From assembly GCA_976551045.1 (NCBI GenBank), contig CDPCPM010000017.1:248001-312000 (forward strand): a DNA stretch of 64,000 nucleotides, in the 5' to 3' direction. Below are positions 1-64,000 of the stretch, piece after piece (the stretch's first letter is position 1; each line of letters begins with the position of its first letter). Made by a program: the position numbers and the translations under genes. Below the pieces are notes generated by a model. The model searched no databases and was not told the DNA's origin. It saw only the letters and a list, made by a program, of their open reading frames with translations. This DNA comes from Glaucostegus cemiculus (taxonomy: Eukaryota).

Positions 1-249
1 AGATAATTTCTCACATATGTGGGAGAAAGATCACTTCCTCAGACATATCCCACTGAGGACACCAAGACCTGGTCTCCTCCCAGTGTTATGCCCATCAAAA
101 TGTTTCTACATATCACCAAATGGGAGGAGAAAAATATGTAAATACATTGGTACAATACCCAAAATTGCTCCACCATGTCCAAAGACAAATAACGGAAATG
201 AACAGCAAAAAACAATTCTGGTAACAGCTTTGTCAAAGGGTAGCAGACA

Positions 250-1560
250 TTAATGGGAAGGTTTGGTACAATAACTGTTATGTCACCACCAGTTGTCAGC
301 CAACCTCATCGCCAATGCAAGTATCATCCTTAAGCTCAAACCTTTTATCAACCATATGTGAAGCAGAGGTACCACACTGCAGGTGAACTCTCAAGGCAAG
401 CTTTACAGTAATCACCCTGAATAACCCTCAAGGGAACCAGCCATGATAACGCAACACCACATAACAAATGGAACTGGGCTTGACAAGCCAACCCATCAGC
501 ATCTGTTCAGCGGTCATGTATTTCACTCAGACTCCTTTGAAGCTTTTATGTAACTTCCACTTACAGTCAGCTTACTATCCAAGAGTGCCGAAGTACACAC
601 TGACCTTTCAGCTGAGAAGACAGATATTCACAGCTTGCAGAGATGGAAATTACAAACAAATGATAGTTTTCAAACCACACAAATTTGAGGAATCACACAG
701 AAATTCACCTCTTTTTGATGGTGATTGGCAGCTGTGGACTCCCTGGGAGATTCTGTTAAAATCCTTGAATCTGAGCTCGGTGGTGTTCCTTCAGGGATCA
801 TCATAAGGGTATGCTTGAAGGATATCATGGATGAAAGCTTTCTATTGAAGACCAACATGCTGAGTAATCCTATGGGGATTCCCTTGAGCATTGTCAAGTA
901 GAAAGTTCCTTCAGCTAAAAAGGTTTGTGACTGGAGGCCGAGGGTACCACCGAGTTCAAGGTCAAGCTGAATGTGAACAGCAAGGCCAGGGCAGGGTCCA
1001 ACTTGTTTACATTTAAATGAACGCATAAGTCTTGACAAATCTGCCAGGAGGTACCAGAACCTTCTGTTTGTCCTCTTCAATTTGTATCATCAGGATGATG
1101 AATTCACTCAACCATCCAATAACTTATCAGCTTACTCAGCTATACCTGGGAAGTGAAAACCAGCTTATGACAGGTCCACCCTGACAAAATAACACAGCAG
1201 AAAGCAGCCAATGAATCTCTTTACAGTATACCCATCAAAAAGATATGGAGACAAATGGAAGAGGACTAATCACACTAAATATTAATCAAACTAATTTTCA
1301 TCATATCTATTGATACAACGATATATCTACCTTGGAAAGATTGTGTAAGACACAGGAAAGTGAAGCAGAACAAGGCAGCCTTCATTACAATATTCATAGC
1401 CCCACTTAAAAGCTTATAGCATGTATGCCCAATAGCATGAATCAAGTGCACGAGAACCTAACAAGCTAACCACTTTAGAACAAAATTAACACCACCATGC
1501 AGGGGTAGACATCAGTGGAAGCTCAGAATTTGTAACACTTTGCCCTGACCAAGAATGGCT
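250..1560 (+). mobile_element. Very degraded non-LTR retrotransposon RT fossil (possibly Ingi/Vingi-like)
   Basis: Short, frameshifted motif echoes in the expected order: LSANLIA, KPHKFEESHRNSPL (cf. KP..SYRPISLL), ESSF-SAKK, VPEPSV..LFNLY (cf. VPQGSVLAPLLFNIY), KINTTMQ..ISG. Confidence 0.3.
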
Positions 1561-4151
1561 GCAGAATATTATTACTTGAGCCAATAAATTGGTCAGATTT
1601 TCATCCAGGCTTAAGTCAACTTCCTGCTCACAAATATTATTTTCATTTACATTGGTAACTTCAAGGCAAAGAAAATCAAATGGCCAAAATGCAGCTAGTT
1701 CCAGTTACTTTAGTCTTTATGTTTACAAGTTGATAAAAGGTGGATATTGTATTCATATTTCTGTCAGCACACTAATTAAACTTCACTGAACCTTGCAGCT
1801 GAATAACAAGGAGTGAGAACACTGGACAATCTTCTTCATAACTCCTCATCTGTAAATAGATGACTATTCAGTAATAGTGGAGATGCATACTTAGACTCAT
1901 CTTCTCAGGCTCAGGGTCAAAGATGACTTCCTTCCATGAAGCAGGAGATACCTGTATGCAGTTTTCTTTTAACATGGGGTGGCATTTGCACACCAGCTAA
2001 CACATGATGCTGGTCCAATGGCAAGGTTATCCAAGACAATTGGAGACCAGGCTCCAGTTCATGGACTTGGCACACTCACAGTGGCACACACACAGATACT
2101 GACTCACACTGCCACCAAACATGGACACACAGTATCCACATATACAACCATCCCTTCACTGTCAATTGTAACAAGAGTCTTCAGTGTTGGCAAAATACTT
2201 AAGGGATTGTCATCACATTTCAACAGGCTGTCTCCATTTTCCATTTGTGTGGTTGACAAAGACCATTAAAGCAATAATGACTGGGGATGAACATATCTGA
2301 AAGAAAGAACTTGACAGCGGTATATTCCTCACAAGAGACTGGGATCATTCAGGCAACTGTAAGAGATCCCACAGAGCAGTGCCAGGGAAAAATGGACAAA
2401 ATTGCAGATTCTCAGAACCGTGAAATTTCACGGCACAGAATTTGGCCACTGTATCCACACTGACCAAAACAGCAACTACCGTGGCTAATCCCACTTCCCA
2501 GTCTTCAATCTCCATCCCTGTAGGTTCTGTCATTCCAAGTTTTCAACCTGCATTTTTTTCTTATAACTACCATGAAGGTCTCAGCTCCTGCCAGCCTCTT
2601 GGGTCATGGGCCCTGGCATTCTGGGTGAAGGTTTATCCCTTCAGCTCTCTGCTGATTCTTCCTACTCATTCACTGCTTGAAATCTGTCCCTGGTTTCCCA
2701 ACCAAGGGAAATAGCCCCTTCCTTTTCACCATGTCGACGTCACACCCAACTTTATGTGAGAGAGCGAGAAAGAAAGCGAGGAGATGGCCTCACTTTAATG
2801 TCTCAATAAGCAGTCACAAAGGGTAGCCGTGACAATGATGTGACTTGAGTCTTCCCTGATTTGTTAGTCCTTCTCCACAGCTCAGCGGTTTCAGGGAATT
2901 TTGAACCCGGCGTTTTCTGCTCCGTATGCCACTCCAAGCTCCACCTCCTGAGGTCCTCCAGCTTCTCCAGTTGCCCGTCCCGCACCCTGGTCAGTGGAAT
3001 TCACCTTTTAATTAATGTTGTGTCCCCACTGACTCCTGCAGGCTCAGTGAAAGGCCACAGCTGAGTGGGGCAGACTCGGCCTCCTTGCACAGATCTGGAA
3101 AAAAATTTCAGGCCATTCGGCCCATCTGGTCAATGCTCGTGATATTCACCACTCAGCCTTCTCCATCCACCCACCATCGTAACTCCCATTCCCTCCTCCT
3201 TCATGCGTTTGTCCAGTTTCTTCTAACGTGACTCTCGGCCCATTTCTGTAAACAGTCAGCTTGGCCGAGACTAACCCAGGCAACAGCATACACTCTGTCA
3301 CAGTGACACCCATGAGTAAACAAGGGCCCTGACTAAATCTTGTGGAATTAGGTATAAAATATTTTTAAGACACTACATGTGCCTGTGATTGTGCCAGTGC
3401 AGTTCGAGAAATAAAATTCAGAGGGAAATCATGCTGCCAATATTGAGCCTCTTGCTGTTTATAACGGTTGATATTCCTGACTCTCTCAGGAGCAGCTAGT
3501 TCTCAGAAACTCTCCAACACAGTTAACACCACAATTAATGTCACGGGACACAGCACACACACCCTGTGATTGAGTTATGGGAAGGGGAAGAAAGTGGAAA
3601 CGAAAGTCATGCATCATTTCACAAACATTTGCACACAGTGGTGCAGAAGGACTGTTGAAGGTTTGCATGAGGATAATCTGAATGGGCTGAATGTCCTCTT
3701 TCCTCCACAACTTGTTATACAAGGCATATCACATGAGATAATAAACTAAAGCTCAATGCAAGTATGTATATATAGGAGTATCACTTTCTTTTGAAATGCA
3801 TTTTAAATTTGAAATGATCTTGATTATTGTTAGAATCATCAACAACAATACCATCCATAACAGGAGTATGTATCCATCAGGGTTATGTATTTAACATATG
3901 GTTAAACTCATAGAATCGTACAGCATGAAATTAGGTCCTGTGGTGCACAGATCCCACACCAATCAGCAAGCAGCCATTTCCAATAATCCTACACTAATCC
4001 CATTTTGTTCTTCCCACATTTCCATTAATCTCACACCCCCACGGTGATTCTACTACACATCTACATATTAGGGGCAATTTATAGTGGCCAATTAACTACC
4101 TAATCCACACGTCTTTAGGACATGTGAGGAAACAGGGGCACCTGGAGGAAA

Positions 4152-4428
4152 TGAAAATCAGAACACTGCAGATTCTGAAAATCAGAAATTAAAACAGAAA
4201 CTGCTGGAATGTTCAGGTCAGGCAGCATCTGTGGAAAGAGCACAGTTAACATTTCAGGTCCCCGATCCTTCTTCAGAAATGGGAAAGAGAGAAAAAAGGT
4301 TGGTTTCCAGTAGCACAGAAGGTGGGGGCAGGATGGGTAGAACAAAGGGGATATCTTGACAGGGAGAGTACAAATGAGTTAATGTAGCAGTTAGAATAGC
4401 AGCTAGGATCAGATTATGTTTTTTTTAT
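4152..4428 (-). mobile_element. Penelope-like element 3' terminal-repeat fragment with 12-bp TSD
   Basis: Matches the end of the GIY-YIG-bearing copy at 29550-29760; flanked by ACCTGGAGGAAA at 4140-4151 and 4429-4440. Confidence 0.8.
4243..4281 (-). ncRNA. Minimal type-I hammerhead ribozyme motif (Penelope-associated)
   Basis: Minus strand reads CATTT-CTGAAGA-aggatcggggacct-GAAA-TG-TT-AACTG: intact CUGANGA and GAAA, stem II agg/cct, stem I with one mismatch, loop III ATGT (probable CpG decay of ACGT). Confidence 0.6.
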
Positions 4429-5392
4429 ACCTGGAGGAAACCCACATTGTCACAGGGAAAACATGCAAATTCCACACAGACATCAGGATTGAACGTGACT
4501 GCTGTGAGGCAACAGCTCCACCTTTATATCCCTCTTTCATGAGACCAAGCTCTGGATCTCAAGCTCATGTGCTTAAGGCATTTAACATTGGCTGTGTTTA
4601 ATCTACAGCCATGCTTTATCACATTAGTCTGTGCATCGAGGCTGTAAAGACATGGGTATGTTTGTCACATCATCTCATTGGAGTAAAAGCAAGAATGATA
4701 ATGCCTTTCAGGAGCCAATCCACCCATCTCTCTCATCTTCTAGTATAAATCCTTCATTTTTGATCAAAATGACAGAACAAACACCTGGTTGAAGAATGGA
4801 AATACCTTGTTGCCCCCACTTTTGAAGCAAACTTTAAAAACAAGTACTTGTGGCATGGTCTTTATCAGTGAGGTCATGTTTCAAAATAGATACTAATAAC
4901 AGCACTCCGAAAACTGTCCCCACCCTTTCAATTTTAGATGCACACCACAGGACCAGCTAACATCACCATTGTACTTTTATGCCCACTAATTTTACACGTA
5001 TATGAGTATCCAACCAATAGATCAATGGGATTCTCACAGATTTTTGCATTAGATCTTCTGGCCTAATTCTTTTCCTGATCTTCTCAACATTTATGTAAAT
5101 AGCTGTCCTCACAGAGAGCAACATTTACATTCAGTTGGACCTTAACATTTGTGAATGAGCCTGGAGTCAAACATAACTGAGGGCAAGATTGTGCTCCCTC
5201 TCGATATTTTTTTACATAAATACAAGGATTCAATGTGCAGTTAACAAATGGAATATGACAGTTACAGAACAACAGCACCAAAGCATCTACACTTCATCAC
5301 AAGCTTGTGCAAAAATAGCAATCATCCTATCAGGGCGATCACAAGGGATTATTTGTATAGGAATTGGAAGGGATCACACTATTACCGATTTT

Positions 5393-5680
5393 AGATATCT
5401 TTATTAGTCACATATACATTGAAACGTACAGTGAAATGTGTCTTTTGTGTAGTGTGTTCTGGGGTAGCCCGCAAGTGTCACCACATTTCCGGCACCAAAA
5501 TAGCATGCCTACAACTTCCTAACCCGTACGTCTTTGGAATGTGGGAGGAAACCAGAGCACCCAGAGGAAACCCACGCAGACACGGGGAGAATGTACAAAC
5601 TCCTGATAGACAGCAGCTGGAACTGAACCCGGGATGCTAGCACTGTAATAGTGTTACACTAACCGCTACACTACCTTGCC
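5393..5680 (-). mobile_element. tRNA-derived V-SINE, young family (tail ...catgtgactaataaaga)
   Basis: Head (ggtagtgtagcggttag...gggttcagttcc), V-domain GGGTTTCCTCTGGGTGCTCTGGTTTCCTCCCACATTCCAAAGACG; similar copies at 19049, 22485, 24997, 46539, 49062 and 52317. Confidence 0.9.
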
Positions 5681-6589
5681 TGATCACCTTCACATTAAAG
5701 TAAGTGAATGAAGCAAGCCTCATCCGTACCTGTTCATTTTACACCTGCCTGACCCACACCCTGCAGAAAAAGATCAAAATCCTGATTAACGAAGCCTTTG
5801 TGTGAATTCTGAAAGGCTTGGTACCAGTCTCCTCTCTCTAATAAGTTGATGGATACGGAGTTCAGAGAATCAAAGAATGTTACCAAGACAGAAAGCCATC
5901 TTATCTTATCTTATGCAGACATGCTGGCTCTCTGCAGCAGCGAAGCAGCCACTCGCCAACCCTGCCCCTGCAGACACAAAGTTCTGCAGATGCTGGAATC
6001 TGGAGAGGTGGCAAACCTCTTCAAAAATCGGCATACCTTGAAGATGCAGGATTTTGACCTGAAATGTCGACAATTCTCTTCCCCCTGCACAGCTCCTCCA
6101 GTAGATTGCCTCTTACCTTGTAGCCCTGTATTTAGGACTAGGATGGATACAATGGAATAACTGGCCTCCTCCTGCCCTGTACATTTCTGAGAGTCTGAGT
6201 AAGTTCCAATGGCACTGAAGTTACCGATCTACCACAATGCTATCAATTTAGAAAAGTGACACACAAGATATTGCATCTATCAGACATAATAATTCAGCCT
6301 CCTTGGGTCAGCCTAAATTTGCTATCACCTGTTTAGTTTGGACTTTAAATGCCACACTCTGGTCTGCTCATGCACATGCAACAACAGGCTTTTTGAACGT
6401 AGGTGTGGTATGTTAAAACTAAGTCAAAACCGAGGGCTAAACGTTGAGTGCATTTGTGCCTATTTTTATGGGTAAACTGCATATAAAATACATTGAAATT
6501 TCAATTCACACCATAATACTTGCCTCCCAGCTAACAGTAATTGATTCTGGTTTTTAAGATTATGCTATGGACTGCATAAAGTACTGTTT

Positions 6590-7260
6590 TATAAGTCCAG
6601 CTCGTTTATTGCCTCTCACCGCTGAGCCACAGTATCAACACAATCCAACTACTTTCCATTGGAAGTCACGTCCATCACGAAAGTGGACCTGGAAGTTCTG
6701 GGCATGATTCACCCTGGTGCATGTGTCATTTTGCCCAGTGCCATTCACCCGAGTGATGATATCATCAATGTGTCCAATGCTCATTTCAGCGTTACAAATA
6801 ACAATGCAACCTACTACCTGTGTTTTCCACTCACAATAAAACAAATGACATACTCTTCAACAGCAGCTAAATTGCTCCTGCTGGGGCATTGATATTTTGC
6901 TTGTTGCTTGTGTTGGCCTGACTGATAACTGTCATGTTTGTATTGGCAATTGTTTCTCTGTTGTTCCAAACTGAGAGCCTGCGCCTTGCAATCTGTGGGA
7001 ATGATCGCTGGAAAGCAGTGGGGGGAAAGAGTGGGGTACAGATACTTAAAAAAAAATGTGTCCCACTATCACCCTCAGCCACCACCCATTCTTCCTCACC
7101 ACCATGGCAGCATTATGCAGCACACAATTGTTGCCACAGAGAGCCTTAATGCAATAACTCACTGCCCAGCAGTCTGTTCAGAATGGCACTGCAAGCTGTT
7201 TACAGATACCACCAGGAAATGCACAAGATCATTCAAATAAAGGAACAAAAAGGTGCAAAC
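6590..7260 (-). mobile_element. Degraded PIF/Harbinger transposase fossil
   Basis: Minus-strand fragments in HARBI1-like order: FLYLNDLVH, Q*VIALRLSVAT (cf. QVLIALRFYATG), INAPAG, VICNAEMSI...RVNGTGQND (cf. VICDA.M.I..V.ARWPGS.HD). Confidence 0.45.
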
Positions 7261-7559
7261 CGCACCAGCCATTTTTAAAGGTATATTTCAGCAAGTCGTC
7301 CCATCTTTTGTGGGTCTGCCGATTAGGCTAAACACAGCACCTGCTTAGCACACCAAAAATAAATGAAGTCCAACTCAGAGGCACGTAACAAAAAATCTGC
7401 TTTACAAAATGGTGAACAACCCAGAATCTGAACTTTGGATTCAGAAAAATTAAACTTCCAATTCACACTTCCAATTCACACCATAATATTTGCCTCATGG
7501 CCAAGTGTAATTGATTACTGTTATTAAAGTTACCCTATGGACTGTATAAAGTACCAGTC

Positions 7560-7980
7560 TGTTGACAGCACTCTGACTTCTGAGTCACAAATTCTGGGTT
7601 CAAGGCCTAACTTGAAGTGAAGAACAGAACTCAGACCAACAGTCCCAAATAAAAGTGAAAGAGAACTACCCAGCCAGAGGCATCACACCTCACATGAGAC
7701 CCCACTGACACCCCAGTTCTCCATGCAGATGCATGTTAAAGATCCACCACTTTTTACTAACAAGCACAAGGATTCTCTCATTATTCTCACTGGTATTCTA
7801 CCTTGACTAATAGCACCAAGAACATACTATCCAGTTGTGCATTTCATGCACTGTTTTGGGAAAGGTCCCAGGGACAAGTTGACTGACAGTGCTCAAAAGC
7901 TGCTGCTAATTACACTGGGCTTTTATTTATATTGGCGCATCCTCAGCAAATGATCAGGCCTCATGTAAATACCAGTTTTC
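7560..7980 (+). mobile_element. Old Deu-domain SINE (SacSINE1/AmnSINE-like)
   Basis: Head agcactctgacttctgagtcacaaattctgggttcaag; Deu-like core gatgcatgttaaagatccaccact...gattctctc...tattctaccttgactaatagcacc; tail taaataccagttttctc. Confidence 0.55.
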
Positions 7981-8362
7981 TCAGTTGCAAAGCTTAAAGA
8001 TGTGATTTTACCAACTCCATGTAATGAGAGAATCTATTTGTGAATATTAAATTAAGACAGGGTATCAAATGCCTATATCAACATCATAGCCAGAATAGTG
8101 AATCTGAGAAATGATTAATATGGCTTTGAAGTTTGAAACCATGTGGTCTAATATTAATACAGAAGTGCAAATTGGATTTTTACAGAGTTGTTTTGTGCCT
8201 TAATTTAACAGTGACGCGTAACTCCAAGTTTGAAAATGATGCTTGGAAAACGATTGTGTTCTTTTGTAATTCATCAGTTGAAAGACTTGGGAGGTTGTTG
8301 GAGCAGAAGGCTGCAAGAGATGGGAACTTCCTCAACTGATCATTGTTGCAAAGGTTGGTTTG

Positions 8363-9019
8363 CAGGTTATCAAGAAGGCAAATGGACTTTTGGCCTTCAT
8401 TGCTTGGGGGATTGAATTTAAGAGCAGGGATGTTATGCTGCAACTGTACCGGGTACTAGTGAGGCCACACCTGTAGATTTGAGTGCAGTTCTGGTCTCCA
8501 TACTTGAGGAAGGATATACTGGCTTTGGAGGTGGTGCAGAGGAGGTTCACCATGTTGAGTCTGGAGATGAAGGGGTTAGCCTATGAGGAGAGATTGAGTC
8601 ACCTGGGACTATACTCGCTGGAATTCAGAAGAATGGCAGGGGATTTTAAAGAAACATAGAAAATTATGGAAGGGATAGATAAGGTAGAGGCAGGAAAGTT
8701 GTTTCCACTGGTAGGTGAGACGAGAACCAGGGGACATAGCCTCAAGATTCAGGACAGAGATGAAGAGGAACTGCTTTTCCCAGAGATGAGAGAATCTGTG
8801 GAATTCTCTGCCCAGGGAAGCAGTGGAGGCTACCTTATTAAGTACATTTAAGACAGTTAGACAGACTTTTACATAGTATGGGGATTAAGGATGATGGGGA
8901 AAAGGCAGGGAGGTGGATCTGAGTCCACGTCAAGATCAGCCATGATCTGAGTGAATGGTGGAGCAGGCTCGATGGGCCAGATGGCCGACTCCTGCCCCTA
9001 TTTCTTATGTTATTATGTT
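8363..9019 (+). mobile_element. CR1 LINE 3' fragment
   Basis: KKANGLLAFIA..GIEFKS.DVMLQLY..LVRPHL and GETRTRGHSLKI motifs, CR1 3' UTR and (ttatg)n tail. Confidence 0.9.
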
Positions 9020-11456
9020 AAATGTTTCTGTGAAGAAATGCTTTCTTGTCCATACTTCCTATGATTATGTTACTTCCAAATGGCTTTGTGGGAAAAGCAG
9101 AGAAGGAGATGCATTGATAAGGCTGCCACATAAAGCGACCAGAGGAATTCTGTCCACTGATACTCTTATAACTCTTTCATTTCTATCTGATACTCTGCAG
9201 ATTTCACAATGTATCATTATCACGGGGTTCTCATTTTTTTTACCTCATCAACTGTAAAAGCAAAGTAGCAACGCAAGTTTAAAAACAAAACAAAGTTTTC
9301 TTTAGTATAACACAGGGCAGGTGCAAAAGAATTGCAGGTAGTAATCCAGGTAAGTAGCTTGAATGGCTAACAAACCAGTTAATTTTTTTTCCTGCCTTAT
9401 AATTCTCTTCTATCCTAGTGCTTTTTATTCTACGAATCACAGAATTGGCAATGCGACAATACAAGTCATGGGACACTATATATATTTTAGTTCCTACGTC
9501 AAAGTCTTCTTTTATTGCTCTGTCGGCTGGGACAGGTCACCTATTATGTGCTCATCAAACCCACTCTAAAACTGCTTCTTTTGAAAACATACAAATATAG
9601 AATAAGGAATACTAAGTGTCTGATAGTAAAGTTATGGCACCGATTCCATCTTAGTTCTACCAATGTCCATATCTTCATTGGTTTTTTTTGCTCTCATAAT
9701 CATAAATGTCATTTAAATTGCTCAGTTGAATTCTTGCCTTAAATACAATTGCCAGCTTAGATGTAGACCCCCGAGTGTAATGCTGTAGTACCAGTGTGTT
9801 AATGGCAGTACAATAAAGGTCAGACACAGCACACAGCACTAAAGCTACAAGCAATGAGAAAACATCCACCAGCAAACAATACCATACTTGTTATAAACAG
9901 AGGAGAGGGTGGAATCAACTTTATCAAACCAGTCTGTATTTCCATGCTGCCTTGTTATGCTCAAAAACATTTCTTTTGATTAACCTCCTGAAGTCTGAAT
10001 GTAGATTATCCAGTATCAAGCACAGGGCTTGATACTGTGAAATGAACATGTTTCTTAATGTATACTTTCTTCTCCAAATGACAAAATAATGCAAAAGTAA
10101 CCAAAGCAGAACAACATTTAGACCACATTCTAGAGTATCCATTATTTGTTAAACTATACAGTGACCCATATGCTCACAGCTGACTTGGGTCAGCAGAAGA
10201 ATTTAGTTCAAACTGAGGGCTGTCTACTGTAGAAGCTTTAAACATTGAGGGCACAACAGAAACATATGTTTGAATTTTCTAATATGCCTACTCATGCACC
10301 CTCTCCATGACCCGTAAAGATTTGGTTAACTTTTTCATGTATTTCTAAATACCGGTCACCTCCATGTGAAAAGAATTATTGTACATCAAATCAAAACCCT
10401 TCTCTGACCTATCAGACACAAACAACAGAATGAATACAGGTTGGCAAAACCTCATAGCTAATTATTTTGCCCAAGATTAGTGCGTTTTATAGTGGCGTAA
10501 TAGAGATAATCCCTTCGTACTACAAACAGTAATTACTGACTTGTTTCCTCTTGTGCTTTTCACTCTGAGTCTAACTTATATCTATCTTTTGATACAAAAT
10601 GTTTCCTTTCTCATCTCCTAATATCCCCAGAATTCTTCTTACTCCAGGTATTCTTAAAAAGCACACTTTATTTGCATAATTAAATGATTATTTATCAATT
10701 GCAATACAAACAGTTCCTTCCACATGTCAAGGAACACAGAATGTAAATATGAAACTCATTATTTAATAAACTGCGTTCTTTTAGATGTTTACAGGTCTAT
10801 GGGAAATGGTTTGTGGGCTTGCATACCATTCGTTACTTAAAATTGCGTTTTATAAAGAATTTCCTCTGCTGCCTATGAAAATATTTATTTTCCCTGTCAG
10901 GTGTGCCACAGCTTTTTTTTTGATATCTTACAGCTGTAGACTTGACTAATGCTTCTCTAATTGGTATTTCAGATGAAGGAGATTTCAAACTAAAACACAA
11001 TAACATATTTCTATAATTTTCTTTTTGCGTTCTTGCAACTCTTGCGGCTATCACAGCGACAAACACAGACAGCCCATTACGAAATCTTTAAACATAACTT
11101 AGGCAAAGAAGTGTGTTACGTGCCGGGGAAATATCCCTATATGAAAGACAATTTTATATATCTTATGCAATCCAACAAGTCTCGAATAAGTCTTGTTAGA
11201 AACAACAGGGTCACTTATATCTACAGAGACCACAAGTCAACTCAACAGTGATTAGATCCCACATTCTAAGTCCATAGAAATAAAGCGGCGACCAAATGAA
11301 ATCTACAAGGCACCCTTCAACTCAGCAGCGGCACAAGTGAATGGTCCGACAACAGTTTTGTCAGCAGCTTTGGCTTCTCGCGGAAATAATGCGGCGACCA
11401 ACCGAAATTTGTGGTGGTCCAACAACAGTTTTAGGAACAGTTTGGCAATGCCTTAC

Positions 11457-12245
11457 CTGGTCCCTCTGAATGCACGGTAGCGATGTCCTGCGGTGGGGCT
11501 TGGAGCCCAGTTGACTGTTAGGCATCTCGGCGGCAATGACCGAACTGGATCTCCTCCTTCGCTTGATGACAGGGACTTTGTCCTCGGCGGTGGCCGGCGG
11601 CGCTCCCTGGGGCAAGATGCGCACAGCGTACCTGGCCAGCATCACTCCCAAAATACCCATCAGGTAAGCCAGGAAGGGTCTCCAGCTGGCCCGCACCCGC
11701 TCCAGGGACAGCAGCGACACGGTCCTCAGCAGGCTGGTGAAGAGGATGGTGCACACGCCCTGGCTCACCCGCAAGACCATGAGGGTAGCGGCGGCCAGGC
11801 AGCTCAGCAGCACCACGGTAGCGCCGAACGACAGCAGCTGCTCCTCGCCCACCAGCAGCGCCTGCAGCAGGGTCTCGGCCAGCGAGCAGGCGGCCAGCAG
11901 CCGGGGGGCGAGCTCGCCCCTGCCGCAGCCCGTCAGGTAGAGCGCCAGCCAGAAGAAAGCGCTCATCAGGCTGAAGAGGGGCAGCGCGGAGTGCAGCAGG
12001 GTCAGCAGCTCGCCACCCAGCCAGCGCAGCAGTGCGCCCAGCACCACCGACAGCGAGGCGACCCCGGCGGCCGACGACAGCAGGCGCCCGCTGCCCGCCA
12101 GCCCGGCCCACGCCGCCGGGCAGCCCGGGTCGCGGCGCAGCGGGCTCGCACAGCCCCGCACGTAACCATTGCGCTCTCCCCCTCCCCTGTCGGGCTCGGC
12201 GCTCACTTTACTCCGGGGCGAAGCGGGCTGCAGCCGTGATGCCAT
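11457..12245 (-). CDS. PDE3A: cGMP-inhibited 3',5'-cyclic phosphodiesterase 3A, first coding exon (N-terminal membrane-association region and phospho-motifs)
   Basis: ATG at 12245-12243 in strong Kozak context (A at -3, G at +4). Translation matches recalled human PDE3A exon-1 blocks: LFSLMSAFFWLALYL, RTVSLLSLERVRASWRPFLAYLMGILGVMLARY, KRRRRSSSVIAAEM, HRRTSLPCIQRDQ. Ends at CAG|GTAAGG (intron starts 11456, phase 0), where similarity to PDE3A exon 1 also ends; the ORF-track extension to 11361 is intronic read-through. Confidence 0.92.
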
Positions 12246-13130
12246 CGTCTCCTCTTAGTGTGTTGGTAGAAAGTTTTTTTTTCCCTTCCCCCCCCCCTCC
12301 CTCCTCCACCCCTTCCTCTATTGAAGACTTGGTCAAACAAACAGCTCTCTCTCTCTCTCTCTCTCTCTCCACACACACACACACACACACACAAAGTTCC
12401 GAGGTGGGCTGCCTCAAGGGGTGGGTGAGGGGAGTGTGGAGGATGCTTGGCCACTTTGGTGGCGGAACACCGCCACCTCCTCACCCCACCTCCCTCCCGT
12501 CCCCTCCCCTCCCTCACACCGCCTCTCTAACCCCTGGGCGTGCAGCCGGCCCGCCGCTCGCTCCTGGCACCAAAGCTCCCGAACGACATGACACCGGGAG
12601 GCGACTGACAAGCCGGGTCTCCTTGGCGCTGGCCGATCTAGGCCGTGCTGAGCATTGCGAGCGGCTCCCCTCTCCTCCCCTCTCCTCTCCCCCTTCACTC
12701 CTTGCCCCATGCGGAATACACGAGGAGAGGCGCCGATCCCTTCATCCTCTCCCGTTGGACCACTGCCTCCCTAGCTCCCCTTCCTCTCTCTCTTTATTAT
12801 CTCTTCCACTCTCTCACTCTTCCACTCTCTCTCTTTCTCTCTCTCACTCCTTCCACACTCTCCCTCTCTCTCCTGCTCCGGAAAGACCAGCGATGCCAAA
12901 CGAGGTAACACCGAGCAGGGCTTTCAGGCTCCAGCTCAGGAGAGCGTTAACATGCTGGCGTTCATTTCGTACAGGGCGACGCAGTCGGCAGCGGAGGGCA
13001 GATTGAGCCGGGTCCCCCAGCTTCAGAGCGCCAGCGGCCGCGCCAGCCTCTTCGCTGCTGACCACCTGTATAAACTCCACAGTCCTCCCACCCCCAGTAC
13101 TGCCACCCCACAGTACGGTCTGTCACCGAG
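11480..13130. promoter_or_regulatory. CpG island covering PDE3A exon 1, 5' UTR and probable promoter
   Basis: Abrupt rise in GC and CpG density against a CpG-depleted background, with long polypyrimidine/polypurine tracts upstream of the ATG. The TSS cannot be placed from sequence. Confidence 0.8.
12345..12393. repeat. Compound microsatellite (CT)12-C-(CA)12
   Basis: Read directly; 100-150 nt upstream of the PDE3A ATG. Confidence 0.95.
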
Positions 13131-13369
13131 AGGAAGAGATGCTGTTTCTCATTATTGATCAGGATGGTGTCGTGTGTGCGGTCAGCTGTTTGTCTGAAAA
13201 CTTCTTGTGTTAACAGGGCCCTTTTCGCTCAGGTGTTGAGGGCAGATGTCCCAGTCTTCGGACATTTGGTCCTTCTAAAAGGACCATGTTTTGTTGTCGC
13301 AAGTATCAGCAGCAAGTCCAAAGTGTTGCTGTCCGAAAAGCAAACCAAGTGCAACAATTTTTATTTTAA

Positions 13370-16300
13370 GAAGTGCGACTGCTGATACAAGGCAGGAAAC
13401 AAGCAGCAGGGCGGGCAGCATCTGTGGGGAGAGAAACAATGAGCCGACGATTGCGAAAATGAAGAGGAGGGTGCGAGGTGGGGGACTGGTGGGTGGGAGA
13501 GAGATGGAGTCTGGGGAAAGCAGATGGGAAGGACATTTGCAGGCGTATTAGAACGCAAAAGTTGTTGGAAGTTTTTGACCATTGATGAAAAATATTTTCT
13601 TGCAGCGCTGAACGCCGAGAGGGATGTTGAAATGATGCAACAGGACAACTTTGAGATGGCCGAAGTCACTGCTGTTGCAGGGAGAGGTCAAGCAGTGCAT
13701 GTGCCAATGCATGGACCAGTTGTGCCTTGCATCTGCATTTCACCAGTTTGCCCCACAAATGGCAGACATAACGTCTGTGTGTTTGCATAACGGCTACAAG
13801 CTAAATCCACAGCAGATGTCCAGGCTTCACCAAAATTAAAAGCAGAAGATGATGGAAATCTGAAACATAAATCAGAAAATACTGGAAATGCTCATCAGTT
13901 CAACAGCATCTGTGGAGAGAAAAGACATTGGATTTAATGTTACAGGCTGGTGACCTTTCATCAAAACTGGCCAATTCTGACAAAAACTGGAAAGGCTGGT
14001 TAACTGAAATTGTTGGATTTGATATTGAGTCCTCAGGACTGTAACATGCCTAATGGGAAGATGAGATGCTGTTCCTCAATCTTGTGGTGTGTTTCATTGG
14101 AACTGTTGGGGAACAGAGTTCGGAATGGGAGAAAGATTTAAAGTTGATTGGCACCTGGATGCTTAGGGTTGCCGTTGCGATTGAACGAAGGTGTTCTGCA
14201 AAGCAGTCGTCCAATCTGCGTTTGGTTTCTGCAATGAAGATGAGACCACATTGCGAACACCAAATACAGTATACTAGATTGTGAGTACAAGTGAAGTCAC
14301 CCGATGGTTGGTTCTGCGGATGGTGGAAAGGGACGAGGTAAATGAGAAGAGGTAGAGGTGAAGGTATTGCAGTTCAGAGTCAAGATATGGCAGAGAAACA
14401 GGCCCTCCAGCCTAATGAATCCACACCAATGATCAGCCACTCATTTGCACAAATACTATATTAATTGCATTTTTTTTAATGCTCCCCACATTATCATCAA
14501 CTTCCTTCAGATGCCACCACTCACCTACACACTGGGGGCAACTTGCAAAGGCCAATTCCCCTACTGACCTAGACGTCTTTGGGATGTGGGAGGAAACTGT
14601 CGCACCCAGAGGGAGAGTGTGAAAACTCCACACATTATAGTACTGGAGGTCAGTATTGAACCTAGGTCTCTGGTGCTGTGTGGTAACAGCTCTGCCAGCT
14701 GTGCCACTGTGCCATCGGTTGTATGGGAAGGTGTGTGAGAAGGGACTTGGGTGCTGGTGGAGACGAGGAAGTGAACCCGGGTGCTTTAGAGGGAATGGTT
14801 CCCTTGGAGCGATGAAAGGGGAGGGAAGAGGAAGATTTGGCTGTTGGTGACACCCCATTGAAGGTCGTGGAAATTTCAGAGGTGGGAGGTGAGTTCAAGG
14901 GGAATCCTAGCTCAGAGAGTGGGAAGAGAGGGTTTGAGAGTGGAAGCGGGGGGATGAAATGGATGTAATTGAGAACCATTATGGAGAGAAATGATGGTTA
15001 AGGAAAAATGAAGGCATCTCAGAAGCACTAGTGACATTATCATCAAAACAGACACGATGGAGGTGGAGAAATGAGGAAGAGTGGAGTTAAAGGAGATGAT
15101 GTACAATAGAATGGAGTCGTCACTGAAAGCAGGATAGGAGGTGGTGTAGTCAAGATAGCTATGGGAGTCTGAGAGCTTATAATGCACATTGTCCACTGGC
15201 CTCTCCCCTAAGATGGGGATGGAGAAATTGAGAAAGAGTCTGAAATGGTCCATGTGAAATTGAGAGCAGGGTGGAAATTGACGGCAAAGGTGATGAAAAC
15301 TGAGTTCTGTACAAGTGCAGGAAGCAGCAATAATTCTCAATATACCAGAAAAAGAGATGAGGAATGGGGCGGGAAACAAGGACTATTCCACGTACTCACT
15401 ATGAGACAGGCATAGCTTGGACCCATTCAGGTTCCCACGGCTGTATCTTTGCTTCTGAGGAATCGAGTGGAGTTAAAAGAGAAGTTGTTCAATGTGTGAA
15501 CAAGTTAAGCCAGCTTAAGGAGGGTGATGGTGGTGAACAGGGAATGATGGAACCTTGAGATCATTCTTGTGAGGGATAGAGATGTTGAAGAATTGGATGT
15601 CCGTGGTGAAACTAAGAAGGAAACTTCTTAGTTTCTAAGAAGGAACTTAGTTCCTAAGAAGGAACCAAGATGGAAAAAGATGAGTTCAATGGGACAAAAA
15701 CAGCCCTGCCTGTGGATCTTCAGGAGGAGGTAGAAGCAGGTTGTGTAGGACTGAGGGATCTGGAGGCTGGAGGCATGATCTCCAGAGGAACCCAAGACCC
15801 AATGTTCAGAAGTGAGATCATGGTCCAGAGGGAGGTATGAGGTGGTGTCAGAGAGCTGGCACTCAGCCCATTAAGGTAGAGGTCAACTCACCAAACCACA
15901 ACACCACCGCCCTTATCAGCAGGTTTGTTAATACCATTGGGATTGGTCCCTTGTGAGTGGAATGCTGCAAATTCAGAGGTGGGTGAGAGTGAGAGTGAGC
16001 AAAGGCAGTGGATGAACTGATACTGTAAGTATCGCAACAGCAATGACAAATAAATGGATCCACAAAGGCCAAAGGAGGGTCCAGATGGAGTATAAATCTA
16101 AAGAATGGGGATAGGATCCGCAGTTTGGTGTGAAGATGGTCAGAGAGGTGGTCACGGGGTGAAGGCAGAAGAAGAGCTCAACATTAGTGAGCCCCCAATT
16201 TAATGAGATGAACACAGGGATGAGGATGAGGACTGTGTCATTTGTTTGGGATCAGAGCAGAGAAAATCAGAGGGACAGTGAAAACAAGACAAACAAATGA
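13370..16300 (-). mobile_element. Degraded Penelope-like element (RT plus GIY-YIG endonuclease) with tandem terminal repeats
   Basis: Minus-strand NLVYCIWCSQCGLIFIAETKRRLDDCFAEHLRS (GIY-YIG, ~14170-14290) and VHYKLSDSHSYLDYTTSYP (RT thumb, ORF 14912-15379); terminal-repeat copies near 13380-13440 and 13845-13975. Confidence 0.85.
14377..14714 (-). mobile_element. HE1-type V-SINE nested in the Penelope element
   Basis: Head ggcacagtggcacagctggcagagctg, V-domain remnant, CR1-like tail (gagaaacaggccctccagcc on the plus strand). Confidence 0.8.
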
Positions 16301-16700
16301 ACCTGGGGGAGAGGTGAGTTCAGAGAAGAAAGTTCCAGGGGACATTTAGAATTCAAGAATTGTTGCAATTTGCAGTCTTTGATGTCTGAAAGGAAGCTGT
16401 GGTTCGGACAGATTTGTGAGTCAATGATTCCTTTTCTGCCATGTGAATCTCTGATTCTACAACTGTAGCTTTATATGTATACTCCAATGGGCCTGCATTT
16501 GCTTGTGAGCAATTTTAATAAACATTACTAACAATGTACAAAAGAAACTAACCATTACAACCTTCAGAATGGGGGATTTCTTTTTCCAATTGTATTAAGT
16601 GCATCTAATTTTGTAGACAGATGCCATGAGGGCACACGAGTCATGACATGGCATGAAGCGTAGTCAGCACCTCTTCTCCACAACTTGAAACGCGCATTCA

Positions 16701-16738
16701 GGTTCTGATGAGGGTTCATCATCCTGAAACATTAACTG
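16701..16738 (+). ncRNA. Minimal hammerhead motif in a solo Penelope terminal repeat (16700-16775)
   Basis: GGTT-CTGATGA-gggttcatcatcct-GAAA-CA-TT-AACTG, followed by the family signature ttccacagatgctgcctgacctgctgag. Confidence 0.55.
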
Positions 16739-17641
16739 TGTTTCTTTTTCCACAGATGCTGCCTGACCTGCTGAGAGGCATAGGGTTAGTAATTATAAGG
16801 CAAAGAGTGAATGACAAGCAGAGAAAATGAATCAAAATTAAGACTCTGTTTGGTTTGCTTTGTGGATTGTTTTATGAGATTTTAAAAATAGATTGTAGTT
16901 TACATTTTAGTGTAGTTTTCTTTACTGTCCCTGTTAATCCAGACTTTCTTGCCCTCTTTTTATTTCCCTTTCTGTACCTGATTTGCCATCAAGTCAACAA
17001 CCTTCAATGCACTTCCCTTCTCAGTTCCTTCCCTTTTTATTTCCTGGTCTTTATGTCTGACTGTTTCTGTACATTTCCTGTTGATCACCCCAGATGCCCT
17101 GGTTCTCCCTCCGTGCCATAATCAGCAACTTAGTGGGAATTATTTTCCAACTGAAGCAGATGTGGTTCGAAACCCAGCTCTAACTAAATCTGGCCCAATC
17201 TCTCATTGCTAAGGTGTTGAATGGATCCAGCAGTCATTTTTTTGGACTGAAAATAGCTTCTGGGTTTGATTGTGGCCTCTTAAATTGGCAGCTCCCAAAG
17301 GAGGACCTTTTGAAATTGATTTTTTTTCTTTCAATGTTCAAGGCTAGTTAAAACAGCGAGACTTGAGGTTACTCAGGTAGTTGGCAAAATAACAGAAGAA
17401 ATTAGATTTTGTTAATGTAGCAAGTTGTTATAATTCAGAATACCCTGCTTGAAAGGGTGGTAGAAGCAGGTTCAGTAGGATTTTTTTAAAAAGGTAATTG
17501 AATATCAACTTGAAAAGAAAATCAATTGCAGGGAACGGGACAGCTCTTTCCAAAACCCAGTACACAGATAATAGACCAAATGCCTTCCTTTTCTGCCCTG
17601 TGAATCTATAATTCTACAACTGTAATCTTATGCATACACTC

Positions 17642-17797
17642 TAACCCACAAACCCTAACCCATGAACACTACTTCGTTATTCCCTTTTCTTTGCACTATT
17701 TTGTAATTGTTAGTAATCTTATGTCTTTGCTCTGTACTGCTGCTGTAAAACAAATTTCACTACATGTAAGTCAGTGATAATAAACCTGATTCTGATT
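17642..17797 (+). mobile_element. Rex1/Babar 3' UTR fragment
   Basis: Ends in gataataaacctgattctgattc, the same tail as the Rex1 copy at 40009; flanked by CACTC at 17637-17641 and 17798-17802. Confidence 0.7.
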
Positions 17798-19048
17798 CAC
17801 TCCTGGATTTCCTTGTGAGCGATTTTTTTTTAAGTTTTATCTAAAACGTGCAAAAGAATCTAACCATTCCCACCTTCAGAATGGGGGTATTTTCTGTTCT
17901 AGTTGTATTAAAGGCATCTGGTCCTGTGTCGTTAGAATCACCACATTCAGGACTCCGACACATAGCGACTGAGAAATTTGCTACCTGACACTCTTCAGTT
18001 AGCCCCGACTCTCATCTATAACAGTGTTTGATGCTTCATGTATGGAGCATGTTAATACAAACTTCAACCAGGCCCCTCAAATTCAGCCTGAAGGCTTGCT
18101 CAGCAAAAGAGCAGTTGATTGCAAACCTGTATTAAAAGAAATTTTAAAAAGGGCAGATATTTGAAAATATGTACTATTAAATGGAAGGAATCTTAAGGAC
18201 AGATAAAAGAGCTCAGAGTAACTGATTGTGCTGAAGCTCCTTGCAAAGGAATATGACTCAAGAAGCCAGAATCTACAAAATACCTCCCTTTAAGCCAAAG
18301 TTCATACCACTCACTGTGCGCATCTGCATCTCACTGAAGCCACACAAATTAGAAGGCTCTTTGACGTCATTGTTGCTGTACTGCTGAGAACTAGAGAGGA
18401 ATTTTCCACAGATTTCCTGTGCTGGCCAGTTCCCTTTCTCCAACATCCCCAGAGCTATTTAGGATTATTCTAGTTTGCGTTGCTGGGAGGGGGAGTGGAG
18501 ACCCAGTGTTTCGGGTCGGCAGATGGGGAGAGGGGCTGCAAATGGCACAAAACTGCGCCATCTAATGGATAAACTGAGAATTCAGTCCTGGTGATCGTTT
18601 CCTACCTTTTGCATCTCCGTCACAAGTGGTATGTTCACTCAAGGTATATGAGTCCATTGCCCCGTTTACGCCACCTTTGGAAGCCCATGTGTCTTACAGG
18701 TGTTTGGCCAATACCCCGTTTTCTTACAGCTGGAGTAAAAGGCTCCACTCTCTGGACACAAAATGATTATTATGCAGATTTTTTCAAAAATATGATATAC
18801 TGCACATAACATTTCTTTAAAAAGTACCATGTGTCTTTGGGCAAGTAATGGTGTCCAGATCAAGTTGAGCAAATGTACAAAACCATTTAACAATCTTCCA
18901 AAATGTTTTCCCACCTCCTGGTTCATACGGCTTTTTTTTAAGCTCTTCTTAGAAAACAAGGACACAGTAGGGCTGCTGCCTCACAACTCCAGCGACCTGA
19001 GTTTGATCCTAACTTCAGTTTCCCTTTCAGGTACTTTGGACCCTGAAA

Positions 19049-19346
19049 TAAGATAAGAATTCTTTATTAGTCACATGTACATTGAAACACACAGTGAAAT
19101 TCATCTTTTGTGTAGAGTGTTCTGGGGGCAGCCCACAAGTGTCGCCGCACTTCCAGCGCCAACACAGCACGCCCACAACTGCCTAACCTACACGTCTTTG
19201 AAATGTGGGAGGAAACCGGAGCACCCGGAGGAAACCCAGGCAGACACAGGGAGAACGTACAAGCTCCGCACAGACAGCGGCCAGAATTGAACCCGGGTTG
19301 CTGGTGCTGTGATAATGTTATGCTAACCGCTACACTACCATGCCTG
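19049..19346 (-). mobile_element. V-SINE, young family, full length
   Basis: Same consensus as 5393-5680, with (taaga)n tail. Confidence 0.9.
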
Positions 19347-19685
19347 CCCTCACAGCATTATCAATCAGCGTGCTTAATTCATTCATTCAAAGTCCTTCTC
19401 CTTGCCATTTCAGCACAAGAACTAACTTGCTTAAAGTAATTGTAATACCTTCACTGTAATGGCAGATGGAGGACTTCAGATTAATATGTCAAAACACCCA
19501 CAAACCGGTGTGTCACAATGTAATTTGATGACAAATGCAAAATAATTTAAACGTTGCAAATTTGAAAGGAATGCAGAAAATTCAGAAAAACACTCAGCAG
19601 GTCAGACGGCACCTGTGGAGAAAGGAAGCAGTTAACATTCCAAGCCAATAAAATATTTTTTGCAATCTGATTTCATGGTGCCTTA

Positions 19686-19996
19686 GAGCACAGTGCCATG
19701 TAGCACAGAAATAGGCCCTTCAGCCCACCGAGTCCATGCCAACCATCAAGCACCTATTCACACAAATCCTACAATAATCAGTTTTATTCTCCCCACCTTC
19801 ACATAGCTGCCCCAGATTCTACCACTCACCGATACACTCAGGGAAATGCACGGCATCCATCTGGCCTCCCAACTTACACGCCTTCAGAATGTTGGAGGAA
19901 GCCCATGTACTCACAAACAGAACATGTGAGGTCAGGATCGAACTCAGGTCGCTGGAGTTGTGAGGCAGCAGCTCTACTAGCTGCGCCACTGTGTCC
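19686..19996 (-). mobile_element. HE1-type V-SINE
   Basis: Head ggacacagtggcgcagctagtagagctgctgcctcacaactccagcgacctgagttcgatcc; CR1-like tail. Confidence 0.85.
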
Positions 19997-21261
19997 TTGT
20001 TTTCTAAGAAGAGCTTAAAAATAGAGGCACTAAAATGGAATTAATTACATTACTTATTTAGATTTGACTTAGGGATTGTTTTTATGTTTATGGATGCACA
20101 TTATCACTGAGAGTCAGGTACTGGAAGTGGAACTTTGGCTCCTTGCTTTAACCTTTAATAATTCAGAAAAAGATAAAACGGGGCAGATGAAATTAAAAGG
20201 CACTCCACTCTGTGTCACCACCAATCATGCTTGACTTAATTCACACACCCTCTGCTGGGCTAATGTGAAATTTCCTCTCAGAGAAGAGAACGTTTTTGGC
20301 CTTTTGGACATGTGCCACTGACCTAATGCCAACTAGTGCCAAATTGAATGTAGTTTTATTGTCTTAAGGCACCCCTGGTTCAGTTCACTGCATACATCTC
20401 TTCAGTTAAAGATCCCAATGCACAGTCCCACTTCCGAAACAAATGGACATCCTCAAAACCAGAGACAAGTAAAACATGGATCCAAACTATAACCTCTCAG
20501 AGACAGCCCGTCATCTTGTCGTTATTTTTGTCCAATGGAAATTGACAGCCACACTTTTGGGATCAAAATAACTCAGAAAATGTGGGTAAATTTGACACCT
20601 ATACTGATCCAAGGTTTGACTAAAGCACTTCACAGATAACTAAGTACTTTTGAAATGGATTTACAATTACATTGTGGGAAATACAGAAACCAGTTTGAGG
20701 ACAGCTAAATTCCAGGCACAGCAGCATGACAATGGCCAGAAAGTCAGCTTTAAGATGTTGCTTGTTATTTCTCCACCAAACATGTTGCCATTCAGAGTAT
20801 AGACAATCCTGTTTCCCACGGCATGACAGAAATCAGGGGGTCTCAGTGGCAATTTAATAGTGTCTGGGATCATATATACTGTATCTGTTGGACCCTTTCC
20901 ATCACAAACACAGGGGAATTTAGTCCAATGGAGAATGATTAGCAGAGTTACAGAGTTGTTTCACCTAGTACAAAACTAGGAATAGAGCCAGTGTCAGACA
21001 ACATTATTCAATCATTCACATATTTTGGTTCTATCTTCATCCTGTCAAGGTTGGGCATCATTTAGACTAGTAGTCAATGTGGTGTCAGGGCAACAGAGTC
21101 AACAGACAACTGAGAAGGGAATAATGTGGCACTATTGTTGCCTTTATCTTGTTTCAGAGGCTTTCATCAGGATCCCCATCGGCCACAGGCATTACTATCC
21201 ACGTAAGCTTTATAGCGCAGGAACTGGCTGTTCAGCCGAACTGTTCTGTGTTTGTGGATCA

Positions 21262-21445
21262 ATGCAGAAGATGCTGGAGGAACTCAGTGGGTCAGGCAGC
21301 ATCCATGAAGGGAAATGGCCTGTTGATGTTTTGTGTCAGGACCCTTTATTAGGACACTTCCACAGATGCTGCCTGACCTGCTGAATTCCTTCAGCATCTT
21401 GAGTGTTGCTCCAGATTCCAATATCTGCACTCTCTTCTATCTCCT
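21262..21445. mobile_element. Fold-back unit made of inverted Penelope terminal repeats
   Basis: aagatgctggaggaactcagtgggtcaggcagcatc pairs with gatgctgcctgacctgctgaattccttcagcatctt. Confidence 0.8.
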
Positions 21446-22134
21446 CTATACTATGGTGATTATGTTCCACAGTAGCCTCTTCCAAACACACTTCAGCTAA
21501 TGTTATCAAGTTACCTTTCTATTCCTCTATCTACCCATCTTTTCCCCAGGAGTGGGCGAGAAGTGGTTGTGAAGGACCATGTCTATGCAAGGATCTGCTC
21601 CACATTGCCCACTAATGCAAATTATGCACCTTAAAGCATAGTTGTGTCTCCGTCAAGGATGGACTGTGTTCAGTTCTCCAATTTTTAACTGTACTCCCAT
21701 TACTCACAGAGGCTGAAGCCGAGATGCCAATAGCACCACATGTCAGAATTATCCTGCTTAACTAACTTGCTTGGGTAATACTCATGCAGCCTGCTGGCTC
21801 TGCTTATGCAAATACTGTCAAGTTAAATAAATTTCTTCAACTGAAAAACTTTCCAATCTTCTAAATCAACAAAGTTACCACCCTCCTTCTGGGTGGTAGG
21901 CGGAAAATTAATAAGATTGGGGGAGGGAGGGAGTTACTTAAAACAAATACTTTCTGCCAGTAATGCAATCATAAATAATTCTGCTTCAAGCTATTGTTAA
22001 TATGCAGCTCTTGAAAAACATTTTGAAATATTTGAACCTTGAAAACAAATTTTGATTCCAAGAAAACCAATTGTATAGATAGTTCCATCCAGATCCCTGC
22101 AATTTCAAATGAAAAATTGATATAGTATTAAGAC

Positions 22135-22480
22135 CACTATAAAATAAGAGCTGGAGTAAGCCACACTGACCCCTCTACCCTGCATTCAATAAGATCGTGG
22201 CTGATCTGGTTCAAGTTTCATCTCTTCTTCTAGCACTTTCCCGCAGTCCTCAATCCCCTGTTCTTTCAGAAATTTATCTACTTCCTTTTTAAATACCCCC
22301 TATGATCTAGTCTCCACAACGCTCTAGGATAGAGAACTCCAGAGATTCATAACCCTCTACGAGAAGTCGTTCCCAAGCATCTTAAGTTTAAATGACTGCC
22401 CCCTGATCTTGTGTCCCTGTCCCCTCATTCAAGATTCCCCCACTGGCGGAAACATCTACCATGTCATACCCCCTTAAGAT
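22135..22480 (-). mobile_element. CR1 LINE 3' end fragment
   Basis: Reverse CR1 3' UTR (cattcaataagatcgtggctgatctgg) and degraded RT C-terminus. Confidence 0.75.
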
Positions 22481-22484
22481 CTTT

Positions 22485-22765
22485 GTGTAGCGGTTAGCAT
22501 AACATTATTACAGCGCCAGCGACCCGGGTTCAATTCCCACCACTGTAAGGAGTTTGTACGTTCTCCCCGTTGTCTGCATGGGTTTCCTCCAGGTGCTCCG
22601 GTTTCCTCCCACATTCCAAAGACGTACAGGTTAAGAAGTTGTGGGCATGCTATGTTGGCGCTGGAAGTGTGGTGACACTTGCAGGCTGCCCTCAGAACAC
22701 TCTACGCAAAAGGTGCATTTCACTGTGTGTTTTGATGTACATGTGACTAATAAAGAAATCTTATC
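22485..22765 (+). mobile_element. V-SINE, young family
   Basis: gtgtagcggttagc...cgggttcaattccc (B-box), V-domain, tail catgtgactaataaagaaatcttatc. Confidence 0.9.
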
Positions 22766-23184
22766 CTATATGTTTCATTCTTCACAACATCTCAAGAATA
22801 TAGATCTAATTTCTATAGATGCTAATGATAGGACAACCCTCTTACCATAGGAATGAGTCTAGAGTATCCCTGTTGTTGGATTGCATGTCCCGGATACTTG
22901 TCCTAATCAGGACCTGTGGAAGTTATTTTTGTAAGTTTTATTTTTGCTCACCTTTTCTTCTTTTGCAGGCAGTTTTGTCCCACTAACAAATTTCTTGGCT
23001 GATAAGATAGAGAATTAAAGCCTTTCAACATTTCCAATAAATGTTCTTTGGGTGAAAGGCCAAATGCAAAGTTTTTATCTTGAGTTGCTGATGAGAGTGA
23101 GCATTTGATAGTGTGATCGTATTCTCACCTCTTGAGTTGGACAGCACTGTGTTTGAACCCTACTCCAGAAAATTCTAATAAACC

Positions 23185-23425
23185 AAAAATGAGCTGCTGG
23201 AGGAAATCAGCAGGTCAGGCAGCATCTGTGGAGGGAAATGGGCTGTTGATGTTTCGGATCGAGACCCTTTACCTGGACAGACTGCACATCTTGCAGTCCA
23301 GTGAAGGGTCTCAACCAGAAATGTCAACTGGCCATTTCCCTCCACAGATGCCGTTGGTCCCAATGAGTTCCTCCAACAGCTTATGTTTTGCTCCAGATTC
23401 CAGCACATGTAGTCTTATGAGTCTC
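23185..23425. mobile_element. Fold-back Penelope-derived unit with one degenerate hammerhead motif on each strand
   Basis: Arms gctgctggaggaaatcagcaggtcaggcagcatctgtggagggaaatgg / ccatttccctccacagatgcc...gagttcctccaacagc; motifs at ~23243-23280 (-) and ~23294-23330 (+). Confidence 0.8.
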
Positions 23426-24449
23426 CAATCCCAATAAGCAGGCACTGGAATCTTGGTTTTGAATTTTGGTTGATATGGAGTGAGTTACTTCTGTCTGGTG
23501 ATCTTCCTCCCTGTAGGAGTGACAGAAACCCATAACTCACTTGCATTGTCTAAGGCCAAAAGTGTGAGTTCTATTAGATCTAAAGGTGTATAGCCACGGT
23601 GGGGATGTTCACATTGTGGCTCATCATCCTGTTTGGGGTTCCTATTCTTTATTCCACTAATTTGCTGCATTCTCGGAGGAAAGAATAAGAAGAAACAAAA
23701 ACAACAACTAAAAAAAACAATAAATGGATGCAAAAGAATTGAGGGGATCAATTAGAAGAGTATTTGCTTGTTTTTTAATTTGGAATATACATTTCTCCTC
23801 TGATTTCCTAGCTCAAAGAAAACAAGTGCTGTTATTAATTTGCTGTTGGAATTGAGGTGTTGTGAACAAGGCCAGTATTTATTACTCATTCCTTGCTTTC
23901 CTTGAGGAGGAGGTAGTGAGCCAACTTCATGAGGGTTCTTAATTGGGATTAGTGTAGGAAAGTGGTATTGAGGTAAAAGATCAGCAATGATATTAAAATG
24001 CAGTGGAGGCACAAGGGGCCAATTGCCCTACACCTGTTTCTTCTTCATATACCCTTACATTAACTTATTGAACTACCCTACCTGATAGAAATACTCACCA
24101 AGTAACATTAGCGCGTTCCAGGATTTTGACAATGAAGGAACAATATTGTTCCAAACCTGGACTTGGAGTTGATGGTATTCTGATGTATTTGCAGCCCAAA
24201 TTCATCTGGCTGTTGGTAACTTCAGGTCGAGGGTTATCAAAGGTATCTTGGCAAGTTGCAGTGCATCTTGTACAGAGTAAATATTGAAGCCCTGCAGAGA
24301 TGTGGTGAAGGGAGAGAGTGTTTCAAGTGGTGGATGGGCTGCATAGTCAGTCACAGTTCCTGTTACTGCATTTGCTTTGTGGTTCTACCTGTACTCAAAT
24401 CATTTTGCTCTTCTTCTTGTGAGTTTAGCCACCAAATGTTAAAAAGTTG

Positions 24450-25815
24450 AAACGGAAGATGCTGGAAGCAGTCAGCATGCCAAGCAGCATCTGTGAAAGT
24501 AAAGACCAAGTTAACACAGAGAGAAAAACACAAGCTGGCTTTAAGTTGCAGAGAAAGTAAGGGAGGGAATGGGGATATCTGTGATACAGTGAAGCCAGGT
24601 GAACTTGGTTAATTGTGACAGATAGTAATTATGCTTCTTTGTCCATGTTACGTGTCTGTGGGACACATCCAGCAGCTCAGACTGTGCCAATGGAGACAGA
24701 GGAACTGAGCCAATGTCACAGATGGATGATTGGCAGGAGTGGACAATTCCAATATGGACAGAGAAAGCACATTACCTAAAGTGGGAGAATTTAGTATTGA
24801 GTACAGAAGATTGCAACATGCCCAAATGGAAGAGAAGGCATTGTTACTCAAACTTGCATTGGCCCTTATTGTAACAGTGCAAAAGGACACAGATCGATAG
24901 GTCAGAGTGAGAATGGGAAGGAGAATTAAAGTGACAGGCAACCAGAAGGTTCAGGTTTGTCCCTGCGGACTGAACGCAGTTGCTCCATAAAGTAAAATAT
25001 CTTTATTAGTCCCATGTACATCGAAACACACAGTGAAATGCCTCTTTTTTGCGGACTGTGTTCTGGGGGCAGCCTGCAAGTGTCACCATGCTTTCGGCAC
25101 CAACATAGCGTGCCCATAACTTCCGAACCTGTACATCACTTGAATGTGGGAGGAAACCGGAGCACCCAGAGGAAACCCACGCAGACACGGGGAGAACATC
25201 CACCCAACATGAGTGATCACTCAACACGCAATTGGTTTCTTCGATGAATCAATGCACTAGATGGGAAGCAGTGCAAGGGAATCACTGTTTCACTTAAGGA
25301 CTCTTTGGTTCCCTGGATGGGAGGAAGGGAAGAGCTGGAAGGACAGGTGCAGCATCTCCTGCAGTGCCATGGGGAAGTGCCATGCAAGAAGTGGTCGGTA
25401 AGGACAGAAGAGCAGAGTCGTAAAGGGAGAAATCCCTTTGAAATGTTGAAAGGGGTGGGGGGGCTGTGAATTTGCTGGCAAGATCTTGTTGGAGCTGGTA
25501 GAAATTGCAAAGGATGAACGATAAAATGTGAAGGCCGGTGCAATGGAAGGCAAGGACCAGGAGGAGAGGGGTGAGAGCAGAGGTGTGGCAAATAGATGAG
25601 GTGCAGTCAAAGACTCTGTCCACTGTCATAGAAGGGAAGCCACAGTTCAGGAAGAAGGGAGAACTGTTAGAATAGAACGGAGTCATTACAGGAGGCAGGT
25701 TGGGAGGAAGTATAGTCCTGATAGCTATGAGAGTCTGTGGGCTGGTAACGGATGTTTGCAGCTGGTGTATCCCCTGAGATAGAAACAGAGAGATCCAGAA
25801 AAGGAAGGGGAAGGA
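24450..25815 (-). mobile_element. Penelope-like element fragment with nested V-SINE at 24997-25198
   Basis: GIY-YIG-region remnants (CRRCCTCPSSSSLPPIQGTKES; NCGFPSMTVDRVFDC) and terminal repeat at 24455-24520. Confidence 0.8.
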
Positions 25816-26499
25816 AATGTTAGACAGCCTTTGGTCACAGGGATCAGTATTTATTCATGGCTGAAAAGACTTAAGTAAAGGAGGAGATCAGATAATTGTA
25901 ATTGTAAGTATAACTCAAAAAGGCATATTTTGTTTGGCACAGTGAGTGAGGAAAATGTTGCTTGATGTCTCTTTCTGTTTTTTGTGGAGATGGTTACTGT
26001 ATAAAAGTTTCAACGTATTCACCAAGTAAACCTTCTCAGAAAAATAACAATGAATGAAGCTACAAAACAAGTCCTTGCAATAATTGAATTATGGTAGATT
26101 ATTTGATTAATATTCTGATTCTCCCAAAACCTGAAGGAATATTCCTCTTATAAAGAGAAAGCTGCAAATGTGTCACAGTGATACAACTCACTCTATCAAA
26201 ATTACCAGCTTATCATAAAGTGCATCCACCTTTACTTTATGCATATTTGCAGTTACCTTTTCCAATATACATTATCTTAGCTTTATCAACACTGTAATCC
26301 ATCTGCTGATCCTCAGCACATCTGCTCAATAGTTGTACTGTTTCTTTTTAAATGATATGCATCTAACCTTAAGGCTCCATTGTACAATACCACCACCAAA
26401 CGTTAACAATTCCTTTCCTGCAACAGAAGCTAGAGGAGTTCAGTTCCTCCAGCAGATTGTTTGCTGCATCATTCCATTCTCTTCATTCATTTTCAGGAT

Positions 26500-27745
26500 C
26501 TGGAGAGGCAAGACCAGCACTTTTTGCTCATCCCTAATTGCTCTTGGGAAGGTGGGGGTGGGGTTGGTGACCCACCTTCTTCTACCACTGCAGCCTTTCT
26601 GGTGAAGTTGCTCCCACGGAGGTGGTGGGGAGGAAACTCTAGTATTTAGAACCAGGCATGGTGAAGGACCAGCAATGTGTTTCCAATGTGTTCCACGTGT
26701 CCAATACCTTTGTCCTCAATGGTAGAGGTTGCGTTTCAGAAGGTGGTGTCAGAGTGACTTCAGTGGTCAAGTGCAGTTCTACTTCGTAGGTGGCACACAC
26801 CTACAGCCATTGTGCACTGCTGGTTGAAGGGATGAATGTTCAGTGTGGATACTTGGGGGCCAATCACGCAGGCTGTTTTGTTTTGGATGTTTTTTCTTTC
26901 TTCAGAGTTGTCGATGCTGGTCTAATCCAGGCCAATGGAGGGGACTCTGCCACCCTTGTCCAACATTAATGATAGAAAGGTCTTGTGTTGTCAGGAAGTG
27001 AGTCATTCACTGCAGGAAGTTGCTTGTTCCTCTTCTTGTCGCCATATTATTTGTGGTTGCTCCAGTTGAGTTCTTGGTCATTTGAGACCTGCAGGATATT
27101 GATGGTGGGGACCGCAGCAATGCTAATGCCACTGAATGTCAAGGTAAATGCCTTAGCTCTCTCTAATTGTAGATGGTCATTGCCTGACGCTTTTGTGGCA
27201 TTGACGTTGCTATGCCATTTATCGTCTTGCTTGAATGTTGTCAGGATGTTGCTGCTTGTCTACTTCTGACCTGATAATGGAAGGAAGGTCATTAATGAAG
27301 CAACTGAATAGGGTTGGGCCCAGAACACTGCCCTGAAGAATTCTTGTGCTGATATCCTGGGGGTGGGATGATAAACCCCCAACAACCACAACCATCCTCC
27401 TTTGTGTGAGGTATGACTCCAGCCACAGGAGTATGTTCCCTTTAATACCCACTGACTTCAGTTTTACCAGGGTTCCTTCATGCCACGCTCCGTCAAATGC
27501 TTCTCCGACCTCTGGGGCACCTCACTTCTAGAAATCAGCCATGCTTGGAACAAGGCTGTGATAAGGTCTGGAGTCGAGTGGTGCCAGGCAGTGGTGAGTA
27601 GATTATTGATGAAGAAGTGTTGCTTAACAGCAGTGTTGATGACAGCTGCTTCCATCACTTTGCTGAGGATTGGATGCTGATTCGCTATGTTGGATTTGAC
27701 CTGTTTTTATGATCAGGACATACCTTGGCAATTTCCCACATTGAT
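26500..27745 (-). mobile_element. Old CR1/L2-group LINE RT fragment
   Basis: ORF 27219-27452: MGIKGNILLWLESYLTQRRMVVVVGG...QGSVLGPTLFSCFINDLPSII. Confidence 0.8.
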
Positions 27746-27796
27746 CCCATATTTTCATTGCGATCTGTGCTCCTCCTTCAGTATCTAATTCAGCAC

Positions 27797-28070
27797 CTTA
27801 TAGAACATAGAACAGTGCAGCACAGAACAGGCTCTTTGGCCCACAATGTTGTGCTGACATAGCTAATCCCTCCTACCTACAGAACACCCATATCCCTCCA
27901 TTTTCCTCTCATTCATGTGCCCATCTAAGCCCCTCTTAAAAGCCCCCAATGAATTTGCCTCCACCACCCTATCAGGCAACATATTCTAGGCATCCACCAC
28001 TCTCTCAGTAAAAAATGTACCCCTTACGTCTGTTCTGAACCTACCTTCTCTCACCTTAAATGCATGCCTT
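27797..28070 (-). mobile_element. CR1 LINE 3' end
   Basis: (atagaac)n tail, acagtgcagcacagaacaggctctttggccc, reverse RT C-terminus. Confidence 0.85.
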
Positions 28071-29549
28071 ATGTGCCATTTATCTAGTTTTTGCTTTCGT
28101 CTCTGTCCTTTTGTTATATTTGCAGTTGACACATCACATTGTGTAGTGGCTCCCACTCAGTAACAACTTGCATCCATATGGCATCTATACCATTGCAGAA
28201 CATCCCACAATGCTTGACAGGAGCATAATGAAACAAGATTTGCCATCCAGCCCAGTAACGGGATCTTGGGTTAGGTGGCCAAAGCAAGGTCTACATGACT
28301 CCGAGAAGTACTTAAAAAGGAGGAGAGAGAAGTGGAGACATTTACTCACGACAATATTGAAGGGGGTCACTTGGCCTATTGGATCCAATGCCAACTTCCA
28401 GCATAACAACCATATCAGTACCATTCCCTTTTCCTTATTTTCCTGTACTCCCCTGAAACTTATTCTGTCTCAGGGTAATCCACAATAGCCAATTAACACA
28501 ACAACAGGATTCTGGGATGTAGGAGAAAACTCATACAAACTCCACACAGACAGATCTGGAGGTCAGGATTGAACTTGTGTCCCTCAGGCTGTGATGTGGC
28601 AGCAATAACTGCTGCACCATGCCAGCCATTTAAAAAAAGGTTAAAATTTGAGAGGTTTGGCCTGCAGCAGCCAAAGGCACTGATACACATCAACACACAC
28701 CACTTCCTCCCACACCAGACAAGACCATTTCCCAGCTCTTGCTTCCAACACTGCACTCTCCAATGTGTCCGCTTGTTCAAAGTCGCATCTCCTCATGGAG
28801 CTACCCCCTCGTTATACTGATATCAAGATATCCATTTAAATATAGCTGAACCAAAAATTATGAATTAAAAGAAAATATTTTCAGAAGAAAAATTTCTGAC
28901 TTTCTAAACACAAGGCTCTGTGATGTATTGCTTTGCTTACCACAAGCATGTCATAACATTTGAATAGTCTAAAACACACTTGATCTAAAAAACCTTGTGT
29001 TTAGAATAGTCTAGCTTTAAACCTAACTGTTGAAAGATTAAAGTCCCACCGCAATCATCTTGCTCAAGACCCATTTTTTAGCTTTACACCTTCTGTCATT
29101 TCATCCAATAAAGCAATCCAGTGTGTTAAGCAGAGACTGTTAGTAACACCAAAGACAACGATGATTTGCAAGCAATTTCAATTACTTTGTGCATTTTTTT
29201 TGTAGCAGACCAGGATATGAATAGTGCTTGAATGAACAGTACCTCCTAGCCTGAGACAATTATTAACCAACAGCTACCAGAGCTTAAAAAAAATCCCACA
29301 CTTGTTTTTCTTTGTGTAAAATGTGTTAGTATTATCATGTTGTTTTTATAGACCCATAAAGTGATAATGATTACCATTGTTACAGTAGGGTGGAAAATTT
29401 TAAAAGTGGTCTTTTGAAATTCGGGTTTCTGTAGTTTTCTTGAATTAGAACTAATCAAGTTAATCAATGTGGAATATTGTGAATGATTAGTTGCAAAGAA
29501 GATTTGAGAGGCAATTCAAATATTAATATTTCAGAGATGATATTTGCAT

Positions 29550-30341
29550 TTAAAATAAAACAGGAAATGCTGGCAACACCCAAGCAGCATTGGAGAAAAG
29601 ATAAACAGAATTAACATTTCAGATTCATGACCCTTCCTTCAAACTGGGAGGAACCAAAAACAAGTTTCAGATAGGGGAAGGATGGGTAGAACAAAAGGAA
29701 TCTCTCTGGTAGGGTGAGACCAAATGAGTAAATATGGCAGTTAGAGGTAGATTATGCTTCTTTTTCTGTATTTGTGTTGCTAATGTAGCTGGGCTGTGGG
29801 ATATGCCTTGCAGGACAGGTAACACAGAGAGAGAAAAACTGAGCCAAAGATCACAGACAGGTGACTAGAAGAAATGGACAGTTCTGATGCAGAAATTAGG
29901 AGCATGGTACTCAAGTCTGGAAGGTGTCGAAGTACCCAACTGGAAGATGAATTGTTGTTCATGGACTTTGTTTGAGCCTTGTTGTAACATTTGAAGGTCA
30001 CAAACAGATAAGTCAGGACGAGAATGGATGGGGAATTAAAAGTGCGGGCAACACAAAGTTCATGGTCTCTCCTGAAGACTGAGCATAGGTGCTCCATAAA
30101 ATAATCACCCAATCTCTGATTGGCTTCTCCAATGTCAAGGAGACCACATTGTGAATGCAGTACACTAGATAAGAAGAAGTGCAAGTAAATTGCTACTTTA
30201 GCTAGAAAGATTATGGGTGTTTGGATGGTGGAAGGGAAGAGGCAAAAGGGTATGTATTGCATCTCCTGTGGTTGCTTGGGAAACTGATTACTGTTTTTTT
30301 TTATTTCAGATTTTCAGCACCTTCAGCTTTTTTGATTTTCA
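29550..30341 (-). mobile_element. Penelope-like element 3' portion (GIY-YIG) with short inverted terminal piece
   Basis: ORF 29780-30262: SQCGLLDIGEANQRLGDYFMEHLCSVFRRDHELCVARTFNSPS; terminal repeat 29550-29650; inverted end 30295-30341. Confidence 0.85.
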
Positions 30342-32759
30342 TATCAACATCTAAATTTATTTTGTTCCATTTTAACCCCATTTCCAGATTATTTATCATA
30401 AAAATTAAAAAAAATGTTTCTATTTTCATATCATTCTGACTCCTACAGATGAGAAGAGGAACATTTTGGATAAATGAAGGCAAAAACTCAACATTTATCC
30501 CAGGGGATTTGTTTGGTTGGCCCATTGGTTAGCAGGGCAGCACTTCACATGAGTAGCTTTCTTCATCCAGTGTACACACACTCATATATCTGGGCTCAGT
30601 TAACTCATTTATACTGACACCTCTTAAACTGATCAGATCATAATTTCATGCATTTAATCACCAAAAATAAATTCACTTGCCTTTCATGAATATCATCTGC
30701 TGAATTTTAGAAAACTATGCTCAAGTTTTCTCATCAAATGACAATCAAAAAAATCGTAAATGCTAGAAATCTGAAATGAAACAGAAAATGCTGGAAACAC
30801 ACAGTGGATCAAGTAACATCTGGGTTGTGGATTTGAAAACTTACACAAGTATGTTTTGGTCTCTGTGTTGCAGAGCTGGTCACCATTGGAGGCCAGCATA
30901 CTCAGGAGTGGTGGATGAGTGGACTTTGGTAATAATTAGGGTACAGACAGCTCATGTTTGCAGAAGACATCAAGGAGGACCTTGAAGAAGTCAAGGCAAA
31001 GGCAGGGATGAGCACTGTGGAAACAAATGCACAATGATGGGCAATGTTACGGGAGAAAGAAGTTGACCATCTTGACAATGGAGCAAACAAAGGGTTGGAA
31101 ACTTATCCCAGTGTCAGAAGGACACCAAGGATGCAAACAATTTCAACCAGTGGCCAGAGCAATGGAGGATTCTGTGGCTAATGCCTATTAGTATTAGGGG
31201 CCAGAGACAATGACCATATTCCTCCCATGATTTAATTGGTATGTCATACAAGCTGTGTGACAAATTATATCAGTGGAAGAGTTAAGCAATTGATGGTGTG
31301 TGTCTGTAGAATCTTGTGCATCTTCTGACAAGTTTGCCAATTGGAGAATATGCAGATGAGGAATAGGAAGAGGCCAACAACAGACAAATTTCAGGGACAG
31401 TGTAAGAAATCACCTAATATCAAGAACAGAAAAGCACTTCCCAGCCTTGACTTCATATACCAATTCATACACAAAGACGTCTTCTTGAGACATCAAAACA
31501 CATGCTTATTTCTTTCTTTGATGCTATATGATAGAATTAATTTTCTGCCTATTGTAACTACAACCACAGAATTGTTATGGCACAGAATAGATAAAGAAAG
31601 ACACAATTGATTCTTCAGTGGATATACTGCTGATACTGGAACTCTGAAATAAAACAGAAAATGCCAAGAATGCTCAGCAGGTCAGGCAGCAACCATGGAG
31701 TGAGAAACAGTTAACAATCCAAAGAAACCAAACACGCCGAGTTTGACACTCACATCAATTTCAGCACAATGAGCATGCTGAAGATTGTTGACCGACCTTT
31801 ATCAGAAGAGCCATTTATCTGTTTTTATAATAATTTTTTTCACAGCAGCCAGGGTACGTTGGAACAGAGTTTGTTGTATGATTCCATAAGATAGGACCCG
31901 TCTCCACAATCTGCCTCACACTCCGAAGTGCTCCCTAACCATTTCTTTTTCCTACTTCTAGAACCCATGTCAACCCCATAAATAATTAAAACATACACTC
32001 AGCCATTCACAAGTTTCCTCTCTTTAATGTTCCATGGGATGACTTGCCACTACAGCTGAGAATCTCACATACCTGTGAATATACCTAATCCAAATGATAA
32101 CTGAAGTAGCTGGAAGAAGCAAGATTAGTTCAGCATTTGTGGACTAATCATATTGGCTCAAAGAGACGAACAGGAGAAGACAACAACAACAAGGCACTGG
32201 CAACAACAACAACTGCACTTCAGACTGAGTTGGAATGTATAGCAGGGAGAGTGTCCACGAGGTTGAAAGTGGAGTACCTGGTGTGGATGAAGGTTTCACG
32301 AATTCCAAGATCAAGAGGAAAATGGAAGCAACCAATGTCATAGAAAGTCACCCACTGGAACCACAGCTGGAATCATTCAGTTAGTTTACACATCGTAACC
32401 TGAGTTGAGGTGTTGAACAGGAAAGATAAATTAACATACTAAAATTTATTCTAATTTATACAACATATAAGATAATACAAAAATCATAAAAGCAAATGCA
32501 CAGCATAAAACTACCACCATAAAAATATACCCAAAACCAAAATAATTGTGAGTCTATAAAAGACCTAAAATATTATTAGCTCCAATAAGTGCAGATCTCA
32601 TGATGCAGACATTAAAAATTTTTGAATCCCAAGGATTCACTCCTGACCCCTCTGGTGATCAGCAGCGGGTTGAAAACCCAGGTATGGATAAAACACCCGG
32701 AGTTAATGGAACCAGTGACTAGGGAGGGCAAAATCCATTTGCTGTTCTGCTGGTGGAAT

Positions 32760-33600
32760 ATTGTCCCCACCCTGCAAACACTACCCCACCCCCTAAACTT
32801 TCTTCAGCTTCTTCCACCCCCACCCCTTGCAACATTGAAGACTTTGTGGGTCAGCACTCCTTATGTTATCCACAATCCTCACACCAGCCCCTCTGCCTTT
32901 CCAGCGCCTTAAATTCCTTGGTATTTCAAACCATTGAACACCACCCCTATTTTCTGCCTTTTCTCCCTCCCCCACCTTTTTCGTGGCCTCCCAGTACTCC
33001 TAACCCATCCTTCATGCGCCTCATCTGCTATATCACCCCCACCCCATCCACACACTCACCCCCTTTACATAATCGGCACTACATCTCAACACCTGAAGTC
33101 CCTACTTTTTGCATCCCCACACCACCCTCACCTCTCCACCCCGAACCCATTCCACACCACTCCCATCATTTACATCCCACAACTGCGCCACACGCTCCTG
33201 TCCCCGTCATCTCACCCTTGTTACCCCTCAATTCTTGCACTACCCCAACTGCATTACACCCCCATCTCATCTCACCCATTCACCACCCTCACTTTCATCA
33301 GCTGAGTTTCCCCACACTTTCACCTCAAAGCATCTCTTGCACTCTGAGCTATTCCGTCCCTTACACACTCCTCACCCTACAGTCCTGAGACTTAGACCCC
33401 TGAACTCCTCATACCCCAGCCCAACCCTCACCTTCCCCACCTTTTACCCCTACAATTTCTTTTCACCTTCAGCACCCTCACAACCATTATACCCTTTACA
33501 CCCACCCAGCCCCAAATCTTATTGTATATAGTGACCTTTTACCCCTTATCCCCTCTTTTCCTCTTACACTCTTCTGTTTTAATCTCCCCAGCCCTTACTC
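32760..33600. repeat. C-rich, G-poor low-complexity tract
   Basis: About 840 bp dominated by CCC/CACC/CCCT words with very few G; produces spurious Pro/His/Thr-rich ORFs. Confidence 0.85.
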
Positions 33601-35952
33601 CATCCGATATCTCATATTGTCTACTTATCATAGACAGATGACTTAAATATTTGCTTTGTCAATGATGTCAGTTACTGCATGTTAAACACAAACTATTTCT
33701 GAATGGGTCAATAAGCTGTGTCACCTTTATTTTCATTTTCAAGCCCAATGTATCCTTAGCAGCTCCCACAGCACTCTCATCAGTCTCTGTCCCTCACTTA
33801 TTTCTCTGTAACCTACTCTCTCTCAAATGCTCATCAATCCCACCCCAATCTTCCTACCATTTACCTACACCAGGGGTAACTTACAGTGGCAAATGAACCT
33901 CCCAACTCACACACCTTTGTAATGTGAGAGGAAACCCATATCGGTCACGGGGCTGCAGGAGCTGTGAGACAGCGACACTATGTACAGCACAATGTGCCAC
34001 ACTTTGAGCAATGCTTTGTCCCAGTTCTGCACTGCCAGATTAATTTTGGAAATTTTGGTGCCTCACTGATGGGGTTAAATTCATCCCAGTGACCAAAATT
34101 TCAATGTCTTTCCACTGCATGGGAACCACTTTAATTACTACTCTCTTCCAAATATCCAGGAAGAACTGAGCATCAAACATTGCCAGGTGGTCAGGGCAAT
34201 GAATAGACGTCCCTTATAGGAATACTACTGAATGTCAGGTCTTGCTCTGTGGTTGGCCTGTTTCAGGCTAACTGCCAGGAGCTGTGTCCTTTAAACCAGT
34301 GGCCTGGCAGAACCAAGAACCTGGACGTGACTTAGGTACAGGAAGTAAACATGTTTTAAGAGATGTAGACAGTAAGTACTGTTAGTTATTTGCCTGTTTT
34401 TATCTGAGCCTTTGCTCTTCTACTGCCCATTGCTTATAGTGGGAAAATCATGTTGGTACCATCATGTCATTGCGAGCTGCAGAGATTCTACCCATAAAGT
34501 GACACATGATTTATTGCCCTCCCCACCACCATAGTCGTTAGAGCCTGTCAATGTTCACCATTACTTGAAAATACTTACTTGGACCAGGTATTGTAAGGTA
34601 GTTGGTATTCACAGAACTGTCAATAAGAGGGAAGGAGAGCTTATATGTGAAAATTAGAAAGCACGACACAAAACTAGTTCTGCAAGACTTCCTTTGCTAA
34701 TGAACGGAAAGTCATCAGACAGTTAGGGGAGATATAATCAACATCTTTGACAACCTGCTAGTCAGCAAGGAAGAGAACCTCAGAGAAGAGCATAAATAAT
34801 GATTTCATCGATTGCATCAATTAAGTTGCAGCTTGTATTTTTTCTGTTACAATCAGTGACAATAATTTGAACAATAGTTGGAAGGTCGCTAACCAGCCGT
34901 AGCTCTGGCTTACAGTGCCTTAAAAGTCGAAAGCAAAGTGCAAGCAAATAATTTTATGTTTCTCATGTTTGTCTTTTAGTGGTTAAACATTGCATTGGAC
35001 AAAAACTCCATTATAGTCTAAATTCTATGAACCGAGTGTTTTGGTATAAATAAACACAATTAAAAATACATCCATGTCAGCTATTAGCCTGAGCAAAATA
35101 AAACTCTGTATTTTAAAAACATGGCTGCTTTACGTAAGAACTGAATAAAAATAATTCTTTTGGCACTGAGAATGAGAAATAGAAAAAATATTTACACAAT
35201 CACTATGGAAATGACAGTGAAAACATAGGGACCCTGACAGAGTGTCTCTCACAGAAGCGCTATTGTTCCTCACCCGCCTGTGCTTTGAATTCCCTGCCAT
35301 AGTAACAAAACTTTACCGATCAATGTCTTGACCAAAGAGTCCATCATTTTTTTTGAGGTAAGGTATCCAAACATCAGTTCTATGGTGGCAATTAGCAGTG
35401 AGATCTTGTCCCAGTATCAGAACATTGTTGGCAGAAAATACCCTAGTCATCTGTTAACGTTAACAGATGGAAAGCTGTGGGTGGTGTTTTCCAGCCACAC
35501 TACACATTGGTGAGGGTCTTCAGGAGCAGAGACATTTGTACAACCATCTCCCTTATCTAGGATGGCACCAATTCTCCACAAACTCAATGGTTAATCCAAG
35601 TATCAATCCAGATCTATGGTATATATTGTACATACAGAAACAAGAACAATACTGCTGCAATTCTAATCATACAGCACCTGGAATGAATAATAGGAATAAG
35701 AATCCAGTCTGATATACAATATTCACCAAGGACATGGTCCAGCTGAAGTTAACTAGAGCTGAAGAATAAATGGCCAAATAGAGAGAGGGAGAAGCAGAAA
35801 GAGGAAGAGACTTTTATAATTTTCATTGGATAACAAAGAATTAATGAAGCTGTACGAAAGAAATGAAGCTTCATTAATCATTTGGTCTGTTCCAAAGACT
35901 CAAATTGATTGTTGTGCAAATGCAGAAGGACTTGCTGATGGAACAGTGTCAT

Positions 35953-36778
35953 CACGGACCAAGTTAGGGAATTGGAGCAGCAGCTGGATGAACTACGGAG
36001 TATTCGGAAGGCGGAGGCAGAGATAGATCAGAGTTATAGGGAGGTAATCACACCGATAAGACAGGAGGAGGGTAACTGGGTAACTGTCAGGAGAGGGAAG
36101 GGGAGCAGGCAGAGAGAGCAGAGCACCCCTGTGGCTGTCCCCATCAATAATAAGTATACCGCTTTGGATACTGTTGGTGGGGATGACCTACCAGGAACTA
36201 GTTGCGGAGGACCAGTCTCTGGCACCGAGACTGGACCCTCAACGCAGAAGGGGAAGAAGGAAGAGAGGAGGGCGGTAGTGATAGGGGATTCTATAGTCAG
36301 GGGGACGGATGGGAAATTCTGAGGGGAAGATCGGGAATCCCGGATGGAATGTTGCCTCCCAGGTGCCAGGGTCCAGGATATCTCAGATCGGGTTCAGGTG
36401 ATTCTCAGGAGGGAGGGAGTGAACCCAGATGTTGTTATCCATGTAGGGACTAACGACGTGGGCAGGAAAAGAGAGAAGGTCCTGCATAAGGAGTTCAGGG
36501 AGTTAGGTGCTAAATTGAGGAGCAGGATATCCAGGGTAACAATCTCAGGATTGCTACCTGTGCCACATGAGAGTGAGGGGAGGAATAGGAAGATTAGGCA
36601 GATTAATACATGGCTGAGGGGATGGTGCGAGAGGGAGGGCTTCAGGTTTATGGATAATTGGGATTTGTTCCAGGGAAGGTGGGATCTGTTCCAATGGGAC
36701 GGTTTACACCTGAACTGGAGGGGTATAGACATGCTTGCAGGAAGGTTTGCTAGTGCTGCTCGGGGAGATTTAAACTAA
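35953..36778 (+). pseudogene. CR1 ORF1 (coiled coil plus SGNH esterase), one in-frame TGA at 36320-36322
   Basis: ORFs 35972-36322 and 36344-36778 share a frame; SGNH blocks VIGDSIVRG, HVGTND and DGLHLN are present. Confidence 0.9.
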
Positions 36779-36822
36779 ATTTTCAGGGGGAGGGGATCCG
36801 GAATGAGAGAGAGGATAGCAAG

Positions 36823-39700
36823 ATGGAGGGTAGAGGTCAGGTAGGACCTACACAATTTAGGAACATTAATACGAATGGAGAGAGGAGAAATGGGTTAAAA
36901 ATCCTATATCTGAATGCACGGAGTGTCAGAAATAAGGTAGGTGAGCTTGAAGCTCAGATACGAATGGGTAAGTATGATGTTGTTGGGATAACGGAGACAT
37001 GGCTGCAGGGAGATCAGACCTGGGAAATGAATTTTCAAGGGTATACGTGCTATCGTAAGGACAGGAAGGTGGGCAGAGGGGGTGGGGCGGCCCTGTTGGT
37101 GAGGAATGAGATTCAGTCCCTTGCAAGGGGGGACATTGAATCAGGAGAAGTAGAGTCAGTGTGGATAGAACTGAGGAACTGTAAGGGCAAAAAGACCCTA
37201 ATGGGTGTTATCTATAGGCCTCCAAACGGTGGCATGGATATTGGGTGCAAGCTGAATAGTGAGTTAATGTTGGCATGTGGCAAGGGTAATGTCACGGTAG
37301 TTATGGGGGATTTCAATATGCAAGTGGACTGGGAGAATCAGGCTGGTGCTGGACCCCAGGAGAGGGAGTTTATAGAGTGCCTCCGGGATGCATTCTTGGA
37401 GCAGCTGGTACGAGAGCCGACCAGGGAGAAGGCCATTCGGGATTTAGTGCTGTGTAATGAGCAGGATTTGATAAGGGATCTCGAAGTAAAGGAGCCATTG
37501 GGAGGTAGTGACCATAATATGATAAGTTTTTATCTGCAAGTGGAGAGGGGAAAGGGCAAATCAGAAGGGACAGTAGTGCAGTTGAACAAAGGAGACTATG
37601 GAGCCATGAGGGAGGAGCTGGCTAAAGTTGACTGGACGGGCATCCTAGCAGAATTGACGGTGGAACAGCAATGGCAGGTATTTTTGGGAATAATGCACAA
37701 GGTGCAGGATCAGTTCATTCCCCAGAGAAGGAAAGACTCAAAAAGGGGAAAGGGGCCACCGTGGCTGACAAGGGAAGTCAGGGATAGCATAGTGTTAAAA
37801 AGGAAGAAGTATGGCAGAGCTAAGCTGAGTGGGAAGACAGAAGATTGGGAAATTTTTAAGGTGCAGCAGAATTTAACTAAAAAGCTAATTCAGGAAGAAA
37901 AAAATGAGGTACGAAGGCAAGCTAGCTAGGAATATCAAAGAGCATAGCAAAAGCTTTTTTAGGTATGTGAAGGGAAGGAAGCTAGTTAGGAACAATGTTG
38001 GGCCCTTGAAGACTGAATCGGGTGAAATTATTACGGGAAACAGGGAGATGGCAGTCAAATTTAATAAGTACTTTGGATCTGTATTCACTGGGGAAGACGT
38101 AAGAAATCTCCCAGACGTACGGATGGACAAAAGGCAGAGGGTGATGGAGGAAATAAAGTGGATTGACATTAGGAAAGAAATGGTGATGGGTAGACTAATG
38201 GGGCTGAAGGCTGACAAATCCCCAGGTCCGGATGGTCTGCATCCCAGGGTGCTGAAGGAGGTGGCTCTAGAAATTGTGGATGCATTGGTGATCATTTTCC
38301 AATGTTCCATAGATTCTGGGTCAGTTCCTGAGGATTGGAGAGTGGCCAATGTTATCCCACTTTTTAAGAAAGGAGGGAGGGAGAAAACGGGGAACTATCG
38401 TCTGGTTAGCCTGACGTCTGTGGTGGGGAAGATGCTAGAGTCCATTATTAAGGATGAAATAGCGGCATATTTGGATAGCAATGATAGGATTGGGTCGAGT
38501 CAGCATGGATTTACCAAGGGCAAATCGTGCTTGACTAATCTACTGGAGTTTTTTGAGGATGTAACCAGGAAAATAGACGAGGGAGATTTGGTGGATGTTG
38601 TGTACCTCGACTTTCAGAAGGCATTTGATAAAGTGCCGCACAGGAGATTGGTGGGTAAAATGAGGGCTCATGGAATTGGGGGGAGGGTATTAACTTGGGT
38701 AGAAAACTGGTTGGCAGATAGGAAACACAGGGTAGGGGTGAATGGATGTTTCTCGGAATGGCAGGCCGTGACTAGTGGGGTGCTGCAGGGCTCAGTGCTG
38801 GGACCGCAGCTGTTTACGATCTATGTTAATGATTTAGAGGAAGGCATTGAGAATAACATTAGCAAGTTCGCTGATGATACAAAGTTGGGTGGCAGGGTGA
38901 CATGTGTAGAGGAAGTTAGGAAGATTCAAGGTGACTTGGATAGGTTGGGTGAGTGGGCAGATACTTGGCAGATGAAGTTTAATGTGGATAAGTGTGAGGT
39001 TATCCACTTTGGGAGCAGGAACAGGAAGGCAGATTATTATCTGAATGGTGTGGAGTTAGGTAAAGGGGAGGTACAAAGGGATCTAGGAGTCCTTGTTCAT
39101 CAGTCGCTGAAAGTGAATGAGCAAGTGCAGCAGGCGGTGATGAAGGCTAATGGAATGTTGGCCTGTATTACGAGGGGAATTGAGTACAAGAGCAAAGAGA
39201 TTCTTTTGCATTTGTACAGGGCCCTGGTGAGACCGCTTCTGGAATATTGTGTACAGTTTTGGTCTCCGGGGTTAAGGAAGGATGCCCTGGCTATAGAGGG
39301 CGTGCAGTGTAGGTTTACGAGGTTAATTCCAGGGATGTCAGGACTGTCAGAGAAGTTGGATAGACTGGGATTGTACACGCTGGAATTGAGAAGATTGAGA
39401 GGGGATTTGATTGAAACATATAAGATTGTTAAGGGATTGGACAAGATAGAGACAGGAAATATGTTCCAGATGTTGGGGAAGTCCAGGACCAGAGGGCATG
39501 ATTTAAGAATAAGGGGTAGGCCATGTAGGACAGAGATGAGGAAAAACTTCTTCTCCCAGAGGGTTGTGAGTTTGTGGAACGCACTGCCTCAGAGGGCAGT
39601 GGAGGCCAATTCTCTGGGCACTTTCAAGAGGGAGCTAGATAGGTTTCTTATAGATAGGGGAATCAAGGGATATGGGGACAAGGCAGGAACGGGATATTGA
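36823..39700 (+). pseudogene. CR1 ORF2 (APE endonuclease plus reverse transcriptase) with one +1 frameshift
   Basis: APE motifs YLNARS, GITETWL, YRPPN, MGDFN, SDH; RT motifs KSPGPDG, QHGF, LDFQKAFD, QGSVLGP, KFADDTK. The two ORFs join if the A7 run at 37898-37904 is A6. Confidence 0.93.
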
Positions 39701-40008
39701 GTGTTGAGGATCAGCCATGATCTCAAAATGGCGGAGCAGACTCAAAGGGCCGAATGGTCTACTTCTGCTCATATAGTCTATTGTCTATCATTTAGGTTTA
39801 GAGGGAAGTCCCTTACCTGGACAGACTGTGGACTTGTGCCTTGCACTACCAACCTGTGTTTACAACAGGCCAGTAATTGAATTACTGCCAGCTGTGCAGA
39901 TGTCCTGACTTGGGAACTGTAGTAAATGAAACCAGATTTTCTTATTCAGTGGGAAGATACCTTTGCTTGAGTTTGGGAGATTACAAAAATCTTACTGTAA
40001 CACCTAAC

Positions 40009-41330
40009 AGAATCAGGTTTATTATCACTGACATATGACATGATATTTGTTGTTTTGCGGCAGCAGTACAGTACAAGACATAAAAATTACTACGTTACAG
40101 AAAGAAATAAATAGTGCAAAAGAGAGATAATGAGGTAGTGTTCATGGACTATTCAGAAGCCTGATGGCAGAGGGGAAGAAGCTGTTCCTGAAACATTGAG
40201 TGTGGATCTTCAGGCTCCTGTACCTCCTCCCTGATGGTTTTAACATAAAGAGGGCATGTCCCGGGCGGTGAAGGTCCTTAATGATGGATGCTGTCTTCTT
40301 GAGGCACCGCCTCTTGAAGATGTCCTCGATGGTGGGGAGGGTTGTGCCCATTATGGAGCTGGCTGAGTCAACAATCCTCTGCAGCCTCTTTCAATCCTGC
40401 GCATCGGAGCCTCTATACCAGGTGGTGATGCAACCAGTCAGAATGCTCTCCACCGTACGTCTGTAGAAATTTGTAAGAGTCTTTGGTGACATATGAAATC
40501 TCCTCAAACTCCTAATGAAGTAAAGCTGCTGACATGCCTTCTTTGTCATTGCATCAATGTGTTGGGCCCAGGTTAGATCCTCTGAGATGTTGACGCCCAG
40601 GAGCTTGAAGCTGCTCACCCTTTCCACCGTTGACCTCTCAATGAGGACTGGTGTGTGTTCTCCCAACTTCCCCTTCCTGAAATCCACAATCAGTTCCTTG
40701 GTCTTGCTGTTGCGACACCACTAAACCAGCCAATCTATCTCACTCCTGTATGCCTCCTCACTGCCATCTGAGATTCTGCCAACAGCAGTGGTGCCATCGG
40801 TGAATCTATAGATGGTGTTTGAGCTGTGCCTAGCCACACAGTCATGAGTGTCGAAAGAGTAGAGCAAGGGGCTGAGCACGCATCCTTGAGGTGCGCCTGT
40901 GTTGACTGTCAACGAGGACGAGGTTACTACTGATCTGCACTGACTGTGGTCTCCTTATAAGGAAGTTGAGAATCCAGTTGCAGAGGGAGGTATAGAGGCC
41001 CAAATTTTGAAGCTTGTTGATTAGTACTGAGGGGATAATGGTGTTGAACGCCGAGCTGTAATCAATAAACAGCAGCCTGATGTATGTATCGCTGTTGTCT
41101 AGGTGCTCCAAAGCCAAGTGGAGAGCCAGTGAGATTGCGTCCGCTGTAGACTCGTTGTGGCAGTAGGCAAATTGCAGTGGGTCCTTGCTTAAAGGCAGGA
41201 GTTAATTCCAGCCATGACCAAGCTCTCAAAGCACTTCATCACAGAAGGTGTGAGTGCTACCGGGCGATAGTCGTTGTTGCAGCTCAGCCTGCTCTTCTTC
41301 GGCACCGGTACGAATGATGCTCTTTTGAAG
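40009..41330 (-). mobile_element. Rex1/Babar LINE 3' part
   Basis: [58 protein letters not shown]...RNSFFPSAIRLLN; tail aataaacctgattctg. Confidence 0.92.
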
Positions 41331-41334
41331 CAAT

Positions 41335-43640
41335 CTACAAATGTTGGAAATCTAAAATAAAATCAGAAAAAGCTAAAAACACTTAGTAGATCAGGCAGCA
41401 ACTGTGGAGAGAGAAACAGAGTTGTCATTTCCAGTTGAAAACCTTTCATCAGTGGAAAAATGGGAAACCGAGTCAGTTCCAAATTGCAGAGAGAGTGGGG
41501 GAGCAGTGGATGGGACAAAGGGAACATCTTGGGTAGGATGAGGCCAGGGTTGCCATGGTGATTTGCTGTTTATGAAATTGCCTGCTGATAGGTTAATGAG
41601 GTTGGGGGGANNNNNNNNNNNNNNNNNNNNNNNNNNNNNNNNNNNNNNNNNNNNNNNNNNNNNNNNNNNNNNNNNNNNNNNNNNNNNNNNNNNNNNNNNN
41701 NNNNNNNNNNNNNNNNNNNNNNNNNNNNNNNNNNNNNNNNNNNNNNNNNNNNNNNNNNNNNNNNNNNNNNNNNNNNNNNNNNNNNNNNNNNNNNNNNNNN
41801 NNNNNNNNNNNNNNNNNNNNNNNNNNNNNNNNNNNNNNNNNNNNNNNNNNNNNNNNNNNNNNNNNNNNNNNNNNNNNNNNNNNNNNNNNNNNNNNNNNNN
41901 NNNNNNNNNNNNNNNNNNNNNNNNNNNNNNNNNNNNNNNNNNNNNNNNNNNNNNNNNNNNNNNNNNNNNNNNNNNNNNNNNNNNNNNNNNNNNNNNNNNN
42001 NNNNNNNNNNNNNNNNNNNNNNNNNNNNNNNNNNNNNNNNNNNNNNNNNNNNNNNNNNNNNNNNNNNNNNNNNNNNNNNNNNNNNNNNNNNNNNCATAGA
42101 CACTGTGAAATAGAGGCTGAGATATTGCTGAGACCAAAAGGAGAATGCCCAGCAGGTCAGGCAGTGATGATGGAGAGAGAAAAACTGTTATTATTACAAA
42201 TGGAAAACCTTACAGAAGAACTGACCAGTTCAGATACAGAGAAAACAAGGTGCCTGAAATTGTTGAATTTATCATCGAGTTCCAAAGGCTGCAATGTTCC
42301 CTGCCTCCTGTAAAGTCTCTATTCTAGTCTCCCAGCTACTCTAACTCTGTATTACTTACTCTGATGAGGTTTTCCATTCAGGTGTCTGTGAGATGTCTCC
42401 CTTCTTGCTGATCCATGGCTTCCCCTCTACCATAGTAGGCAGAGCAATCAACTGTATCTTACTTACTTCCTGTACATCTCCTCTCTTTCCCGATAAAGCA
42501 AGGATAAACTCTGGTCCTCATTTTCCACCTCACCAGACTTTGCATGCACAGGCCATCCTTTGCGATTTCAACCACCTTCAACGAGATTCCACAGCTAGTC
42601 TCCCTCCCCTCCACTTTCAGTATTCCAAACGATGCACAACTTCCTGGATCCCACCAACTATCGCCTGTTGCTTTCCAATGAAACTGCAGGAAATGCAATG
42701 CCTGTCCTTTTGCCTTTTCCCATCCAAGGAGTCAAACAGTCCTTCACAGTGAAGCAGCAACTCCCTTGCAGATCTTCCAGCCCAGTGTACCACATTTGGC
42801 GTGCACCACATGGTCTCCCCTACACTTGAGAAAGCAAACACAGATTGGGTGACAGCTTTGTGGACTTCAGTCCTTTGGAGTGACCTTGAGATCCAGATGT
42901 CTGTTACTTTAATTCTCCATCCCACTCCAAGTCTGACCTATCCTGGTTTCCTGCACTGTTACGATGACGCAAATTTGAGCAACAACATGTCATCCACTAT
43001 CTCGGCAGATTGCAGTTTTGTATTCAACAACTTTCAGTGACCTGAATGAAAAACGCAATGATGCTGGAGGAACTCAGCAGGCCAGGCAGGACCTTCTTCA
43101 GGTTCTGACCCGAAACAATGAACGCCTGCTTTTCTCCACAGACGCTGCCTGACCTGCTGAGTTCCTCCAGCATCGTCATGTTTTTCATCTAGATTCCAGC
43201 ATCTGCAGTCCTTTGTTTCTCTAATTTTCAGCGATCTGCTTTCTCTGCTTGAATCAGAACTGACTGGTTTTGCTGTAAGGTTTTCCATCTGTAAATATTA
43301 GCTTTTCTCTCTCGCCAGACACCGCCTGACCTGCTGGGCATTTCCACCATTCTCTTTTTTGGTTTCAGGTTTCAGCAGCAGCTCTCCCCTGCATTTGACA
43401 CGTCCCTCGGTTTACTTTCGCTCTCCCTCTAACTACCCCAATTAGTTATCAACCAAGCAGCTTCATAAACAGCATATCACCATGGCAACCCTGGTCTCAC
43501 CCCATCAGAAATATTCCCTCCACCCTGTCCATCCCTCCACCACTCGCTCTCTGCAACTTCAAATTCATCTTCTCACTTCAAACTGGAAGATTTATCTCCC
43601 TACAGATGTGGGCTGACCTGTTAAGTATTTTCAGTTATTA
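41335..43640. mobile_element. About 2.3 kb Penelope fold-back (minus-strand left arm; plus-strand ORF remnant and right arm) with nested hairpin unit 43047-43222
   Basis: 41520-41600 is inverted to 43435-43510 and 42125-42270 is inverted to 43222-43370; GIY-YIG remnant at 42720-43030 (QGVKQSFTVKQQLPCRSSSPVYHIW). Confidence 0.8.
41611..42094. other. Assembly gap (484 N)
   Basis: Run of N. Confidence 0.97.
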
Positions 43641-46132
43641 TAACAGAAGCTTCTGCTTTGACTTAACACGAAGTTTCACACTCTCCCCTCCCTTCTGGCC
43701 TTAGTAAACCGAAGTTCAGCTCTCTTCCCTGTTTTTAACCATGTCAACAATTTAATAAAATTTGTAATGTTATAAATTCATAACTTTAATTTGCATTCTA
43801 AAATTTTTAAACAGTTTTAGTCACTACAATGGGGCAGTCTTTATATTATTAATATTTCAAGTACAAAGTCAGTTCAAGGGAGTTGAACATTCACAGTAAC
43901 ATTTATATGAGCTCTTGTTTTCTGTTATAGAGTCATAGAGTAATACAGCACAGAAATAGGCCCTTTGGCCCAATTGTTGTTCAAACAAGCTAGCCTCTCA
44001 CTGTGTGAGAACTAATAACTCCTCATGTCAGTGTTAGGATACAAGGAGACTCTGTTTTACCACAGCGTTTTCAATCTGGAGATGTGCAGACCAGAGCTGC
44101 AGCATTCATGAATCACAGGTGATTAGGCACATCTGTATGTCTCTCTCTCTCTGTTCTGATTCTCTCTGCTCTGTTTCTTAGCTCTGTTATACTGTTCTCA
44201 CAACTTCAGCACTCAAAGCACCCTGAGAAAGCACACTTTGGGTCAATTTCTGGAACTGTGGGTCACAAACTCATTCTTCTTGTACAGCTGCCCATACAAC
44301 CTGTTAATTTAGATGCAGTTAGTCTTGTTACAATACTTAATTATACTGTTTCGTTAACAGTAGGGAAATCTTGCAACATTTAATCTAATCTTTATTGTTG
44401 TTTGCTCTATAAACCCAAACCTTAGACAGAAGGATGGTAAAGATAAGCAGATTATGCCCCTTATTCCAAGCAATTATGGGATATATTTATTTTTCTCTTG
44501 AAGGAAAATAACATTTACTTACTTTGCATCGTCTCTGAATGCAACACCTCATAAATATCATTTCACTGGAGATGTGTAAAATCTATTTCTGCAGATCAGC
44601 CCACTTTTCCTTTGTAAAAGCATTCACCAGTGTCGTGGTCTTGCAGAAGGAATGAAGGAACACAAGAAAACGGGAGCAGGAGTTGGACACTTGGCCCCTC
44701 ACACCTACCCCACCATTCAATATGGCAGTTCTACACCAGGCCTCAACTTCTATACCATTTGCCATGTTTAAAAAATGTTTCCTTATCTTGCTTCTGATTC
44801 TTTTGCCAATAATCTTAAACCTGTTTCCTTGTGCCACCAACCTGATTCCCAGTTAAAATGGTTTCTGGCCACCACTCCATTAACACGGTTGTGAGAATGT
44901 CTGTTTATCCTCTGGGTCTCCCAACCTCTCCAAGTGACTGGGAAAATTCCAGCTGATCTTCAGAGATTTGGTGCCACGAACTGTACACGATACTCCAACC
45001 AGTGCTTTGGAAGTGTTTGATATTGCCATACGTTACTCTTTACAGGGAAAGAAGCAGGTAGAATCCTGGGAAGGTATTCTGCACTAGGCTGGATAAAATC
45101 TTGCCAGCTATGGCTGACCATCCAACCAGGGTTTAGCTATTGAAACTTGGGAGTCCAGGGCTTCCTGACAAGGCAAACATGTCCAAAATGATGTCCAGTA
45201 TTGCCAAAATTTCCCTGTATTGCACATGGAATTGCCCACCACGACCTTGCTGTCCATTCACCCTGCTGTACAGCATGAGACTCCACTGAGTTCCATGGGT
45301 ATCATGGGCAGGGGTGTACAAGTTGCGATGGTGTACCAGTAAGTAAATGGCAAACACACCCAATACAAAATGATGTAAAACAACACTGTTGGTGATATGA
45401 CTGTACTGGTAAGAAATTTAAGGTAGTTTATTCCCTGATTGTGGGGCAAAGACTCAGGAAACAAAAGGAGACGGTAAGATACTTTTTTTTAAAATTATAT
45501 TTCTTTACTTTAATATTTTTAATTGAACAAATGTGTCTCAAGAGCCAGATTGTGCTGGACATTTGCCAATCCACTCTCAGCTTCCTCATGGCCTCTGTGC
45601 TGTGGCTGTTCAGGGAGGTTGGGTAGGCTGCAAGCAGCGACTAGCCCTCGGCACTGGAAACTGAGGCCCCGCCCACAGACCACCCCGACAGAACGTCTGA
45701 CAGCTTGTGCATCGAAAACTTTCCCTCTGGTTCCAACTTCAATGATCAGAAACATTTTGAAACAAAGTGGGATTTAAAAAAATTTACAACATAAAAATAT
45801 TGACAAGAAATAAAACTACTGAAAAGCACATAAGTTAAAATTAATATTAATTAAAAGAGTAACAACTTTCACTTGATTTCACTTATCACTGCAGTGAGGG
45901 TTGGCAACATCAGTCTAATGAAGGGGTCTGTGCTGGATGTGTCATTCGAGGCTGATGTAAAGCTGAAGACCTCGATGCAGAGTGTATCCAATCACTTGGG
46001 CCAGTAAGTTACGGAACCACAGCTGGATTCAGTGCCGAATCCTCAGCAAAGCAGGAGGCCAGGTGTGCAGGAGTGGAAATTCAGAACACACTGACTCAGC
46101 CTTCTCCGCTAGTCTGTGCTCCTCCAGGGCAA

Positions 46133-46470
46133 CAAACAATCTGCTGGAGGAACTCATCTGTGGGAGGAAAGGAACCGTCAATGTTGCAGGTCAAAACCCT
46201 GCATTACAACTCTGAGGAAGGACATGTGGTTATAGCAGCAAGTCTTGGTAAGAATGTGGTCTAAGAGCCAGAGAGCAATTGAAACCACATAGGGGGTGGG
46301 AATCGGTGAGAGATGATCTCTCAGAACCCCTGGGAGTCCTAATGCAGGGTTTCCATCTGAAACGTCAACAATTCCTTTCCCCCCCAACAGATGCTGCTCA
46401 ACCCGCTGAGTTCCTCCAGCAGATTGTTTGATGATCCGGACTGTAGCATCTCCAAACTTCCATGTCTCCC
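46133..46470. mobile_element. Fold-back Penelope-derived unit with a spacer
   Basis: caaacaatctgctggaggaactca / tgagttcctccagcagattgtttg; degenerate hammerhead with intact GAAACGTC near 46335-46372. Confidence 0.8.
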
Positions 46471-46538
46471 TGGCCCAATGAGTATTTAGTTTCATCCACA
46501 ACCTCACCACCACACCCCCACCTCGCCCCATACGTACA

Positions 46539-46853
46539 GGCACAGTAGTGTAGCGGTTAGCATGACACTATTACAGCGCTAGTGACCTGGATTCAATTCT
46601 GGCTGCTATATGTAAGGAGTTTGTACATTCTCCCCGTGCCTGTGCTGGTTTCCTCCGGGTGCTTTGGTTTCCTCCCACATTTCAAAGGCGTATGGGTTAG
46701 GAAGTTGTGGGCATGCTATATTGGCGCCGGAAGCGTGGTGACACTTGCAGGCTGCCCCCCAGAACACTCTACAGAAAAGATGCATTTCACCGTGTGTTTC
46801 AATGTACATGTGACTAATAAAGAATTGATTAAGATACCTCACCTTATCTTATC
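46539..46853 (+). mobile_element. V-SINE, young family, full length
   Basis: ggcacagtagtgtagcggttagc head, V-domain, tail ...gactaataaaga...cttatcttatc. Confidence 0.9.
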
Positions 46854-48529
46854 TTTTAATTTTCTTCCATTAACTTCAATTACAATAGCTTTCAGATAGA
46901 TGTCAGAGATATCAAAAGTGATGACAGCTTTCACAGCTGACAAAGCCTCACCTCCACCTTTGCCACCTGTCATACAAAGTCTGTCTGGGGAGTGTACCCA
47001 AACCCACAGCTTTGTCACAGCAGAGGGCATCTGTCTGGAACCCAGGGTGTAGAGGACCAACAAGGTACTGTAAGTGGCGATTCCAACCAGATCTGGCCTA
47101 GCAGCTCATTCTTTGTGACCAGATGAGGAACATTGGAAAGTATTTGCGCTTTTCTTTCCAGTGGTGAATTTTAAATCTGAGTACACTTTAATGATCTTTC
47201 TGAAAGACCAGCTTTGACCTAAATGATGAACTTAGTTGGAAGACAAAAACTGCTGCACAAGCTGTTGCTGGATTTCCTGGGGATCAGCAGTTTTGGAAGA
47301 GCTGGGTCCAAAGGTGGAATTTTCATCAATAAGGTGGTGACAATGTTCAATATATATTGAGGATGTAGTGACGCCCCAGAAAGGCTTATGTTTTAGTTAC
47401 TAATTTTAATCTTCACATTAACGAGCAAAGTGAAAATCACTGGTCAAACAATGAATGAACAACAAAAATGACATTAATTACTTCTGTTCCTTCGGCCAAT
47501 AGCACATTGGTTATTGACCAGTTAGACAAATCAAATAATGTAATTTATATCAAACAAAATCACAAAATGGTTGAGGATTCACCAGAAACCTTAATGTTTT
47601 TTTTTTCTCTTTCTATCCTCCAGGAGTTTATAGGATTGTTTTTTTTTTGATAAACAATAACTGATTTAGAGATTCCTTGGGACAACATGACATTGAAGTG
47701 ATTTGTTAACACTAATTAAAGACTGATAGAGGTAAGATAATTTCATTTCTTTGTACAAACTTGGTCATGATATTAAATCTGCATTCTGTTATTGGTTAAC
47801 AGGATAATGTCTCTTGATAGCTCAGCTTGTTAAAGACTCCAGTAATTTCACCATTTGAATATGAATTCTGTTTTGCTGAATGATGTATTTAACTATAATG
47901 ATGCTTGGACAGTAAAATACTCATCAGGGCTTCAGAATTAGAGGAAAAACAGCTGAATTTGCAACTCCTTCTGGACACAAACTGACATCCTCCCACTGCC
48001 ACTTACTAGAAATTCACCTGCCTTGTTTAGTAATCTAGTGATTTTAGTCAGAAATCCCAAGGTTACCCATTCACAAACTCCTGAAGGCAGCTCATAAAAC
48101 TGAGATCAACAAACCTCAGTCAGCATTGAGGAAATTAATTAGCCAAACAGCAGGAACTTCATAAAAATCCCACCCGATCAGTAATGTGCTTCAGCTAAAG
48201 GAATCTGTCACTCTCCTAGGTCTTGGCAATAATGATTCAAAGCCCAGAAGTCATCTTGACTCTGCATCCCTTCAGGATGTCACTGTATGAAACAGCAGAT
48301 AAAAGATTGTGAGCACTGACTACCAGCCTGGCAGCCCAACGATCTTACCTTATTCATGTGGAATAAGCATGGAGGATGACCCAAAAGGGTATCCCTATGG
48401 AGACCAAATGCAGAGGAGGCAGGTTCTTGACGAAGTTTATTTTCAAGTCTTTGTATTAACATCTATCAAGTGATTTATTGATAAGCAGCAGCCAATTAAA
48501 TTGTCACATGAAACAAGGGTTGAAAAATA

Positions 48530-50405
48530 AAAAAACTGCAGATGCTGGAAATCTGCAATTATAACAGAAAACTGTGGAAATACTCAGCAGGTTAGGCAGT
48601 GTCTACGGGAAGAGAGAAGGAGCTAATGTTTCAGAATGAAGACCCTTCTTTGGAACTGGGAAGGTGAGAAAGCATATTAGCTTTAGGGTACAGTGAGAGT
48701 GAGGGGAGGGATGATTAAGACAAATGAAATATGTGTGATAGGACAAAACCAGGGTTGGTGAGGTGAGCCTGTTTTTTCCCACAGAACCGTTTGGTTAATG
48801 GATTATTGATGGTAGAATAGTGGAAGAGAAACCAAAATGAAATGTTGAAACTGAAATGCAAGGGTGAGCTGTTACTTAGACCTGAAACAAAAGGAGAATG
48901 CTGGAAATGGCCAACAAATCAGGCAGCACCTGTGGAGAGAGAGTAAAACAGTTCACATTACAGGTGGACGACTTTACACCAGAACAGGCCAATTCTGAAA
49001 TAAACATGAAAAGCAAGTTTTCTGAAACTGATGAATTTGATATAAAGTCTCATTAACGATAGATAAGATATGATCTGATAAAATATTATTTATTAGTCAC
49101 ATGTGCATCGAAACTCACAGTGAAATGCGTCTTTTTGAGTTACTGAGAACGTGCCGGGAGCAGCCTACAAGTGTCGCCACGTTTCCGGTGCCAGCATAGC
49201 ATGGCCACAGCTCCTAAACTGTGCATCTTTGGAACGTGGGAGGAAACAGGAGCATCCGGAGGAAACCCACGCAGACACAAGGAGAACGTACAAATTCTTT
49301 ACAGACAGCGGCGAGAATTGAACCTGGGTCCCTGGCGCTGTAATAGCGTTACAATAGATTGAATTAATACCTCATTAATTCATCCTACAAGAGAAACTTC
49401 CTTTGTTCTACCCATTGTCCTTCCCCACCTTCTCTGCTACCAAGGCTAAATTGTCTACTCTCTTTCTCAGCATTGATGAGGGGTCTCAGACTTCAAACAT
49501 TAACTGTTTCTCTTTCCACCACTCCTCTTTGACCTGCTTTTTTACCCAGCATTTTCTGTTTCTATTTCAGATTTCCAGCACTGCTGATTTTATTTTTGAT
49601 TTTTATCATTTGTTTCAGGTGTTAATCACTGGACACTTAAACATATAATCTGTTCCATTGTTCCAAGGAGAACCAATGTAAATTCAAGGAACAGCACCTC
49701 ATTTTCCATCTGGATACATTGGTAATGTCATATGGACTGTGTAATGTTGTATAGTCTGGCCAACCAAGACATACCCAAAAGAAGGGAAAAAGGCAACATG
49801 GGATGGCAGGCAAAAATGGCCAGTCTTGATACAAACAGAAAGAAAGAGCGAATTATCTAAAGTTGGTGAATTCGATGTAGCGTCCTGCAGGCTGCGACAT
49901 GCCCAGATGAAAGATGAGGTGTTGTTCCTCAAGCTTAGCTTTTACGAGAATACACAACATTAGCAACATAGTACACAGACAAAGCAGCGTAATCTAATCT
50001 TATTGGGCCCTTAACTACCTCATTAGGCCATGCAGTTTTACCCTATCAGAGACATTCCCTGTGATCATTCCCCCACTTCTCTTCTACAGACAACTAACTT
50101 GTTTTCCTCTGCTTGAGGAACTCAGCAGGTCAGGCAACATCAATGGAGGGAAATGGATAGTCAATGTTTCAGGTCACGATCCTTCACCCGTCCAGATGAA
50201 GGGTCTCGATCCAACTGTACTTCTCTCCATAAATGAAACCTGACCCATTGAGTTCCTCCAGCACTTTGTGTGTTGCTCTAGATTCCAACAGCTGCGGTCT
50301 CTTATGTTTCTGTCTTTGTTTTTCTGTTTCTCAGTTTTGATGAATGCCCCTGGATCTGAACCACTAACTCAGTTCCTCTTTCTGCAGATTCTGCCTGACC
50401 TGCGA
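48530..50405. mobile_element. Cluster of Penelope terminal repeats and ORF ends in both orientations, with V-SINE at 49062-49353
   Basis: Tandem terminal repeats at 48530-48660 and 48880-48990 (-); plus-strand copies at 49400-49610 and 50320-50402; EQHLIFHLDTL-type GIY-YIG C-terminus near 49690; hairpin unit 50110-50310. Confidence 0.75.
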
Positions 50406-51595
50406 CCACACTAGTTCTGTAGAATGACTTTAATACTTAAGGGATTTAGATCAAAACAGGTCTTTCAGAAAGATTATTAAGGTGCACTTAGATTTAAAAT
50501 TCGATGCTAGAAATGATAGATTAGCAGCTTGCATTCAAAATTTGTATCTCACACCAACACTTCATGAGGACCAAGTCCAGCCATAAAAGCCATCTTGACA
50601 ACGGATACAAGTCAAGCAAACATCAGTGGTGCTGTGCAGAACCAGATGTTCAGGCAAACAACCTGTGCAAAGTAGTAGGTGCATGAAGTGTAGTGCATGT
50701 GAAAGATTCACCTTTTGTAAGTAGCCTGTCAAAGATCTTTACCATTTTAAGATACAGCTTGAAGTGTACCGGAGGCAAAAGGAAACCCAGTTGTACAGCA
50801 AATAATGCTGAAAGGACGTGCTAATCGAAGGTAAAATCATGCTTGTATCCAAGGAACAGCAGTGACATAAAAACCAAGCCACAGGATATTGCTTCTAAAA
50901 TATCAAAGTGTGCTAAATCTGGCCCGTGTTTAAAGAAGCTTGAATAACAATCAGTCGCAGTTTGTGCAATTCATTTGAGAAGTCAGGAATAACACTGTAA
51001 ACTATTGAGTTTTCTTTCTAACTTTTGTATATTCCAAAGCAAGGGTGTTAGCACAAGGAGATAAAACAGGAGTACATGGAATGCATTGGTCTGAGGCATT
51101 CTCACAGAATCTGAGAAGCTGATGGGCTATTGGCTATTCAACCATGGCTATCACCGCACTCCACTGCCTGTCTTTGAATGGGTTATGTGCCAGATTGAGG
51201 TGAGGCACCTAAACTGTTCATCTTCAGCCAACCCTTTCTCACCCAAAACAATGCAGAGCTTCATTTGAACATGAAAATTATGTACGTTAAATTGGAATTG
51301 GCAATGGTCGATATCCCTTAAGGAAAACTCCAGATAACTGCATTGTCCTTAACTGACAGCCAGGAGTGTGCACAGAGATTCAAATCTGTTGCTTTTGAAT
51401 GATCACATGGACATCTGTAAGGTTAAGAAGTGCACACATTTATTTTTGAGGTGAAATTTGGGAGGTGGGTGGGGAAGTTTGTGTCCTTGCTTGTCACTCA
51501 CTTTGAGCACACCCCTGTTATCAGGCTCAGTGATATTTTGAGCTCCGTATTTTAAAGGGGCAATGGATTATTTGTAACATAAGATAAGATACCTT

Positions 51596-52316
51596 CTACT
51601 TCCTGCGGAGACTGAGGAAAGCGAACCCACATCCCTCAGTCATGAAATCCTTCTACAGGGGGACCATTGAGAGCATCCTAACTCAATGTATCACTGTTTG
51701 GTTTGGAAGCTGCTCAGCTGCTGGGCGGAAGTCCCTCCAGAAGATAGTTAAGGCTGCGGAGTGGATCATAGGTGTCTCGCTTCCATCCCTCGCAGACATA
51801 TACAAAGACCGTTGTGTGAGGAAGACCAAAAGCATAATGGCCGACCCTTCTCACCCCTCCCATCACCTCTTCACAATTTTGCCATCAGGGAGGAGGCTTA
51901 AATGTATCAGGGCAAGAACGTCCAGGCTGAACAATAGCTTCTTTCCGCAAGCCATCAGAACTGCAAACTCTCTCATCCCTCCATCTTCCTTTGTTAACAC
52001 TAAGAGATGCTAGGTGTACAGAAATGCACCAGCACTTCAGATACCTGACACCAGCCCATTCACTTTAAGAACTATTTATTTATTTACTGGCCATTTTTTA
52101 ATTTAATCTGCGCAATAATTCAATTTCAATCTCCATGGCTTCTAATGTGTAATGTTTTGTACTGTGTATTCTGCCAAGTGTGTATGTGTCTCTCTGTTGG
52201 TTGTTATGTTATTTTTTTTTATGGGACGAGCTCCTGAGGAGGACGGTATCTCGCTCCTATGCGTACCATGTATGTATATGGTTGTGACAATAAAACTGAT
52301 TCTGATTCTGATTCTG
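51596..52316 (+). mobile_element. Rex1/Babar LINE 3' fragment inserted into a SINE tail
   Basis: YFLRRLRK..FYRGTIESILTQCITVWFG...PSGRRL...NSFFPQAIR; (ctgatt)n tail; AGATACCTT at 51587-51595 and 52317-52325. Confidence 0.92.
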
Positions 52317-52513
52317 AGATACCTTTATTAGTCACATGTACATTGAAACACACAGTGAAATGCATCTTTTTGTGTAATGTTCTGGGGGCAGCCCGCAAGT
52401 GTCACCATGCTTCCAGCGCCAAAATAGCATGCCCACAACTTCCTAACCCATACGTCTATTTTTTGGAGGAAACCGGAGCACCCGGAGGAAACCCACACAG
52501 ACACAGAGAGAAC
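52317..52513 (-). mobile_element. V-SINE, young family, head missing
   Basis: Family consensus from tail to V-domain; the outer tail repeats (taagataag) are displaced to 51580-51590. Confidence 0.85.
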
Positions 52514-52649
52514 ATATTCGGACTCTGTATGGGAGTGAGCAATAATTTCTGATACAGTGCTAGCAAATTTGTCCCACTAACAAGAAAGTTTTGCATTCAG
52601 GATGACACCAGGGCAAGGTTAAATTATGAGAACAGTCGCATAAACCTGA

Positions 52650-53775
52650 CAGAGTCACACAGGACAGAAACAGGCCCTTCGGCCCACCACGTCCATTCTG
52701 AATGCCAAGTATCCACCCAAATTAAACCTATTTACCAGCACTTGGTCAGTAGCCACTGATACCTTGGTGATTCAGGTGATCATTTAGATAATTCTTCAAT
52801 CTTGAGATTCTCAACCTCCACGACCCGGTCAGGCAGTGCATTTCATATTCCCTCCATCATCTCAGTAAAAAAATTCTTCCTTGTATCCCCTCTATACCTC
52901 TTGCTCTTCATCCTCTGCCTCCTGATTATAGATAGAAACTTCCGTTATGGAAAACAAGTCTAATACTGTCTACCCTATCTATGCCCTTCATAATTTTGTG
53001 TATCTCTGTCATGTCCTTCTCTGCTCCATTGAAAACAGCCCCAGCCTATCCAGTCTCTCCTCACAAGTGAGAGACTCCATCCCAAGTAACATCCTGGTTA
53101 ATCTCCTCTGCATCCTCTCCAGAGAAATCATACCCTTTCTGTACTGTAGTGACCAAAATGGCACTCAATGTTCCAGATGTGGCCTCACCAATGTTTTATA
53201 AAGCCATACCACTACTTCCCAGCTCTTGCGTTTCATGGCCCAGCGAATGAAGGCAAGTATCCCATATGCTTTCTTTACCACCCAGTCTACCTCAAGGATC
53301 TTTGGACTTCCTACACCAAAGTCTCTCTATTCCTTTATACTCCCTGGTGCCCTACTATACATTGTCAATGTCCTACCTTATTTGAACTCCCAAGTGGATC
53401 ACTTCACACTTATTACAATTAAATGCCATCGGCTAATGCTGTTCCAACTTACCAGCTAATCAATATCTTTCTATAGCCCAAGTCTATTCTCTTCACTATA
53501 CACAACACCACCCCTATTTCTGTGTAATCTACAAATTTACTCATTATACCTCCTACATTAACATCTAAGCCATTAACGTAACCACCAAACAGGAAGGGCC
53601 CCAGTACCAATGCATATGGTACATCGTTGGTCTCAAGCTTCCAATCATAAAAGCAACTCTGCACTATCAACTGCTCTCTCCTATTACTAAGCCAATTTGC
53701 CTTGGATCCTATGGGGTCTAAATCTTCTGGACCATCTTTCATGTGGGACCTTGTCAAATGCCTTGCTGAAGTTAG
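52650..53775 (-). mobile_element. Older CR1 LINE 3' part
   Basis: ORF 53449-53820 remnants (NWLSNRREQLIVQSCFYDWK..VPYALVLGPFLF..SKFVDYTEIG) and CR1 tail at ~52650-52700. Confidence 0.8.
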
Positions 53776-53793
53776 ATTTTTCAGATTTCCAGC

Positions 53794-54720
53794 ATACAAA
53801 GTTGGGTGGCAGTGCGACATGTGTAGAGGAAGTTAGGAGGATTCAAGGTGACTTCGATAGGTTGGGTGAGTGGGCAGATACTTGGCAGATGAAGTTTAAT
53901 GTGGATAAGTGTGAGGTTATCCACTTTGGGAGCAGGAACAGGAAGGCGGATTATTATCTGAATGGTGTGGAGTTAGGTAAAGGGGAGGTACAAAGGAATC
54001 TAGGAGCCCTTGTTCATCAGTCGCTGAAAGTGAATGAGCAAGTGCAGCAGGCGGTGATGAAGGCTAATGGAATGTTGGCCTGTATTACGAGGGGAATTGA
54101 GTACAAGAGCAAAGAGATTCTTTTGCATTTGTACAGGGCCCTGGTGAGACCGCTTCTGGAGTATTGTGTACAGTTTTGGTCTCCGGGGTTAAGGAAGGAT
54201 ATCCTGGCTATAGAGGGCGTGCAGCGTAGGTTTACGAGGTTAATTCCGGGGATGTCGGGACTGTCTTATGCAGAGAGGTTGGATAGACTGGGATTGTACA
54301 CGCTGGAATTGAGAAGATTGAGAGGGGATTTGATTGAAACATACAAGATTGTTAAGGGATTGGACAAGATAGAGACAGGAAATATGCTCCAGATGTTGGG
54401 GAAGTCCAGGACCAGAGGGCACGATTTAAGAATAAGGGGTAGGCCATTTATCACAGAGGTGAGGAAAAACTTCTTCTCCCAGAGGGTTATGAGTTTGCGG
54501 AATGCACTGCCTCAGAGGACAGTGGAGGCCAATTCTCTGGGCACTTTCAAGAAGGAGCTAGATAGGTTTCTTATAGATAGGGGAATCAAGGGATATGGGG
54601 ACAAGGTAGGAACGGGATATTGGGTGTTGAGGATCAGCCATGATCTCAAAATGGCGGAGCAGACTCGAAGAGCCGAATGGTCTACTTCTGCTCCTATTGT
54701 CTATTGTCTATATTGTCTAT
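53794..54720 (+). mobile_element. 5'-truncated young CR1, same subfamily as 35953-39788
   Basis: Close match to 38877-39788 by direct comparison; tail ctattgtctattgtctatattgtctat. Confidence 0.95.
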
Positions 54721-55139
54721 CTGCAGGTTTTTGATTTTCATTCACTGTGATAGATTCTGTTAAGAAGCAACATTAAGAAATATAGTGCAAAGACCATGAC
54801 CAAGCTGAATTGAAAGGCTTAAAATGGTTTATTGTTATCAAGCCAGGGAAAATAAAAACAAATCATAGTAAGGTCTGATCTTGAATTCAATAAGTGTAGA
54901 CATCTGTGAACTGATTATGGTAAAAATCCAAACAGATTAATTAACGTACTTTTCCGGAAGAGACCAGCATCCCTGCCAAGGCTTGGCTTCAACTGAACTC
55001 CTTTAGTGTTTTTTTGGGACAACATGGAATGAGCAATAAATTTGGCCTTGATAATGTCACTCACACCACAAGGACATACATTTTGAAAATTTGTTGGTCA
55101 AATCAAAAAAAATGCGAGGAAAGAATACATTGGATCAGT

Positions 55140-55660
55140 ACGGAAGAAATAGGAACAAGTAAAGGCCTGCTCTGGTATTCAACAATCATGGCCGATCTGA
55201 TCTTGGCTTCACTCCTCCTTCATTCCTGTTGCCTGTAACCTTCCACTCCCCAACACTCCAACCATCTGACCAGCCCGTTCTTGAACATATTCGATAACTT
55301 GACCTCTGGGACAGAGAATTCCAAATTTCATGACCCTCTGGGAGAAGAAATTCTTCTTCTTTGCCACAAATGGGCGACCTCTTATTCTAGAACTATACCC
55401 ATTAATTCCAGAATTCCCCAAGGGCGAAGCACCCACTCAGCACTCAACCTGTTAAGACCCTACAGAATCTTACTCTTCCAGACTCCAGGGAGTGTAGATT
55501 CAACTTGCTTACTTGTTCCTCATAGGCAACTTCCTACTTCCCAGAAATCAACCATGTGAACTTTGTCTGAACTGCCTGCAGTCTAAGTTTACCCCTCCAT
55601 TAATAAGGAGACCAAAACTGTGAGTTGCATTCCAGGTGTGATCTTATCAACACCTTGCAT
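55140..55660 (-). mobile_element. Old CR1 3' fragment
   Basis: RIRGRPFVAKKKNFFSQRVM (ORF 55209-55436) and CR1 3' UTR. Confidence 0.8.
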
Positions 55661-56294
55661 CAATGTCTACCAAGTCCACATTCGCCATAAAAATTCGAGT
55701 AACAATTTGCTGCCAACGTTATTTAAAGCCCAGTGCTATCTTGTATAAATAGTTTGATATCAGCAAACTGTCAGTGAGTAAATTCAGTTGGAGGAATATC
55801 TTTTAGTCCATTCTCACTTTACCTCTATAAGTTAACTGCACTGTATGGTAATGCCTCAACAGTAGACTTCACTGAACATTAATCTTAATTCATGTTAATT
55901 TTGAAACAATCATATTGATTACAAATTCCTTTTCTGCACAAAGTGGTATTTTGCAATCTTGCATTTTTTTAAAAAAAGCTTTCAACATAAACTAAGCTGA
56001 GTTATGAAGTATTTAACAGACACCAAGAACAGCATATTTTCATTCCACTTTCTATTTCCAATCGTTTTTATTGGGTTAATTGTAGCAGACAGGAAATAAG
56101 CGAGAACAACTATTCAACAAATATGCCTCAAGATTAATTGCTTGTGAATGTCTGAATATGTATCGGCCCTGTGGGGCTCAAAATAAAACTAGTACTTTAA
56201 CTAGACTATACAGGCAAAGAACAGTTTTGATTGAAAGAACACATTGTGGTGCACTCTCAGACCATCATATTTATCTTTAGTAAGATTATGTGTT

Positions 56295-56345
56295 CATTTA
56301 TCTCCACAAGAAGAATTTTCAAAATTCTTTTTGTGGAGATAAATG
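56295..56345. repeat. 51-bp near-perfect palindrome
   Basis: catttatctccacaagaagaatttt-c-aaaattctttttgtggagataaatg: 25-bp arms, 1-nt spacer, one mismatch. Confidence 0.95.
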
Positions 56346-57599
56346 TTTTAAAAGTTTACTTTTAATAATGATTGATGCCTGGCTAATGGTAGATTACAGC
56401 ATTCTTGTACAATAATATGCGAAGAGAGCTGTTCTTAAAGACTCCAGTTTTAGCAGTTACAAGAACAGCTTTATTGTGCAACATCTTTTTAATTCTCCCC
56501 TGCTTTACATCTACACCAAAAGAAAATGATCTGGGTACATATTTTCTTGAGTTGTGATACTTGTTTAATAGCATGACTTGAGTTTGAGAGAACTGAAATC
56601 TCTCTCATAAGTAACAGCTTAGATTTGGAATGCCCCTCTGTTTGATTATCAAGTGCCAACAATCATTAACCACTTCACAAGGGTTTTATTATATTTGAAA
56701 TTTTTCTATTAGAGCACAGCTTTGTAGGGGCAGTTCACAGGTAGTTCAACATTAAAGGTGGGTCACGAAAAGCATGAACATTTTCAAAAAGGACAAATCA
56801 TTAAGCAGCCTCAGGTCTTCAGTCAGAATAAAGAGGCCTTGAGGAACATACTTCAGTTCAATAGGATTGGGATGTAAATAAATGAATTAAGACCATCTTG
56901 AATGTATTTCCTGAAGCAATATCTGATGAAATGGCTCTGCATCAGATCTATCAAAGCACCTCATTAAAAAATAAAATCACTGGAATCCAAATAAGAATAC
57001 AAAGACTCACCCAGGAATGCCCATTTGAGCAAGATACTGGGGAGGGAGACAGGGACAGTGTCCCAGTGCCTTCACAAAATGAGGACCATATCTGTAAAAG
57101 TGCAATGTCAAGCAATAAATTTATCTTAAATCCAAATCTCTTGTAAATGAGTTAAGAGGAAAAAAAAGTACTGAAGTAGTATACCAAGCAGGAGATTGGC
57201 TGATGCATGTTGGGTGCACGCCTTTCACTCCAGAAGCTGGGTTGAAATCCAATCCCAGTTGCTGGAGAGAAAAGGGAGATAGTCTTTCCATCTGCTGCTG
57301 TTGGCTCACCCCACTGAAACAAGCTTCTGAAACCTCAATGCATTCTACATCAGTCATGGCCTCGCTACATAAAACTGTCTATCATGTGGCGATGAGTCCA
57401 CAAGTTGACTGGGAAAGGGATCGGGAGCAGTTATCTTAGTGCAGTTAAAGATGCTCCCCTGACCTTGAGATGGGACACATTGCAAGGTAGCATAAACACA
57501 AGGTGCTTGAAAAGAAAACTATTTGATTCCTCTTATCAGGGAGGGGGGGCGGGGGGGGGTCTAAGGAGTCATGCTGTGTACTTTGTGCTAACTGATTGG

Positions 57600-57993
57600 G
57601 TCCCCTCCCTCAACTGTTCCCATCTGCCCACCCCACCTGCCTTATTTGGTTCCATGCTCCACCTTCCTTTCTGATTAGATTCCATCATCTGTAGCTCTTG
57701 TTGCCTCCACCCATCACCCCCCAGCCTCTAATGCTATTTCCACTCTTCCCTCTGCCATCTCCCCATCAGCCCTCCTCACATGGATCCAACTATCATTTGC
57801 CAGCCCTTGCTCCACCCTTCCCCCTCACCTCCTTTACTTGCTGTCTCCCCTCTGTCTTTCAGTCCAGCTGAAGGCTCGCAACACGAAACGTCGACTGTCT
57901 GTTTCCCTCCACAGATGCCGCCTGACCCATCGAGTTCCCTCAGCTTCTTGTGTGTGCTCCAGATCCCAGCATCTGCCGCCTCTTGTGTCTCCA
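57600..57993 (+). mobile_element. Penelope 3' UTR and terminal repeat with hammerhead motif at 57860-57897
   Basis: CAGTC-CAGCTGA-aggctcgcaacac-GAAA-CG-TC-GACTG (perfect stem I, ACGT loop III, GUC site, mutated core), then the family tail ccagatcccagcatctgccgcctcttgtgtctcc. Confidence 0.75.
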
Positions 57994-58984
57994 AATATAC
58001 TAATTCTGTAGGACCACACTGTAGTATTTAATGCAACTACACGAGATGTCTAGTGGAAAGTTGTTGGATCATTAACCAGATTCCCAGCCTTTTGTCGGGT
58101 CATTAATTTTTCTTTGGAAAAGCAGCAAACTGAGTTCACTTGTGATTTACACAGACTGACATCTCTTAGCACACAAACAGAGGTGGTGGCAGCCCAGTGA
58201 TTCCCGGCTCTCATTGACAATCATCCATGTGTTTTCTCTCTGGCTTTGCAGAAGAGAAATTTGTTAGCGCCAACTAATATAGAGCTAACTTTTTACATGA
58301 GCATTGATTTGGTGACTGTGTACATGGCTAAAAGAACGAGCAGAGGAAAGCAACAGAAGGAGGAAGGGATTTGAAATTAAGTTGCACTTTTCACACCCTC
58401 TGGACTTCCACAAGCAGTGAAGTACTTCAGTGGATGGCAATTTAGTTAACAGAATCTTTACCCGACAGCTGGTTGTATTGTGAAAGTAAGATCTCCAAGT
58501 GTTGTGGAATTTCAGCACATTTTTGTTATATAAAGCAATATTTGCTCAAACGTTACAAAAATTAAAGAGTATTAGGTGGAAGAGAAACCAGGGTGGATGT
58601 CAACAACACACATGCGAGGTGGCCTGATAAAAAAAATTAAAAATATACAAAACATATTAACAGTAAAAGGAGGCTTTTCATCCCATCGCATCTATGCTGG
58701 CTCTCAGTGCAATTCCATTCTCCCACTTATTTCCCTACAACCTATTCTCTCTCACTGTGCAAGTCATTGCTTTAAAATTTTACCTCAATGATGCACCGTC
58801 TGAGATCAAGGAGTTGGAGAGAATGAGCCATAAAGGACGGTGCTAAAGCACAAGGCAGAGACAAACAGGTCATCTGGAAGGAGGTGGAAGACATTGTTTA
58901 TAGACATGGGATCAGGAACCTAGATTTTGCAGACACTCTTTCAAAAAAGAATGCTTTTCAAGTATCTGTGTACACACACGCACA

Positions 58985-59325
58985 AGGTGGCACAGTGGTT
59001 ATGTCAGAGCTCACTGATCCAGGTTTAATTCCAGCCTCCAGTGCTGTCTGTGTGGAGTTTGCATGCTCCTCCCTTGTCTCCATGCGCTTCGCCCAGGCGC
59101 TCTGGATTCCTCCCAAATCCCAAAAAAAATCTGCAGGTTCGGAGGTTAATTGATGGCTGTAATTAAGCTACCAACCTACTCCTTGTGCAGTTGGCTGGTT
59201 GGTGAATCAGGGAGTTAATGGGTATGAGAGGGAGAATAGGTTACAGGGAAATAAGTGGGGGAATTAGGGATTAGTCAGAAGGCTGGCATAGACTTAGTGA
59301 ATTGCCTCCTATGTCATGAGGAAAT
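58985..59325 (+). mobile_element. Degraded HE1-type V-SINE
   Basis: gctgtctgtgtggagtttgcatgctcctcccttgtctcc V-domain. Confidence 0.65.
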
Positions 59326-59689
59326 ATGGAGATCACATCAGATGATGGTTAGGTCAAAGAGATCATCAGAGATTAATTTGCACTGCATGATGTGAGAACT
59401 CTAGGTCAATGTTTGGGGCGGGGGTGGGGAGTGTGGAAAGAGGTGGTGGTGTCCGTACAACACGAGACAACAGGTCCCTCATTGGTTTCCCCATGCACAC
59501 TGACACAAGGAAATGGGATCACAGATTGGAGATGCCTGCGTATTCTCCACGCCCTTGGGTTTGGATTGCATACAACAGCATCATTCAGCTCTATTGTTCT
59601 CCAGGCTACCATCTGGTTTTCTTTCAATGTTTACGCAGACTTAGATTTCAGCTGCTTCTCAGTGAGTTGTGAAAGTAGTTTCTTTCCCA

Positions 59690-60016
59690 GTTTGTCAAGA
59701 GAGGATGAGCCCTTTCAAAGACCAGATTGCTATCTTCTCAGTCCATTGCCAATACTGTCCCTCTGTACAACTGCTGCTCCCAGGCATGTGATTCTACACA
59801 CAGCTGTTTGTATTTCGTCTTGGCCTTGCATCTTATTGTCTGCCTGCACTGCACGTTCTCTGTAACTGTAACACTTTATCCTGCATTCTGTTATTGTTTA
59901 CTCATGTACTACCTCAAGGCACTGTTGTAATGAAATGATCTGTATGGATGGCATGCAAAACAAAGTTTTTCACTGTACCTCAGTAAATGTGACAATAATA
60001 ACCAATTTACCAATTT
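59690..60016 (+). mobile_element. Rex1/Babar-type 3' UTR fragment
   Basis: Typical tail ctgtatggatggcatgcaaaacaaagtttttcactgtacctcagtaaatgtgacaataataaccaatttaccaattt. Confidence 0.7.
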
Positions 60017-60084
60017 CTGCAAGGTTCCCAGTGGCAACCTGAAATTGTCCTGTGGCATGGAAGTTGAGAGCAAGTGCAACTCCA

Positions 60085-61160
60085 GGGAGGGCTAGTTAGG
60101 TGGATTCAAGATTGGTTTGGAGCTAGGAAGCCGAGGGCGGTGGTTGAAGGTTGTTTCTCAGAATGAAGGCCAGTGACTAGTGGTGTGCCGCAGGGGTCAG
60201 TGTTGGGACTCTTGTTATTTATTTGTATAAATGATTTGGATGCAAATGCGCAAGGCTTGATCTGTAAATTTGCGGATGACACAAAATTAGGAGGTGTGGT
60301 TGATAGTGAGGAAGGTTATTGTAGATTACAGGGGGACCTTGATCAGTTTGGGAAGTGGCAGACAAGTGTGAAGTGATGCATTTTAGAAAGTCAAACCAGC
60401 GTAGGACTTATACTATGAATAGTAGGGCACATCAGGGAGTGAACAGAGGGACAGAGAACAGAGGGACCTGGAAGTGCAAGTGCATAGTTCATCGAAAGCA
60501 GCATCACAGGTAGACAGGGGTGGTGAAAAAGGCATTTAGCATGCTGGCCTTCATCAGTCAGGGCACTGAGTATAGGAGTTGGGACATTATGTTGCAGTTG
60601 TGAAAGTCGTTGGTGAGGCTACAATTGGAGTACTGTGTACAGTTTTAGTTACCCTGTTATAGGAAAGATGTGGTTAAACTGGAAAGAGTGCAGAAAAGAT
60701 TTACGAGGATGTTGCCAGGACTAGAGGGTCTGAATTATAGGAAGAGGTTGGCCAGGCTATCACGTTATTCCTCGGAACATAGGAGAATGAGGGGAAACCT
60801 TATAGAAATGTTTAAAATTATGAGAGGCACAGATGAGGCAGATGGTAACAGGGTGGGGGAGTCTGAAACCAGTGGGGATAGATTTAGGGTGAGAGGGGAA
60901 AGATTTAAAAAGGAGCTGAAGGACAACATTTTCATGCAGAGGGTGCTGAGTATATGGGAGGAGCTGCCAGAGGAAGTGGCTGAGGCAGGTACAATAGTAT
61001 CACGTAAGAAGCACTTGGCTATGTACATGGAGGGGCAGGGCTGAGAGGGATATTGGCCATACACAGGAAATTGGGACTAGCTGGGTGGACACTGTGGTCA
61101 GCATGGACCGGTTGGGCCGAAGGGCCTGTATCCGTGCTGTATTGGTCTATGACTCTATAA
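60085..61160 (+). mobile_element. CR1 LINE 3' half (RT, frameshifted)
   Basis: TSGVPQGSVLGLLLF..KFADDTKLGG; LERVQKRFTRMLPG; 3' UTR and ctatgactctat tail. Confidence 0.92.
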
Positions 61161-61747
61161 CTGGAGCAGATACTCATGGAAATAGGTTGCAAGTCCTCAT
61201 GAAGAGGGCAACATTATGCTCCTGGGACCTTGTTCGTGAAGGCGATCCTTCTCAGGCTTCAGTCTGGCCAAATGCAGGTCAGGTTCCTGTTTCCGAGAAC
61301 TCGGGCACTGTGGTGACAGAAATAGGGTGCCACATGCACTCCCCAGATTAGCCTGTTCTCCCACTACCGTTCCACCCTCGACAGAACTGAATTTCCAAAG
61401 GGTGAAGCACAGTGGTTGTAGACAAAATCAGGTGGGGATAGCAAAAAGGGAAAAGCCATTGTTGTTCTCACTTCCCTCTTCTAAAGTGATGCCTGTGAAA
61501 ATTGGGCTGCAGAATGAGGCAACTGCAGAATGTGGGAATGTGATGCTACAATTTATAATAGTGCAATCACATACGTCCATCTAGCTCAGAAGTACTACAG
61601 CACCTTCTGCTACCAACTTTTCCGTCAAACACACCTTTCCGCATCCACCCACCCCAACTAGCACCACAAACGCGGACAGATATTAGTGGAAAGGCCAATG
61701 TATTTTGGATGGACTTCATACTATGCTGGGATTGTTTATTCTTACTT

Positions 61748-62085
61748 ACTACAGCACAGGACAAGGCCATTCAGCCCATTGGCTCCATGCTGGATCTCAG
61801 TCAAGCCATCCCATTAATTTCATTCCCTATCCTTTTTCCCCTGTAACCTTGCAACCTATTCTCTCTCACATGTCCATCAACTCTTCTTTGCTTCTTTTAC
61901 CACTTACCCAAACTAGGGCAATTTACAGCAGCCAACTAACCTACCAGAACATCTTTGGGATGCAAGGGAAAACCGAATCACCCAAAGGAAACCCAGGTGG
62001 CCACAGAGAGAACATGATAACTCCACTCAGACGATGCTGCAAGTCAGGATCAAAGCCAGATCCCATTAACTGCTGCACCACCATA
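61748..62085 (-). mobile_element. HE1-type V-SINE
   Basis: acagcacaggacaaggccattcagccc tail and V-domain remnant. Confidence 0.7.
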
Positions 62086-62222
62086 GTAGACCCATCCATA
62101 AAGCAAGCATCTGTACTTCGGTATATCAGCAAGGTACATCAAGATGGGATCTCATTGTGTTCTATACCCACATTATACATAAATACACCACGTTTGCCTC
62201 ATTTCACAGATATATACAACTA

Positions 62223-63640
62223 TTATGGATTCAACCTATTGAATGGCTTCCTTGATTGGTCTGACTTCCTCAACTTCTGACATTGGACTGCAATTCCTTA
62301 AACCAAAGAACTTAGAACCTCTTGGTTTGACTCAGAGCTGGTTCTCCCTTCAATGGCAATGAAGCACCAGAAATAGATTTATCATCACACATCTCTTCAT
62401 TTTCTTCAGCTAGGTCCCCCGCTGTGATCAGCACATCAAGACATTTCTGACACGATATCCGACGCGTACCAACTGCCTTTATGGACTACAGGGATGGACT
62501 TCCACACAAGGTCACATTGTTGAATTTTGGTCTTTCCGTCAACTGAACTTGCTTATCTTTGCCTCAAGTCATTGTCTTTTGCTTCCCTTGCTGCCTTTCC
62601 ACCATCTCCAAAGTTAGATGGTAAGTCTACATTTGCATATTTCTCTAAAATGGTCCATCCTTTCAGTGTTTGTGCACTTGCTTTGGTAATAATTTACTGA
62701 GTCACTAGAGTAGTCCCAGTGGCTGTGACAGGGAAATCCTAATCCATAGATTACAATGTGAAAATAAGAGTTTCACTTCCATTGTCAGAAGATTCATGTG
62801 GTAATCTGGGCAGACCACCAGATTTTACATTTTGCTGTGAACAATAATCAGCCACATAATCAGCAAAACTGCCATCGTTGGAACTGCTGCTTTCAGATCC
62901 AGGTCACTAATAAAAGCTGGTGACCGTTAATATGAGAACAAAGGTTGCACCATTCCGAAGTGATAGAATTTCTTCACACTGAAGATAATTACTACTACTT
63001 CCTTCTCAATTTGAATGCAGTAATATTCACTTTCCTTAAATGCAATGACTATAGGTTGTTCCTGCCCATTATCTGTTACATTGCTGATGATAATGTAATT
63101 GGAAACACTGCACAATTAGTTAAGGTCCTCCTCACATCATGGTGAACCAAAAGAGATTTGCTAATCTAACTGCACTTACATTGATCAAAGGCTTCCCACT
63201 TCTCATTCTTCTTAACAGGATAATATTACTTGACCAGGCAAAAATTTGCAATAATATTGAATCATTCCCAGGCAAGAATGAAGCTCTATCATTCTCTAAG
63301 CACTTGGCTTCCATGATAACATCAATCCGGTCTTTAACATATTTCACCCTATTAAGATCTACTTACACATCAAAGATACACCATCTCTGCAGCACTTAAG
63401 AGCTACAATGTGTGGGGATGTTTTCTGCCATTTCTGTTACTTTTACCTTGCAGCCATGGAGCTTTCTCCATGATGCATGGCCAGTCCTATGGACGTCCAT
63501 TGACAATCTCTTGTCAACTTTTCTCACAAGTGCTAACTGTGTTGGCACTGAAGACTATCCTTGTTGCTGACTGTAATGTGTTTTGACCTTGGATTATACC
63601 AGCAGAGCTGGTAAGCTCCAACAACAACATTCTTTCTTTA
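62223..63640 (-). mobile_element. Gypsy LTR-retrotransposon pol fossil (RT, RNase H and pol C-terminus; integrase core apparently deleted)
   Basis: Minus strand, in order: AYQL..HITVS, ELHSCLGMIQYYCKFLPG, ISNVTDNGQEQPIVIA..YCIQIEKEVVVIIFSVKKFYH, GGLPRLP, FPVTA, TLKGW, LRKSDQSRKPFNRLNP*. Confidence 0.75.
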
Positions 63641-64000
63641 AGACATCAGGGGCTTCAACGCAACAGTGAGCTTTATTCTAGATGCATCAACACATGGTGC
63701 TTGCATCACGTATACACAACGAATACATCATAAACCATCTCTAAAGGGCTTATTTACATACAATACAAAATACACCACTTACAGTCCAGGCTGGTTTTGC
63801 ATTGCAGTATTGGTGCAATGCTTCACAGTCTGTGGTGCTGTACTTTGGAGGAGATGTTAAACCTCTCTAGCAGACATAAGGCACCCCATAGCACCAGTCA
63901 AAGAAGAATATTATAATTTGTCTGGGAATTGGGAAGTGAGGCAAAACTGAAGTACCAGCTGAAACTCACACTGTCACAGAGAGAACGTACAAACTCCACA

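Follow-up and report, generated by a model that had tools for sequence, protein, structure and literature searches.

Minimal hammerhead motifs in the decayed Penelope-like terminal repeats around PDE3A exon 1 of Glaucostegus cemiculus

What is the short repeat that recurs along the 64,000-nucleotide stretch of Glaucostegus cemiculus DNA analysed here (contig CDPCPM010000017.1, positions 248,001 to 312,000; the window), and does the hammerhead ribozyme motif that it carries matter to the element that spread it or to the gene in which it lies? The role of hammerheads in the transposition of Penelope-like elements (PLEs) is still debated, and the ray genome offers thousands of copies. We conclude with high confidence that the repeat represents the pLTR end, truncated on its 5' side, of an abundant PLE with reverse transcriptase (RT) and a GIY-YIG-like endonuclease, that the motif in it is the already known minimal type I hammerhead, and that the window copies are decayed and likely inactive.

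A profile made from the window copies found 31 repeat copies in the window and 0 in the reversed-window control. Both hammerhead boxes were recognisable in about 17 of the 31, and the estimate of "more than a dozen" copies in the first-pass annotation therefore holds. The coordinates of its five "best" copies were accurate to within 1-2 nt, but only two of these (4243-4281 and 16700-16738) retained all invariant core bases while the other three did not. They are also the only two of all 31 copies with a complete core, which bears out the expectation that most copies are dead. The five were not confirmed as good ribozymes, and none folded better than its own shuffles (z -0.44 to +0.70).

The motif at 4243..4281 (minus strand) belongs to the old AACT subfamily (D). 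It has a U-C mismatch in stem I, a stem II of 3 bp and a C at 15.2 that has decayed to T. It lies in a 5'-truncated PLE end (4152..4428, minus strand), which sits inside another dispersed repeat and is flanked by a target-site duplication whose two 12-bp copies (4140-4151 and 4429-4440) match perfectly; a quick scan of 8 other window copies or pairs found no such duplication. The second subfamily D motif (16700..16738, plus strand) lacks the extra A, and its ACAU no longer forms the ACGU palindrome. The remaining three motifs are decayed. The copy at 41419..41457 (minus strand) carries U16.1A and has lost stem I. The subfamily C copy (A9C; 46334..46371, plus strand) also carries G5A and stands head-to-head with a copy at 46129-46212 (minus strand). 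The subfamily E copy (U4A; 57860..57897, plus strand) also carries A6C, has lost stem II, and is preceded by a pyrimidine-rich stretch that resembles the upstream part of the pLTR.

Genome-wide, four motif patterns gave 551, 500, 247 and 108 exact matches, with 0 control matches for each. The motif comprises helices I and II, an extra nucleotide after A9, a G10.1-C11.1 pair and a palindrome at 15.2-16.2 in place of helix III; 76% of the alignment cells were paired, against 15-43% in slid controls. Families A, B and D have the CUGANGA and GAAA boxes, U16.1 and H17 in their majority sequences, whereas subfamilies C (A9C) and E (U4A) depart from this set. An intact core was found in 18/50 full-motif genome copies, and only 4 also kept ACGU. 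The dinucleotide at 15.2/16.2 was CG in 44, CA in 45, TG in 31, TA in 4 and another in 5 of 129 copies, the pattern of CpG decay that had been proposed for ACGT; most of the decay of the copies falls at CpG. An Rfam scan returned no hammerhead match at E up to 5, and the matches obtained were rejected as hairpin artefacts of inverted pairs.

The two strands of stem I were found to have changed together. Position 2.1 was T in 24/30 copies chosen solely by their AACT 3' strand, and among unselected copies T occurred at 2.1 in 4/7 versus 2/81 (Fisher p 2e-4). The pairing-preserving difference between subfamilies (C-G to U-A) proposed from the window alone is thus confirmed. Compensation is limited to one pair (2.1-1.1), while 10.1-11.1 shows a series of G-C, G-U and A-U. 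The alignment-wide covariation score, uncorrected for relatedness, was reached by 22/500 shuffles, and other measures by 69-376/500. The covariation is a single subfamily-level event, and the alignment-wide signal is not convincing. As three of the five subfamilies retain an unchanged core and the stem I change is compensatory, selection has probably acted on the fold, and possibly on catalysis.

The first-pass annotation had assigned the repeat to Penelope, and coding remnants substantiate this. A degenerate PLE body (13847..15531, minus strand) contains an RT remnant (15531-15403) and an endonuclease remnant (14307-14122) upstream of its hammerhead-bearing end (13969-13847, minus strand). 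An endonuclease-like ORF lies immediately upstream of the motif, though its Pfam GIY-YIG match is weak (E 0.022, below cutoff); RVT_1 exceeded the Pfam cutoff in 1/5 ORFs scanned (E 5.8e-7). The RT-endonuclease protein P0124 gave colinear matches in most of 20 loci. Every copy observed was broken, and 40 loci yielded no full-length ORF that was intact. In locus L138 a 678-nt direct repeat flanks the ORF in a pLTR-ORF-pLTR arrangement, so that the motif recurs at both ends of the unit with the hammerheads 3.1 kb apart; loci L155 and L071 have an identical pLTR-to-body junction.

This organisation is that of EN+ PLEs (PMC3846280, PMC8557442), namely RT followed by a C-terminal GIY-YIG-like endonuclease in a single ORF (with the weak match noted above), pLTRs from partial tandems, an inverted pLTR, an optional tail of 30-40 nt and a target-site duplication. 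Five inverted pLTR pairs were found in the window. Head-to-head pairs of pLTR ends, to which no strand is assigned, lie at 21256..21427, 23180..23409 (where helix I is the start of both arms), 43040..43205 (where the motif is truncated) and 50109..50294. The tail was present in 50/90 copies, and one 35-nt tail pattern alone had 7,703 exact matches, a copy number far above that of EN+ PLEs in the parts of these two papers covered here. A CX4CxxC linker was read in 3/10 decayed loci; as the Neptune/Nematis clade is recognised by a CX2-5CxxC linker before the endonuclease together with RT phylogeny, the linker may point to a Neptune/Nematis type.

The hammerhead arrangement in a PLE terminal repeat is already known, and our finding is an expected instance of the motif described in 2014. 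The minimal hammerheads of metazoan PLE pLTRs, described by Cervera and De la Pena in 2014 (PMC4209133), agree with the ray motif in lacking helix III and in having the palindromic 15.2-16.2, as the first-pass annotation had it, and also in the G10.1-C11.1 pair, the nucleotide added after A9 and a helix I of 5 bp. In both, one genome holds several consensus families, most copies are single and truncated, and some lie as close pairs on opposite strands. The parts of that paper covered here name bony fishes, coelacanth, frog and reptiles but not rays, and make no mention of fixed U4A/A9C subfamilies or of a hot spot at the start of helix I; they describe minimal hammerheads whose monomers are inactive and whose dimers have weak activity. 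Poseidon of Anolis carolinensis (Frangieh et al. 2024, PMC11167929) resembles the ray element in its pLTR hammerhead near the ORF start, its optional 30-40 nt tail and the absence of RNA-seq ends at the cleavage site. The Poseidon hammerhead has been assayed, cleaving only with its protein and being dispensable for insertion in vitro, whereas the ray one is known from sequence; the ray family also differs in its CX4CxxC linker. A literature search on shark and elasmobranch Penelope hammerheads and on the U4A variant, with most subscription journals and repeat databases outside its scope, found nothing on the ray family or its core variants.

How the 5' ends of insertions fall bears on the function of the motif. 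Among 102 short insertions, 48 started at the 5' boundary of helix I and 12 at the scissile bond. Starts at the helix I edge numbered 27/54 against 9.9 expected (p 1.4e-7); in families C and D they were 11/24 and 10/24 (p 0.049 and 0.027), which is marginal with 6 long templates each. Starts at the cut site (9/54, 1/24 and 2/24 in the three families) showed no excess in any of them, and the proposal that cleavage sets insertion 5' ends was left unsupported. A separate, marginal observation was an extra G before AGTY, possibly cap-derived, in 11/21 cases against a 31% background (p 0.036), which is partly explainable by microhomology. Reads from three raw RNA runs of a related organism were abundant on both strands of the repeat, with no pile-up of read starts or ends at the cut site; as these reads mix many old copies, a low level of cleavage would escape notice.

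These results were weighed against several explanations. Under the model put forward in PMC4209133, and implied by the first-pass annotation in taking the consensus for an active ribozyme, the consensus would cleave efficiently as a dimer and the cut would set the template for transposition, as unit-length or circular RNA. Two patterns with a canonical core that match the genome exactly 551 and 500 times, the ORF flanked by two motifs and the compensatory stem I change are all consistent with it. We nevertheless find it doubtful, given the distribution of insertion starts, the missing pile-up in the RNA runs, the amplification of subfamilies E and C despite their fixed core changes, and the anole data, in which core mutants left in vitro insertion unaffected and RNA-seq ends were absent at the site (PMC11167929). 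Alternatively, the polypyrimidine-CAG where helix I starts could serve as a 3' splice site, with splicing toggling the ribozyme between two forms, as in the Penelope element of Drosophila virilis, whose intron extends to the 5' end of helix I (PMC4209133, PMC2377424). A YAG after a pyrimidine tract was indeed found at the start of stem I in 26/26 long A copies (where it is fixed by the pattern), 9/11 D, 2/3 C and 13/13 E copies (where the AG is fixed by the pattern). Yet no GT..AG joint to this CAG was present in the three RNA runs of the related organism, and short genomic copies lack a shared upstream exon. The loose ends listed, at 1501-1503 and 1506, carried mostly mixed upstream sequence, none falling at 1504, the expected exon start, and one of them recurs in a non-RNA contig set; splicing here seems rather unlikely.

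The short copies might also form a non-autonomous family of their own, retrozyme or SINE-like, whose start is fixed at the hammerhead. Copies of about 130 nt that begin at helix I are indeed numerous, and non-LTR retrozymes likewise have type I hammerheads derived from pLTRs (bioRxiv 10.64898/2026.07.22.740005), one chondrichthyan genome being positive in that survey as far as it is covered here. Retrozymes, however, are non-coding units arranged in tandem, every one carrying an intact motif, whereas the ray copies are dispersed or inverted, mostly broken in the window, and linked to RT-endonuclease remnants. Start positions are continuous, 36/90 copies reach further upstream, and identical tails occur on RT-endonuclease bodies, making such a family improbable.

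A speculative and less likely reading is that the Penelope hammerhead would act as a structural or start-site signal and not as scissors, the wide spread of the U4A and A9C subfamilies, which have their own coding bodies and both retain a core-hiding hairpin, being a natural experiment. With insertions terminating in the first bases of helix I (initiator-like YCAGTY) and not at the scissile bond, the element RNA would begin with the ribozyme. On the main reading, two motifs lying 3.1 kb apart on a single tandem transcript could have formed, while the element was active, a double hammerhead via ACGU/ACGU, probably only with help from the element's protein, and the cut was likely not required for spreading. 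On insertion, reverse transcription would begin at the tail and often stop at helix I's 5' boundary, likely an RNA start or a copying stop. With at least two successful subfamilies that have altered catalytic cores, the in vivo need for cleavage and the start of the template RNA become directly testable.

The 4243 copy had also been placed sense in PDE3A intron 1 pre-mRNA. The first coding exon of PDE3A was located at 12245-11457 (minus strand; 97% identity to a sawfish PDE3A, splice donor next at 11456) and exon 2 at C17:66844-66785, giving an intron 1 of about 193 kb; the placement is therefore correct. Co-option of this copy as a ribozyme that cuts PDE3A pre-mRNA and tunes expression is nonetheless most improbable. 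Its orientation, its full set of invariant core bases and the possible self-pairing of AUGU by wobble would allow it, and one further sense copy in the intron matches the strict core pattern, but decay alone allows 2 intact cores among 31 copies. With stem I mismatched and stem II of just 3 bp, the copy is not predicted to fold (probability of the stem I pairs about 0), and it has no intact partner nearby. Nearest-neighbour energies, which leave out tertiary contacts and protein help, gave +17.8 kcal/mol for the ideal double hammerhead of the 4243 copy and -19.9 for that of a young copy, whose favoured dimer is a different fold (-33.7 kcal/mol). We found no sign that the intronic placement of the 4243 copy matters. 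The 54 copies in the intron divide 27:27 between sense and antisense, with no strand bias; those bearing the motif, a small sample, comprise 22 sense and 15 antisense copies.

The hammerhead motif carried by the common short repeat of the window is real and belongs to a known class, the minimal hammerheads in terminal repeats (pLTRs) of Penelope-like elements (PLEs); the host here is a ray, and the window copies are decayed. A profile built from the window copies found 31 copies of one repeat in the window and none in the reversed window. Per-copy alignment showed both hammerhead boxes recognisable in about 17 of the 31, in keeping with the first-pass annotation, which had seen the layout in more than a dozen copies. 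CUGANGA, GAAA, U16.1 and H17 were all kept in only two, at 4243-4281 (-) and 16700-16738 (+). Both belong to the five copies previously picked as best; the other three have altered cores (U16.1A in copy 41419, G5A and A9C in 46334, U4A and A6C in 57860), and none of the five folded better than its own shuffles. An Rfam scan of the window returned no matching model for the hammerhead.

As had been proposed, the repeat forms one end of a Penelope-like element. At several loci, an endonuclease-like ORF stops some 330-460 nt before the motif; the Pfam GIY-YIG match was weak, and reverse transcriptase (RT) scored above the Pfam cutoff in one of five ORFs. Locus L138 is a pLTR-ORF-pLTR unit: a 678-nt direct repeat flanks the ORF, the motifs lie 3.1 kb from each other, and the same pLTR-to-body junction recurs in L155 and L071. 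RT and endonuclease remnants also lie upstream of window copy 13931, on the same strand. Inverted pairs, an optional tail (50/90 copies) and a target-site duplication match the PLE layout described in PMC3846280 and PMC8557442. At 3 of 10 loci a CX4CxxC linker could be read, which hints at the Neptune/Nematis type. In the window, pLTR ends form five inverted pairs arranged head to head (21256-21427, 23180-23409, 43040-43205, 46129-46451, 50109-50294), at least one arm beginning at helix I in four of them. About 18 similar PLE endonuclease fragments at G000:C172:650040-1417943, mostly spaced 30-55 kb apart on one strand, suggest a large tandem segmental array.

Exact patterns matched the 2.85-Gb genome 551 times for families A/B, 500 for the AACT family (D), 247 for CUGAUGC (C), 108 for CAGAUGA (E) and 7,703 for one tail pattern, each with zero control matches. 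When only the 3' strand was set to AACT and the 5' strand left unconstrained, T occupied position 2.1 in 24 of 30 copies, and unselected copies showed the same association (4/7 vs 2/81, p 2e-4). The pairing-preserving swap noted earlier in stem I is thus upheld as a single subfamily-level event; the covariation test across the whole alignment gave a weak result. CpG decay in the ACGT palindrome, also noted earlier, was seen at 15.2/16.2; G12 was affected too (A in 15/50 copies). The cut site lies within a 6-nt palindrome (motif positions 16.2-1.3; GTCGAC and GTTAAC in families A and D), through which predicted dimers would pair.

The altered cores are inherited as subfamily traits. From the tail alone, 75% of 110 copies were placed in their own core family (permutation 25%, 0/2000 as high), and position 9 in 16 family C copies chosen by tail only was never A: ten had C, five T and one G. 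Coding bodies lie upstream of one C-type copy (L144) and one E-type copy (L177). As a rule, natural variants of the core are slow or inactive, although some are tolerated (PMC3088659). In family C an adjacent extra A might substitute for A9. A candidate idea is that catalysis was dispensable for the element.

In families A, B and D the majority motif matches the minimal type I architecture claimed for it, as outlined in PMC4209133: helix III is absent, the palindrome is ACGU, and A9 is followed by an extra A. That paper reports inactive monomers and weak multimers. The anole Poseidon hammerhead needs the protein of its element to cleave; mutants of its core remain able to insert, and the cleavage site shows no RNA-seq ends (PMC11167929). 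Here, the predicted monomer fold of a young copy hides the core inside a GAUG/CGUC helix, which both core-variant subfamilies retain (L030:1501-1538, L157:1500-1537 and the L100 motif). By fold energies, which take no account of tertiary contacts, an ideal double hammerhead of a young copy was predicted at -19.9 kcal/mol vs -33.7 for another dimer, and that of copy 4243 at +17.8 kcal/mol. In three RNA runs from a related organism, reads covered the repeat on both strands; ends did not accumulate at the cut site, and no splice joint reached the CAG, a weak test because many old copies are mixed.

Insertion starts were scored in 90 copies chosen by tail match only, of which 36 continue upstream and 54 are short. 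Half of the short copies (27/54) begin within 10 nt 5' of C3, where simulated truncation at uniform positions gives 9.9 (p 1.4e-7); 9/54 begin at the scissile bond, against 7.1 in the simulation (p 0.27). Helix I edge starts were weaker in families C (11/24, p 0.049) and D (10/24, p 0.027), with 1/24 and 2/24 at the cut site. In sequence, the hot spot resembles an initiator as well as a 3' splice site. Splicing at the helix I edge was not seen in the three RNA runs; the Drosophila virilis Penelope intron ends at the same place, the 5' end of helix I (PMC4209133 and PMC2377424). The simplest reading is that an RNA begins, or copying halts, at this edge. A short frame of ~21 codons begins at an ATG within the core in L013 (1506-1640) and in other copies; beyond the motif, a second pyrimidine tract with YAG/ATG gives rise to a frame running through the tail.

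PDE3A exon 1, at 12245-11457 (-), shares 97% identity with its sawfish counterpart, placing the host among the rays. With exon 2 at C17:66844-66785, copy 4243 lies sense within the ~193-kb intron 1, confirming its earlier placement. The insertion to which it belongs measures 277 nt, has a 12-bp target-site duplication and sits in a different repeat. Copies in intron 1 are evenly split by strand, 27 sense to 27 antisense (22:15 for those that include the motif region). The first exon and its upstream region (11457-13200, -) are GC-rich. At ~35900-39700 (+) lies a LINE-like element, which we take to be CR1-like; among its long open frames are an endonuclease-like one (36754-37926) and an RT-like one of 603 aa (37889-39697).
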